Positions 1-64,000 of a DNA stretch of 64,000 bases are shown piece by piece. Where the stretch lies: NCBI GenBank assembly GCA_965178125.1, contig OZ237742.1:992001-1056000 (forward strand). The letters are read 5' to 3'. The notes under the pieces were generated by a model that made no database searches, was not told where the DNA came from, and saw nothing but the letters and a program-made list of their open reading frames with translations. How positions within the stretch are numbered: the first letter of the stretch is position 1; each line of letters begins with the position of its first letter. The position numbers were made by a program, and so were the translations under genes. This DNA comes from Bilabrum cf. latius (Eukaryota).

Positions 1-1334
1 ACCTCCACGTGCTACCGAATCGCACGGAGCCCCTGGGCCCGAGCACGATCGTGGCGCTCTCCCAGCTGGAGACCGTCCTGTCTGTGCAGGGGCTGGGACC
101 GGAGGACCCAGTCAGTGAGGTGGGCATCGACGGAATCACCTTCACAGGCACCACTCCGACGTTTCTGAGGAAGGACCGACCGTACACGCAACCGATTCTC
201 AACGTGGCTGGCTGGTCCGTGTACCTAGGAGCCGCGGTGGTGGTGCGAGATGCAATCAGGCCGTCCATCACCAGGTGCACGTTCCAGAGGACTGGAGGCA
301 ACGGCGTGCTGCTGCGCGGGGGCGTCGTCAACGCGAGCATCAAATGGAACGAATTCACGCAGACCGGAGACAGCGGCGTGGTCGCGTGGGGCGAGATCCG
401 AGGGCCCGACGCCACATACGACCAGTTTGTGGACGGGGCGGTGTTCGAGGGCAACTTCGCGCACGACCTTGGGCTGCTGGGCAAGCAGATCAGCGCGTGG
501 ACGCAGTTCGGGACAGCCCGCACCCTGATTCGGCGCAATGTCCTCGGTGCAATGCCGCGCGCAGCAGTCAACATCGATGATGGCATCTTCGGCGGCAACC
601 TCATTGAGTATAACGTCGGCTTCGAGTCCGTGAGGGAGTCTGCCGACCACGGCTGGATGAACCTGTGGAGCAGGGAGCAGGCCGTCTCTGTCCGTCCATG
701 GGACGGGGCCGTCACGCCGCTCGCCGACTGGAGCGGGGCCCGCAAGAACCTCGTGCTGGCTGCAGGCGGGACCCTTTCGAACTTTGATGGGGACGATGGG
801 ACGAGGTGGCTGTGGAAGGACCACAACTCTCATGCCTACGCTGGGGCCAAGAATTATCTTGGACACAGCAAGCATAACCAGAACTCCGTGCACGTCCTAC
901 CAGACCTCGGCATGATGAAGTCGCAGTGCATGTTCAGCGATGGCGACACGGAGCACGCTGGTTACGGCGAAACCTACATCAATAACACGTGCATCTTGCT
1001 GAACGCAACGGTCGCTGTGGATAGCGGGGGCTGTCAACACGGCAACGAGACCAAGACATCTGTGTCGTCCGATGGAAACACGTACTATGTGTCAAAGGCG
1101 AGCGGAGTGTAGTTCTCGTGCGGCGAGCAGTTGTACACGCAGCAGGAGTGGGAGTCCATGACCGGCAACGCAAAGAGCTCCAAGGTGCGGGTCGGGCTAC
1201 CAGCACCCGCACAGATCGTCAGCATGATGCTGGACACGGTAGTTGATGACGGTGGGGAAATGTAGCAGCCAGCTGCGGAGCGCAAGGCCTGGTGGATGGA
1301 CACGGCAAAGTACCTCCGCTAGCACTTTTAGTAA
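1..1334 (+). CDS. Right-handed parallel beta-helix repeat protein, pectin-lyase-like fold (5' truncated by window)
   Basis: Frame is open from base 3. Beta-helix-like repeats (CTFQRTGGNGVLL, NEFTQTGDSGV, IRRNVLGAMPRAAVNIDDGIFGGNLIEYN). Reads through TAGs at 1110, ~1263, 1320 and 1329 to TAA at 1332-1334. Confidence 0.7.
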
Positions 1335-1592
1335 GCATTCGCATGGCCGTGTCTCGTAGCTTTGTGGAGCACGAACACTTATTCGGGTTCCGGATCCGTT
1401 GTCCGCGGGACGCGTGGATCCCGATCAGATCTGATCCCGATACGTTACACCCATACTCTGGATCTTCAAATCATATATATGCATTGCGAAGTCACAGACG
1501 TGCATCATCAGTATACCGTATATGTGAGCAAGCCAACAAACGCTCCACGGCTCAATCATACATGAAGCCCTACTATTGAGCAGGACAAGACC

Positions 1593-4500
1593 TCAGATGA
1601 TCTCGGAGGTATCTGTAGCCTTTGTCCCACGTGTCAAGCTATTTGTAGCGGCTGTTGCCGCTACACCTGTGGCTTTGCCTGCGGAAGACTCCTCGACCGC
1701 ACCAGTTTCCCCAAACATGGACCTCTTTCGCTGCTCTGCCTTTCTCTTGTGCTCTTCGAAAGCCTCCTTCTCCTTCCGGGCTTTCTCGCTCTCAGTTTCG
1801 AACACGGTGTGCTAGCGGAGGATGCCGATGCTCTTGGCGCCACGGACAGCTGACCACCTGCCCTTGCCACGCGGCGGTCTCCACGTAGCCTGAGAGCCCT
1901 TTCGACTCCTGCCCGTTCCTGCACCCGAGGCGCGACTCTCGCTGCGACACCTGCCCGTGTAGCTCTCGTCCGTCGGAGCTCTGGAGCGACCCTGCCCGTG
2001 CGCGGCATAGTCTTCTTCGGCATCGTCCAGCCCCCCACCCATCCGCATTTTTCGACGTTCTGCCTTTCTCTTGTGCTCTTCGAAAGCCTGCTTCTCCTTC
2101 CGGGCTTTCTCGCTCTCAGCTTCGAACACGTTCAGGACCTTCGACAACTTGCCCTTCCCGCGCGATCGTTTCCGTTTGCTCTTGGATCTATTTCGAGCCG
2201 TGCCTGTCCCTGCATCTGACGTGCGACTCTCGCTTCGCGATCTATCTTGGACGCCTTCTTCAGTTGAAGCGCTGAAACGACCCGACTCAGGCACGGCAGC
2301 GCTACCTGACTCTCCAGTGCCCAGCGCAGAGCCGGCTTCCCCGCCCTTCTATTCATACGAGCCGCCCCGTTGTCCGCCCATAGTCGGCAACTCTTGGCTT
2401 CCATCCTCGGCCTCAAACAAACGCCTGCAACTCAATCGACGGCCCGAACTGGCACGAACTGCGACCGGGTTGGCCTTCGACTCAAGCTCAGAGTGGCTGG
2501 CTGACGGTAAACTATTCGGGTCTCCTTTCGACGATGCGATCAGCAGCTCGCGCTTGCTACGCATGAGACCAAGTGATGGCCTTGATTCTCTCGACTTCTC
2601 TTCTTCTGACAGCCCAGGAGGACGCTAGGGCGGCCGTGCAACACGTGACCTCCCCTTGGGTCCCGCACGCTCTGCCTCCTCCTTCTTCTCCTTCGCCGCC
2701 TTTGCCTTTGCGTCTGCTTCCCGCTACTTCCTCATCATGACGATCGGATTGCTAGTCACATCCTGCTTTTCTTGATTACGTAACGATTTGGTGCTGCTGG
2801 CGATCCCAGCTCCAGCTGCCATTGCACCCACTATACCGAGCCCGGCGGATCTGCTTGATGTTGGATCCACCGAGCCAGGAGAGGGCCCATCAGAGGGAAA
2901 ACAGCACGACATCCAGCCCTAGGAGCCACATGTACCAATTTCAGCGCAAGAAATCTGCAATCTCCCGCACACTGGGGCCCCCATGTAGGTCCAGATTAGG
3001 ATTCCAGCAGTCGCAGCGACGGACCATCCTTGGCCAGCAACTTCCTTGAAGTCCTTGCGGAAGCTGAATATGGCGTAAACGAGAAGCAGCGCGTTGGATC
3101 CAATCACTAGCATGGTGGCGGGGAACTCGAGGCTCATGTTGTACCCGCCTAGCGGATCGATCTGGCGCTCCACATGCACGGCTAGTACGGCAAGCAACGT
3201 GGCAGCTGCCACGGCCAGGGAGTACACATCCAGCAAATTCAGCAGGTCGTCATGCTAGTATTTAACAGCAGGAAGCACCCGGACTAGATCTTTGAGCCCG
3301 TCACCACCCTCTTCTTCATCGTCTTCCTCCCCGTCACTGTAGTCAGGGAAGACATTGATGGCGTCATCCACCACCTCCAGCAAGTCTTCCATGAACGGTG
3401 CATCCAAGGGATCTCGATCGAGGTCAGCAGTTTCCTGGTCACCGTCATTTTGATCGAAAGGCACATCAGTGCTTTGCTTCGAAGCCACCGAATCCCAAGC
3501 TCCATCGTCAGGCAGTCTTGCTGCGCTCGCGCCAGCAGCACTTGCAAGACGAGGGCCAGGACCAGGGGCACGTGCTACGAAGCCGCGAGCAGCCGTCTCT
3601 GAACGACTGCAGCCCTTTCCATCCTCGTTTCCCTCATCTTGTCGCCGCAGCAGACCAGTGCCCCTGCTTGGGATAGCCTGCAAGTGGAGATGAGACACGG
3701 TCTTTCGGCGCACCAGCTCGGATGGCCGCGATGGCTGCCTGCCACCTTCCTACGTTCCACGACTTGCGCTCTTTTGCTCCGCATCCATGGTCGGCGCGGT
3801 CATCCCCTCGCTGTCTTCTGACATGGTAGATCGATCCAGGCGTGCCAAGCCCCCGGGCCCCTTCACCTTCGCTCGAGACTCAATGCGAGCTTCCTACAAC
3901 CATTCACGCACAGCATCCCGCATCCGAGCCTTTTCGTAGCGTCGCACACTAGCATTACAAGCTATGCACATGGTGGCGCAGAACGCGTATAGTGTTTCGC
4001 CGCAGCACCAGCCAGCGTAGGGTTTGTCCAAAACCTCAGTTTCGAAGATGGCATGCGAGCGAGCCCCGTCTTTCTTCTCATGCATGTCATGCATTTCCTT
4101 TTTGAGCTTCCGGATGCACTCTCTACACCGTTTCGGGTAGCTAGCCTTGTCCCTGTCGAATTTTGCTTTCTGATCGATCCAGGTCTTCTCGTTCCCTGCC
4201 ATGGCCTTGGTCGGAGCCACTGGCTTTGGTGGCATGCGCGACTTGGCCGCATCCAGAAGATGGTACCATAAGTGGCTCTTCCAGCCAGAGTACATGGAAT
4301 CGGGCATGATGTTCCAGATCCTAGTGTCGGTTGCATCATCTTTGTGAGGCTCTGCGTTGGCGCTGGAGTGCTGACCATGAGCGTGTCCTGACCCAGCATG
4401 CGAGGACAGCCGACGGCTTGATGCACCTCTTGCAAGGGAGCCCCGTCGCCCAGAGGCCATCGATAGAGATCTACGTCGGCCATCTGCGGGCGCACGGTCT

Positions 4501-7500
4501 TCGGCCTCGTTTGATTGCACGCCGTCCTACTTGTCGAGCTCCACGGCATCAAACCCGAGACCCTCCCCTCTCGTAGCATCGTCCGGCTTCATGTATACGA
4601 CCTTGCCGGTTGCGGTGTCAAACATCACGACGGGCAGCCCGTCCTTGGTGGTACGCTGCTTGTGCTGGTACGGTCGAGCCAGCGTCTACAGGATGAGCGA
4701 AATGATCACAATCGACAGCATGGCCAGTACTTGAACCTCGGGACCTAGCGGGGCTAGCACCGTCACCGCCAGCGCCTGTGCCGCCTTCCGCAATAGATTC
4801 ACCGCCTCCCAATATTTGCGCTCCTCCTTCAGCCCCTTGAACATGAAGCTCATCGAGTTGTCCACCGCGATCCAAGTCTCCCTGGAAACACAAGTGCAGC
4901 ACCTGCCCTTGACGAGAAGAACGACTGCCAGTGGCACTCCCAAACTGAACCCCAAGAGCATTGGCAAAGCAACCCGCAACATTTCCTCAAAGTTATCCGA
5001 GCAGCGGTAGTTCAGGTTCATCGACAAGCGCAGCTGCCCTTGGTCCCGAGTCGTGCTACCAAACAGCTCCCAGTCACTCACCACTTGCTTAGATTCGTTG
5101 TAGGCTTCCCATTCAGACTAAGGTGCACCCGGAGCTGGCACAGTCAAGTTGACAGCTTCGTATGCTTCACGCCTGGCATCCACCAGGGCGTCAAATGCAG
5201 CTCCCTGTTCGGGCTGGATGGACCGGCATGATAGCATTCGAAAGGCCGCTTCTGTCATCGGTGTGTGCACAAGGAAGAATATCACCAAAACTGACAGGGC
5301 CATTCGGTTCAGCCACATGCGCAGCAGATCCACGAGCTCCGTCTGGTACGTCACTCCCTGCTTGATGAAGACATCTTCATCAGCTGTCTCGTCGCTGTCG
5401 CTGTCAGAGTTGTCGGGGCTGGACTTAACATTTGTAATCCTTCGAATCGAAGCAGCAGTGCTAGCCTACAGTAGGTTGCGCCTGGTGCTAAAGTTGCTAC
5501 GGAGACTCATCCTCTACAGCCACTGGTACTTCTTGGCAAGCAGAGGAACACGCAGAACCATCGAGTACCACACCGGCAAGTGGCTGATCGCCTCCCCATT
5601 GGACTTTTCGTTGACCGAGTCAGTAGCAGGCTGATCCGCCGCGGGTCTTTGAACGCTTGCCCTTCTTGGAGAACGAGGTAAGCCGTGAAGACTCTCCCGG
5701 CGTGGTTGGTGCTGGCTGGCAGACGCACGGCGCAATGCATTGCTCATGGGAGCGCTCTATGCCGCACTCTTTGTGGAGCGCCCCTGCTCAGCGTCTTGTA
5801 TCATGGCCAGCGCCTAAGCAGCACCCCCCCCAAATCGAACGTTCGACCTGATCATTCTTTTCTTCGCTGCATTCGACATCGACATGCTGTGGCCCCCTTT
5901 CATGACTGGACGCGACGGCAGCTGTCTGTTTGAATGCTAGGCGGCAGCAATTGGGTTCGTTGCAGTGGACGGACCGCCTGTGGATGCTGTGGATCGAGCT
6001 CCGAGATCCTTGCCACCTCTGACTAAGTCGATTCGTTTGCTGCCGAAGCACGAGCAGCAGCACGCATCTACCCAAGCCATTTGGGTGGCCCCTCGGGTCA
6101 TCCCTTGCTCCATCCGGTACTCCTCCCACGCCGTCGCCCTGTCAGCGTCGCTGCTATGCTGGTAGTAGATTTCCTCAGCCTTCTCCATGTGGTCGAGCCA
6201 AGCCTTGGACCTCTGACAGCAAACGGCGTCGTACAGCGTTGGCATGAACGGCGCATGCAAGGCCTTGTCGTTGTCAGGCCTGCGCCAGTAGGCCAGTGTG
6301 TACCGCCAAAACAGCATCAGGCCCCATACGGTGGCAGCAAAAAGCACCAGTCCAGGCAGAACCATGTACTTAAGTATCGTCTGTGCCACCGGATCAGAGC
6401 TCTGGGAAAGCATGCACTCCAGTGCCATCCCGTCAGTGGCAGCCGATGCCCCCACAGAAACACCGCCAAAGAAGTTGCCCATTTCAACAGGAAACTGAAC
6501 ATCAAGCGAGCTCACAATCGCCACTGTCTGCAAGTGAGTGAAGAGGATCTTTGCCGCGACTACTGTTTGCTGTTCCCCCTCCTCATTCTGCTGCTTCCAA
6601 GCCCTAACAAGCAGAAAGCCGAGGCCAGCAGCGAGCAAAAGAGCGATAAATACCTTACTGACCAGCCGGCCGATGGCCTACCGACCAGAATTGGAGGGAC
6701 ACTCAAGGCACCTGCCAACCGGGTTGCGGAAGAATCCATCTTCGCACTGCTGGCACATGACTCCGGTGTGACCGCTGGCACATTTCTCCAGTTCAAGGGG
6801 TGCGAGGGTACGGCTCCCAGCCAGTGCACTAGGACGACTTTCCCAGCCCTACGCCACGAGCAGTCTAAGCGTGTCCTCCGGCGGGACAAGCCAAAACGAT
6901 ACAACAGTCCCATTGGGGTACGCCCTTCGTATTTCACTCGGCCTATCTGTCCAGGGAGGTAGGACCGGAGTTTCGTCTAGATTGCTGCCCAAGTTGAATC
7001 CACTGCCTTCAAAGAGAGGCTACAAGCTGGCCAAGGTTCTATCACGACGTGCTCGTGCCTAGGTGCCTTCGTCTTCGCGAAGAGTACCATCATTCCTCTG
7101 TACTCTTCCGGTTGTCACAAGCTGTGAGACCTCTTTCAGAAGGCGCGATTGACCCACCAACTCCTTCGCTGCGGCTGCCGAATCAGTGCGCTCAATTGCC
7201 ATCTGGAGCTGTGTAGGCTCGGAAATATGCACCTGTGCAGAACCAGATGCGTCTGCCTCAGCTGGCACCGATACAGGGACACCTCTACAAACATCAGCCT
7301 AGTCGCAACGTACGAAGCCTACTTGGCCGTATGACCACGGCAAACGCTGATACCCTTCCAGGGCAGCAATCTTGGTTGCCACCTCACCTGCGCATACAGC
7401 TCCTTCGGGGCAAAGCATGCACTCCTGCTTGATGCCCATGTCGCTGCTGGGCCGAAATCGCCCAAATTGACAAGAAGATACAACTTTCCAGGGGACATAC

Positions 7501-10500
7501 GCCCATTCACTTGCACGCGCTTTCTCCTCAATACCATCAGCCACGTGCTCGGCACGCACACGCACAATGTATGGCTCGCCAGATGGTACATTAAACGTGG
7601 TTTCTGATGCGTACCAGGCCGCATCAGAGGAGAGATCATTGAGCCTGCCATTCGTGTTGTCTGCCAGAACAGCTCGCTGCCTGGCCTCTCTTAATCGCAC
7701 TAGGGTGCTTTCGAGGTCGCGAAGCTCCCCTTCGATCCCGAATCGGTCTGGATTTGACTGCAACTAGCTGGTGTTGCCGGCCTGCATTAGTGAAATTAGC
7801 CGGTCGAGCTCTTCATCCTCGAAGTCTTGCTGCAGCCATGGCGCCCAGCCACTCGGTGATTCAGGTGCGCGCGTCTCGAAGGCCGTCACCGCAGCATCGG
7901 TGCCGAACGCACTCAAAGAGGGCGCCGCTTCGACCCTGAACCTTTGCGTTGCAAGGAAATTGAGGGCTTTTGTCCCGCTGATTGCGTCCACGGCCTTCCG
8001 TTCCATGTACTGGTTGGGAAAGAACCAGCGAACCACCAGACGGAGGTCGTCTCCGACACGTCTCCATGCAGCGGGGGCCAGAGGAGCGACTGGGGGCGGG
8101 AAATTCTGGGCTATTCCCTTTGGAGTGAGTCGTGCTCCATCGGGTGCGTCCATGCCGTAGTTGCCTGGAGGCAGCAATATGCCCCCTTCATCGCCAGCAC
8201 CCGCAGCCGAAGAAGGGGCAGTTGCGACGAGCTCCCCGTCATTTGTATACCTCTTGAGGTTGGACACTCCGGTGCGGATCACCACTTCGATTCCCAAATA
8301 GGGCTACACGGCCCCCGGATTGGTCAATACGTAGATCCATAGGGGATGATCATCGGGAATCTCACATGCAAGCTCGGTGCTCGACACAAACCAATCAAGT
8401 GCGCTGCCCGTGCAGGGCACTCCACCGATCGTCAAGTTGACAAGGTCAGCTGCAACGGCCCCGAATCCTTCTCCTCGGATGGATATGGTCTCGCCGGGGC
8501 CAGCTTCTTCCGGCACAACATTCAGCACACGAGGCGGAGGGATCAGCGTGACTGCATCTAGAGATGGCTGAGACGCAAGGCCGAGCACATCAATGCTCGC
8601 AGAGGAGACGGGCCATGGGCCTCCAATCACACCGCGGCCATCTGGGTCCGCATCCTCTGCGGCCGCGTCTGGCTGCACCCACCGCAGCCCAATGCAGCGG
8701 ATGGCCCGGCCTGGCTCCAGCATCTCAAGCCTAGCGCAATCTATACCTCCAATACGCACGCGTGAAGCCTGTCCAAGCACCAAAGGGAAGGCACGTCCTC
8801 GAAGAACCAAAGAAGCGTTCGGGTCACCGGCCAGGATAGCTTCCCTGGGCTGACCGGGTGAAATGGCTGGGGCGCAGTACGAGAGCTGCTGTGGCCGACT
8901 TACCACGCCTCCGGCCATCTGCACCCTGACCTGTATGGCCGATCCGGCTCCAGGCGGGAGCTCTAGCCGAATGCTCTCTGATGACATCCACACCGCAGGC
9001 ATCAGCGACCCGGTTGGCGTGCTGAGTGCAGCTGCTGCATCCGTGACAGGCACTGGGACTCCGAGCACGTAGCCCGGTATACCCATCATCTCCTTATATC
9101 CTACCGATAGAAGGCGGCTTGCATTCAGAAGCCCCTCTTTGGAGCCTGCCTCGACTGACGTACTGTTAAAGCCAGCCTGCAGTGCTTCGGCTTCTAGGTC
9201 AAATCCGGACAGCAGCACGTACTCCACGTCCTGCGGCCCTCTGCCAAACCCGAGACCCTCAATGATTACCGCACTTTCAGAGTTACCCCCCAGTGTATCT
9301 GAGCATTGCTAGAAGGACAGCTGCAGCACTCGAGGAGGCGTCATCAAGTCTACACCGGCAAACTGCATAGCCTACCCCGCTACTGCTATTTGGAGCGTGT
9401 TTCCTTCCCATGGAACTAGTGAGCTCAAGTCGTCATCCTGCCAGCCAAATTCATTGCATTGGATGCAGCCAGACACCGCGATCAACCCACTTGTGAGGCG
9501 CGGGCGTAGCTCAGGGAACCCCTTTCGGTCAACCCACTACTCAGCTGCGTCCAGATCAAGATCCTCGACATTGGTACAAGGCACACCACCAAAGGAGAGC
9601 ACCCTGTCAATGAAGAGCTGCGAGCCAAGTGACTGGCCACACACTAGCCTTTGCCTTTGCTCGCCATAGACAAGGTAGTTGGGCTCGACTATCTCAACCT
9701 GTGGTGGCGAGTAGGAGAGCTCCCCAACTGCGACCGACCCTGTCCGCAGCACAACCGCCACGCCAATCGAAGCGCCAGCTCCTCTAGGAACTTCAACCTC
9801 GAGTCGAGAGCTCGACAGCCACTGTACCGGACTATCAGGTGCGGAAACGATCACACCACCAGACTCATTCGTACTTGGTGCGTATCGACTTGAGAGCGCA
9901 GCACAGCGGCGAGCTGCGATAGGGAGCGGGCTCGGTGATGGTGACACGCTGGCTGACGGAGCTGCGGACGGGGTTGATGTCGGGCTCGGTGACGTCGTTG
10001 GGCCTATTGAAGGAGTTGTCCCGTTCGTGGTAGAGTTCGGACTATCTTGGGGATTCGCGCTGGTAGATGGGCTCGGCTGGGTGGATGCACTGGTGCTGGA
10101 ATTTTGGCCAGGACTTGGAGACGGAACTAGGCTTGCAGTTGAATTACTGGTTCCATTTGTTCCCGCATCAGTTGAGCCATTGCTTGCAGCTACAGGCAAT
10201 GTGGAATTCAGTGTGCTATTTCCATCGAACAGCTATCGACGACTTGTTGGTCGCCAACTTGATGAAGCTTCGACTGGTTGTAGGCGGCGTAACGTTCTAT
10301 TTGTGGATGGCGGTACAGGGCCAGAGCTGTTGGTACCTGCCGCAGTGCCATTCCCAGCGACTCCAGTCGATCTGTTTGATACAGCAGTAGAGTTGTCCGG
10401 CACCGGTGGAGATGGCCACGGCGTCGCGCTCACAGAAACATTGGGCAGTGTCTGGTTTGATGGTATGCTCTGGTTCAGCTAAGCTGATGGGCTGACCGAT

Positions 10501-13500
10501 GCCGTCGGTGTGACCGATGCAGACGCTGATGGTGATGGGCTCGGTAACGGGACCCTGCCAAAAATAAGCGGCTCGACGCAGGCATCCACCACACCATCCA
10601 GTGTTGACCAGGATGTATCGTCATCAGCAGCCCCAGATGCGGCCTCTGGCCAAGGGCCGAACACTACTGCGACCACATCCCTCGCATCAAGCCCGAAGCC
10701 CTACCCCTACACAATAATTGTACCGTACCCTGACGTGTCATAGTCGAGCTCAGGCTGCGTCTTTGGAGAAATACCAGATACTGAGGGGGCCCCTTGCAGA
10801 TCAACAACAGTGCTTGATACCACTGTTTGCCCTGCGATCACCACCTCAACCTCATTGGTAGGCCAGTCGTCCGCAGCGCGCTCCCACACTGCCGTACCAT
10901 TCGAAAGCATGGACTCGTACCGGGGCTGAAGGCCGTCGCACGTGATGTATCGCCCAGACAGCACAGATTCGTCTGCATCTGCCGCCGCTGCCGCCCCGCC
11001 GAACCTCTCCACAATAGCCAGGTCTGCCCCTTGTCGCACGGACCGGCACGGCAAGCCACCCAGAGTGATGCTGTCGATGTGATCGTCACGAAAGCCAAAG
11101 TATCTTCCTTGCAGCACAATGCTCACGTTGAAGTCTCGTGCGAGGGCGACCGATGGAAACGCTCTTACGATCTCAGGTCTTGCGAATGACAGTGTGCTAG
11201 TCCCTCCAATAGGAGACACAAGTCCAGTGCGCATACCAACAGAGACTGGGGCGTCCGCACCAACACCCCTTGGAATCATTACTGCAATGTTGTTCTCCGA
11301 GCTCCACCGGATGAGAGGACCGTCTTGGTTATTAAGTTCCTGCTCATTCAGGCTACTTACATCGTCATCTGCGCCCGGTGGAGGGGCCATTTCAAGCAAT
11401 ACCTACCCATCATCTCCCGTCTCAGCACTAACTTCCCAAAATTGCACTGAGCCATCAGCGTACACAAAGCGATTATGGTACACGCTCACAGCATTCTCTC
11501 CTTCCCCGAATCGAACGTACTCCACATCACCATTATACAGGCGATCAGGCCCCGTTTCGCCGACCTGTCGATCTCTCGTTCCAAAGCCAAGCCCAGCGAC
11601 TCGAGCGAACAAACCACCAGTGGTCGGGACACGCCCATCGCTGCTCGGCACTACCCCAGTCTGCTTTGGCAGTCGCGAGTCTGCAGCAACTGTGACAGCA
11701 AGCACCTCGGGCGGCGGTTGCGGTCTGAGGAAACTGCGCTTCTGCGTCTCTGTGATCTTGCCTTCAGACGCGTCGCTGGATATTCGAAAGAAAACTATCT
11801 CTGAGTCCCACAGCTGGGGCGCGTCGACAATGCACCCGAGCTTCTTTGACTGCCCCGGGACGGGAAATGAGTCAGAGCAGTTCAGCGGGCCGATTACCAC
11901 CTGCTCGATTGTGATTCCAGGCTCCTGCAACCCCTCCCCGGAGATCTCGAAGCGATACTGCATGCTACCTGGCGCTGCTGGCAGCACAATGGCCGGCTCA
12001 ACGCTCAGCACGAACACCTGCATGTACCGCAGGCCGTTGGGTTCCGACCGGGTGCCTCCATATAGGGCGCTGACTGAGGCAAATGTAGAGTCAAACGATG
12101 ATGTTAGGGATGGAATGTACAAGCACGGCTCACCAGAGCCACACGCAGTGTCACGAAGACTCGATATCCCAGGAGGGTTGACGTTCTCCCAGAATCCCGC
12201 AGACACGAGAGAGCCAGAAGCTGATGACAACACGTTGGTCACCTGCAAGCTGATATCTTGTAGCATGAGCGAGATTTCAGCTCCATTCTGACGGCTGCGC
12301 TCTATGATTACTTTCTAGGCATCTGAATTGACCAACCAATCGGGTGGCAAGTTGGACACGGCAGCCTCCACGAATTGATCACCCTGCGGCTCTAGTCTCT
12401 GCCTGTCAACGTTGCTAGCAGGATTGTCAATCCATCGGAGCGTTGGCTGCTCGAACGAAATGGAGGGGCGCATCTCTCGCTGCAGCGGACTAACCACAAC
12501 GTGCCGAGGTCGCCACATCGTCGCGCCCTCAAACCCCCTTGCCCACTCAGGAAGCTCGACTCGGTACTGCGCGTTTGGGCTCCACAACTTCACGGTAACA
12601 GTGCTACTAGTCATGTTAATGGACCTCTGGTTTGTATGCAGCACACCATGAAGAGGCTGCGGCACCCGTGACATTGCTGCCCCGCCAAGTGCGACAGCTG
12701 CATCCACTACTGGCGGCTCGTTGAAACGAGCATCTACTAGTGGAGTGGCGAAACCTCGCATCGATTCATCACCGGCACTGGGGCTGAGTTGACCACCCGC
12801 AAGAGACAACATTTGTGTATCTAAGCGTTCCCAAGGTTTTGCTACCGCACTGGAAACCATCAAGTCTACACCGGCGCCGAACGGAGCTTGAGCTCTAACC
12901 GTAGCAGCAGCTGGCACCCAAACTGCACATACAGCAGACAGGGTCTACAAATCGCAGTACACATTTGAGGTGCTGCTTCTGTCAGTTTGGTGAAGCGCTA
13001 GCGAGGCACAGTCATTGTCAGTGATTCCTTGAGGCACTGGCTGGCCAAGTGTGAACGGTGAGACTCGGGGCTGCGCTGCAGACCACATTTGCTGAGCTCC
13101 CGCAATCGACATGTTCGTATGTGGAAGCGTCACGTCGTCGTACTCTATCACAGTTGACTCGCTACAGCCATAATTGGATCCTCGATCGTACGACCCATTC
13201 AGAAACAGAAGCTAGTCACTAAATCTATACCTCACGTTGGCTCTAAAGAAATTTCTGACTTGTCGCGACTCTTGCCGAAGCTAGCAGTCATTCCAATCGT
13301 CAATGGCTTGACTGACTAGGCTACTTCCAGTACCAGTGACAGATACTTCATCTTTGAAGTACGCACACACGACATCCATCACATCGTTCCAAAGTGGTTC
13401 ATCATTTGCTTGCATGCGGCAAGACACCCTGGTTCGCTCCCGGCTCGGCACTCGAACCACGTACGTACCAAGATCAAACTCACCAACACCGCGGCTCAAT

Positions 13501-16500
13501 CTATGTGCTCGGGATCTGCACGCTGCTGACGGGACGTGCGCAAGAACCCGCTACCAATGAACGTCAACATCAGCCGCATCTGGTGCAGTGTCACCAGTAC
13601 CGGTTGCCAACCGAAGAGGCCGAGCGTCCATCATGAGGCCGGCACTTGATACAACCGCATGAGTCGGAGGCAGACGAACGCCTAAATCATTCACGATGTC
13701 TTTTCGCTGGTACAAGATGTGGTCTTGAATCTCTCGACTGGCTGTGGCCGACGTCTAGATCACCGGGTAAGGCAGCGGCTCTTCAGCCGGCCACCTGGTC
13801 TCGTTGAGGACAGCCAAGTGGGTGTAGTTCACATCCACAATAGATGCTCCGCTGGACAGAGACACGAGTGGCATGCGAACAGTTGCGGTGCTTCCCAAAG
13901 CAGGGTACAGCCCAGACAGGGACTGGCCAGTGGAGCCCACGGACTCTACTTGGTCTCGGTCCAGCGTTCCCGCGCCGACAGCGCCGTCGATCCTACCCCT
14001 GAGCTCAACCAAAGCCGATACAGCATCGGAAGGAAGTCTCGGCCAATTATTTCCGCTTAGGTCGGACTGTATGAAGCTGTGTGCCTCCGACTGCACCTCT
14101 ACCAGAGAGCCCACACCCAGGCCAAGCAGGGCCATGGCGGGGCCACCGACGAATTCCAGCATTTCACCGCCCTCATAGTCAAGGAAATCGTCCTGCTGCT
14201 TCAATGCACCCATTGCAAACGGATCTATTGCATATGTAGTGGCGAGAGGAGGAAGAGACACCCTCCACGAATTGGGTATCGAGAGGACGAAACCAACAGG
14301 GGCCACCAACTGGTTGACCTGCGTGGCGGGCCCGCTGCCGGGGATATTGCGCTACTCCAACTCAGCTGACAGCGAAAGAGCTCTGCTCTATCGCATGCCG
14401 ATCACCGACTCCAGCACCATGGCGGGCGTCTAAACAAGCAATGGGGCTGGGTGCACTGAGTCTCGGGAGGCAAGTCTAGCCAGCACCTGCGTCGGCAGAC
14501 GTCCTGTTCCTGGATCTAAAGAAATAATATTCCGAGCCTCATCAGCCCGCCATTGTGTACCGCTTGACACAGAGGGCGATACCGATCCGCCTATGTGGAC
14601 GGTCGTCTCTCCCAGCGCTGATCGTGCCCACTCGGGGCGCGAAGCTGGCCCAGTCGTCAGGGCGTTCACAGGACTTGCCGTTGGACTACTTTGACCAGCA
14701 GCTCTCGCGGCAATAAGACCCTTGACAGTATTGGATGAATCCGTGGTGCCCACCTTGACCTGCGCAAGATGACGCGCAACAGCACCTGGTATCCCGCTAG
14801 CAGCCCAAGCCGCTCGTTGACCAGGCAGGCAAGACCACTCTGTGACCAGCTTACCGGCTTCCGTCCTAGCTTCCATCCAGCGATGCTGTGGACCAATTAG
14901 GCAGCCAAGCTCTTCGATTGTAGCGTTTGGTCGAAGCATGGGGCCAGCTGCTGCAGGTGCCAGGGACAGTCCGGCTCCATCCACTCGCAGGCTATCTCCA
15001 CCAGCAGCGTTTAGCCTTGTAAGGCCATCCCATGCTGACCCTCTGGAAGCAGCAGTGCTAAGGATTGGAGTCTCCGCGGCGAGACTAGCTTCACTTGCTT
15101 TCCCATACACTGCAGACACGAAGCCTGGAGCACCTCCTATTGCGACCGAAGTGCCGCTGATGGAGGGCCCAAACACCTTCTTAGAGACGGAGTGCAGCCA
15201 CTCTGCCCCTTCCACGGCTCCGAAACGAACTGGTCCCAGCACTGGTGCATCGCCGCGAGGAAGTAGCAGCTAGACATTGGCACTTGCATTCTACCAAACG
15301 GCCAGCCGCCCTCGTGCTGGCAAGCTCATAGGGACATCGGAGTCAACGACTCTACCAGTGCCAATTGCTGCAGCAGCTTGCACTGCTCTGGTGAGGATCA
15401 TGGCATCATTACTTGACTCGAAAGACGCCGATCGGGCAGAGAGCGCCCCATCAAAGCAAGATACAACGCTTGCGGCCGAATTGGCCGGGGTACTAATCTC
15501 TTGACCGTCTGGCCGCGACTAGTCCACCGAGTAGAGAGGCACAAGGGTGCAAACCATAGTTCCTGCCGCATCTAGGAAAGCACTTGCCTCTGCCGGCGAC
15601 AAGAATTCTACCTTGACTCTTTGTGGTCTGCCGATCGGGATAGAGCCTAGGTGCACATAGGCTCCATTGATGCAGTGTACTGGCGTGGCATGCCCCAACA
15701 CTTCACTACTGATTCTGGCTGGATCCACGGGCTTGAGCTTTGGATCGGCAGTAGCAGCAGCTCGCAAGACGGCGCTACACTCAGCACCCCCACTACCACT
15801 GGTCTGCTCTACCGCTACAACCTCGATCGGTACGTCTGCGGCTGAAGCTACGAGAACGTGTCCAGGTCGCACCAGAGCTGACACGTGTGGAGAGCCGACA
15901 TGACTAGTGCTGTCAGGAGCCGCATGGTGCCAATACTATCTCAATGAAGGTACGCCGCTTGACACGTTCACAGACGTGTAGCCGTTTGAGCTGGTCAGCC
16001 TTCCAACCGTAACCTGTCCATTGCGACCATTCATGGCTTGGCCAGAGACCACCATGGGTTGGAACACAGCCGGTGTAGACAAAGTTGCGCGGACTAGCGG
16101 AGCATGCTCGGATGGAACAGATTCAAGCAAGGTCTCAAGCCCAGTTGCTAGTGAGACCAGCTCCTCCCTTGATTCTGAATTCCACGCCGTAAAGCTCCGC
16201 CTCTCCAGATCAAATAGAAGGCGAGTGCCGTTGACCCCTTTGGCTGTACAGCCTGCTGCCGCACCATTGGCTCGCGTCCAAGCCGACAGCGACGCAACGC
16301 TTCGATGGCCAGCCAGAGCAAGAGCACGTTGCATCCCCGGCGACTCTGCTTGCGCGACTAGCAGACCTCCAGGTGATGCACTATCATCCACAACGAGAGA
16401 TTGGCCAGTAGCTGCAAAAGTTCTCATGGACGCAGGCAGTTGACCACCCTGTCCTATCGCCGAGATCATGCGACTAGCTGCAAGAATTACACGGATCGTC

Positions 16501-19500
16501 TACTTCTCATCGAATAGGGTAGATGCTGAATCTGGTGGAGTCAAGCCATGGCATTCTAAAACCAGCAGAGTTGCATTCAACTCTGCAGACACTGACACAA
16601 TGGAGGCAGATGCGCACTGCATGCCAAAGACCGAGACCTGCAGGATGCTGAATGCTTCTACGGCCTGATGTTGGATGTGTATGTCAGGTCGGATGATGAA
16701 AGTCTCCCCATTGAGACTGTCTCGCTTCCGGAAGACCACGGTGATATTGAAGTGAGCCCGTGTGTCCGCTAGAGCTATCGCTGCCTCTGCTGGCGACACG
16801 CCAATGAAGTCATTTCCATTGCTAGACTGCAACCTGATAGCCGACCCGAACGCGCTGTGTGCCGTATACAGAGACATTCCTGGGGCAGGTAGCTCTGCAG
16901 CTTCTGGAAGAGCGTCTCCATGATTCCTTGCAAGCGAAACACTCGACCTAGACGGATCTGATCTAGACACGTGCGAGGCAATCTCGGCTGCAGTCAAGAT
17001 AATCGGAAGCTGCGGATCGCTGTCTCCCTCATCAGCGACCTGAACGTGAGCAAATACATCGATACCTTGCGGATACATCTACCTCCTGGATGGGACTGCT
17101 CCCACAGGAAGTGGCATGGTCCTGGAAATGGCACCAATCGTAATGGCAAATCCGGACGGAGAAGCGCTGTACCTGCGCACCCCCAAGCCTGCTATATGTC
17201 CAAGGACGTACCGGTCGGGGCTTGACGTGGACTTGAAGTCTCTGATCGATCGCACTGCCTTCTACAGCTGTAGAGAGACGTTCCTAAGCGTACCCATGGA
17301 TTGCACGCCAATCATGGTTGCTTGCTGTGCGTCACCACCGAGGCGTAGATGCACTGCGTGAATGACGCCCTGGGTACCACTCTTCATACCAATGACGGCG
17401 CCATCTGGGTTCGGCAGTACGTCCTAGCTAGCAGCTGCCACAGCCAGCGTGAAACCTCCATCACCAGCAGTATCACCGACAAATGCAAGGGATGAGCCAA
17501 ATGAGGACCCAATAGTTGTACGTCCAGTACATTCGACTTCATGAGCGACCATAACAACATGATCTAGCGGCCAGCTCGGCACCTCTCCCTCTATCACGCC
17601 CACAGGCTCAACGAAGACCTCATCATATCGCACGTCCGTGCGGAATGTGACGTTCGTGCTCCGAATGGGACTCTCGACTGGCTGTCCAATGTGCAAGAGC
17701 GGAGCGTCGGGGTCTGCCACCCGCGGGCGCGGATCCACAGTCATTCCTACTCGAGGCAGGATTGCTCTACCTCTCTTCTCGCTGTCTAGCTCGATGCGGA
17801 TGGGAACTCCCCCGCACTGCCCAGCTGGTACCGCGCCAGTCTTGCCCAGCAACCCTGTGGCATCTGGAATCGCGTGGTCTTTTGCCACGTCAGGTGCCCA
17901 CTCTGGAATATGCAGTCCTAACGTCTCACTAGATATGCAGAACGCTGGCATGTATCCGCAGTGTAGTTGCGGAGCCACGCCGATGAGTCGCCAATCGACC
18001 ACCCTTGGCACAGCACCCATAATCGTCCCCGGTGACGCGCGGCTGTACATCATGGCTGGATCCAGTTTGCCATCCTCTGCCATGGGTACGTCTTCGACTG
18101 CCTGGCTATCGAGCCAGACTAAAAGCACGGCTCCTTCGCGCTGCTGGCCCGCCCCTGGGGCACCTGCCGCAATGGCGTGCCCGATGAAATGACCATGGGC
18201 TTGCCCGGCTCTTGCAAATCTACGCCTCGATGCGCTTGCAAGACCTGGTTGCGTGCACTTGCGCTTTATTTCGTCTAATGCAAGGGTAGATGTGCTTTGA
18301 TTGCCAAACGGCAGCAAGCGAAGCACCGCGGCGCAAGTCGATGGTGGCGGGTGCACTGCTGCACCACTCTTGTCTGAGCCAGGCAACGGTACAGCTCCAA
18401 GGGAGAGCAGTGATGCCCCCAGGGCAGATCCAGGAGGAAGGACCGTCTGCATCGCGTAATTGAGTCCGGTCAACCCCGATTGCGTCGCGTCAGCAAGTGA
18501 AGTAGCTGTCCCACCGCTCGCATTCCGGGCATGGTCACGCGTTCCTGGTGCAACTAGAACCACAGGGCCACCTGCCGATACCACATACCTGGCCTGCAGA
18601 TCGGCAGCTGAAATCAGAGACGGTACACCATCAGCCTAGCTCGAAATCTATGACGCATCAACCTGAATCTCGTTGCCTCGGGCATCCAGCACGATGGGCC
18701 GGTCCAACAGGTCCACAGCAAAGTCAACCATGGCAATCGCACCAATCCTACCAGTGGCAGCCCAGGCCCGTGGTGCACCCACTATGACCCTTTGGGAGTA
18801 CACCCGCACAGGTGGCGGTCGCACCAGCGAGACAATCTGCCCTTTAGCAAGTTGGCGCACCTCAGTAGAGCGCCCCCCGGAAGATCTGCGGCTGTTCGGT
18901 GAGCCGTCGCTCAGTGGAGCCCTATCAAAGCCCGATAGCGAGGGAGGCAACTGTACTGCTGCCGCCCCGAAGAAGTCACCCAGGCTCCAGCCATTGTACT
19001 GTGAAGACCTGCGGCCCTGGTCCCTCGTCTCGAAGGCTGGGTGGCCCAACTGATCACTGGATGCTGCGGTGGTGGAGACATCCATGACTGGCAGAGCCAT
19101 AATGTTCCCGTTTGGCAAGGCGATTGGTCCGTCTGGGATAACGAACGCCTCAAGAGCTTGCTAGGATGCAAAAGCGGATTCATCTGGCACCGCAGTCATC
19201 CGCAAGCATCCTGGCGATCGAATAGCCCGTCCGGCCCACTCGCTCTCGGGTATCCCGACCTTGAGTCTATCGGTTCCACCATTAGCGGCATAATTTCCTT
19301 CATGACGCCCTTTGAATCCGGTGGCGGATGGCTCACAGCCTACGCCAGTCGGGCTCATTTCTAGGTGCACGGTCCAGTCGACGACAGGTGCCGGTGCTGC
19401 AGGCGACACTGGCTCTGTGCCCGACTCCGGCAACGGGGCATTGAAGCCGCCAATCTCCTCCAGCTGACCAAAAGCCGTTCGTGCCTGTTCAGGCCGGGGC

Positions 19501-22500
19501 TCAACTAGCTGCAGCTCAGGAATATACCCGACTGACTTGTTGGAGAGCACAGCACCCGAGGCAGGAGAGGTTTGCTTCATCAAGCTCAAACTGGCACTCG
19601 AAACTGCATGCCCGAAACAGCCAGGCGATTCGGTACGGACATTGCGTCGCCCATGCCTTACAAAGGCCACAGCACCGGCAATCGTGACATCATTTGAGGA
19701 ATTCGTCAAACGAGCACGCAGGGCACCCGATTCAGGATCCAAAGCACCGGTAGAGCAGACAAAAGAGGCAGCAAATAACTCAGTGCCAGGGGCGGGTGGG
19801 TCATCGATGCCAAAGTCAGACAAACTCCAACTCTAGTTCTGAAGGTAGCTCTGAGCCTCACCCCAGCCGGCTACTGTGCACCCATCAATTTCGAAGGGCT
19901 CCGATACGTGTTGTTCCGCATCCGCGGCAAAAAATACTGCCTTTATCGCTGAGACAGTCCGCATCGACCACTTCGCTGCACTGGCTTCCCAATTGCGAAC
20001 AAACAATTCTAAGATACCCGCAGAATATGCAGAAATCTCCAAAATTGTCGATTCATTGCTTGACGCCACACTAATCTCCAAGGACTCTGCCAACCACTGT
20101 CCATGGCAGAGCTGCTCTATCGAGGTCGTCCTCGGTGGTACTGTAGCGGACACGCAGTCTGTGCCAGCCAGCTCAGCGGAGTGATAGTCGGAGAACCAGC
20201 TAGTCTGACTGGGTGCTACGGTGCTGGCAATCGATGTCCTGTTTATGGCGCTTTGCAGGTCCCATACGACGCGCTGGATACGGGGCTGCAGCCCGTTTGC
20301 CGGCATCAGCGTGCAAGCACCAGACGAGCTAGATAAGTATGTTGAAGTTGAGAGACTTTGATCTACTAGGTTGCTTGCACAAGTGCCAGCTTGCATGGGT
20401 ATCCTTGACCATCTAGGAACCACTGCCTCCTGTCCGCGCCGTGGAGCGATTCTTGTCCAAATGCCATGGTCGCGAGATACAGCGTCTACACCAGATGAGA
20501 GCGAGTACTCTGGAGCTCCCTCACTTTCATCGGTGCATTTCCAGCTAACAGGCTCTCTTATTTGCACGCGGACCTATGTGTCACGCTTGGAAAGCGAGAG
20601 CCGCGGGCCAAAAATTCCTGCTAGGCCTGCTGCTCCGCCCAGGCTCCGTCCCAGCCGGCCATCTGCGGCAAGCAGGTGCCCCGTCGAAACGAGCAGCATC
20701 GATGCATTCATGCCGATGGATCTCCCATCGGGCAATTTTCCTGGTGCTGAAGTCTGCATCACAACGGATTGAGGCGTGCCTATATGTTGCAGCGCACTTC
20801 GTTGCTCGATCTACTCTGCTTGCAGCATTCGCCTTTCGTTGTCACCACCAGTTCTTGTCAGACTATTCAATTCGCATGGGGCACAAAGAGGGGAAGCTTT
20901 GCGCTGTTTGATGTCATCGCAAGCTCTGTGAATCGCACGCAATAGGTGCACCTCGGTTCTCGCAGGACTTGCTGAAGCCAGTTGGGACGGGATGTCTGGC
21001 CAACAGCCTGCGTTGCCAGGGAAGTGCAACTGCTGGCTGTCCCACAACTGGAGTCTGGCACAACCATATGTCGTCTAGTTATCGTATAGTCGAAAGATGC
21101 CATCGTGTGGGGATCCCATGGACGGGTTTGCAGCGGTGCGGCCTACTAGTTGAACATCTACTCGTTCAATTGTCAGTCTGTCGACCGAGCTGGTGCCGGT
21201 ACCATCCAAAGCCTAGTCTCCGTGCTACCACGGTAAATGCACTACAGACCTTGCCAATGAGGTATCTACCCGGTTGTTTCCAGGGTGCTACCTTGCTTCG
21301 GCCCGAGGTGCAAGAGCTCCTCTAGATCCGGCACGTTCCTACAACTCGGGAGCGAGAGGATCCTGCAAGTCACTAGTCGCACTTGGAAACAGCGATAGCC
21401 GCCTAGGCTAAGTCTTGCTATTGCTTTCTCTCAGACTTGGTGAGGAAACGCGCTACTTCGACGCCAGCAAGTCCCAGACGTGAGGCGGCAGGCCGCCACG
21501 CGTACCTACACCCAGAACTGGCAACGCATACCCGGTACTGTCACCCTACACAGGCTCCAGGGAATCGACCAAATGCTCCACAACACTCCATACTACGCTT
21601 CCGTTTGGTTGATCAGTTCCAACGGTGAAGTGGTGGTTAGAATGATTCCCAGGTTGAAGGGTATTCTTCGCCCTGCGCAGCCTCTGAACCATGGCCTCTG
21701 CTCTGCGAAGCAGGCCGTTTACATCAACGTTTCCTGCCGAGAGTAGCGGTTGTACCCCCTTGCGCAAGTCGGTCTCACTGGCGAACATTGGAACTGCGCA
21801 GAACCCAGCAGCAGTCTCGGATGTGCGGTTGGTGCTCTTGCGCCACTCGAGCATAGGACCGTTTGGAGCATCCTGACGGTGCTGAATCGTGTATCGTATG
21901 CTGGTCTGTATCTTAGACAACTCGCTACCATGATCTCCGCCTTTCCAAAGCTGGAGCAAGGGGGCGGGATACTTGTCATTTTCCAACCCGCCTCCCTGCG
22001 GCATCCAGTCATCCAACCGGCGAAACGGCTGGACTTGTGTGGATTGACTGCGCTCGCTGGCAATCCCAAGGACAACACGATCAGATCCAGCACCATGGGC
22101 TAGCTCAGCAAGCATATGCGCCCCAGCAAGTGTACGAGGGGCTGCTGGGGTACCATAGCCAGCAAGATCAGCCGCTGTCCCATTCTAAGGCCCGACACAA
22201 GCTGCTAGCACCCTCGCTTCTGAATCATGAACGTGGTTAAGGCACATGGTAGGGTCTTCAATCCACACGTGCTGCCCCTGCGGCGCGTCCGCTGCTCCCG
22301 ATTCCTTGTATTCGGAGCAATGCGTGGGAGGAGTTTCGGGGATCCTGTGCATGACGGCCGTGGCAGCCAGCAGCAGGTTGGGCCTCTCGAGCGTAGTGGT
22401 GGCGTGGATGCTCCTGTTGGCCGGCTCTGGCCCATGCAACATCACGTGGGCACCAAACCCACGGACAATGTTCGAACCCCATGGGATTGCGTAAGGCACG

Positions 22501-23885
22501 TTAGCATCTGCAGAGGCCGGCCCCTCTGGTCCTTCGGTCTCGACTATGCGCGGGGGCAAGGGCTTTTCGCTGACAGAGAGGAGTGCTCCAGGGACTTGGC
22601 TGTATGAAAATGAAGGCGCGCGCACTACTGCATGCGACGCCACCGCGAAGTCCATCCAGCTGTCCAAAACGCCGCTCCTAACTGGTTCTCCTGGCACCCG
22701 AGTCCTGGCTCTTGCCACCAGGGTGGCTAGCACAATCGCGCCCTCTCCCATGTACAGACCAGGCGCACCGATAGCAAGAACTAGGGTAGTGGAACCCGCA
22801 TTACCCACTGTGGACTTGGTATGGGCTGTCCAAGTGCCTGTGGAGGCTGGGCCTCTACTACGCTCCGCAGGCAGACCTCCGACCACTGTGCGCTCCAGCA
22901 GCACCACTGATGCGCCGAGGGCTCCTCCGTCCTGGGATAGAGCTGCTGGCATTCCGCCCCTCCCCCCGATTTCGAGCCGCCAGAAGCCCTGGAGCTGACC
23001 GTGAGGTGAGCTCCCATTGGCGGGCAGGCACTGCGACATTGGCTTGCTGCTGCAGTGGCCCCCCGCTGATTTCGCGCGATCTGGCGACTACTCGGGCGCC
23101 ACGGTACCACTCCCTTGGCCAGATCCAATAGCTACAATTGCTACTGCCCCAGCACCATGCCCCCGTCCCGCGCGCCACGCTGTCGAGCGGGAAGGGTTCG
23201 ACTGGTCAGCCGCAGCTGCTGCCCCTGGCAGACCCAGCGCGAGGAGCTGACCGGGAGGAAGCGCTTTGGGCCGAGAAATACGACCTACAGAGATGTCTTC
23301 CGAGCTCCCAAGCCACGCCATGGCGGCACCCAGTCTGTCGCCGTGCCGCAGGTCCCCAGGGGCGAGACCGCAGTCACCACTAGTGATCATGCCGTGTATA
23401 AATATTCGAGCTAAGTTAACACCAGAGGGACCTGACTATATTCCCAGCAGATAAACTCCACCTGCCCGCCCAGGCAACTGCTAGCGATTTAAATGAGACG
23501 GCATTGCGGATGCCGTGGGCAGCTCCGGTACACCGATGGCAAGGATTGAAGTGTGCGAATCGAGCCTGGGTAAGCCGAGTCCACAGCAGGATCCAGCTGA
23601 TGATATTATTCCAGCATATATAATGGTACTGATCGGCGGGCGACCCAGCTTACTCGATGCATCAAGGTGTCTGCAGAACCGAAAGTCGAGCGACCTTGCC
23701 ACGTGCTTATCGCACAGATCCCGCATAAGGCTCGCTGTTTCGGTCTGCTGGGACCTTGCAGCTGAAACACCTAGCTTTAATCTACTGTACGTAGATTCCT
23801 TAAGCAAATCGCTGTCGTGAGCTGAAGCAGGCAGCCGTTGGAACGAAGCGCATAGAACTAGAACGCTTAGACGTGCAAGCCACAT
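1593..23885 (-). CDS. Giant (~7,430 aa) single-exon signal-peptide, multi-pass membrane protein with FG-GAP/integrin-alpha-like motifs, IPT/TIG-like repeats, S/P/T linker, Cys-rich module and C-terminal TM domain (protist GPCR-related/TRP-like type)
   Basis: 38 minus-strand track ORFs share one frame; each ends in TAG except the last (TGA at 1593). The gaps I translated contain no TAA/TGA. Signal peptide MWLARLSVLVLCAS; motifs FGSSLAFVGD..GDG, LAIGAPG, PRVLNVVP..AGPGETISIRGEGFG, CASGHTGVMCQQCEDGF, KILFTHLQ, YWEAVNLLRK. Confidence 0.85.
1730..2240 (-). repeat. Imperfect internal duplication (~330 nt spacing) in the charged C-terminal tail of the giant protein
   Basis: RSESRTSDAGTG...RGKG...VFEAESEKARKEKQAFEEHKRKAERRK versus RSESRASGAGTG...RGKG...VFETESEKARKEKEAFEEHKRKAEQRK. 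Confidence 0.8.
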
Positions 23886-25643
23886 ATGGGACTTTCCGGC
23901 CCGTCTCTGCCGCTAAATGTTGTACATATCACTATTTTATTTGCAATGGCGCGGAAATTGATAGATCGCACCTGTTTGCTTCGCAAATGAAGACGAAAAG
24001 ATGTGTTTTATCACCCAAATCCGTGTCTGCAGCGAGAAGCAGCGAATCCATCGAAAAACGGGATTTGGGACAGCTTAAAGTACACTCTACAATGCAACCG
24101 ATAATCCGGAGGGGGCCTTTGGCCTGAAAGGGTCGGGGGTCTTGTAGTCCTTTGTTTTTAGGGCTCCTCTGGATCTAGGTGATCACCCAAACCCCCTCGG
24201 GGGCGACGGTGCATCTGGGTGTTTATGGAATCTTTACCCAGCAATCCGTCGAATGTAACGGAACAATACACAATTTACTGGTTTTTGCCGGTTCCGGATC
24301 AGCAATTTGCGCGGCGCCCAGATAATTCGGAGAAGAAATCATGATGCAATTCGATTCAGCGCGCTCTTGCGAGTCTGCTGGTGCGCCTTTCAACTCCATA
24401 CGATGAGATTAAGTCTGTTAACATGCCATTCAAAGAATTGGCCTCTAGCAGGGAGCTGCAGCTTTGCGCGGCGCCAAAACTGTGTGATTAGTGTCGCACG
24501 ACACCCCGACACTGCCCGCATACCCCTTTCTAGTCTACAAAATAGACCTAAAAATATACCTGTATGATAATGATGCTAAATTATACGCTGCTGTGCAGAC
24601 GAATGTCTGAATAAGATTCATTTGGACACGACAGGGTCCACGGTCATCCCTCTGGCAGCCGCAACAAACTTGCTTCGATTGGCCCTCTGAGATACTGAAT
24701 TTGATTACACTCCTCATAATTCTGAGCAAATTGATGACTTTATTCAAATAACGCGCTCATATTCTGCTGTGCGGTTCATGAGTAGGGTGTTTCCCGTGAG
24801 GATGACTGAACCAGGCCGCAGAGTTAGCTATTGCACATTTACCTCACCAATCTGCAGCTTACCGCGAATTGAGACCAACCACTACATTTTTTGTATTGAT
24901 CGTATTCAGAAAATCGAACAGGAGGCTACTATGGCCATCATTAGGACACGAGCAGCACCAGCAGCTGTGCGGGTGGCCAGATCCAGAAGACCTGAAGTAC
25001 GCCATGCTATTCTACACCATTGGGACTGAAAATCCGTACACTGCCTTTTATTAGGTATATTAATACCATGATTAGTCTCAAACTAGTACTGGCCTCATAG
25101 ATTTGACACAATTGTGTTCTGAATGGTACCAAACCACTGGAAACAGCCACAACTTGCGAAATTGTAGGACCTGTACAAATACAGTACCATACACAAACAA
25201 ATCGTATGTATAAATAAACTATAAGTGTATCAGGACAGTGGTGAATTGGATTCTGCCCAAAATGAATCGAGATCTGACGTCAAATGAGACCATCCTCGGT
25301 TCTAATGGACTCTCTGTGACATACTGGAGCGGTGATTTGTTTTAAATACCTATTTGATCTGTAATGAAGTCGACCAATAGCGCATTCTATTCGTCGAAAT
25401 GATTGCACAATAGGGATGCAGCGTGGACTGTGGTTTCAGTGGCATTTGGATCAGCGTGCTGCTCCTCTCGTTAGCCTTACGGTGGTTGTATGGTAATTCA
25501 CTAATTACACAATGAAAAAACCTCATTACATGGAAGATACGCTATTGATGTCGCGTGATAATCGACGAGTTGTATTGTGTCGGGGATCGTTGCGGTCAAG
25601 AATTGGTGTGATGAATGTGTCGGGGTAAGTTACAACCGACGGA

Positions 25644-25672
25644 TGTATTTCTGTATTTCTGTATTTCTGTAT
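25644..25672. repeat. Short tandem repeat (TGTATTTC) x ~3.5
   Basis: tgtatttctgtatttctgtatttctgtat read directly. Confidence 0.8.
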
Positions 25673-26072
25673 CCGGATTCCTGAATCTGGTTTCTTTACC
25701 TTACAAATTATTCCTGAGCCAGCTTCTTTTTTCGCCTTTTGCAGCCCCCTACCCCCCGAACTATTATATCATGCTGCCAGTGGGCAAATGATGAGGTACC
25801 CTCTTGCGACGGTTTCACGTATATTGTGACGCACTGACTTCTGAAAGTCACAATATGACCTGCCAATCAGCTTCTGCCACCCCACTCACCTTGTCCATCT
25901 TACCTCCTTATCCTCTACACAAGTCTTGTCGACTCGCCCAAGTACTGCATCCAGCGGGTGACCTCAGCCATAGAGGTGCAAGCCTCTCACGCACGGAGAG
26001 CCGTAGTCCAGCTGGGGTTCGGCTGCCATCTTGGACTCGATTCAAGTTGCCATCAGAGACTAGCATAGCCTT

Positions 26073-29000
26073 TTATATGTACGACGCCTGGCTCCGAGCA
26101 GTGGCACTTTCCTCCGACCGCGGCGTGTCCACCTCAGCGATTGTATACAGGTCGTATCTCTGGGCGCAGTAGTTGGAGGGGAACCAGCCCACCCTCTCTC
26201 CGTTCTGGCCCTCCCACCACCCGCTGTCGTCCTTACGGAGGACCAGGATATCCTCCCCCTCCGTGATGGACAGCTCGTTCTCGCCCTGGGCCTCGTACGT
26301 GGCTAACGCCCGCATCCACAGCTGCTCCCCACCCGCCCCCACCGCACCTCCGCCTTGTCCCCCCACTGTGCCCTGCACCCCGTACCCCTACTCAACCCCT
26401 GAGCCAGCTGGATACTCACCTGAGCCCCCACCATACCCGGCCCCGCCTTCCCCACCATAGCCATACTCATCCGCTGCGCCATACCCGTACGCGTCCGCAC
26501 CGCTTCCGCGGCCAGACCCTAGGGCGCCTCCATCGAACGGCTGCATCAATGTGGAGCCCTAGGACCGAGCCGAGTCCAACGGCTGCCGAGACCCGTCAGA
26601 AGCAAGGCCAGCTGCCATGTCTCGGCCCCGTGAAGAGCTCTATCCAAGCCCACTGGTACTGCCACTGGCTGGACTGCCATCATCCATGACTTCACTAAGC
26701 TGCCCGACTGCTTGAAGCTCGCCATGCTGATCAGTATCGACACGAGCAGGCCTTGAGCGGGCGGATCCCACGACGTAGCTGTCCTAGTCGTCGTCCGGCG
26801 GAGGAGGTATTGGAACCGTGCCTGCCAGTCGGTTAGACTTAGACAGTGGCGTTGATGTACTGCTGGTGGCACCTGCTCGAGATGCAGAGTCAAATCCGGC
26901 CGGGCTCGCGGCCGGGCTGTTGCGTACAGATCCAGGAGATAGCCCGAGCAAGCGCGCCCGATCTGCGTGTCTCGCGATCCCGTCGGCCGCCTGCCCGAAG
27001 TCCTCGCTTGGTGCATATTTGCCACCGCTCCCATTGGAAGGCGAAATATGCGGCAAAGACGCTGAAAGAGAGGACAACACTTTAGCATCGACCGATTTAC
27101 CTCGCATACATTCGCCCACATGCTGAAGCACGATCTGCTGCATCACAGGCGGCCGAGTGGCTTGGAGCATTTCAACAACGCTCGTACCGCCGTTGGACTC
27201 CAGGACCTAAAGCCACGCTCCTGTATCTGTCGGCCCGCGGGCCCCAGGAGCTCCCTAGGTCGATACGCCGTGGCCCATCCATCGACCACAGCAGACTGAC
27301 AGTCTCACTGCATGCGTCACCAGCGACTGCACGGCGACCGGGATCCACTCGATAGCAGCAGCGATGGAGGTTGCGTCAGACCCAGACAGCGTCTGCTTAC
27401 CAATTGACCGCTCTGACTGCTACGAAGACTCGCCAAGGTGCGCGACTAGGTACTGCTCCGAACGTCTCGCAGCGCCTGGCACCGAAAAGAATGGCCCACC
27501 TGGCGGTACTGACAGCTAATTCTAGGCATCAGCCAGGAGTGCCTTGACCCTTGCTCGCAGCACACGACCCTTGGTGCACTCTAGCGTCTTGATACAGACG
27601 GATAGGACCTACAAAGTCTCCCGCATTTCGTCGCTTCGTTCCAACAGACCCCGCATGGCCGACTCAATTGCCTCAGCGGCTCGGAAGTGGCACTCGGTGG
27701 CAGATAGCTGATACGGGCTTGCAGAGTCTTGCGAAGAATCAGCAGCTGGCTCGGATCCAGCGACTGCGCTCTGCCTCGATTGTAAAGAAGCCCGCGCGCG
27801 ATGCAGCCAACCTCTCATGAGCCCATGCTACTTGACTCTGGCTTGGGCTCCCCTATCCTGGAATCGCTGGCGTGCAGTCTGACTGCCGCCTGGAGTCTGC
27901 GCCTTATCGTAAAAGCTCGATTCAAGCCATTGCTCCGCGCAAGCAGAAGCTACCACCCACTCACCGCCACCAAAGAAAGCAGCGCCTGCATGCGAGCATG
28001 ACATGGTTGATGTACGGATAATGGGCTCTGCCTCCCGGAGCACATGTGCAATGAACGCAGGGGTGGTGCTCTTGCTTTCCAGATTCGCCTGAAAGGCAGC
28101 ATCGATGTACTAGGAGCCAGCAAGATCGTTGGATGCACCCGTCCCACGCTCTGGCTGCGGCATTTTGTGAGAACCTGTCTGCGGCATGGCCATCACCACG
28201 GGTCCAGGCATGCCCTACGACCACGGAATAGCCTCGAGTTCCCCACCACTGCCTGTCTCCATCTCATGCCGGCGCAGCACCGATTCGAAACTCGCGCTCT
28301 CCTTCCCATCAGACTTCGTTCCATTGATACTTCCATCGCCCATACTTCCGATACTACCACTTGGAGGCTCAGCCTCATGCTTCGCTTCCTACGCCGCTGT
28401 GTCCCAGTTCGTCCACCAGTCCCGCAGCGCCCACAGGCTGCTCGAACAAAACTCAGCCACAGCCGCCAGATGTTGCTCCGCTCGGCTGCACGCGCGGGCA
28501 CATTCCGCAAAGGAAGGTGCTCGTGATTGCAGGGCAGCATCGTCCCCCTTGGCCGTGGCGGCGCTTAGCATGGTCGATACGCTCATGCCTTCAGTTTCTC
28601 CACTCGATTCAAGCAGTCCATCTTCGGCAGCATCACGTCCGCTTAGGTGGCCGTTCCTGTTAGGACTAGACCGCGGTCCGCCCCCAACCGCACTGCCACA
28701 GTCACGCATGTAGTTGCGGATGGCAGCTGCCACTGCCCGCGCCCTTGCACGAGTAGGAAGTCCAATAAATCGGGCTAATCGTCTGCGGCCAACTTCTACC
28801 ATCCTGCGATACTGAACCAATGCTGCAGCTGCCCGCACAGTTGCCGCCGAGCTCTCCTCATTCGATACATGAGCAATGGCGCGAGGGCGGGAAGCAAAAG
28901 CACGAATGACGAGGCGGGCTGCCATGCCAGTGGTTATGTCGAGGGGCACAGGGGAGCATATGCGAGCCTGCGCCAAGCGGGCCAGCTGGGCTATGCACGA

Positions 29001-32000
29001 GTCGGGCAGGGTAGCGCCCTTCACAAAGTCATGCTGCAGCAGCTGCATGGCGCTTGGTCTGCTGGAGACGTCGCGCGTTAGGCAAAGCCTCACGAAGTCC
29101 TCGCCCTCGGTAGATAGCCTGCCTCGCAGCCGGTGCTTGGCTTGCTTGACGGCGTCCGCGCTGGCTATTTTGATCATGAGGGTAGCGCTGTTCTAGGAAT
29201 CATCGTCCCAGAGGGGCCTGCCCGTGGCCATCTCGATGACGGAGCATCCGAGGGACCACACGTCTGCGAGGTGCCAGTCCTGCGGCTGCACCTGCCCGTT
29301 CACCACCTCTGGCGCCATCCACTGCACGGTGCCCTACCCCCGTGGAGATCCTATCAAGGCATCGCTGCGGAGGGTGCCTAGCCCGGTCCCGATGGGTGGG
29401 GGCTGTGTGCTGGATGGTGCGTTCATTCCACGCTATGAGTCAAGTGCCGCAGGATTTACCACACCGCTGGGGGCCTGGTCAGCTCCAGCCAAGATCTTGC
29501 ATGAGCCAAAGTCCCCCAGGAGCGCAACTCCGTCGTGCTGCAGCATGATATTGCCTCCTTTCACATCCCTGTGCACAATACCGTTCTCATGAAGGTACTG
29601 AAGGGATAAGAGTATCTGCACGGCGATGACGCGCACAGCCGGCTCCGCAAATGGGCCAAACTTCTTGAGCATCGCAGCCACAGAACCGGCAGCGGCGAAC
29701 TGCATGTACATTCGCACCGTGGGCAGGGGTGACTGCGCAGATGGCTCCCTTGACTCCAGGCCAAGGTATTTGACGATGTTTGGATGCTGTACCGACCGCA
29801 TGACCAAGGCTTCTCTCTCCAGCGAGCGCGCTTGCACGGCGGATGAGACATCCACGAGCTTGACAGCCATCAGGCCCGCCGTGTCCTGCCTCATTCCCAC
29901 GTGCACCCGCCCACTGACGCCCTTGCCAAGCACTGGCCCGCTCTTCCATCTGAAGCCCGACTGCGTCGGTATACCTTCCCTTGGAATCTACCCGATGCCA
30001 CCGGCCGAGAAGAGCTTAGAGTCCGGCATTTCCAGAGCCTCGGACGCGAATGATTCGAAGGTGGTGGCACCCGAAGATCCGAACGACATGCTGCTATTGT
30101 GACGAGTGTGCCCTACCCCGGCACTGATGTGCGATCCTGCCCCGATGGAGTGATGCGCACCGCTGCGGGCGGACGCCAGCCCAGCGCCGGTGTGCTGGGC
30201 CACAGACAGCGGTCTCAATCCTGGCAAGACCGCCCCGGGGCTGGGAACTGGCCTCCCGTATGCCACCGGAGACCCCCTGCCGCTCGCTCGGGTGACGGAA
30301 GGGTCGAGACCTGGCAGCGCAATCTACGCACCAGCCGCGGTGGGATCGGCGGCGAACCCCGACATGCTAGCGCTGCGAGCCACGGGAAGGGGCGAGAGCG
30401 GCGGCCTCGACTCGACAGCACTGTTCTCGGCGGATGCACCCGAAGGCACCGCAAGACCGCGCGCACTCCCAGTTCGGGGCAGGTCGAGCCTCCCAGGCCG
30501 GATTGCATCCAAGGACCCGGAATCCCGTGAAGCTCTTGCGGTCGGGGCCGCCCCAGCGGCATGTCCCCTGGCAGTGCCGCCTCGGTCCTCCGTCAGGTGC
30601 TCCGCCCGTTTTGCATCGGCTCGAATTGCTGCAGCAGTCGAGATCTTTGCTTGTAAATCGATAGTAGAGCCCGCAATACCAGCAGACACGCTTCTGTTAG
30701 AGGATGATATGACCGGCAGGCGCCCCTTACCGTCCCTGCTACCGCTCGACTCACTCCTGCGGGCGCTCAGAGAGCCCCTATTGCGGTGCACGGGCGGTGG
30801 GGTGTCCGTGGCGGGGGACTAGACGGCGCTTGTTGGCAGCGAAAGGCTCTCTGACCGCTTACGCCCATGAGGTCCCCCGGCCTGCGACCGGCTTGAACCA
30901 TGGAATCCGCGGTGTGACTCGCCTGCCGGCGACGATCCAGTCCCGCCCCCCGCGCTGGAAGGCCTAATCTACTTCTGCCGACGAGAATCACCACCCACGA
31001 TCCCGTGGTTCCCAAGGATAGGCCTGTGCCTGTCCCCGACATCGCCCGACCGTCTCTCTGCAGTGCTCGTGGCGGAAACGGCATCGTCACATCCGCGCCG
31101 CGCGCTAGAGACAGGGCTGGCAGCACTGTATGCCGCTTGGCCTGGGTGCCAGCTAGGCTCGATACCAACGCCGGGATGGCTGGCCCCTGCACTGCCACTG
31201 ACACTGCCAGGCAAGCCGGGGGTGCGTGCTGCATCCGCTGCTGCTCGAGCCACGGGTGGCTCCAGGCCGGGCCGCAGCACCTCGCCCGCGAGCAGCGTGT
31301 CGCTTCCCTCTTTGGTCTCCTAATGGCGAACAGTGCCGTGAAACAGGCCATGCGGGCCCTCTCCGGTGTTGTGCCCCGCGGCACCTCCCGCTGCTGCCAG
31401 CTCCCGTACCACGGCTAGTGATCGGCTCCGTGACGCGCCCTCGTCCAGGTCCTGGTCCTGCCCACCATCCTGGTCATCGCTGTCCGATTCGCTGTCGTCG
31501 GACACATCTGCCCCCCGAAAGAACCTTACTCTGAGTTTCTGCGGCACGATTTGCTTCTTCCATTTGGCAGACGACCAAAGGGCGGCCAGCCCGCGTGACA
31601 GGTCCGTACCTGCCGTCGAGCCCTGGGGGTACCGGACCATCTGCACGAGGAACTTGTCTTTGGATGGGATGCCGCCATCTGTGCTGTCCTAGGATGAGGC
31701 TTTATCCAGAGCTTCATCGACTGCCCCGGCAGCGAATACAACTGCGAGAAAAGGCGTGCTAAACGTGGCACAACACATTGGGCTCAGTGAGCATGTCGCG
31801 CGACACCAGTTCAGCAGCACCAGTAGGGACCGGCTTGGTATACCGAATCTTACGCTTAACACTAGTTGCTGATCCTGGAAGCAACATTCCGGTGGATGGC
31901 CCAACCATGTACTGTTTCGGGTTGGTCGTTTTGATCTTGAATGCCACCGGTTCTTGTGTTCCGAGAGAGTGGTCGAGTATAATTCGAGCGCTAGCTGAGC

Positions 32001-32336
32001 GACCTGGCATTACTGCATCATAAAATAATAACATGAGCGCCCCACAACTTGGAAAATCTGGGCGTACTCGCGAGAAACAAGCAGCGAGCGAAGCTGCAAC
32101 GGATGGGTCCACTGCGTAGCCTCACAAGCAAAGGACACTTCAGCGGATGGCCGAACGCGTACTAGAGGCTACACAGCCTACTTTCTAGTTGGAGTACTCC
32201 CAACAATACTTTTGAGTTTCATAGGAGTCCGAAGTTGAGGCGGGCGCCTTGTTGGCGTTGCAGGCGTATCAGCTTCAGACGGAGCCGTTCCTGGCTGCCC
32301 ATCACGGGGACCAGAGTCCAAATCTGAACCGTACAT
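26073..32336 (-). CDS. MSP-domain + STE11/MAP3K-like Ser/Thr kinase + C-terminal SH3 protein (~2,010 aa)
   Basis: Predicted exons 32336-32126, 32012-31854 and 31741-26073 (GT-AG introns of 113 and 112 nt). MSP motifs [32 protein letters not shown]; kinase [46 protein letters not shown]3 ALATYEA..ENELSI..GWWEG..GWFPSNY. Internal stops are TAG only; ends at TAA. Confidence 0.85.
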
Positions 32337-32469
32337 TACCCTATTCTCGACGCCATACTAGCCTTGTATTGTGCCGTGAGTAGCGATTATCTTCAACCTA
32401 TTTAGACTCCGAATGACACTATATTGAGGACACGAAACCGCGGCAGAACTGGCAGATTGTGAGCCTATC

Positions 32470-33123
32470 ATGATCCGATAGATTTTTTCAACCTGCGATA
32501 GATCGAGAGGTGCCAGACAGGGGTTCTTGTATCGTATTTCCGGGGGGGTTCGGCGTTTGCTCTGTTCAGATTCCTGTGCCAGGCCGATTGGCGTCTATGC
32601 TGGGAGCTTCAATCCGCCTACTAGTGGCCATATCGATATGATTATTCGCAGTCTAAACTTTTGCGACAAGGTTGTGGTCGGCATTGGTTTCAACATTGAG
32701 AAAAGCTACGCCTTCTCTGCAGACGAGCGTGCCGGATTGCTTCGCAAGGCAATTTAGTCTGAGACTACAGAGTGGCGCCGAGTTGAAGTTCTTACATTCC
32801 AAGGCCTACTAGCTGACTTTGCTCTGGATGTTGGAGGGACTGTCATTGTGCGTGGTGTACGCAATGACCAGGACTTGCAATTCGAGACGTCACGAGCCCT
32901 GCTGAACCAAAAAATGTCCGGCATCGAGTCTGTGTTTCTCCCATCAAGGGATCCAACCGTATCATCCTCGATCGTGCGCGAGATGGCCGCCTTCAACACA
33001 TCAGTGCCTGGCATCGTACCGCCGAGCATCGAGGAGGAGGTGTATACGAAGCTGGGTGTGCACTTCGAGCGGGATCAAACGACCGGCGAGTTGCGCTTTC
33101 CTAGAGGAAGATCCGATACCTGA
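32470..33123 (+). CDS. coaD: Bacterial-type phosphopantetheine adenylyltransferase with Arg-rich N-terminal extension
   Basis: IGVYAGSFNPPTSGHIDMI, F.GLLADFA, IVRGVR...D.QFE and VSSSIVREMA motifs. In-frame TAGs at 32479 and 32755; ends at TGA. Confidence 0.88.
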
Positions 33124-33489
33124 GGCAGGCTGCTCCATGGGTTGAAGGCGACTGGTCCTGGCTTGCCTCCTGTACAGCCATGGACGCCCAGCTGGCACAT
33201 GCGATGCGAATGCATTTAGATCCAACAGGCTGTGGTAAGGCCGCGGGTCCCGCTCTCAGTCAGTGGCACCAACCTTCCGGTGGCTTGCTTTCATGCCTGT
33301 TTGCTAGTGTCAGGGTAAAGCAGCTGTGTTCCACCGGCGAGCTGGGAGCTGTGACGCACTGAAACGGGTGGCTCTGGACATCGCTTGGTGCAGCCCTCCA
33401 ACACGGTACTGGATCTGTGGCATGGTGGGTGGCCCCAGATTGACCATTGAGGCGGTGCCAGTCGCCATCCGTCCGTTTGCGACACCGCT

Positions 33490-35271
33490 TCAGCTGGCAG
33501 ATGCAGGCGGCTGTGCAACTGCTGCGGATGTGCCTCCTGCCTCGCCCGAGGCAGCACTGCCAGCGCAGGTGCCGGCCGCAGCCGCCTCGTCGAATGCTCG
33601 CATGACTCGCGCAACGTCAAAAAAGCAGTCGAGCGCGGCCTGGGCACCGCTGGTGGCTCGCTGGCCTCCCTTTGAGGACTGCTTGGTGGCCTTGCGCGAA
33701 GACCGCGACCGCTTGGAACCACCAATTTGCTTTATGGCTGCAGCAGGAGTAGCTGTACTTTTCGGTGCAGCACGGACCATGGCCTCGTGCTCTTCCATCC
33801 CAAACGCGTGTGGGTTGCCGTCATAGGTGAACTTCTTGCCCGTCAGTGCCTCGTTTGCCTGCAGCATGTCTTCCACGCTCCACCCGCCACCGCCATGCCC
33901 GTTCTCATCGCCAAACGTCAGCATGTCATCTGGCCCCAAACCATACCCTCCCATGGCCCTGTCCTAGCGCCTGCCTCTGCTTCTGCCCCCTCCATCCCGT
34001 CTATCACCAGCCCGCCCGCGCTTCCCACCGCCTGCACCTCCAGCAGCGGCCATCTCAGCCGCTGCTTCATGCTCTTCCATCCCAAACGCGTGTGGGTTGC
34101 CGTCATAGGTGAACTTCTTGCCCGTCAGTGCCTCGTTTGCCTGCAGCATGTCTTCCACGCTCCACCCGCCACCGCCATGCCCGTTCTCATCGCCAAACGT
34201 CAGCATGTCATCTGGCCCCAAACCATACCCTCCCATGGCCCTGTCCTAGCGCCTGCCTCTGCTTCTGCCCCCTCCATCCCGTCTATCACCAGCCCGCCCG
34301 CGCTTCCCACCGCCTGCACCTCCAGCAGCGGCCATCTCAGCCGCTGCTTCATGCTCTTCCATCCCAAACGCGTGTGGGTTGCCGTCATAGGCGAACTTCT
34401 TGCCCGTCAGTGCCTCGTTTGCCTGCAGCATGTCTTCCACGCTCCACTCCTCACCTCCTTCACCGAATGTCTCCGAGTCTCTGGGATCGGCAGGCTCTGT
34501 GTCTGGCAAAGAGGACTTGGCAGGTGGGCGCGGGATCCTCCTCCCTGTGACCTTCTCGACATGTGCCTTCAGGGCGGGTAGGAGCGGCCTTACCATCCAG
34601 AAGCGCTGCCTCTTGGGAGAGCCTTTGTAGAACGGGAGCTCGTTAATCGGGAAGAATCGGATTGACCTAATTTCCTTGCGTGTCTGTGGGGCGAAGCGGG
34701 TGTCCTCAGGAACCCCACGAACCACGTAGTACCTCGCCACCTTCTCCCCAGTCTTGACTTGCAAGAAATGAGTTCGTTTTGTAAGCAAGCCTGAACAATC
34801 GAACCCGGTTTCTTCGTACACCTCGCGAATTGCGCACTCAAATGGTGTCTCGCCTTCGTTGATTTTCCCTCGTGGAAAGCTCCAGGACTTCCCGCTCCAA
34901 TTCTGAGCCAGCGCCACCTTGTCCATGCGCTTATTCATCAATATGGCTCCGCAAACGGGAATCTTTGCAACGTAATCCTTGAACTCTGAATAGAACCGTT
35001 CGTGCTTCGCCTTATAGCGAGCTAGCAAAGGACACCGCTCGAACACTATCTCCGTGAACAACGACTACCTCAGATGTGATATGCTACCAGTATCGTCCTC
35101 ATCCACGTAAAAGTCTTCATAAAACCAATGGGCCTGGACAATATGATGAAACAGTCGGTCTACACTTGGTGGTTCATCTTGCGGCAAATTCAGCAAGAAT
35201 CGTCCGATGACGTCGTCAATTGCCCGCTACATTTCTATATTGCCGTCAAGGACGTGATCACTTCCCGACAT
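33490..35271 (-). CDS. DCP2: mRNA decapping enzyme DCP2 (Box A + Nudix) with repeated C-terminal motif
   Basis: Box A (DDVIGRFLLNLP, QAHWFYEDF) appears only after TAG readthrough. IPVCGAIL and WSFPRGKINEGE...CAIREVYEETG Nudix box. Four in-frame TAGs; ends at TGA 33490. Confidence 0.92.
33788..34447. repeat. 282-bp near-perfect tandem repeat (~2.3 copies) inside the DCP2 3' coding region
   Basis: Matching blocks start at 33788, 34070 and 34352; one substitution seen (KKFTYD vs KKFAYD). Confidence 0.95.
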
Positions 35272-35446
35272 CTCTATCGCGCTCGTTCTTGGAATTCTGG
35301 TATTGCCGGCAAAGCACTGGCATGTGTGACGAGGGCGGATCGTCGGGGCCAAATTCTCGAAAACAACCTATCTTTGCAACCATTGAATTGAGTACCAAGA
35401 TTTCAGCGGTGTATTTTCGTGAATTAACTCAACTACGGCACTGAGT

Positions 35447-38400
35447 ATGAGTTCAAGGGCTACAGCCTAGCGATCTGCTCGCGGATTCACTACGTCCGAT
35501 CCCCCACCGATCGAGGCTGTGTACCAGACAGTTCTCGTGCCCAATTCGGTGCTCCCTGCCGAGGGACTATCGGCGGTAGCTGGTCTAAAGAATGAAGTAT
35601 ACCTTGGAACTGACAAGGGAACGTTGCTTCATGTAGGATTCGAAACTCAGGTGGATTCTAGATCGCTTCGAAACAGCCACTCACGGCACTAGATTCTGCA
35701 CAAGGAAGTTGCAAAGAAGAGAGGAGCAGTAACGAAAATAATCTGTGTATTTGGACAAGGCGAGGGCCCACGTACGGGTGCAGGGGCCGCGTCTGGTGCG
35801 GGAGGTCGGGCGGCGGCCGCTCCGCAAGCGTGTGCTGGTCTGTTCAGCCTTGCTGGCGGCGACCTCACGCTGCATCGGCCCGACCTGTAGACGGAATGCA
35901 AAATTGGGGACAGCAGAAGGCCTATTCTAGACATTGCCATCGCAGTGCCGGACTAGCCCAACCCAGACGATCCATTCGAGGGTCTCAGGCTGGTCGCGCT
36001 TCAGGCCGGCAAGCTCATCGTGTACCACTGGGCCGCGCAGGGCAGGATGAGCAACCGACAGCTCTCTCTACCCTCCACACCATTGTGTGCGACCATTAAC
36101 AGTGACGGGCTAATCACGATCGGTTACTCGCGCGAGTACAACATTGTGGAGGAGAGGGACGGCAGGGTCAAAGACATCCACGCAGACCTGCCCAAGTCTG
36201 GGAGGCCCGTCCTGTCGGCCATGCCAGGGGGAGAGGTGCTTGTGTTCACAACTGGCTTTGGTCTCTTCATAAAGCCAATCAAGCGGGAGCTGGATGCAGG
36301 AACTGAGGTCGACTTCCATCCCAGCCAGAGGGGTACACTGGTGTGCGACAGAACTCCTGACAGCGTCATGTACTCGCACCCGCTTCTTGGGCTCGTATGT
36401 GACCAGTCCTCGAAGGCAAGGGTGGACGTGTTCGCCCTCGCTAGCGACATGCAGGTGCTGCAGCAGCTGGAGCTGGGGCAGCCTGTCGCGGCAGCGAGCG
36501 ACAATGGATCGGCCCAGTACCGGCCGACGCAGCAGAACGGCTTCTTTGATTTGGCCATGGGCGGAGCTGTGTGGCGGGTGCATCAAAACCCCGTGTTTGA
36601 CGTCGTTTCGCAGATGCAGTGCAATGGAGACACAGGGCTGGCGGAGGAGATGCTGTAGATGTACATGGCAGCAGAGTCGATGGAGTCTTACAATGCCGCC
36701 ATGGAGAGGCACTACTGCCAGACTGCAGTGCTGCTGTGGCTGAGGCTCGAGTTTCGGCTGGCCATGTCGTACTTCAGGAAGATTCGAGTGCACCCGATGG
36801 AGATCGCCGCAACGATGCCGTGGCTGCTACCGGCTGCCAGGAGCCTCGGCAGCTTGCGTGTCAGCGTGTTCTCTCCTGACATGCTTGCTGCCGTGTCCAG
36901 CGGGTCTAGCCCTCCCAATTCGTGCATATCCACCTCGGACCTCCGGGCATCGCATGCCTCACTAGGTGACTTTGTGAACACCGGTAGCTCTCTCAGGACC
37001 GTCGCAGACATGGTTCTTGCGAAGCGTCAGATGGCCGAGTTTGAACACAAGCCATCGAAATCTGGGCCGATTCGACGGTCCAGGTCTGGTCGAAGCGCGG
37101 ACCCTGCCTTCTATTGGGGAGCTGTGAAGTCAAGTCGTATGGCTGCTTCGATGAGAGAGGATGAAGACTGGGAATCCATCGTACGGGCAGGCAAGGACAT
37201 TTCATCGGATGAAATCACATCAATTGCGGAGATTTGCTTTATTTAGTACGCTTTTGCTTGGCTGAAACAGAAGGGCGAGGAAGCCGATGATACGGTTGGT
37301 GTTGTTCACAGAGCCCTCATTGCAGCTCTGGTCCGAATTTAGGAGGCCTTTGAAGGGAATGTTGAAGTAGAATCGTCGCTACCACTGCTATCATCAGCGT
37401 TGCGCATCTGTAAGGTGCCCATCGACGATGAGATTTACGCCCTTCTGTCTAAGCCGAGGTACAGGTTGGAGCTAGCAGACTTTTAGATGTATCGGGGTAA
37501 TTTGCATACCGCACTTCAAACCTGCAAGGATATCGGTACCATCGAGGCAGCAAGGGTGGCTTGCACGAATTTGGCTTGTTCGGATGATGAGGATCTGATA
37601 AGACGTCACTGTCCATGGGTTTTCACTTTGGACCACGACCTTGGTTTGAGAATATTCATGAGTAACAGAAGACGGTCGTAGCTCAGGCATGAACTTATGA
37701 TTTCGATTATCCGTGATGCTGGGATTCCAGATGTACTAGCTGATAAGGATAGCCCATTGATTCGTCTCCTGTTATGGATGATTAAGCAAGGCGGCAGTTC
37801 CAATGAATCGGTCCACACGCTACTTGGCGAGCTTCTCGTGAAAGCTGTATCAGCAATACGGGATGAGGATTGGGCCCCTTTTGAACTTCCTCCCATACAC
37901 GCCCTTGATGAGACCAAGCTTGATGAAGAATGTCGCCAGACTCTACGGTAGCTAGCTGGTTCATAGTTCAAGGACAGAAAGCATCGAATTCAACCTGGTC
38001 TAGAAGAGGGCGAACTTGGTCTTCGACGTGGAAGACTCATGCGATTTCTGCGATTCCGCGGTTGCAAGGCGGATGCTAACGTGCTGCTACCCCTTTGCTA
38101 GAAATCGATGTTTGAGGAAAAAATGGAGCTCTTTGGGATGCTTGGGAACCATCAAGCAGCAATCCAAATTGCAATTGGCAACCTTCATGATTTCAGTGCC
38201 GCGGAAGAGTACTGTGAGCGTAGGGAAAGTAGCGCCCGTGGTGACCCGCTCCGAGACTACTTGCAAATTCTGCAGAGTGAAACTAGTGAGAGCGAGACTT
38301 GGAGAGCGGAGCTTTTAAGCAATCTTTTGTCAAAATATGCGGATCGACTGTCTTCGGCCGAAGTCGTCCATTTCGTGCATGGAAACCGAACAGTATCAAG

Positions 38401-38671
38401 CCTCGGACCATACGTTGCTCAGGCTGTACCCAGCCTATTTGGAGACGGAAGGGAGCATTACTTGGCGAGGTAGGTTGCAACTCATGAGCGGGTCTCTAGT
38501 CGCAGCTCATTGGCGACTGCAGAACGTCGTGGATACGTTTTAAGCAGGTTGTCCAAATGCTCGGTCTCAGGTACAAGGATCGGGGATGCCGCATTTTGCC
38601 TTCAATTTGACCTGAAGCCTGTGCTCATGAGTGAGCTTCGAAGGTTGAAGGATATATCTCTTTACAGTTGA
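35447..38671 (+). CDS. VPS39: Vps39/Vam6/TGFBRAP1-like tethering-complex subunit (CNH-like propeller + solenoid), ~1,074 aa
   Basis: One frame from ATG 35447 with TAG-only interruptions. Motifs VYLGTDKGTLL, LIRRHCPWVF, EEKMELFGMLGNHQAAIQI...DFSAAEEYC and C-terminal KCSVSGTRIGDAAF. Ends TGA, then TAA. Confidence 0.7.
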
Positions 38672-39735
38672 TAAAATTGAATTGCTGGCATTCTGGTTTT
38701 TTTTTATCAGCATGTATCAATTACGCAGAATGCAAATCTAAATAACACTGTGCAGTTTTATCCACTTAAAATCGTCATTATCCTTCTTGACGTCCAAAGT
38801 AAAAGTTCCTGCGCAGTAATCTGAACTTATTGAAGATAATGAGGGGTAACAGCAATAATGCCGTGTTACCAAATGCAGCCAAAAATGGTTTATCATACAT
38901 GAGAATTACATTAAACTTGGGTTTTTTTTAGCGCGCGACGCGTGCCTCAGCGAACGCTTCCTTTCTCTTTACCTGGAGATACCAATCTGTGCACCGATTG
39001 ATGCTGCATAATTCTACGGCGTGCGCGCTACCTGGAATTCCGAAAGACTATCGACACCCCACGCGATATTGACACCACTATATGTCTTCTATTTCTGTTC
39101 TTGTGTTTCTGTCTATCGGCCAGGTTTTGCAGGGAAGGGAGCTTTGGAGCTGCTTTTCCAATGATTTTCGGCTTCCTCCTTCCCACTTCGACACGATAAA
39201 ACTAATCAGATCAACGAATGGCATCCCCCAATCAACTGATTACAAACGTATGAAAGGTTGGCAATACGTGGTGATTTAACCCACTTTGCATTTCAAAAAG
39301 AATTCATTTAAATTTGCAATAGGAGAGGATTCTCAAAATGTATCGTGAGTCCTGATGCTTAGGTTTTCGTTTGGTTTTTTTGTTTCAGATTTTCCTGCTT
39401 CCACCCACGGTTTCGAATCGGATGCACGTTCAGAACCCTGTACCCTACCAGTGTGACATCGATGAGAAGCCCATGCTTTCGTTTGAACTAGGGGCGCAAT
39501 TCATGCAGGTTTAGGTTACACAATGCCTTGTATAATACTTATGTTCCCAGTATTTTTTTTCGTTTGACTGTTTGTTGTGCTGTTCATATACATATTATAT
39601 ATCGGGTGTCATACCTACACATTGTTGAATCAGTGATGTATCGACTCGGAAAGCGACCCGAGCGCAAGTTGGGTCTGGAAATTCGAATTCCAAGCGAACC
39701 ACAGGTGCCCCCAAACCGAGCCCATTATCAAACGC

Positions 39736-40224
39736 ATGGAGAGCGCTTTAAGTCGCATACCGAGGCAACTATCGAAATCTGAGACTAGGATAAGGTAGCT
39801 TGTGTAGCTTGGCCGTGGTCGTACAGCTTCTCGAGCAGACGAACCTCTCGCAGTGTATTCCTAGCATACGCCTACGCCAACAGAGAAGCCTGAACCTAGC
39901 ATTACCACGCGAGATTCAAAGTAGCCAGCGCTAGAAGATGGAATAGACAGTGTGGTATTGCTAGAGGCAGATTGCTAGGCTTCTGGTAGAGCTACGCTGG
40001 TGGCTTCCGAAGACCAGGAATTTCGATAGTTTCGGATGGAGCTGCCTGGAGTTATCACGTCCAACTTCTGCAAAGAGGAGCGTGATGGAAGCTAGAGTGA
40101 TAGTGAGGATGAGGGTGATTACTTTGCGCTGAGCTCAGACAAGGGTGCGGTTGTGCGGATCAAAGGGTTGTCACTAGATTCTGGCAGCGCGGTCGATGTG
40201 GGTCAGAAATCGCCCACCACATGA
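39736..40224 (+). CDS. Hypothetical protein (~162 aa), absent from the standard-code ORF track
   Basis: MESALSRIPRQLSKSETRIR...SDSEDEGDYFALSS...KSPTT; 7 TAGs and no TAA/TGA over the open frame 39637-40224. Confidence 0.45.
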
Positions 40225-40844
40225 CAATACCAAGGTGATATGTAAAAATAGGAGCCATGTTGGTTGTTAGAGGGAACAGTGTCCTGTCGGTGAAGAATTC
40301 AGTAGCACCTGCAGCTCTCAAGCCTGCCGCTCACACAAAGGCCATCGCATAGTGGCGGCACCTGTTCCATATTGTTACAGCTGAGGTGACATAGATTCGC
40401 ATGATAACCCGAGGGCGGGGCGTCACCAAAGCACCTGCTTCGCCCTTCGCACGCACACGGGGGCGAAGACTCGCAACCACGCGTAGAGGTGCGATGCACT
40501 GGCAGTACCAGCTGTAGATGCAGGCGTGTAGTCTCGGTCTTGGACCGCTCAACTCGTGCGGGGCCCTTAGATTGCACGGAGTCGCCGGTCCATGCACTGA
40601 CTGCCGCCGGAGCGCGTCTGCAAGGCTGTTTCCAACCTGGCATGGAGCGAGCACTGCATCTACTGCTAGTAGTAATGGCGCTTCAATTGAAGCGTCGTTC
40701 TCCGGGCGCCTCTTTTTTTTATTGGGAGGCGGCTGCACTGCTGCCAAAGCGGTCGCGTGATCTACACGGAATCAGTGCGGGGCTGGAGCCAGTCTCATAG
40801 TAGAGTACCGCCGGTCCTTTCTAGCAGCGATCACCGACGTGGCA

Positions 40845-41617
40845 TCAGATCGCGTTTGGCGACAATGACACGCCCAGAAACTGCTTTAGCAGCGTACATA
40901 CCGCGGATCCGAATTGCGGTGGCATCGCATCGCCTGGTTCCAGGAGAGGGTTCCGGAGTGCCTGCGCGCCATCATGGACAATAAGGGCATATTCCTTGAG
41001 TGAGGGCATGGCGCTGCTATGATGCTGCAGGCAGCGAGTCTAAAGTAACTTACTCTGCAATACAGGTCATCTAATGCGTCCAAGAATCTTCCAACCTGCT
41101 CATCCGTAGGTTTTGCGGCTGCATTCAATACCAGAACCGCCATATAACCGCAGCCAGTTCTAGCGAAAGACACGTAGTCCTGATACCTGTCGATCTCCCC
41201 CAAATATCTGCGCCTCAAATGGGAATGGGGAATCGCAACGCCGCTATTGGTATTGGAAGCACGCCGATTCATAATCTCACAGGATCGCGTACCACCATTT
41301 AACTCACAATCTCGGCGTACCTTCTGCTGCAACTTCCGCAAAATCAGCGGCAGAATGTGAGTAGAGCCGGGCTTGTTTCGTGGATGAACTCTACGCGGTT
41401 AAACAAAAAAAATGGCACGACGAACGTGAGCAATGAAGCGGCCCGGGCAAAGAGAAGTTAAAAACTGCACGCACTAACATCCCCATCGGTACTGGCTTCG
41501 AAGATAGCTGCTTCTCCGCAAGTGACAAGCAGCGCCATGCTTTAGAGAGAATTGAAGTATCCGTGAAGTCCGATTGGCTCTTGTTGACGACGAGCACTCA
41601 CAGTGCACTGCATCCAT
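40845..41617 (-). CDS. Sedlin/TRAPPC2-like longin-fold protein (5' exon structure uncertain)
   Basis: Splicing GTAAGT..CAG (41053-40962) gives YLGEIDRYQDYVSFARTGCGYMAVLVLN...VGRFLDALDDLYCRALRNPLLEPGD, which resembles the TRAPPC2/2L C-terminal half as I recall it. Ends at TGA. Confidence 0.5.
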
Positions 41618-41749
41618 TGCATCTGGGCAAGGTGGTGTGCTGATCGTTGCATGCGTGCTGCATGCCACAAAAAGATTACTTGAGACTGCATGTGTTTGTT
41701 CGAGCGAGATGAATGGACTACACAACGACAACAAAGCGGAGCAAACGCG

Positions 41750-43468
41750 TCACGAAGCTCCTTCACCCGCCTGCGCTGGAATCGCCTCGGCCTCCCCGCC
41801 AGCTGCTGCAGCGCCTGTCTCCCTCCCCTCCCCACTCGAGCCCCCCTCGCCCCTCGCCCCCTCCTTCTCCTCCTCCTGACGCGCCCTCCACGCCAAGCAG
41901 TCCCTCCGAGGGCCCCCCAGCACACCGTCCAGCTCCTCCGCCGCCACCTCCAGGGCATCGTTCACGATCCAAGTGTCCCACCTGAGCCCCCGCGCCTCCT
42001 CTGCCTCCCTCCTCGCCGCACCCAGCCGCACTCCCAGCTGCTCCTCGCTCTCAGTGCCACGCCCACGCAGCCGAGTCTCCAGCACGTCCCCAGGCGGTGG
42101 TGTGACGAACACGTACCTGCCCACATCCAGGCCCAGATCCTGGCAGGCCCTGACCCCCTGCACGTCGATGTCCAGCAGGCACACCCTGCCAGCCCCGCAC
42201 ACTCTCTCCACGGCCGCCTTGCTGGTGCCGTACAGGTTGCGGTGCACCTCCGCATGCTCGATGAATTCCTTGCGACCAATCATGCCGAGCATCTGCTCGC
42301 GGGTCACGAACGAGTAGTCCACTCCGTCCTTCTCCTGACCCCGAGGGGCCCTCGTCGTGTGGCTCACGCTGAAACCGAACACGTCTGGTCTCTTGGCAAG
42401 CAGTTTCTGGATCATCGCGCTCTTCCCCACACCACTGGGCCCACACACCACCACGGGCCGGCACCGGGGCACTGGCTGCTCCTCCCCCTCGCCCTCTCCC
42501 TTCTCACTGCTCAGCAGCTCGGACGGAGAAGGCACTCCGGACGGGCGCACGAAAACGTCCTCGTCCTACCCGCTGGCGACTGCACCGCCATTCGATGCAC
42601 CCTTTTCCTTGTCTTTACCACTGTCCTGGCTTGCATCAGCCCCAGCCCCAGCCCCGCTCAATGGACCTTCCACAGCCTCGGCCCCTGCCTTCGCTTCCCC
42701 TGCCTCCTGCCCGTCACTGTCTTTCTCGTTCTGCTTCTCATTCTCACCGGGACCCTCTTTCGGTTCCGAGCTGCTAGCAGCCCCGCTGTCCACCGCCCCT
42801 TCCGCCTTCTGGCCACCGTCGCCCTTTTCTCCTGCGCCAGCCCCCGCCCCCGACCGCAACGAGGCGTGCATGCGGCGGGCCCTCTCCACGGCTGCCTTGC
42901 CCGCGCCCACCAGGTACCGGACCATCTCGGGGTGCTCGGCAACTGCGTTCGCGAAGGATTGAAGCGACAGGCTGCCGCCCTCGGGCGCTTGCTTCATGGC
43001 GTCGGTGACGAGGGCATCCAGGGTGGCGTCGTCGGGCACATCGTCCCCGAACCACTCGCAGGCGCTCCGCATGTGTCCCAGCGCAGCACGCAAATCCCCG
43101 GCTGAGACTTTGCCGTCGTGGTCCGAGTCTGACATGCTGAACGCAAACTTGATTCGCTCCGCTGCGCTGCCTCTAGTCAGCATGCTGAGCCCCACGATGA
43201 ACTCTCTCAAGTTGATGCCCCCAGATAGGTTCGCGTCAACCACCGCAAAAATTCGACGGAGAACGCCGGCATCTTCCCCACCAATTCCAACGGACTACAT
43301 TGCTTCAGTGAACTCTTCTGCGTCGATCGTGTTCGGATCTCCCTTTCGTTTCGCGATTTCAACAAACTTGTCCCGCAGACTGGTAACCTCCGCTCGATCA
43401 AACTTTGTTACATTGGCCATCGCACCCACAGCCATCGTCTAGAACTCTTTGCCATGCGAGTTTCCCAT
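41750..43468 (-). CDS. Calcineurin-B/NCS-like EF-hand domain fused to guanylate kinase (~572 aa)
   Basis: MGNSHGK start; EF hands DANLSGGINLREF and DSDHDGKVS; acidic linker; GK motifs GPSGVGKS, SVSHTTRAPR, EFIEHAEVH..LYGTS, LDIDVQG. One frame with 3 TAGs, including 42566; ends at TGA. Confidence 0.85.
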
Positions 43469-43675
43469 GCTTGCAAAGGCAGCGATCGGACGGGCAGCCC
43501 CCTCGAGTAGCAGACCCGCTGCTTCGTTAATGATTCATGTTGCCGAACGTTCGTTTAGCAGAGACGAACCTTAACGGATCGAATCTGCTCTCTCAGCCCT
43601 GTGGCACAGCAGAGTCAGAGCCATGCCTGGAAACTCACCGTAAATCGTGCGTCGTACTGCAAACAAAGGCTTAGT

Positions 43676-46600
43676 ATGCAGACTGTGTCCACTGCAGTAC
43701 GCTGGGGGCCGAGCCACGCGCACCAGGATGACATCAACCATGCAACGGCAATGTTAGAACATGCTGTGGATGCCTTCAGGAAGTTTAACTCCAAAATCGA
43801 TACAGTAGATTCGCATTTCGACAAATGGGCCGCGGATCGCAAACTAGTGAGCCGGAAACGACTGGCACGGACCCTGCAGTTTGCGTTGGCACCAATCGAC
43901 GCCCATCGTTCCCGCTCCTGCTCACTCCATGAACACCAATCCATCGCAGGAAGAGGACGAGGAGCCTTTTGTGCAGCAGCTTTTTTACGGCTCTGTCCGG
44001 CACAAGCCTGTGCTCACCGTGTTGCTGAACGCCCTGTACCACGCTTTCGGCGCGGAGCTGCCGCGCAGCGCCCACGACACCTTGCTCGTGATCGCGTACT
44101 GCGTGCTGTATCGAGCAGAAGACCTGGGAAACAAGCGTCTCGAGGCGGTCATGCAGGCCACCGAGCTGGCCAGGACGCACACGCTGCTCACCTTTCTCCT
44201 GGACAGGGAGCAGCTGGACCGCTGGTGCGTGGAGCAGTGGGCCAAGGCGGTCGACAGGGACTTCATACAGAACAAGCTGCTGGGGAGGCTGAAGAAGCAA
44301 GAGCCCTTCTTGCGCAGGTTCATGCAGCGGACGGCCCAGCTGGCATTCGGGGCAGAGCGTGCAGCAGGGAGCGCTGGTGGCAAAGGAGCCGAGGGCGTTG
44401 GCACGGGCACGGGCGAGGGGTCCTTCGGGGCGACTGGATCTGGCGCGCTTGCAACGGGGGCATTGGCAGAGACGGGAGCAGCGATCGGCACGCCATCCGC
44501 CTCGGGCACTTTGGAGCAGAAGACGAGCCACGCCTCTCGCAAGAAGGCGCAGCCCACCGTGCCCCGCCCCTTCGCTCTCACCAAGCCCAGGCCACGTGTG
44601 GTTCCCGCCCCGGAGCGGGTTCCCACCCAGGTCACGCTCAAGCCCGTGCCTGCCTCCACCCACGACCGCACTCTCGAGGACGTGCAGCGCAAGGCGGAGG
44701 AGAGGAGGAGGAGAGCGCAGGCGGAGACGGCCGCAAAGTACGCCGACCCCGGGCTGACCTTCCGATTGCACCGGACAAAGTCGAAGCTGGACGAGGTGCG
44801 GAGGGAGGTAGAGGCAAAGAGGGAGGCAGAGCTGGATTTCGACCGGCCCAAGGCCTCCAAGCCCCCGCGGCTGCCATCCAAGGGCGCGGACGTCAAGCTC
44901 AACACCGCTGCGGTGCTCAGGGAGGCTCACCGGGTCAGGCAGAAGCAGGCCAAGGAAGCAGACGTGCTCAAGCAGTACGAGACGGAGCTCAGGGACGCTT
45001 CCGAGTTCCACGCGTGGCAGGAGCAGGCGCGGGCAAAGGACGAGGAGGCCAGGCTCAGGGCGGTGGAGGCCCGCCGCATCGAGATGGCGGAGGCTGCCAG
45101 GGCGGGGGCGGAGGCGGCCGCGGCCTCCCGCGCGTCTCGGGCCAGGGTGGCCGAGGCTCGCCGGGAGGAAGCCCGCATCGCCCGGGAGCAGCAGCGGCTG
45201 GAGAGAGAGGCGCAGGAGGAGGCCAACCGCGCCCTGGCCTAGGATGTGAGGGAGACTAGGCTGTCGGGGCCCAGGGCGGCCGAGCGAGAGGTGAGGAACA
45301 AGAGGGAGGCGAGGGCGAGGGCTCTCCGGGAGCAGAAGCAGAGGATGGCAGACCTGGTCAAGCAGCGGCGCGCGCAGGAAGAGGCACTGGCGAGGGACCG
45401 CAAGATGCAGCTGCAGGCGCTAGAGAAGGCCCCCAAGCCGAGGGTGACGGCCTTCGACCCCGCGCAGTCCGCGAGCCACGGCCTGCTGTGCGAGATGTCC
45501 ATGGTCGAGGCCAGGGAGAGGATCGAGATGCGCAAGGCGCGCGAGAGGGAAGAGGAGGAGGAGCGCCGGCAGTCCATCCGCAGGGAGAGGAGGGAGAAGG
45601 AGGACAGGCTGAGGAGTCACCTGGAGGCGATGCGCATGGCGAGGGGGGCGGCTGCAGAGGCCAACTAGGAGGCGAGGAGAGAGGTGCAGGAGAGGAGGGC
45701 GAGAGAGGCGGCGGAGGAGGCCGAGAAGCTAGAGGCCGCGGCCGAGACGCTGGCGGAGCGTTTGGCGGCCAAGCGGGCCGCGCGAGAGGCGGAGCAGCTG
45801 GCCCTGCGAGAGGAGGAGGCCAAGAGCAGGCGGAGGGCGGCCTTCCTGGGGGCGGCGGCGGCGGCGGTGGAGAAGCAGCGGCTGGGGCAGGGACAGCTGA
45901 ACGCGGAGAGGGCGGCGGCTAGGGAACAGCAGAGGGCCAAGGAGCGGGCAAGGGTGGAAGAGCGGGCTGCTCGCCGCAAGGTGCGCGACAGGGCGAGGGC
46001 GGAGCAGGTGGGGCACCGGGAGCGGGTGCGGGGCATGTCGGCGCGGGCCAGGCGGTTCGCAGAGGCGGACGAGGAGCGGGCAGACTTCGCCGAGTCCCAG
46101 CGGCAGGCATCCAAGGAAGCCTTCATTGGGGAGGCGGCGCGGGAGGCTCGGCTGCAGGCCGCCAAGGCGAGCAGCAACGTGTACGCCGCCACCATCACGG
46201 AGAAACATGCCGAGGACGCGAGGCGCAGGAGGGCCCCATGGCTGGAGTCGAGGGCGGAGCAGCGGCAGGAGACCATGCAGGGGCGGCTGGGGCGGCTCAG
46301 CGAGCAGCAGGCTATGCGCACGGGCATGGCCCAGACGGCGGCGAGGGTCCGCACGGCGAGCAAGGAGACCAGGCGGAGGGCGGACGCCACGCTCCGGCGG
46401 TCTGCGCTCGAGACGGCCAAGCTGGCCAAGGGCATGGGGGCCTCGAGGACCAGGGAACAACGCACGGGCGGCAAGCTCTCGGGTAGGATGGCTGGGACCA
46501 GGAGTCGAGGCGGTGCCGGTGCCGGGGGGCGGGGCAGCAGGGCCGGGGAGGAGGCCTCGCCAGTCCCCTCCAAGGCCCAGGGAACAAGCGGAAGGGGAGG

Positions 46601-46700
46601 GGAGGGGTCCATTCGGGCCTCTGCGGCAGCTAGGCGAGGCGCCGCGTCTGTGCTGCAGCCCGTGCCTGCCGAGGCGGCGACGTGGTCGAAGCTTACGTGA
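43676..46700 (+). CDS. CFAP99: Cilia- and flagella-associated protein 99-like coiled-coil protein
   Basis: Intron 43847-43949 (GTGAGC..CAG). Motifs TVPRPFALT, VKLNTAAVLRE, ELRDASEFHAWQ, GLLCEMSMVEARER. TAGs at 45240 and 45666; ends at TGA. Confidence 0.75.
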
Positions 46701-46765
46701 GGTGCGGGTCCGATTCATTCACTTAGAGTCACTGTTTCATCCACGCACTTGATTGTGAGGAATGG

Positions 46766-47416
46766 TCACTTCCTCCCAGTGCTGCCATCCGCCAGACCAT
46801 CATGACCCTCCGAGTCGGGCCGGCCCGATGGCAGCCCCCCCGGCCCCCTGGCTGCCCTCGCGTGCTCCCGCAGCGCGGCCAGCACTGCTGTGTCGAGCTC
46901 ATGGGGAACCGGAGCGGTCCCCGCCATCAATCTGGCAAGGAACATGTCGTCGCACTGCAGAAGCCGCTCCAGCTGCCCCAGCTGTTCTTGCGCTGCCTCG
47001 CTGCCGCTGTCGGACGACGTCGTCTCGATCCAGTGCCTGGCGAACGATTCCAGCAGGGGGCCCAGTTCGACCCACCCGCGCTTTCCTGCCGTCCACAGCA
47101 CTTTCTTTCGCCTGCGATTTACGTCTGCCGCGGTCCCAGCAGGCTCGTCTTGCGCGGCCTTGTACCGCTACTTTGGGAACTCCTCCGCCTGCTGCTGCCG
47201 GTACTCTGGCTCCGGAAACTGTGACCGCACTTCCCCATCTAGTGTTACTCCACTAAACACGTTGTTCCGGCTGCCGTCCTCTTTTGTGAGACCCCAATCT
47301 GTTGTCGATGCGAGCCTGGTACCCGCGGTTGCAGTTGGGATCACCTTGCTCGCCAACCGTGCAGGCCGTCCCAGGCGGCGAAACCGGACGCACAAGCGGC
47401 CACACATTACAAGCAT
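46766..47416 (-). CDS. Divergent succinate dehydrogenase assembly factor 2 / SdhE-like protein with mitochondrial-like presequence
   Basis: MLVMCGRLCVRFRRLGRPARLAS presequence; RRKKVLWTAGKRGWVELGPLL (RGxxE) and LERLLQCDD. TAG at 47168; ends at TGA. Confidence 0.7.
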
Positions 47417-47576
47417 AGTAACAAGATTCCCATTGACACTTTGCAGCAAAACAAGCCCAACCGTGGCCGAGTGCCAGTGCCACGTCATCGCTTTGATGAT
47501 TTGGCTCCGAATCACGAATTCTCGCATTCCGAAACTACGCCATTCTGTCTCTACTGAGAAATATTTCGAGGTGAAA

Positions 47577-48308
47577 ATGAGTAGGGTGGTTATGAATAGA
47601 TGTAGACACTGTGTTTCGCGAGCATCGGCCCTCATTTTCCGGCCAATGAGGCTCCAGGCTGTTGCTCTTTCTTCAACAGCGGCTGATGACGATTTCGTCC
47701 GAAGAGCAGCACTCAAGGACCGTGAAATGCGATCGAAGCATTTCGAACTTAAGGAGGATTACCCGAAGGAATCGTTTGCGCCCGGAAAAGAAGAGTCCAC
47801 AACGTTTGACGAAGTGTACCGGAAGAGGCTAATCTATCGCGCCAAGCAAAGAGGGTGGTAAGTGCACCCACGGCAAGTAAGCAGTGATTTCATCACGTTG
47901 ATCCGCATTCATTGCCCTGCTTCTCCCCCAGTCTCATCTCCTGCTCAGGTTGGAAGTGGACTTGCTGCTGGGAAGCTGGGCCACAAAGCACGTGCATTCG
48001 CTGACGGAGGAGCAGTGCAGGGAATTCGAGGAATTGCTGAAGGTGGAGACACTGGACATTTATAACTTTATCATTGGCAAAGACATGCCGCCGGACGTGA
48101 GGACTTGATGTGCTGCCTCCGCATCTATCGAGCGCGTATGATTTTGGAAGCGAGCCTCATCCCACTGCGCTAACTGCCCCCTCTCGTCCCGCAGGCCATC
48201 GCGAGCAACTCAGTCCTAAAGATGCTGCAGGACTACACGAAGACGCAGCCCCTGGGCAAGGCGAGCCCCGAGGGATACGCGAAGGTCAAGCCCATGATGA
48301 GCAACTGA
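47577..48308 (+). CDS. SDHAF2: Succinate dehydrogenase assembly factor 2 (Sdh5)
   Basis: Introns 47858-47948 and 48097-48194. Spliced product YRKRLIYRAKQRGWLEVDLLLGSWA...ETLDIYNFI; ends at TGA. Confidence 0.9.
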
Positions 48309-48507
48309 GAGCCATCGCGCGTGGCGGTGCCATTTAGTGAAACTGTGTTTGATTGAATCGCCGAATCCAATGGTATGCACAGCTGATACCTTGCGAATCA
48401 ATCAAGCACCGCCGCAAGTGTTTGTCGCAGCAGCCCGCGCTCATCTCCCGTCTCGCCGCCGCGGCTTGTGCCCTCAGCAATTCGTGGAGGCCCGCCAGCC
48501 AGCAGGA

Positions 48508-51500
48508 TCAGCAGAACGACATGGGCTTGACGAGCGCCAGCCATCGCCGCACGGTCCTCTGCAGCAACGGGTCACCCCGCTGCGCCACCGCCGCTGCCTC
48601 CGCAGACGCCCTGGGTGCCAGTGCTCGAAGCAGGGTCGTGTGTGTCTGGGCCCCCGGCGTGGGCGCCGGGTCAAACACGGGCGATTCCTCCAAGGCGCTG
48701 CACAGCCACCAGCGCATCCCCGCCGCGCTGTCCTCGTCCACAGTCGCCACGGCGGTCCTCCAGTCCGTCTCGTGGCCCTCCACGGGGGGGCCGTACCCCG
48801 CCGCGCTCTCACGCAGCACCTCCTTGCCGCGCTGCAGCACGCCGCCGGGGCCGCCGCCGGCCTACCCATCGCCACCTGACCCCGCCCCCGCCTCCCCGGC
48901 GGCAGCACCGTCGGCTGCCCCTTGGCTGCCGCCGCCGTAGGACACGAACGGCAATGTCTTGGAGTCGGGCACGATCAAGGGCTCCGGATCCCCTACGGTG
49001 GCGTGGGGGGGCACCATCAGCTCGCGGCACCGCAGCACCGCAGCGTGCTGCGCGGCAGCCTCCCTGTCCCCCGCGGGCCAGCGCGGGTGAATGGCCCCCG
49101 CGCCCTCCTGGCACTGGGCTGACCTGGGTCCCAGCGGCCTCTGGTTCCACCGGGACCACTGCACCTCGAACGCCGCGCTGCACGTGGCGATCGCGGCGGC
49201 GCACGACTCCTCCAGCTGAGGGTCCTTGGCCACGGGGGGCAGCCCAGAGGCCTCGCACACCAGGCCGGGCCTGTCCGCGTCCTCCATGGCCGGCCGCACC
49301 AGCACGCCCGCCCTCCAGAGCCCCTCGGCAAGGGCAGAGGGGCGCATGGGCCGGTGCAGCAGAGAGCCCAGCTCGCGGATCCGGGGGGCCAGCAGCGCGC
49401 ACGTGTCGCCCTGCAGCAGCACCTGCAGGGTGAGCCTGGCCGTGTCCAGCGTGAACAGGCAGGCGGACTCGGGGGACGAGGCGGGACCCCTCGATGGGGA
49501 CGACCGGACCCCTTCGGTCCCAGGGGCAGCACCCGCTCCTGCTCCAGCAAAGACTCGTGGGGCCACCGGCCTGGCGCTCCACCCCTTGTACGGGATGTCC
49601 ACTTCGCGGGGCACAACGAGGGCCATGGCGGCCAGGCGCGTGGTCTTGAATGCCAGTTCCCTCGTGTCCTGGTCAAAGGCAGGCCCGCAGTCCTCCTCCT
49701 CCACCCACTGGCCCTTCCCCACGTCCCTGTAGCAGACCCTCAGGTCCTCGGGCACGAGCAGGTCGTCGGGCATGCGCACGTACAGCCGGGCGGCAGCCGC
49801 CATTCCCTGGCCCTCGTTGGGGTGCGGCCGGCGCTCGACCCCCTCCGCCAGCGCCGTCGTGCGCTGCATGTGCCACCGCTTCACGGTCTTGCCCTCCCCC
49901 GGCCGGGTGAGGAGCTCCGCAAAGACCACCCCGCCCAGCGGGACGTCATCGCTGGGCAGCAAACTGGGGTCCGTCCTGGCCCTGGCCTTCCGTGGCTCGG
50001 GTGGCACGGGGCCCGACCCGCTGAGCTGCTTGATTTTGAGCGCCGCCTCCGATTCGGGTTCTTCCTGCTCCTTCGACTCCTCACCCTCGCCCTCGGCCTC
50101 CCCCTCGGCGGCCCCTGCGGCTGCACCAGGGGGGTTGTCAGCCCCGGCCCCCGATGCTGGGGGCGGCTTGCCCCCTTCCTCCACCTCCTCATCCGCACCG
50201 CCCTCTTCCCCCTCTTCCCCCTCTTCCTCCCCCTCCTTGCCCTCCGCCTCGCCCTCGCCCTTCCCTGCGTCGCCGCTTGCCTCGGCCGCTGCTGCTGCTG
50301 CCACGGCTGCCGCGGCGGCGGCCGCCGCGTCCGTCTGGACGCTCTTCCGCCTCGCCCTGCTCTTGCTGCGAGCAATGGCTAGCTCGTACGCGAGTGCACT
50401 GCACGGCGGTGGCACCAGGTCGTTGGCTTTCGCAAAGGCCTCAGCATCGGCAGAGGCGTCGTCGGCGACGTCGACAGGCACGCGCACCACTCGAATCACA
50501 GAGTCTGGCGCCGTCAGCGCGCGGGGCAGCTCCAGTCGCACCCCCACCTCGGACCCCAGGTCCGCCCGCCCGAGCCGCAGGGGCGTGGCCATCGCGTTGC
50601 CCCAGATACCCACCCGAACCGGCCCGGCCTACCTGGAGAGCGAAATCTCGGGCTGTCCGGTCTTCCTCTCCACCGTGTACTTGCTCCTGTTGGCCAGCGT
50701 CCAGGCGCACCACCCATCCAGCCTCCTCCTCGTGGTGGCCCTGATCTTGCGCGCGAACTCGCGGGCTAGCGCTGCGCCCGCCCTATCGCCCTCTTCCGCG
50801 GCGCGCAGTGCCTCCGCGTCGGCCATCTGGGCCACCTGCTCTGCCACCTCGATGCGGGAGAGGTCACCCGTGTCCGTGTGTCCCCTATCCGCCGGCCTCG
50901 ACCGCACCGCCTCCTCGTCTTCCTCGTCCTGCTCGGCCAAAAAGGCGCGCATGTCTGGCTCCGAGGATGGGTCGGGAAGCGGGGAGCAGGCAGAGGTGAA
51001 GAGACGGCGCTCCGCTTCGGTCTTCCGCTTGGAGCGCAGCTGTCCCGACAGCCGCGCAGCGAGCGCTCGCTCCACCGCGGTATCTTCCTCGTTCTCGCCG
51101 CGGAGGCGCTCGAGCTCGCTGGATCGCGCCTCGCTGGCGGCGGTCCTTTGCGCAAAGTCATCCTCGGCTGCTTTCAAAGCCGCAGCCTCACGCTTCTATC
51201 GCTCTTCTGCGAATATATAACCTTGGATTTGGTTCGATTGAGCGCGGTGGGTCGCGCTGGGTGCTATAAGTGACAACGGAAGTTCTCGTTCGGGCAGCGC
51301 GACGGTCTCCGACATTGACAAACCCATCGCGGCTACGGCACATCGCAGAGATCACTGCACATACCTTCTCTGATTCGTCTTTCTTCTTCCTCCTGGGCGA
51401 GTCTCTCCGCCTCGATTTCCTCCTTGGACTTCTTCTTTCTTCGCTTTGGCTGCGATCGTCGTGCGCGCAAACACTGAAAGCAGCATCAGCGTATGGTGAT

Positions 51501-51551
51501 CCTGAATATGATAAGAATATAAATATGACATGCCTCGTAATCTCTCACCAT
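48508..51551 (-). CDS. CASC1/DNAI7 (axonemal dynein intermediate chain 7)-like protein, ~928 aa
   Basis: Predicted exons 51551-51549 (ATG only), 51449-51365 and 51206-48508. MPKRRKKSKEEIEAERL charged N-terminus; CSPLPDPSSE, VGIWGN, DIPYKGW, SRWN and C-terminal VKPMSFC. TAG-only breaks; ends at TGA. Confidence 0.65.
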
Positions 51552-52346
51552 TAGTGTAGGCCCTAGCTATACAACGAAATGCTCATAAACGCACACAGGT
51601 ACCCGTTGAAACGAGCGGTTGCAACCAACAATAACTTGGGGCAGCGCTGAGCCAGTAGAGTAGAGGTCGCGGTCATTGATAAATTGGTATTGTAATATTC
51701 TACTACTGTGGGTGCTCCCGACAATGGATCTCTGCCGGCGGTGATTCGATGGTAGCGCTTCAACGGACACCCACCCTAGTGAAGGCTAGATACAAAGACT
51801 TTGAGCTGCACTCAACATAAATAGAGTGTAGATATATCTCTCTACATGGGAAGTGTATGAGACATGCGTGCTTGGATGGAGAGGAGCAGGCCGTTTGGCC
51901 AATGGCTGTGCGTAGCGGACCGGCGCTCAATATGGAAGATTCTATGAAGCGCGAAATTGATCCCATATGATCTGATGGCTGAAGCCAATTCAATTGAATG
52001 GTTTATTCCGTTGCTCTACAGGAGGTTACTCATGCAAGGAAGGGCGAAGTGCCGCTCTCAAATGGTTCCGCTGTTTTGCGCGGTGCCGAAGAGATCCGAT
52101 CCCAAAACCACTCAGGTTCACCAGACTCTTTGCTCGGTGAGCTTGGCCGTGTTGATGTCTCGTGCGCAGTTTTCTTTCACGGCGTGTATTTTAGTGACCA
52201 TATTATTGTATATTTGGCGTGGAATCATAGTTTGTATGCCTCGGACCCCAGAAATGTGCTGGCACGCCAAGGACGCTGGGCGCCTTTCGACTTCTTCGTG
52301 GTCTGTTTCCGTCATTCTACTTATGATCCGCAGGTGGGTTTTAAAT

Positions 52347-53118
52347 ATGGGCAAGGACATCGTAGCAGGTGGCCGCAACGTGGCGCACAAGCATAGGAAG
52401 GGGCCTAAGACCGACAACGTCTACATCAGGCTGCTCGTTAAGGTAAGCGACTGCAACTCATAGCTTGCGATTAGCTTGGCCGTGCCAATAGCCGCGCATA
52501 GTATTTGTATGGAATTCAATTCCATGGCCAGTCGTGTTGGCACCGTGGCCACCTAGGAACCTGCATCATGCACGCCCAACTGCATCTGCTGTCTGCTCTT
52601 GTGTTTCGCAGCTTTATGAGTTCCTGGTGCGCCGCACCGGCTCTGAGTTCTGCCGCGCTGTGTTGAAGCGCCTTATTATGTCTAGGACCAACCGCCCCGC
52701 GATGGGCCTGGCCCGCATCCAGCGCTTCATGGCCCCCAAGGCCGGCGCCGAGGACCGGTCCAAGAAGATCGCCGTGATCGTGGGCAGCGTCACCGATGAC
52801 GTGCGCCTGACCGGTTTCGAGTTCCCCGCCATGACTATCTGCGCACTGCGCGTGACCGAGGGCGCCCGCGCGCGCATCGAGGCCGCCGGCGGCAAGGTGA
52901 TGACGCTGGACCAGCTCGCCCAGGTGGCTCCCACCGGCGAGGGCACCGTGCTCATGCGCGGTCGCCGCACCACCCGCGAGTCTGCCAAGCACTTCGGAAC
53001 CCCCGGCCAGATCGGCAGCACTGCCGTGCCATTCGTGCGCTCCAAGGGCAACAAGTTCGAGCAGGCCCGCCTGCGCCGCAGCAAGCCCCGCACCAAGGTC
53101 AAGGCCATCAAGAAGTAA
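52347..53118 (+). CDS. RPL18: 60S ribosomal protein L18 (eL18)
   Basis: Exon 1 MGKDI...DNVYIRLLVK, intron 52443-52611, exon 2 LYEFLVRRTGS..VLKRLIMSRTNRP..TLDQLA..PFVRSKGNKFEQAR. Ends at TAA; contains no TAG. Confidence 0.95.
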
Positions 53119-53522
53119 GCTGCCTGCTGAAGACGGCTCTCATTGGGGTGGCTCGTCGGACGTGTTCGACGTGCCACTGGCTAGGATCTCGAATTGGTTT
53201 GTTTGGGTATGTGTGGCGGCAGCCGGCTGGCTGGCTAGCATGCCTGGTCAGCTGCCGCTCTGGGGGAGGAACATGGGGTGCTCGCCCTGTGAGCGCGAAG
53301 CTTGCGGCGCACGGATGATGCTGTGCTGTCGTGTGTGAGTGCTTGCAATCGAATCTAGGGTACTTCATGATGAAACTGGCATCCAGGTCGAGTCTGTCTT
53401 ATCCCAATGGGGATGGCCGACACATTCACACACCGCATCATGGTGCAGCAATCGAGAGTATGCTCGCATCCCCTTTCACTTTGTACCGGCACGCACGATC
53501 GTCCAAGCCACCCCTCCCTCCC

Positions 53523-55349
53523 TCAATTCCTCCACATCTTGAGAGTCCGGTCCTTGCTCCCGGTCGCCACGCGGTCCCCCGCAGGCGACCAGTCCAGCGC
53601 GTACACCTCGTCAAAGTGACCCGCCAGCGTGCCCGCCGCCTTGCCCCTGGACTCCTTGCCCGCCACCCACAGCTTGGCCGTGGAGTCCTTGCTAGCAGAC
53701 ACCAGGAACCGGCTATCGGGGGACCAGCACACCTGGTACACGGGGCCCACGTGCCCGTGCAGAGTCACCAGGAACTTCCCAGAGTGCCCGTCCCACACAC
53801 GCACCTTCTTGTCAAAGGATGCGCTCGCAACGAACCTGCCGTCCGGTGAGAAGCTGATGTGGTTCACCGCGGCCTGGTGACCCGACATCCTCTGCTTCGG
53901 CCGAACACTCGTCACACCCGAACCGCCGCCCGAGGCCAGCGCCAGCGCCTTGCCCGGCTCCCAGAGCATCAGCGTGTAGTCGTCCGAGCAGCTCACCACC
54001 CTCTCGCCCCCCTGCCGCAGCGCCTCCCGGGCCCTCTCTCGCGCGATGGCCTGCAGGGCGAGCGGGTCTCCTCCGCCCTCCCCTTTACCGCCTGCCGCCT
54101 CGGTGCGAGGCCGCTTGGCGGGGCTAGAGCCAGCCGAGGTGCCACTCGCTGCTTTTGGCTAATCTGCACCGGCTCCGCTGGCTGCGGCGGTCGACGGACC
54201 CGACGATGATGACGCGGACGAGGACGAGGACGAGGAGGCGCTGGACGCTGACGGCGCCGCGGCTCCATCTCCTTCCTTCTCCTCTCCCTTGTTGCCTTTG
54301 GCAGTGGGCGGCTTGACCTCGCCCTTGGGCAGCTCTGACGGCTTCCCAAAGTGCAGGGCGCCCGTCCTCGCCACGTAGTCCGTGGACAGAGCCAGCGCGT
54401 TGACCCTGTGCCCGTGCCCTGCGAGCTCGGCCACCAGCACGCCCTTGCCCCCCTCCCCATCCTTGGGCACCCTCCAGCACTTGATCGTGCGGTCTCTGGA
54501 GCACGTGTACAGCAGCCCCGTGAGTCCCCACCGCACGCACTCCACGCTGTCCTTGTGCCCCGCCAGAGAGAACAGAAAGGTTCCCCTCGAGGCGTCCCAC
54601 ACGCGCACGGAACCGTCCTTAGAGGCAGTCGCGAGCCGCCTGCATGTGCCGCCCCTGGCCTCGCTAACGGGTTCCCACGCCATGGACGTGATCCAGGCCT
54701 TATGTCCCACCAGCGGCCGGCACGCCTCCTTGCCCGTGCCTGGGTGCCACACGCGAGCCACGCCAGAGTAGTCGCCGCTGGCGAAGAGCTTGCCGTCGGG
54801 GGAGAAGGCGGTGCACAGCACGTGCGACTTGTGGCCCTCGCACTTGTGCTTTGGCATGCTCATGAAGGCGTCCCAAAAGCGGACCAGGCCGTCACCGCCG
54901 CCGCTGGCCAGCACACTGCCGTCCGGGCTGAACGACACGTGCAGCACGGGGGCAGTGTGCCCCGTCATCGTGTCGGTGCAGCGGGTGACTGGCCGCACTC
55001 TATAAAGACTGAGGGGTTGGTATAGCACGGCCACGGTGCTTTCAGAAGTCAGCCCCTTTGACTTTGCAGACTGCCCCAGTGTGTTGCCCATCTGATCGCC
55101 GCCGATGAAGAAGCCATAGGGCATGATTTCATCGTTCCCGAGCGCCTAGTTCACAAACGATTCGAGCTATGCCGGTGTAGTCGTGCCGGGTACCTCAACG
55201 GCTCCTCCTGTGGGAACACCATCCAGTGTTTGCAGTTGCACAAAGAACGACGAAGAGTCTGCAGTGGCCTTTCCAGAAGCTTTGCTGAGAGATTCTTCCC
55301 CACCACCGATCTGCGATCTTGGACGCTTCAGCGATCCTTTCCCGCTCAT
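53523..55349 (-). CDS. NLE1: Notchless/Rsa4 ribosome-biogenesis WD40 protein
   Basis: NLE ubiquitin-like domain (YQPLSLYRVRPVTRC), WD40 repeats, LVSCSDDYTLMLW and DRTLKMWRN end. TAGs at 55167, 55146 and 54159; ends at TGA. Confidence 0.93.
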
Positions 55350-55671
55350 TAGATTGTATTCTGTTGGGGCAACTAGATCCAACTTATTGTTGCGAAGAAC
55401 TGCTCCTGAGGCAGTTCCGGTTTCATGACTGGGGTAAGGTGTACTTCTTGAATATTCGAACGCGGCGGCGTGCTGTGCAGGCGCACGCGGCCTAGGAATC
55501 GCTGGATTCCACGCATCACTGCATCCATTTTTATTGTGAATTAATTCAATATAATATATTTTTTGACCTCATCGGTTTAGGAGGCTGTGAGCGAGCTGTT
55601 AGACTCTGCACTGACAGTTCGACAACCGAGAGCGCGACAAACTGCAACAGCTGGGCGATCGCCGCGGATCC

Positions 55672-57617
55672 ATGGACAAGCCGCCCTCTATTCGCACCGT
55701 GAGGTCAAGAGTCTGTTATTTGATTGGTTGTTTTTTATGATCTCGTGAACGCATACACAAGTCTTGCTGCATGCAGCGGCAAGAATTGTCTCGGACAAGT
55801 GATTCCCGACGCGCGGCCTCGACTACCGCTACCACACTTGCCTCGAACCGAAAGAAGCTTCGCAGTGGGACGCTGATGGATTTCGTCGTCGTGCAGGATG
55901 CATATGCCTTGCCCTTGCAGGGGAACTGCCGTTCCCAGTCACAGAGGACCTGGCATCGGTGATCCCCGACGGAAGCAGCATACCTACTGTGTCTGCTTGC
56001 GGGAGTGGGAGCGGCCAGATCCATGGCCGCTTGGGAGATGCGATTCGATATCGGTCTTCATTCGATCGCTCCGAGAGCGGGCTGTCCGAGTCCTCGGCCA
56101 GCAGCAGCTTGCTCGAGCCGATGAGCGCCCTGTTCGACCTGCCGGCCTCCTCTCGGACCTCCACGACGGGCACCGACAGAGCAGCCGAAGACGACGTCGC
56201 GGGGTTTATGGCAGAATCTCAATCGGCACATCGAGCCCCGGGGCCAGGCACCCAAACAGGTGGGCTACCCTCGCTCCCTCAGACACTGGAAGCCGCGGAT
56301 CGGTCATCGTCACCGGCTCAGCTGACCCCATCGGCGACCGCTGCAGCCGGCTCCAGTACCTTCCCGCCGATGCGGCATCGCCTCAGATCGACGCATGCGA
56401 CCGGAAGCCGACCGTCACCCGCGCGGCGCACAAGAAGCACAAACAGTAACGCAAGCGCCAGCACGGGCACAAGCACTAGCACCGGAGGCATCACGGCCGA
56501 CCTCACCAGCCGCCCGGCCACCCTGCAGCACCTCAGCCAGGCCGGGCAGGAGAGGCGCCCGCCCGTGTCATTCGCCACCGCGAAAGCCCCCCTCCTCGCC
56601 CTGCGAACCGTGCCCGAGTCCTCAACTGGACATGCGTCGGCAGCCGGCAAGGGGACATCATCAGAAGTCGTAACGCAGCACGAGACTGCTCCCAGTCCTG
56701 GTACCGGTACCGTCGCCGCCAGTGTCTCAGACACAGAAAAGTGGCCAGGTGTCGATGATAGCATGTCGCCTTCTTCTGGCCCGTGTCCCCGCCCCGACCT
56801 AAATGCAAGCAAGACCTCGCCCCACCTTGGAGCGGATGCAGCTGCACCTGCGCAGGCGGGGCCCCAATCCGTGGAGGGGGAGAACAAGAACGTGTCGGGC
56901 AGTGGCAGTGGCAGCACAGCCCAGGCCCAGGCACCTGTTGCGCCAGAGCAAGGCAGCGAGTCTGCCGGCATTGCTGCCGATGGCGCAGAAGACCGAGGCA
57001 GGGAACTGGACACTACGGGCCGTCAGCTCGATGGCAAATTGACCGGTGATGATGGTGACGCGCCGCCCTCGCCCTCACAGGGCTCCTCATCCGAGTTGCT
57101 GGGTGGCTGGCGCGTGCTGCTGATCCAGAGCCAGAGACACCCGGATTTCTGGAAGTTACCTGCGGGTGGGATCGAGGACGGGGAGGATGTGGAGTCGGCC
57201 GCCGTCCGAGAGACAGAGGAGGAGGCAGGGGTGCTGGGGCACGTGCTGGGCCCCCTGGGGCTCGTGGAGGACCTGCACAAGCGGTCCAGGACCTCGTACT
57301 ACCTGATGCGGGCCAACACCTGGCTCGCCGAGAGCGTGTATGAGGAGGGGCGCTCGGGGAGGGGGCGCCGGTGGTTCTCCCTCGAGCGCGCGATGGAGGC
57401 CGTGGCCGCCAGGCCGCACGCGCAGGAGGCGCTCAGGCGAGCCACGGGTGTGCTGAGAGGGTGCGGGGGGGAGGAGACGCTGCTCCGGAGGCAGATGGAA
57501 GCGAAGAGGGGGAAGCACTCGCACCCTCCCGCGGTTGAATCGGCCCTGCGGGGCTCGGCGCGGGCTCTTGCGCTTAAGCTGTCAAGGCCGGCTGGGCTCT
57601 CGCACGTGGAGGGGTGA
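55672..57617 (+). CDS. Nudix hydrolase of the DIPP/Aps1 type with long low-complexity N-terminus (5' exons tentative)
   Basis: VLLIQSQRHPDFWKLPAGGIEDGEDVESAAVRETEEEAGV Nudix box and RRWFSL. Main exon about 55921-57617; ends at TGA. Candidate ATG at 55672 followed by a GTGAGG donor. Confidence 0.75.
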
Positions 57618-57827
57618 CGTGACGCACGGAGTTTGTGTCGCTGTCTCGCTGCCGTGATCGTGTGGTTGTTAAGATACATGTATTGTTGGATCGCTACATG
57701 GCGACTAAATGAGAAAGATGAGGGAGCTTGATCTACAACCCGAAATCACACCATGTAGCGCATACTCATGCACGGCGATGCTCCACCCATTACAAACTCC
57801 CCACACACACACTATCTAGTCTACTCC

Positions 57828-58349
57828 TCAGAAGTAGGGCAGGCGGCCGCGGTTGGCCGTGTAGTTGGACCTGACGCGCATTGCCTCGATCTCGCTGTAC
57901 AAGGTGCCGTACGCGAACGCCATCAGCATCTCGCTGTTGAGAGCCTTGTTTCGCATAGCCATTGCCACAGCAACCTGCGGGGCAGCAACAATGCCCATCG
58001 TCATGAACGACGTGGAGAGCGATGCGGGATCCCTGCCGCCCTGCTCCAAAGACGTCCTGATGAGCTGCGCGCCCAAGACGTTGCCAAGGATAGGCCCAGC
58101 GGCCATAGCGGCAATCCTCTTCTGGTTTGCCCAGCAGGCCTCGGGGCTGATGGTGCCACCAGCCGGCAGCGCGCGGCGGTGCTCCCACACACCCGAGACT
58201 GCGAACGAAAGACACAACGGAGCGGCGAGGATGGAACAGCATGGGGCGGTCCAAAGACATTGGAAAAGCAGCGCAGTGGGAAGTACGCAATCAGCAGCCA
58301 CTACCAGAGCGGAACCCGCAAACGTTTCATCGCGAGCAAACCTGTTCAT
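57828..58349 (-). CDS. Hypothetical protein, probably with one intron
   Basis: Coding-like stretch after a pyrimidine tract and CAG (~58197): SGVWEHRRALPAGG...NRGRLPYF; ends at TGA. Confidence 0.4.
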   Translation of the reverse strand: MNRFARDETFAGSALVVAADCVLPTALLFQCLWTAPCCSILAAPLCLSFAVSGVWEHRRALPAGGTISPEACWANQKRIAAMAAGPILGNVLGAQLIRTSLEQGGRDPASLSTSFMTMGIVAAPQVAVAMAMRNKALNSEMLMAFAYGTLYSEIEAMRVRSNYTANRGRLPYF

Positions 58350-59024
58350 GCAACCTATCGTTGGGATGCGAATCGATTGGGCTCGCAACGCGGCCAATTC
58401 GGCGCGTCTCTACGCACCGCATTATCCCTGTCTAAAAATAACGCATTCCAAGTAAGTATCATTCAACCCAACACGCAACACGACGGCACATCAGGTGCTG
58501 CTGAGCGGATCGATCTCACTGAAGGAATGAGCTCCCAAGAAAATAAGCGATGAGATACCATGCCTAACAAAAGAAGGCATGATCCACCCCTGCGAGTGCT
58601 GAAACATATCAAGGCCTCGCACAGGCACGATACGCGGCTCCTCCGACTCCTTCTTCGCGGCAGCCATGACGAAAACTTTGCTTTCGTCGTCCCGAGGCGC
58701 CCGCGGAGGGTTGCGAGCACTTTTGTGAGGAAAAGTCGGAATATCAATTTAGCTCGAGAACTGTGTGCCAGACGCGACGAGGGAGTCCAGAAGCAGGGTT
58801 TATTGCCCTTTGTTTGTTACCTAATTGGTCTATTTGGCATCAATTTGCCCCTTCGCGCTGGTTCGAGCCCTGAACCTACCTGGAGGCGCAGTAACTCCCC
58901 GTCGTGCGGCAAGGATCGCACCGCTGGCAAGCAGACTCCTAGACTCAGCTCAGACAGCTATTTTTGCGCATAGCTCGCAGTATAGGATTAACGGCTTACT
59001 GAATTTATTGGCTGAGTTCGAATA

Positions 59025-62000
59025 ATGGCCGCTGCAATGGCGTTGAGCGGCACGGCCGCAACCGGTGGCGAGGCTGCAGTATCCTATAGGCAGCGCAACC
59101 TGAAGGCTGGGCCGCAGCAGGCTCAGACCCAAGAGCTTGCCCTAACAGCATATTCACATATTGTGCGATCGCTGGGCCCGTCTCACGAAGAGCTTCTCCT
59201 GAAGACGTACGAGGCGATGGACGAGGCATTCTCCGAGGAAGCTGAGTTTTCGATGTTTGCGGACTGGGCACCCGGCGTAGCCCGCCCGGATCGACCGATT
59301 AGCTTGGTACGTGCTGAGGCATTTGCAGACTCGGAGCACAAGCCCGAGGAGACCCCGGCAGCTGCCGTTCTGTCGTCGAGGTCGAAGAAGTTCTGGAGCT
59401 CGGCCGAGGCGCCGACGACCTCCCGCCTCGGCGTGCGGCTGCCCAAGCTCCAGATGGTTTCCGCCATTGAAATCGTGTTCAACGACGCGTCCACGCCCCC
59501 CTCCACGGTCCCTGCCAAGGTGCAGCTGGAGCTCTCCGAGGACGGCGCGGCCTACGAGCCCGTGGGCGAGCCGGTCAAGGTCGCTCGCCCCAGCGCCGAC
59601 TCGGAAGGGGCGGCTGCAGCGGACGACGGGTCCCCCGCAGAAGATCTCGAGGCCGTGATGGCGGCGGCGGATGCCCGGGGCAGCGGGGCGGGCGGGGACG
59701 GGGGCGAGGTCGTGAGCGTGCGGCTGCCGGTCGGCAAGCCGATCCGCTTCTTCCGGTTTAGCCTCACGGGCCAGCTGGAGCCCAAGTCGACGTCCGGTGG
59801 GTCGGGCGGCAAGCCCACCCACCAGGTGAAGCACGTCAGCGTGCTTGTGCCCGACGAAGACGCAGCCGACGTGCCCGCCGAGCAGGTGATCAGGGACCAC
59901 TGCGCCGCACTGGCCGTAGCGGGAGCCCCCGGGGGGCTGTCCCTGCCCGCCAAGCAGCGGGCGCTGAACGCCGCCGTGTACCTCTTCCGCGCCACGGCTT
60001 CCTTGCATGTGGGCGTGACGCTGCTTCGGCTGCTGGCATCTGTTCTCTCGGACGTCCGCGAGGCGGCCCGAGCGACCGTCCCGGGGGGGGGCGAGGAGGC
60101 GGAAGCCGCGGCGGACGAGGCCGTGGCCGCGCCTTCGGTTGCAACCGCGCTGCTGGATGACATGGCCGTGCCAGCCCTGGTGAGCTCGCAGCACATGGCC
60201 AGCGAGGGCACTCCGGGTGATATCGTGCAGCTGCTGGCCAGCGCAGGGGCGGGGGGCGGGGCCGCCTCCGGCCCGTCTCTCAAGCCCGAGTTCGACCCTG
60301 TGCACAAGGGCCCCGGCGCCACTTTTACCAACGGCAACAAGACCTGGACGGCGACGAGGGGCAGCAGCAACTGGGGCGTGGCGATCGATGGCATCAGCAG
60401 CGGGCAAGCCAGCTGGGAGTTCGAGATCATCTCTGACATGGACGACGACGAGCAGGGGTGCTGCGGGTTTGCCACCCGCAAGCCCGTCATCCAGGGCGGG
60501 TACTCCAACACCGGGTCTGACATCAACTGCATTCGGCACTACAACGGAGGGCTCTACACGGCCGGCAGCCAGAACCGATCCATCGACGCGATCCATCCGG
60601 GGTGCGTGGTGCGATTCGAAGCCAACATGGACAAGGGCGAGGTGACGGTGTTCATCGACGGCAGCAAGCAGAGCGGGGCGCCCCATTTCACTGGGCTCAA
60701 GGGCAAGACCATCTGGCCCGCCGTCACCGCCTATGGAAGCAGCGTGTCGATCAAGTTCAAGTCCTACAAGAAGGCAGGCGCCAAGGGAGACGGCGACCAG
60801 GCGAGCTACCACCAGCTGATCCACGGGTCGCTCCCGCTTGCCGTGGGAGACGTGCGGTCGCAGAAGTTCGTGGGCCGGCTGGGCGCGCTCAGCGGGCAGG
60901 GGTACACCAAGACCAAGATCAAGGTCGCGGGTGCCCGCCTCCCGCACGCCTACTCGATGTGGCCGGGGGCGGGTTCCACGGCCAACGCCCGGCCCGTGGG
61001 GGGGAAGGCGACTGCTGCCGCGGGCGGTGCCGCCAGTGAGAGCAAGACTGGGGAACAAAGTGGCGAGGCGGACCCGGCTATGGCTCTGGTGGGCGCGGAC
61101 GTCGGCCTCGATGATGCTTACGCCCGCTGGGACATGGCCCAGGTGATTGAGTCGGCCGAGAAGCAGGTCAAGGAGGCGAAGAAGAAGGCCAAGAAAGGAG
61201 GAGACAAGGACGAGAAGAAGAAGGGGGGCGACAAGAAGGGAAAGAAGGGGCCTGATAAGCCGGTGGTGGATGCGGTGCCCTCCAACGTGGGTGTCCTCTA
61301 CCTCCAGTTCGCGCTGGACGACAGCACGCAGAAGACTGCCATCCCCGTGGCCGTGGACGTTCTAGTGGACGGCCGCCTGGCCGCCCGCACCGCGCCGATG
61401 GCCCCCGCCGCGAACACGATGGCCGAAAACGACTTCATCAAGGCCTGCGTGGAGCCCAACGACTTCCGCCCTGCCACCGTGGTGCCCAGCAAGGTGCCTC
61501 AGGTGTACCGCGTGGCTGTCTCTAGGAGCAGCACGGTGGAGCTGCGGGCCAAGACGGTCCCGGGAGCCCGGTTCCAGTCCAAGCAGGCTCTGGCCGCCGC
61601 TCTGGGCAAGCGCTAGGCCGCCCGCGTGGTCGTTGCCTGCCTGGAGGCGGACACGAAGCTGGAGGGCCAGGACGATTTCGTGGGCATGCGCACGGCGAGC
61701 CAGCCCGAGGGCACCGTGCTGCCTCCAGTGATGGACCACAGCCAGGTAGGCATGGGCATCGGCCAGGCACTCAGCCAGGCCGCGCAGGTCCTGCTGGAGC
61801 TGTGCACGGCGCACAACGTTGCCACTCGTCAGGCCGTGCTGGTGACCGGGGATGACCTGGGTGACGATGCGGACGACGACAAGAAGGGCGAGGAGCCGGA
61901 GGAGAAGGAAACAGAGGAAGACAAGGGCGCTGGTGACGACAAGAGCAAGGGGCTGAGCAAGGCCGCATCGAAGGCAAAGAGGGCGGCCGACGCACTCAAG

Positions 62001-63176
62001 CGGCTGCGTAAGAAACTCGAAGAGCCCATGGCCGTGGAGGTGCGCGGGGACACTCTACAGTCCATCGGGGAGGTGCTGAAAGACGTCAGGGGGCTCGCCG
62101 AGATCGAGGCCAGGCGATTCGCCTCCAAGCATGGTCTCCCTGCTGTGGCGGCTGCCAAGCCATACGAAGTGGGGCCCGCGAGCCAGTGCGCTGCGGGGCT
62201 GATGCGGGCCGCGGAGTGCAACCTGAGGCGGCTGGTGGCCTCGAGGATCGACCCGCGGGCCGTGGGGATCCTGCTGCCGGGCGACAAGGGCGCGCCGGCG
62301 CGAGGCACGCTGGGCGGGCTGCACGCGGCCCTGGATTCGTATGTGAAGAACGAGTCTGGGGAGCCGGCGGACGTCTTGCCGGAGCTTAGGTACGCCGCCG
62401 CGAATGCCGTAGACGCTGGTCTGGAGGTGCTGTACCCCACCCCCGCGGAGCGTCGCAAGCTGGTGGCCGGTGTGCTGGGTGATGGCGCGACTCTGGAGCT
62501 CCAGTTCGCCTTCCCCACCGTGAAGAAACCTCCCATGGCCCTGCCCGGGATGGAGGGACTGGCGGGGGAGGACGAGGACGAGGATGAGGACGACCTGGAT
62601 GGAATCGCTTCCGCCGAGGCAGGCGAGCTGGAGGGCTGCCCCAAGAGCCGCATCCGGGCCATCCGTGACATTTCCAAGCGGGACGTGCGGTTCGACCGTG
62701 CCATGATGCTGGCGCAGCTGGCAGCCGAGCAGAGGGGCTTCCGCACAGAGCTGGTGGGCAAGTGGGGCCAGTACCTGCACCTGCTGGTGGAGCTGCCCGC
62801 GCCCAAGGACGGTACCGCAGCTGCGGCCGCCGGTGCCTCCGAAAGCAAGGAGCCTGCCGGTACCGGTAGCGACGCCGTGCAGTTCGTTTCGGAGGAGCTG
62901 GGCGTGGTGTTCGAGAGGGCGGGCATGGGCGCGTGGCAGATCCCCAAGGGGTGCACCGAGCCGCGCATCCCCATGGAGATCAAGCGGTTCGCCGTGTTTG
63001 ACGGGGCCGACCGGAACTTTGAGCAGGCGGGACTGGGCTTCGTTAGGCTGTTCCCGGCGAGCGCTTGCTCCTTTGACAGGGCGCTGGCCGGCGTCTCAAG
63101 GTTTGTGGGAGGGGACGGCTCGGATCAGGCCGATGCTGGGGCGGGGTCGGGACCCGCATCGGGAGCCGGGGTGTGA
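59025..63176 (+). CDS. Large protein with galactose-binding/DOC-like beta-sandwich and SPRY domain (~1,383 aa)
   Basis: KFWSS..LGVRLP..VSAIEIVF..FFRFSL sandwich; SPRY motifs ISSGQASWEFEII, GCVVRFEANMDKGEVTVFIDG, IWPAVTAY. A single TAG at 61614 joins two long ORFs; ends at TGA. Confidence 0.75.
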
Positions 63177-63381
63177 GCGTGTCTTGCTGCCTGTTGATTG
63201 GTCAAGAAAATCGCTGAAGAGAATCGCTGCTGGTTGCGCCGGTGCATGGTCATTCCCAAACTGGTGGGAAAGGAAATAAGATAGTACAGCGCCAGACAAT
63301 ACCTCCCGTACGAAGCCACGAGCTCATTTCATTACAGATTCAAATTCCAGCTTGTTGTCGGCCAGATTGTTAAACCCTCCC

Positions 63382-64000
63382 TCACGAATAGGGCGGGGGG
63401 GCCACCGCGCCAGGTGCCCCCCCAGGCGAACCCCCTCCATAGTACGGCGGCGGCGCGTTGCTGGCATATGGGTTCTGCGCCGACGGGGGCGGGCCGGCCC
63501 CGAACAAGGCCCCTCCAGGGGAACTTCCTCCCGCCGGGGGCGCCGTGGCACCGATCCCGCCATCCTCCCCAGCACCAGCACCCTCACCGGCCGCTGGAGT
63601 ACCAGCGCCGCCTGCCCCCGAGCTCGGTCCCTCCCGTGCCTGTGCCTTGGACGCTGCCCCGATCTTCTCCTCTCTCCACTCGATGATCCTCGACCGCAGC
63701 CCGTGGTTGGGAAACACGGTGTTGGTGGTCATGTCGGCGCCCGTCTTGGGGCTCCTCATGTTTCCCTTGGCAAACCACGAGAGCACGCTCGCGCGCTCGT
63801 ACGTGTGCCCGTCCGACGCAATGACGGGGTCGTTCATGACCTCGTACGTGATGGGGCACATGAACTCCTCGGGGGCGTCGTCATCGTCTAGCCCGAGTTC
63901 ATCGAACCGAGCCGCAAGCTTCTCGCCGACCTCCTGCTCGTGGGTCTTGGCGGGGGCCGCGGGGGTTGCCCCGCCCGCAACCCCGCCCCCCGCGGCACCC
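63382..64000 (-). CDS. U-box domain protein, 3' part (5' end beyond window)
   Basis: PEEFMCPITYEVMNDPVIASDGHTYER..WF..SPKTG..PNHGLRSRI, Pro-rich tail with PPPY; ends at TGA. Confidence 0.88.
   Translation of the reverse strand, partial: GAAGGGVAGGATPAAPAKTHEQEVGEKLAARFDELGLDDDDAPEEFMCPITYEVMNDPVIASDGHTYERASVLSWFAKGNMRSPKTGADMTTNTVFPNHGLRSRIIEWREEKIGAASKAQAREGPSSGAGGAGTPAAGEGAGAGEDGGIGATAPPAGGSSPGGALFGAGPPPSAQNPYASNAPPPYYGGGSPGGAPGAVAPPPYS

Follow-up and report, generated by a model that had tools for sequence, protein, structure and literature searches.

A 64-kb window of the Bilabrum cf. latius genome in which UAG is sense and most probably specifies glutamine

In nuclear genetic codes the meanings of UAG and UAA nearly always change together, and cases in which the two are uncoupled are few. 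The coupled code, in which both UAR codons specify glutamine (NCBI table 6), occurs in many ciliates, hexamitin diplomonads, some ulvophytes, Streblomastix and Amoeboaphelidium, according to the parts of McGowan et al. 2024 (PMC11687900) drawn on here. The same parts name as uncoupled cases Iotanema, an uncultured rhizarian, Scotinosphaera, Protocruzia, some phyllopharyngean ciliates and one oligohymenophorean, with UAG alone read as glutamine in Protocruzia tuzeti and two phyllopharyngean lineages. Iotanema spirale (Fornicata) reads UAG as glutamine and stops at UAA and UGA; the sections of Panek et al. 2017 (PMC5304391) used here record no UAG terminator, none of its homology-defined C-termini falling on UAG, and report that the GTS motif of its eRF1 has undergone the change T32G. 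For the rhizarian exLh they give UAG as leucine, with UAA and UGA as stops and leucine at 82 of 86 hyperconserved UAG sites.

Here we describe a 64-kb window, by which we mean the whole stretch of DNA analysed: positions 992,001-1,056,000 of the forward strand of contig OZ237742.1 in assembly GCA_965178125.1 of Bilabrum cf. latius. Its G+C content is 50-67%, and its genes carry GT..AG introns of 88-113 nt. An earlier note on this DNA had proposed that UAG is a sense codon while UAA and UGA terminate. Our analysis confirms the in-frame TAGs and supports this code in the window: UAG is a sense codon, UAA and UGA are the sole terminators seen, the TAGs are unchanged in transcripts, and a related organism uses them in the same way. 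The evidence comes from this one window, in which fewer than 40 of the roughly 123 TAG codons fall in alignable columns.

Nine long frames, bounded by TAA or TGA so that the absence of these codons within them is partly circular, contain 117 TAGs, 0 TAAs and 0 TGAs in 15,207 codons, in keeping with the note's report of no in-frame TAA or TGA; UAG makes up about 0.8% of codons. The two off-frames of the same nine frames hold 49 and 66 TAAs (115), 219 and 372 TGAs (591), and 145 and 132 TAGs. Because of the circularity, the weight is carried by frame length, domain content and the agreement of frame ends with homolog ends, as in NLE1. The longest frame of the standard code, 866 aa, gains nothing when TAA is treated as sense; treating TGA as sense yields 1,031 aa, and treating TAG as sense yields 7,447 aa. 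From the off-frame rate, the probability of 7,447 codons free of TAA and TGA is about 1e-76. This giant frame (1593..23936, minus strand, TGA end) contains 67 TAGs, matching the claim of more than 60 in one 22-kb frame. Pfam yields just a weak DUF7630 match for it, and a search of proteins of 1,540-4,902 aa with a 2,801-aa fragment of its product (3837-12239) gave no match at E<=1e-3.

Domain content points the same way, since conserved domains that lie downstream of a UAG are made only if it is read through. The main exon of a protein kinase gene (26073..31741, minus strand, TAA end) is a frame of 1,978 codons with 23 in-frame TAGs; it matches Pfam Pkinase (2.6e-48), has a 17-letter kinase motif at 29334, and carries a C-terminal SH3 domain downstream of all 23 TAGs. 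A CoaD-like cytidylyltransferase gene (32428..33123, plus strand, Pfam CTP_transf_like 2.7e-12, TGA end) has a TAG at 32755. DCP2 (33490..35271, minus strand, TGA end), recognised by Pfam and PDB alignment, combines box A and NUDIX domains with a C-terminal tandem repeat and contains 4 TAGs. NLE1/Rsa4 (Notchless; 53523..55349, minus strand), with 3 in-frame TAGs, aligns to PDB 8fl0 (3.3e-129) up to residue 484 of 485, and its conserved C-terminus is immediately followed by TGA. DCP2 box A, NLE1, CoaD and the kinase had all been listed as conserved genes interrupted by TAG, and all four indeed carry it in frame. A fusion of EF-hand and guanylate kinase domains (41750..43468, minus strand, Pfam Guanylate_kin 4.9e-51, TGA end) holds 3 TAGs, as does a gene for a Casc1_N-containing protein (48508..51351, minus strand, TGA end).

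Other frames are defined less by known families. The gene for a 1,074-aa protein (35447..38671, plus strand, TGA end), with 13 in-frame TAGs, lies in an open frame of 1,082 codons (35423..38671); this frame matches no Pfam family, and the proposed name 'Vps39-like' could not be confirmed. A coiled-coil-rich frame of 949 codons (43851..46700, plus strand), with 2 in-frame TAGs and a GT..AG intron just upstream (43847-43949), is perhaps the gene previously called CFAP99; it too matches no Pfam family, leaving that name without confirmation. A frame of 1,386 codons (59016..63176, plus strand, GC3 0.84, TGA end) contains 1 TAG, and a gene whose 5' part lies beyond the window edge (3..1334, plus strand) contains 4.

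All 14 frame ends that we examined are TGA (11) or TAA (3), so UGA is the main stop codon. Eleven frames account for 9 TGA and 2 TAA ends, to which we added Sdh5 (TGA), the U-box gene (TGA) and the ribosomal protein L18 exon (52447..53118, plus strand, Pfam Ribosomal_L18 2.6e-63, TAA). The earlier statement that every gene ends in TGA or TAA thus holds for these 14 ends, a different set from the 19 gene models on which it was based. UGA serves as terminator at 11 of the 14, including NLE1, and UAA at 3, including RPL18, against in-frame counts of zero for both. TAG is needed by none of the 14, in frames that are TAA/TGA-delimited and of which homology anchors two ends, those of NLE1 and RPL18.

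A dual role for UAG, of the Condylostoma or Blastocrithidia type, in which it is sense inside genes and a context-dependent terminator at some ends, seems unlikely to us. The window is compatible with it to the extent that the frames were defined by TAA and TGA, and the 5'-cut gene ends in TAG TAA, with a further TAG four codons earlier. However, the conserved ends of proteins are followed by TGA (NLE1) or TAA (RPL18) rather than TAG, no frame end requires TAG, and a TAG standing about 70 codons before the real end of a gene has conserved sequence after it. In the 1,074-aa gene, the 65 residues past the last TAG are conserved in the proteins P0245 and P0244.

It is very probable that cytoplasmic ribosomes in this organism read UAG as sense, most probably as glutamine, and terminate at UAA and the commoner UGA, which corresponds to NCBI table 15. 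In NLE1, the column opposite one TAG is glutamine in 99 of 120 homologs. When each of the 20 residues was placed at the TAGs and scored against homolog-built profiles, glutamine came first (+11.5 bits), ahead of asparagine (+10.1), glutamate (+8.0) and leucine (-4.3), that is, by margins of 1.4, 3.5 and 15.8 bits. Glutamine also gave the best Pfam Pkinase score of nine residues tried (173.6, compared with 172.4 for X and 171.6 for leucine). Alignments to PDB structures placed the TAGs opposite variable positions (R and A in NLE1; S and L in DCP2; T/I and A/L/E in the kinase), from which alone the residue could not be named, and amino-acid composition did not discriminate between glutamine and leucine.

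Relatives provided a second line of evidence. Of four window TAG sites, protein fragments from a sibling, 93-97% identical, have glutamine at two and serine and proline at the others. A more distant environmental relative, represented by contigs L001 and L002 and sharing 49-66% protein identity, keeps the gene order CoaD / DCP2 / 1,074-aa gene and has 11, 3 and 2 in-frame TAGs in these three genes; at the site of the CoaD TAG, L001 also has TAG. Both of its frames that end inside the contigs stop at TGA. Since the same three genes carry in-frame TAGs there, the UAG code appears to be clade-wide. In public protein collections, fragments P0241, P0242, P0244 and P0247 are broken exactly at TAGs, and gene callers that use the standard code split these genes into pieces, which matters for annotation.

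The 28 residues of L001/L002 that pair with window TAGs are Q (6), S (4), E (4), K (3), D (2), G (2) and seven singletons. Across the relatives, glutamine and residues that often replace it make up most of what faces the TAGs. Under BLOSUM62 log-odds this pair test scores glutamine at +17.7, glutamate at +9.9, lysine at +6.6 and leucine at -30.7, so that glutamine leads glutamate by 7.8 bits, leucine by more than 48 and tyrosine by 37; with tables built from the same alignments, glutamine scores +12.2 and the next residue, serine, -1.7. The pair and profile tests share some sequences and are therefore not independent. Ordinary glutamines in the alignments of the window with L001/L002 are conserved at only 29%. 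Where the relative has TAG and the window glutamine, the window codon is CAG, one transition from TAG, at 4 of 4 sites. Taken on sequence comparison, glutamine is the most likely reading of UAG.

One site does not fit. The DCP2 box A TAG falls in a hydrophobic column (L in 94 and F in 17 of 120 homologs, F in the relative), which, judged from these homologs, is at odds with glutamine. This column and an alignment to the SLK kinase raised leucine as a candidate, which was rejected on the profile and pair tests.

That UAG encodes some residue other than glutamine (glutamate, lysine, serine or asparagine, less likely leucine or tyrosine) is to our minds slightly less probable again than the dual role. 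N, E, H and K follow closely behind Q in the profile test, the partners in L001/L002 include E, S and K, one DCP2 column is L/F, and UAG is known elsewhere as leucine, serine or glutamate, according to the parts of PMC11687900 used here. Yet glutamine ranks first in every test (NLE1 column, profiles, pairs and Pkinase), leucine trails by the wide margins given above in both profiles and pairs, as does tyrosine in pairs, and the window glutamine codons facing a relative's TAG are all CAG; the codons of asparagine are not one step from TAG.

Reading UAG but not UAA as glutamine would rely on a tRNA-Gln whose anticodon, CUA, differs in a single base from the CUG of the normal tRNA-Gln, and on an eRF1 whose recognition of UAG would have been lost or weakened; the note had likewise proposed a CUA-anticodon tRNA and an eRF1 that discriminates against UAG. 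A tRNA scan found no tRNA gene within the 64-kb window or L001/L002, and an Rfam scan of the window found nothing; eRF1 is not among the genes of the window.

Compared as Logan contigs rather than raw reads, in which rare variants are dropped so that partial RNA editing would escape notice, four runs from four studies (X1, X5, X6 and X7) show zero differing letters over 26001-46000. No run is on record as RNA, and the automatic label of X6 is 'RNA? (probably DNA)'; we take X6 and X7 as RNA because their contigs contain spliced GT..AG joints, which are missing in X1 and X5. Five genes in this interval have 44 in-frame TAGs between them, of which 39 lie in spliced X6 contigs and 16 in X7 contigs. 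X6 contig 17 matches 26482-31741 with 0 other letters, is spliced upstream at both kinase introns (31742..31853, minus strand, GT..AG, 112 nt; and 32013-32125), and holds 22 of the 23 kinase TAGs. All 13 TAGs of the 1,074-aa gene are present, without a gap, in X6 contig 19 (35378-38709, 0 other letters) and in X7 contigs 24 and 25, and X6 contig 21 has all 3 TAGs of the EF-hand and guanylate kinase gene. The proposal that UAG itself stands in the RNA agrees with these spliced contigs, where it is unchanged and no CAG or TGG appears as an alternative.

That the TAGs go untranslated, as sequencing or assembly errors, pseudogenes, unrecognised introns or RNA-edited sites, is so improbable that we set it aside: the label of X6 and the blindness of contigs to rare variants leave it a little room, but the four runs are identical letter for letter, spliced and gapless contigs hold the TAGs of the kinase and the 1,074-aa gene, TAA and TGA are missing from the very same frames, and the genes are conserved, with TAGs of their own, in a relative as distant as L001/L002.

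The source organism is probably a stramenopile, a provisional placement from best homologs and single-gene trees (no rRNA, no phylogenomics). Among the best 120 matches to NLE1, 19 come with an organism name, which is that of a stramenopile in 18 and 'archaeon' in the other. A quick DCP2 tree places the window and L001 in a clade with Cafeteria (SH-aLRT 97); a wider clade (97) adds Aphanomyces, and fungi, Amoebozoa and Discoba fall apart from the window and L001. The earlier description of the organism as a flagellate keeps as its backing a weak Casc1_N match (1.2e-06; 28.9 bits at a cut-off of 28.2), its other prop, CFAP99, being unconfirmed.

The code variant is known (Iotanema type, NCBI table 15); the lineage appears to be new to it. 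We found no stramenopile case of UAG reassignment in the literature, and the main text of a paper on the MAST-3 stramenopile Incisomonas contains none of the terms 'stop codon', 'genetic code', 'TAG' or 'UAG'. A UAG-only code in stramenopiles thus appears to be unreported so far. On balance we lean slightly towards this being the first nuclear code change in Stramenopiles: an independent, clade-wide change of UAG alone to glutamine, common to three lineages or more (those of the window, its sibling and the 49-66% relative), in a G+C-rich genome with UGA as main terminator. If true, this would be a new natural experiment on the ways in which eRF1 and a tRNA-Gln(CUA) can uncouple UAG from UAA, and a further independent case, in another supergroup lineage, would add a data point on the frequency and route of such uncoupling. 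Resources for studying it are already available in the form of genomic DNA, transcript contigs and two or more relatives, and relatives with and without the code are comparative material for the responsible eRF1 and tRNA changes.

Compared with the table 6 codes, the window shares UAG as glutamine, presumably decoded by a tRNA-Gln that arose from the one reading CAG. UAA is sense in those codes, whereas here it is absent in frame from 15,207 codons and closes 3 of 14 ends. The rhizarian exLh resembles our case as a UAG-only change inside the SAR supergroup, and the parts of PMC5304391 used here give UAG as rare or absent in its ribosomal protein genes, just as the RPL18 domain match here is without TAG; but its UAG is leucine, which in the window scores -4.3 bits in profiles and -30.7 in pairs and suits one exceptional column. 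The UAG-only ciliates, going by the material taken from McGowan et al., likewise changed UAG and not UAA to glutamine, with independent origins; they differ in having macronuclear genomes, in contrast to the G+C-rich window with its short introns and stramenopile best homologs. Iotanema is an unrelated metamonad, whereas the window organism is probably a stramenopile, and its main stop is UAA (104 UAA vs 15 UGA in the portion of PMC5304391 used) rather than TGA (11 vs 3 TAA here). Even so, as far as that source was drawn on, the two have the same codon table, with UAG alone reassigned, to glutamine, and in-frame UAG scattered through ordinary genes.

Under the standard code, the longest reading frame in the window is 866 aa. 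When TAG is read through, frames of 7,447 codons (1593..23936, minus strand, 67 TAG), 1,978 codons (26073..32009, minus strand, 23 TAG) and 1,082 codons (35423..38671, plus strand, 13 TAG) emerge, together with several of 600-1,400 codons. As controls, reading through TAA leaves the longest frame at 866 aa, and reading through TGA extends it to 1,031 aa. Nine confident frames (15,207 codons) hold 117 in-frame TAG, 0 TAA and 0 TGA, the absence of the last two being partly built in because TAA and TGA delimited the frames. In the same DNA, the two off-frames contain 145 + 132 TAG, 49 + 66 TAA and 219 + 372 TGA; TAG is thus about equally frequent in and out of frame, while TAA and TGA are excluded in frame. 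At the off-frame rate, the probability of 7,447 codons without TAA or TGA is ~1e-76. Independent support for a sense TAG comes from the frame lengths, the domains downstream of TAGs and the end of the NLE1 frame. Pfam places an SH3 domain downstream of all 23 TAGs in the kinase gene, and the NLE1 frame meets TGA one residue past its alignment with the final residues of human NLE1. The 14 frame ends that we examined comprise 11 TGA and three TAA. These counts, lengths and ends bear out the earlier note's claim that UAG is a sense codon and UAA and UGA are stops.

TAG use varies with base composition. G+C runs from 50 to 67% along the 64 kb, and TAG density drops with rising GC3: where GC3 is 0.57-0.64, TAG accounts for 0.9-1.2% of a gene's codons, against 0.07-0.5% in the six complete frames with GC3 of at least 0.72. 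The exception is the 5'-cut gene at 3-1334 (plus strand; GC3 0.80), with 4 TAG in 444 codons (~0.9%). The domain match of the ribosomal protein L18 exon is free of TAG, resembling the TAG avoidance that PMC5304391 describes for genes encoding ribosomal proteins in the rhizarian exLh.

Besides L18 and the protein kinase with its C-terminal SH3 domain, Pfam names DCP2 (box A and NUDIX), NLE1/Rsa4, an EF-hand and guanylate kinase fusion (41750-43468, minus strand), a weakly matching Casc1_N protein, a second NUDIX protein, a CoaD-like cytidylyltransferase, Sdh5 and a U-box protein. It assigns no family to the genes previously called 'Vps39-like' (35447-38671, plus strand; 1,074 aa) and 'CFAP99', and these names are unconfirmed. 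A scan of the 64-kb window returned no tRNA genes and no Rfam matches. The fusion protein begins with an MGxxxG start followed by the EF-hands, which a long acidic low-complexity linker joins to the guanylate kinase domain. The giant frame at 1593-23936 (minus strand) has only a weak DUF7630 match in Pfam (1.3e-05, below the cut-off), and with E<=1e-3 as the threshold, a 2,801-aa fragment of it had no homolog in the set of 1,540-4,902-aa proteins. Read by eye, its product has recurring G-x-G-F-G segments, a stretch rich in Cys, and a C-terminal part that is hydrophobic and probably spans a membrane.

Do the TAGs persist in transcripts? The part of the window at 33401-43400 has at least half of its words in each of eight public runs from four studies, and we compared one run per study (X1, X5, X6 and X7), as contigs, with window 26001-46000; no other letters, insertions or deletions were listed. 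Joints of the GT..AG type, 88-113 nt long, are present in the X6 and X7 contigs and absent from X1 and X5. They lie at 31742-31853, 32013-32125, 40961-41052, 41208-41307 and 41391-41478 on the minus strand and at 43847-43949 on the plus strand. Because of these joints, X6 and X7 behave as transcript assemblies; the kind of each run was only guessed by the tool, which labelled X6 'probably DNA'. An X6 contig spliced at two introns runs unbroken across 22 of the 23 kinase TAGs, and all 13 TAGs of the 1,074-aa gene stand in a different X6 contig and in two X7 contigs. Across five genes, X6 covers 39 of 44 in-frame TAGs and X7 16 of 44. The expected presence of UAG in mRNA is therefore upheld as far as TAGs left unchanged in spliced contigs, from runs of guessed kind, can show it; rare variants would stay hidden in contigs.

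The DCP2 C-terminus (33828-34393) carries a tandem repeat of ~94 residues with one in-frame TAG per copy. An X7 contig lacks 564 nt there, with 55 letters common to both sides, and this skip is a repeat collapse, not an intron. At 40676-40712, X1 contigs of just 37 and 793 nt abut, their word depth being ~635 vs ~23 in the neighbouring contigs, and the loose end at 40676 is common to X1 and X6; a high-copy repeat seems to have its edge here. In each of the four runs, numerous loose ends, together with odd joints to 45851, mark 45700-45880, a G+C-rich repetitive stretch within the 43851-46700 frame, where the assembly may be unreliable.

With the 1,074-aa protein as query, a representative search recovered relatives at two distances. 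The closer one, a sibling present in public data only as pieces of reading frame broken at TAG codons, is represented by four fragments of 93-97% identity from one Logan contig (P0241, P0242, P0244 and P0247). These begin or end at our TAG sites 82, 600 and near 885 and cross four more with Q, S, Q and P. Since these fragments are cut at TAG, standard-code gene calling has mis-annotated the sibling lineage. One fragment ends exactly at residue 357, whose codon is CAG in the window and TAG in the distant relative. The same search gave metagenome pieces 42-65% identical to the protein, and one of them, P0243, led to two loci of a syntenic relative, L001 and L002 (G+C 0.49-0.51, lower than the window). 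The order and orientation CoaD (plus), DCP2 (minus) and 1,074-aa gene (plus) are conserved between window 32428-38671, L001 207-4321 and L002 3-3687. In the relative, the large gene carries 11 in-frame TAGs over 808 codons, the DCP2 coding part three and CoaD two, one of the latter at the same CoaD position as ours. Protein identities to the window are 0.49 (800 aligned positions), 0.66 (395) and 0.62 (188). CoaD and DCP2, the sole frames with ends inside these contigs, both end in TGA. A similar DCP2 repeat occurs at L001 1075-1700, with TAGs at matching places.

Which amino acid does UAG encode? PDB alignments by themselves were uninformative. Across 120 NLE1 homologs, one TAG column shows Q 99 times and a second is mixed (S 46, E 23, Q 16, K 15); an insert contains the remaining TAG. 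In 120 DCP2 homologs, one column reads E 54, D 33, T 7 and Q 7, and the other, L 94 and F 17, is the sole clear misfit to Gln. We built profiles from homologs of NLE1, DCP2 and the 1,074-aa protein, leaving out the query and near-identical fragments, placed each of the 20 residues in turn at the TAG positions of the window proteins, and summed the gain in score over X. Gln ranked first (+11.5 bits), followed by N (+10.1), E (+8.0), H (+7.5), K (+6.5) and S (+5.7), with Y (-0.7), L (-4.3) and W (-8.5) lower. The Pfam Pkinase score was also highest with Q of nine residues tried (173.6; X 172.4, L 171.6).

The syntenic relative offers a second comparison. Our 12 unshared TAGs face S, K, Q, A, D, E, H, Q, R, N, F and T, and 16 TAGs of the relative face Q, Q, S, Q, G, S, Q, M, D, E, S, E, K, K, G and E in our proteins; wherever they face Gln, our codon is CAG (4/4). 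Log-odds over these 28 partners favoured Q both with BLOSUM62 (+17.7) and with tables from the same alignments (+12.2). Glutamate scored +9.9 and -4.5, respectively; K reached +6.6, Y -19.3 and L -30.7 with BLOSUM62, and S -1.7 with the alignment tables. Because ordinary Gln is conserved in just 29% of aligned pairs, Q in 6 of 28 partners fits a Gln codon, a point on low conservation also made for Iotanema in PMC5304391. Some sequences enter both the profile test and the pair test, which are therefore not independent. If UAG is taken to be a sense codon, it very probably encodes Gln.

Among the best 120 NLE1 matches, 19 are tied to an organism; 18 of these are stramenopiles (oomycetes, brown algae, Tribonema, Vaucheria, Chrysoparadoxa, Ochromonadaceae and Hondaea) and one is labelled 'archaeon'. 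Identities of just 37-56% indicate no close named relative. A quick DCP2 tree groups the window with L001 (SH-aLRT 100), then with Cafeteria (97), and a wider clade (97) adds Aphanomyces; fungi, Amoebozoa and Discoba fall apart from it. The stramenopile placement is provisional because it comes from single genes.

To read UAG but not UAA, a tRNA must carry anticodon CUA, as argued in PMC5304391. We would predict a tRNA-Gln with a CUA anticodon, one change from the normal CUG, to decode UAG here, and eRF1 would be expected to recognise UAG more weakly.

Passages of PMC11687900 give Iotanema, Protocruzia tuzeti and two phyllopharyngean lineages as cases in which UAG alone became Gln, and list as other UAG-only changes a rhizarian (Leu), Scotinosphaera (Ser) and one ciliate (UAA=Lys and UAG=Glu); stramenopiles are not among the cases given there. 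Full-text searches covering the main texts of non-subscription articles gave no report of nuclear UAG reassignment in stramenopiles. The window organism is most probably a further case of the known code in which only UAG becomes Gln, one that may be unreported in stramenopiles. Its codon table equals NCBI table 15, the Iotanema type. The two organisms differ in their main terminator, which is UAA in Iotanema and UGA here, as expected because this genome is G+C-rich.

Follow-up and report, generated by a model that had tools for sequence, protein, structure and literature searches.

The question raised by this locus is how the triplet TAG is read inside a conserved gene. On the minus strand, positions 55146-55169 of the window (the whole stretch of 64,000 nucleotides analyzed here, G000:C8:992001-1056000, from a eukaryotic assembly of 48.6 Mb in 111 contigs) read TAG-L-E-S-F-V-N-TAG, and they do so within a frame that matches human NLE1 with a phmmer E-value of 1.8e-129 and features WD40 domains. 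The gene and its TAG codons are located as follows:

53523..55349, minus strand: NLE1/Rsa4 (Notchless) gene; 608 aa when UAG is translated, closed by TGA at the conserved C-terminus, start codon inferred
55167..55169, minus strand: TAG at codon 61, in a conserved Gln column where 15 of 16 orthologues have Q
55146..55148, minus strand: TAG, codon 68 of NLE1, variable column (E6 Q4 K3 G1 V1 N1)
54159..54161, minus strand: TAG at codon 397, within an insert of low complexity where the column is mostly gaps

The first-pass annotation had placed codons 61 and 68 on two glutamines of yeast Rsa4, and alignment to the yeast protein (PDB 3jct_x) agrees, with Gln facing both TAGs; in human NLE1 (8fl0) the facing residues are Arg and Ala, respectively. 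Among the 120 homologue matches listed, 16 cover at least 88% of the region and provide the column counts, the other 104 being generic WD40 proteins that were excluded. Codon 61 falls on a column composed of Q15/E1 and thus stands as evidence for glutamine, whereas the column of codon 68 is variable and does not discriminate.

Reading frames with TAG across the window

TAG is found inside further long frames of the window:

1593..23936, minus strand: 7447-codon frame, large membrane or surface protein; 67 TAG, 0 TAA, 0 TGA
26073..32009, minus strand: protein kinase and SH3 frame; 23 TAG, ends TAA
33490..35628, minus strand: DCP2 (box A and NUDIX) frame; 6 TAG, one within the DCP2 domain match; ends TGA
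35423..38671, plus strand: 1082-codon frame; 13 TAG, ends TGA
41750..43534, minus strand: EF-hand and guanylate kinase frame; 3 TAG, ends TGA
48508..51351, minus strand: CASC1-like frame; 3 TAG, two within the Casc1_N match; ends TGA

The five other frames of the region 1593-23936 carry 14-43 TAA and 79-217 TGA each, and the TAG-only giant frame is therefore not a chance occurrence. Its 7447-aa product, which combines a signal-like start, immunoglobulin-like repeats, Cys-rich modules and several hydrophobic segments, has almost no Pfam match, the only one being a weak DUF7630 match below the cut-off. The TAG coordinates that had been put forward for this protein (9372, 10701/10707, 4686 and 10233) are correct and the motifs around them are real, but the proposed parallels between its repeats are too weak to be diagnostic: across six repeat-like motifs the column before the first Gly is occupied by Q, TAG, C, E, R and R, and the residue facing the second TAG of TIIV-TAG-G-TAG-G is Arg in the original comparison itself.

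Several features of the neighboring genes deserve mention in their own right. At the C-terminus of DCP2 a near-identical unit of roughly 95 aa occurs about three times, and two of the copies share the position of a TAG. The frame at 41750-43534 (minus strand) is a fusion of an EF-hand domain, presumably calcineurin-B-like, and a guanylate kinase, and the 1082-codon frame, without a Pfam match in the domain search, may be Vps39/TGFBRAP1-like. Lastly, a gene at 3-1334 (plus strand) ends TAG-TAA, a candidate for either a tandem stop or a terminal Gln.

TAG at conserved glutamine positions and at gene ends

Dynein heavy chains provided the largest set of alignable columns. The 28 matches in the organism's own genome correspond to 19 loci, around each of which about 20 kb were taken, and the profile was built from 82 of the 120 listed homologues after removal of the 8 closest hits, 22 redundant vertebrate sequences (nearly all mammalian), 1 odd and 7 short ones. 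Over 49,956 confidently aligned codons all 61 of 61 sense codons returned their standard residue, and for the 180 TAGs in well-filled columns the best residue was Gln, with a log-ratio of -5.7 against -222 for Glu and -226 for Lys. In columns conserved at 90% or above TAG fell on Q in 34 of 59 cases, on E in 10, on Y in 1 and on L or W in none; CAG reached Q at the same rate (387/708; Fisher p 0.69), and the conserved Glu columns likewise received CAG (65/708) and CAA (13/92). Counted from the residue side, TAG held 34/754 conserved Gln positions, 1/773 Tyr, 0/797 Trp and 0/2960 Leu. A second column set, built from 147 of 150 diverse and more distant representatives aligned to the same HMM, gave TAG scores of 143.9 for Q, -31.5 for E, -240 for L, -348 for Y and -481 for W, and the TAG column profile correlated with that of the Gln codons at 0.991, with Glu next at 0.46. 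The residues named at the outset as competitors of Gln (Leu, Glu, Tyr and Trp) are hence not overrepresented in profile columns at TAG sites.

The same behavior extends to small GTPases, where 30 loci were sampled from 65 genome matches. At what we take to be the switch-II Gln motif, 24 regex hits in the 30 loci, less 2 duplicates and 3 non-Gln instances, left 19 sites encoded by TAG (8), CAG (6) or CAA (5). In 63 long frames chosen by codon score, with low-GC3 genes left out, 10% of Gln codons are TAG (514/5128), and across 38 stretches the TAG share goes up with the CAA share (rho 0.67) and down as GC3 increases (rho -0.79). TAG here behaves as a synonymous minor codon would, like CAA.

A survey of 79 metagenomic dynein loci yielded a single one with TAG in frame but not TAA (L099), which has 13 TAG, 0 TAA and 0 TGA over 2152 aligned codons and is 85% identical to the organism's own protein over 2655 residues. 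Facing the latter's 17 TAGs, L099 has CAG 10 times, TAG 3 times, CAA once and other codons 3 times; conversely, its own 21 TAGs face 13 CAG, 3 CAA, 3 TAG and 2 other codons. The initial proposal that UAG specifies glutamine is thus supported by conserved dynein columns, by GTPase switch-II sites and by CAG/CAA exchange with a relative. The survey also contained 11 loci with both TAG and TAA in frame, which served as a positive control; metagenomic dyneins with the two codons mostly on Gln columns, indicative of a ciliate-type code, are L142, L146, L147, L149, L155 and L157 as well as L163, L164, L172, L173 and L176.

Gene ends present the complementary picture. In 20 of the 30 GTPase loci a Cys prenylation motif is followed directly by a stop, counted by eye as TGA in 16, TAA in 4 and TAG in none, and for 11 of the 19 dyneins the examined DNA extends to the end of the profile; these terminate at TGA (9) or TAA (2), and no TAG lies between the profile end and the stop. 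All 31 of these verified C-termini therefore end in TGA (25) or TAA (6), and TGA is the dominant stop in the long frames as well (53/63). A code in which both UAA and UAG specify Gln (NCBI table 6) was rejected, as no TAA occurs in the 7447 codons of the giant frame and TAA directly follows prenylation motifs.

At the level of the genome it is established that TAG occupies Gln columns, exchanges with CAG and CAA, and is absent from verified gene ends. From these data, which are genomic DNA rather than RNA or protein, we consider it very probable that the organism uses a nuclear variant code in which UAG specifies Gln, UAA and UGA remain stops and all other codons are standard; that UAG is read as Gln within genes is held with still greater confidence than this complete reading. 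The combination presumably matches the content of NCBI table 15.

Candidate decoding machinery and competing readings

A candidate for the decoding tRNA is present as a single copy, as determined by DNA search of the assembly:

G000:C23:907607-907679, minus strand: tRNA with anticodon CUA, normal cloverleaf fold

Among 41 wider-pattern matches read by eye, an incomplete inventory, there was neither a second CUA nor a convincing UUA tRNA, the other tRNA-like matches including Lys(UUU), Arg(UCU), Pro(AGG) and a mitochondrial Arg. ARAGORN labels any CUA tRNA as a pyrrolysine one, a reading that was rejected because the TAG columns are Gln and not Lys. Over 75 positions the candidate shares 50 with tRNA-Tyr, 49 with tRNA-Gln(UUG) and 44 with tRNA-Gln(CUG). 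Its acceptor bases match tRNA-Tyr(GUA) at 12/14 positions versus 6/14 for Gln(CUG), and its anticodon stem matches Tyr at 8/10, such that the two elements together reach 20/24, where the maximum among 361 different-isotype pairs is 17. The D stem is identical to that of Gln(UUG) (8/8) but also to that of an Arg(CCU), and this likeness is therefore not specific. Because the tRNA inventory covers 63 scored candidates out of 780, with no His, Asp, Leu or Trp among them, descent of the gene from tRNA-Tyr is offered as a hypothesis; its origin as a mutated copy of the organism's own tRNA-Gln(CUG) was set aside, the similarity being below that to Tyr and Gln(UUG), though tRNAs yet unseen may be closer. 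As for identity elements, the gene has G73, G2-C71, G10, U35 and A37, elements of bacterial Gln identity according to a table whose entry for eukaryotic Gln is blank (PMC9976931). It lacks A73 and G34 and keeps C1-G72, all three assigned there to eukaryotic Tyr identity (PMC9976931). The limited likeness to tRNA-Gln(CUG) and the retained C1-G72 weigh against the Gln reading. In a separate instance (L040, L026, L036, L048-L050), several tRNA-Met(CAU) genes closely resemble tRNA-Pro(UGG) with 11-13/14 identical acceptor positions, possibly a further case of tRNA recruitment.

The eRF1 gene, whose four exons were deduced from homology together with GT-AG sites, ends in TAA. In human numbering its product retains GTS, E55, NIKS, S70, Y125, C127 and F131 and carries substitutions whose residue is rare among 95 homologues: N30D (0), S60V (1), F117P (0), N129S (4) and K130H (0). 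Two TAGs interrupt the gene itself: one at human position 44, where 89 of the 95 homologues have Q, and one at L69, where Q occurs in 6 of 95 other eRF1s and the change is therefore not diagnostic. Since the gene has TAGs of its own, release at UAG would truncate eRF1 synthesis. A Cafeteria-related eRF1 clade (P0400, P0402, P0403 and P0404) has N129S in common with this organism, and L69Q too where the N-terminus is present; one of its members is labelled Symbiodinium sp. KB8 and is probably a contaminant.

We propose that the tRNA-CUA would be charged by GlnRS, for which candidate loci lie at C33:559564 and C15:943864, and would read UAG but not UAA, and that eRF1, changed beside its GTS, TASNIKS and YxCxxxF motifs, would have lost most UAG recognition. 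A fuller version, advanced tentatively and with doubt, holds that this is the first nuclear stop reassignment in a stramenopile, that the tRNA-Gln(CUA) came from tRNA-Tyr(GUA) and not from a tRNA-Gln, and that an eRF1 which keeps GTS rejects UAG. Recruitment of tRNA-Tyr(GUA) would have involved the anticodon change G34C, A73G, conversion of U2-A71 to G2-C71 and a Gln-like D arm.

Three other explanations were weighed against the Gln code. UAG might have a dual meaning, Gln inside genes and still stop near some transcript ends, as stop codons do in Condylostoma and Blastocrithidia. The intact GTS, E55, NIKS and S70 of eRF1 speak for such a state, as do the gene ending TAG-TAA and a slightly raised TAG density over the final 10 codons of the 63 frames (7.9 per 1000, 5 in 630, versus 2.8 per 1000 inside). 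CAA shows the same upward trend there. Against a dual meaning, there is no depletion of TAG near gene ends, and TAGs lying 10-30 codons before verified ends are read through, as in GTPase locus L251 and, by its recognizable end, dynein L075. With TAG at 0 of 31 verified C-termini we regard a dual meaning as very improbable; rare terminal use of UAG as a stop is possible.

Less probable still, and to a like degree, are the two remaining explanations. If UAG stood for another residue or a mixture, e.g., Tyr, Glu, Leu or Trp, the acceptor (12/14) and anticodon-stem (8/10) match to tRNA-Tyr(GUA) and the 10 of 59 conserved TAG columns that are Glu would find an account; yet conserved Tyr, Trp and Leu positions are virtually free of TAG while Gln ones are not, CAG and CAA land on Glu columns likewise, and A73 and G34, which determine Tyr identity, are missing from the tRNA (PMC9976931). 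Alternatively, TAG might exist in DNA only, removed by U-to-C editing or small introns, or stem from errors of assembly or from stops in pseudogenes: a single transition separates TAG from CAG, and the genome does have introns (in eRF1 and GTPases). Against this, a cognate tRNA-CUA gene is present, and all 20 listed frame-keeping GT-AG intervals that would remove both NLE1 TAGs also delete orthologue-aligned residues. Furthermore, essential genes and an independent metagenome contig have TAG but never in-frame TAA or TGA, and errors or decay would not yield TAG alone, and on Gln columns alone. The preferred reading thus remains UAG as Gln.

Relatives, known codes and implications

The best named match of eRF1 is that of Cafeteria roenbergensis (69%), and in a 42-row tree the two group with support of 96/82, a placement that involves long branches, a single gene and one named Cafeteria sequence; the organism is probably a Cafeteria-related bicosoecid stramenopile, as judged from sequence comparison. 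In a quick, midpoint-rooted dynein tree (where L147 is a mis-framed row and was disregarded) the organism and L099 (100) are sister to L100 and P0121, within a 15-row clade that has no named member and is itself sister to labyrinthulids, oomycetes and ochrophytes. L100 and P0121 have no TAG and are uninformative on the code, L100 being 72% GC with 1 CAA. Another member of the clade, L102, has 0 aligned TAG versus 160 Gln codons, and TAG serves as the stop at the conserved C-terminus of its dynein; the standard code therefore persists nearby, and because TAG still terminates a gene in this related clade, the change would have arisen within the bicosoecid group containing this organism. A public database entry, P0254, is a 385-aa piece with 98% identity whose length is that of a TAG-bounded fragment of one dynein.

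Other observations concern the assembly itself. It holds two 18S rRNA types that are 83% identical, one in a 1700-nt tandem array on a large contig (G000:C12:950271-1029808, L002-L004) and the other as one 1802-nt copy on a 17.9-kb contig (G000:C95:6099-7900, L001); the latter, which we take to be alga-like, probably comes from a second organism. Sampled words in common with sequencing runs X1-X7 amount to 43-100% and were not counted as evidence. The mitochondrial contig (G000:C111; L005, L054) measures 38.4 kb at 28% GC, carries a tRNA-UCA and reads TGA as Trp, and a 535-codon frame (L054:4681-6288) adjoins cox1. Mitochondrial UGA is Trp in Cafeteria roenbergensis too, for which the available text reports a nonstandard code only in the mitochondrion (PMC6972860).

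UAG-only reassignment to Gln has been reported for Iotanema, Hartmannula, Trochilia and Protocruzia (PMC5304391, PMC11687900). As here, Iotanema spirale (Panek et al. 2017, PMC5304391; Vargova et al. 2022, PMC9161772) has UAG for Gln and UAA for stop, and each has a relative that keeps UAG as stop. It differs in being a fornicate known from a transcriptome only, with a tRNA predicted but not identified, and in having T32G within the GTS motif of eRF1, which is intact in our organism (PMC5304391, PMC9161772). The ciliates Hartmannula sinica, Trochilia petrani and Protocruzia tuzeti (McGowan et al. 2024, PMC11687900) likewise reassign UAG alone to Gln, with UAG making up 18.5-31.8% of Gln codons versus about 10% here. 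UAA is described as the favored stop in that work, TGA predominating here, and no suppressor tRNA was detected in H. sinica and T. petrani, where we find one tRNA-CUA gene (PMC11687900). In the literature compared, as far as its available text extends, no tRNA is identified for any UAG-only Gln case. The rhizarian exLh and phyllopharyngean MAGs also uncouple UAG from UAA, but to Leu; in these UAG = Leu systems a CUA tRNA derived from an isoacceptor was found in two MAGs (PMC5304391, PMC11687900). Position Leu69 of eRF1 is altered in both exLh (Ala) and our organism (TAG, Gln) (PMC5304391). Genetic code 15 of crAss-like and other gut phages, with TAG as Gln too, operates in bacterial translation and not in a eukaryotic nucleus (PMC9523058). 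Tetrahymena, hexamitins and ulvophytes share UAG as Gln, through tRNA-Gln(CUA), but read UAA as Gln too, which in our organism is never in frame and ends genes including eRF1. We found no report of nuclear UAG reassignment in a stramenopile in the literature within our scope, which leaves out most subscription journals, and the available part of the Halocafeteria genome paper makes no mention of codon, genetic code or UAG (bioRxiv 10.64898/2026.06.25.734631).

In light of these comparisons, the organism provides a further, apparently independent instance of a code that is known but rare. Few lineages are known to have nuclear codes in which UAG and UAA differ in meaning; stramenopiles would join them, and annotation with the standard code would break most genes of the lineage, as 53 of the 63 long frames contain TAG. 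If the fuller version, with tRNA-Tyr recruitment and a GTS-keeping eRF1, were true, the route to UAG/UAA uncoupling would be unlike that proposed for Iotanema. With candidate tRNA, eRF1 and GlnRS in one genome, a near relative that has the code and a more distant one that lacks it, how eRF1 drops UAG yet keeps UAA becomes directly testable.
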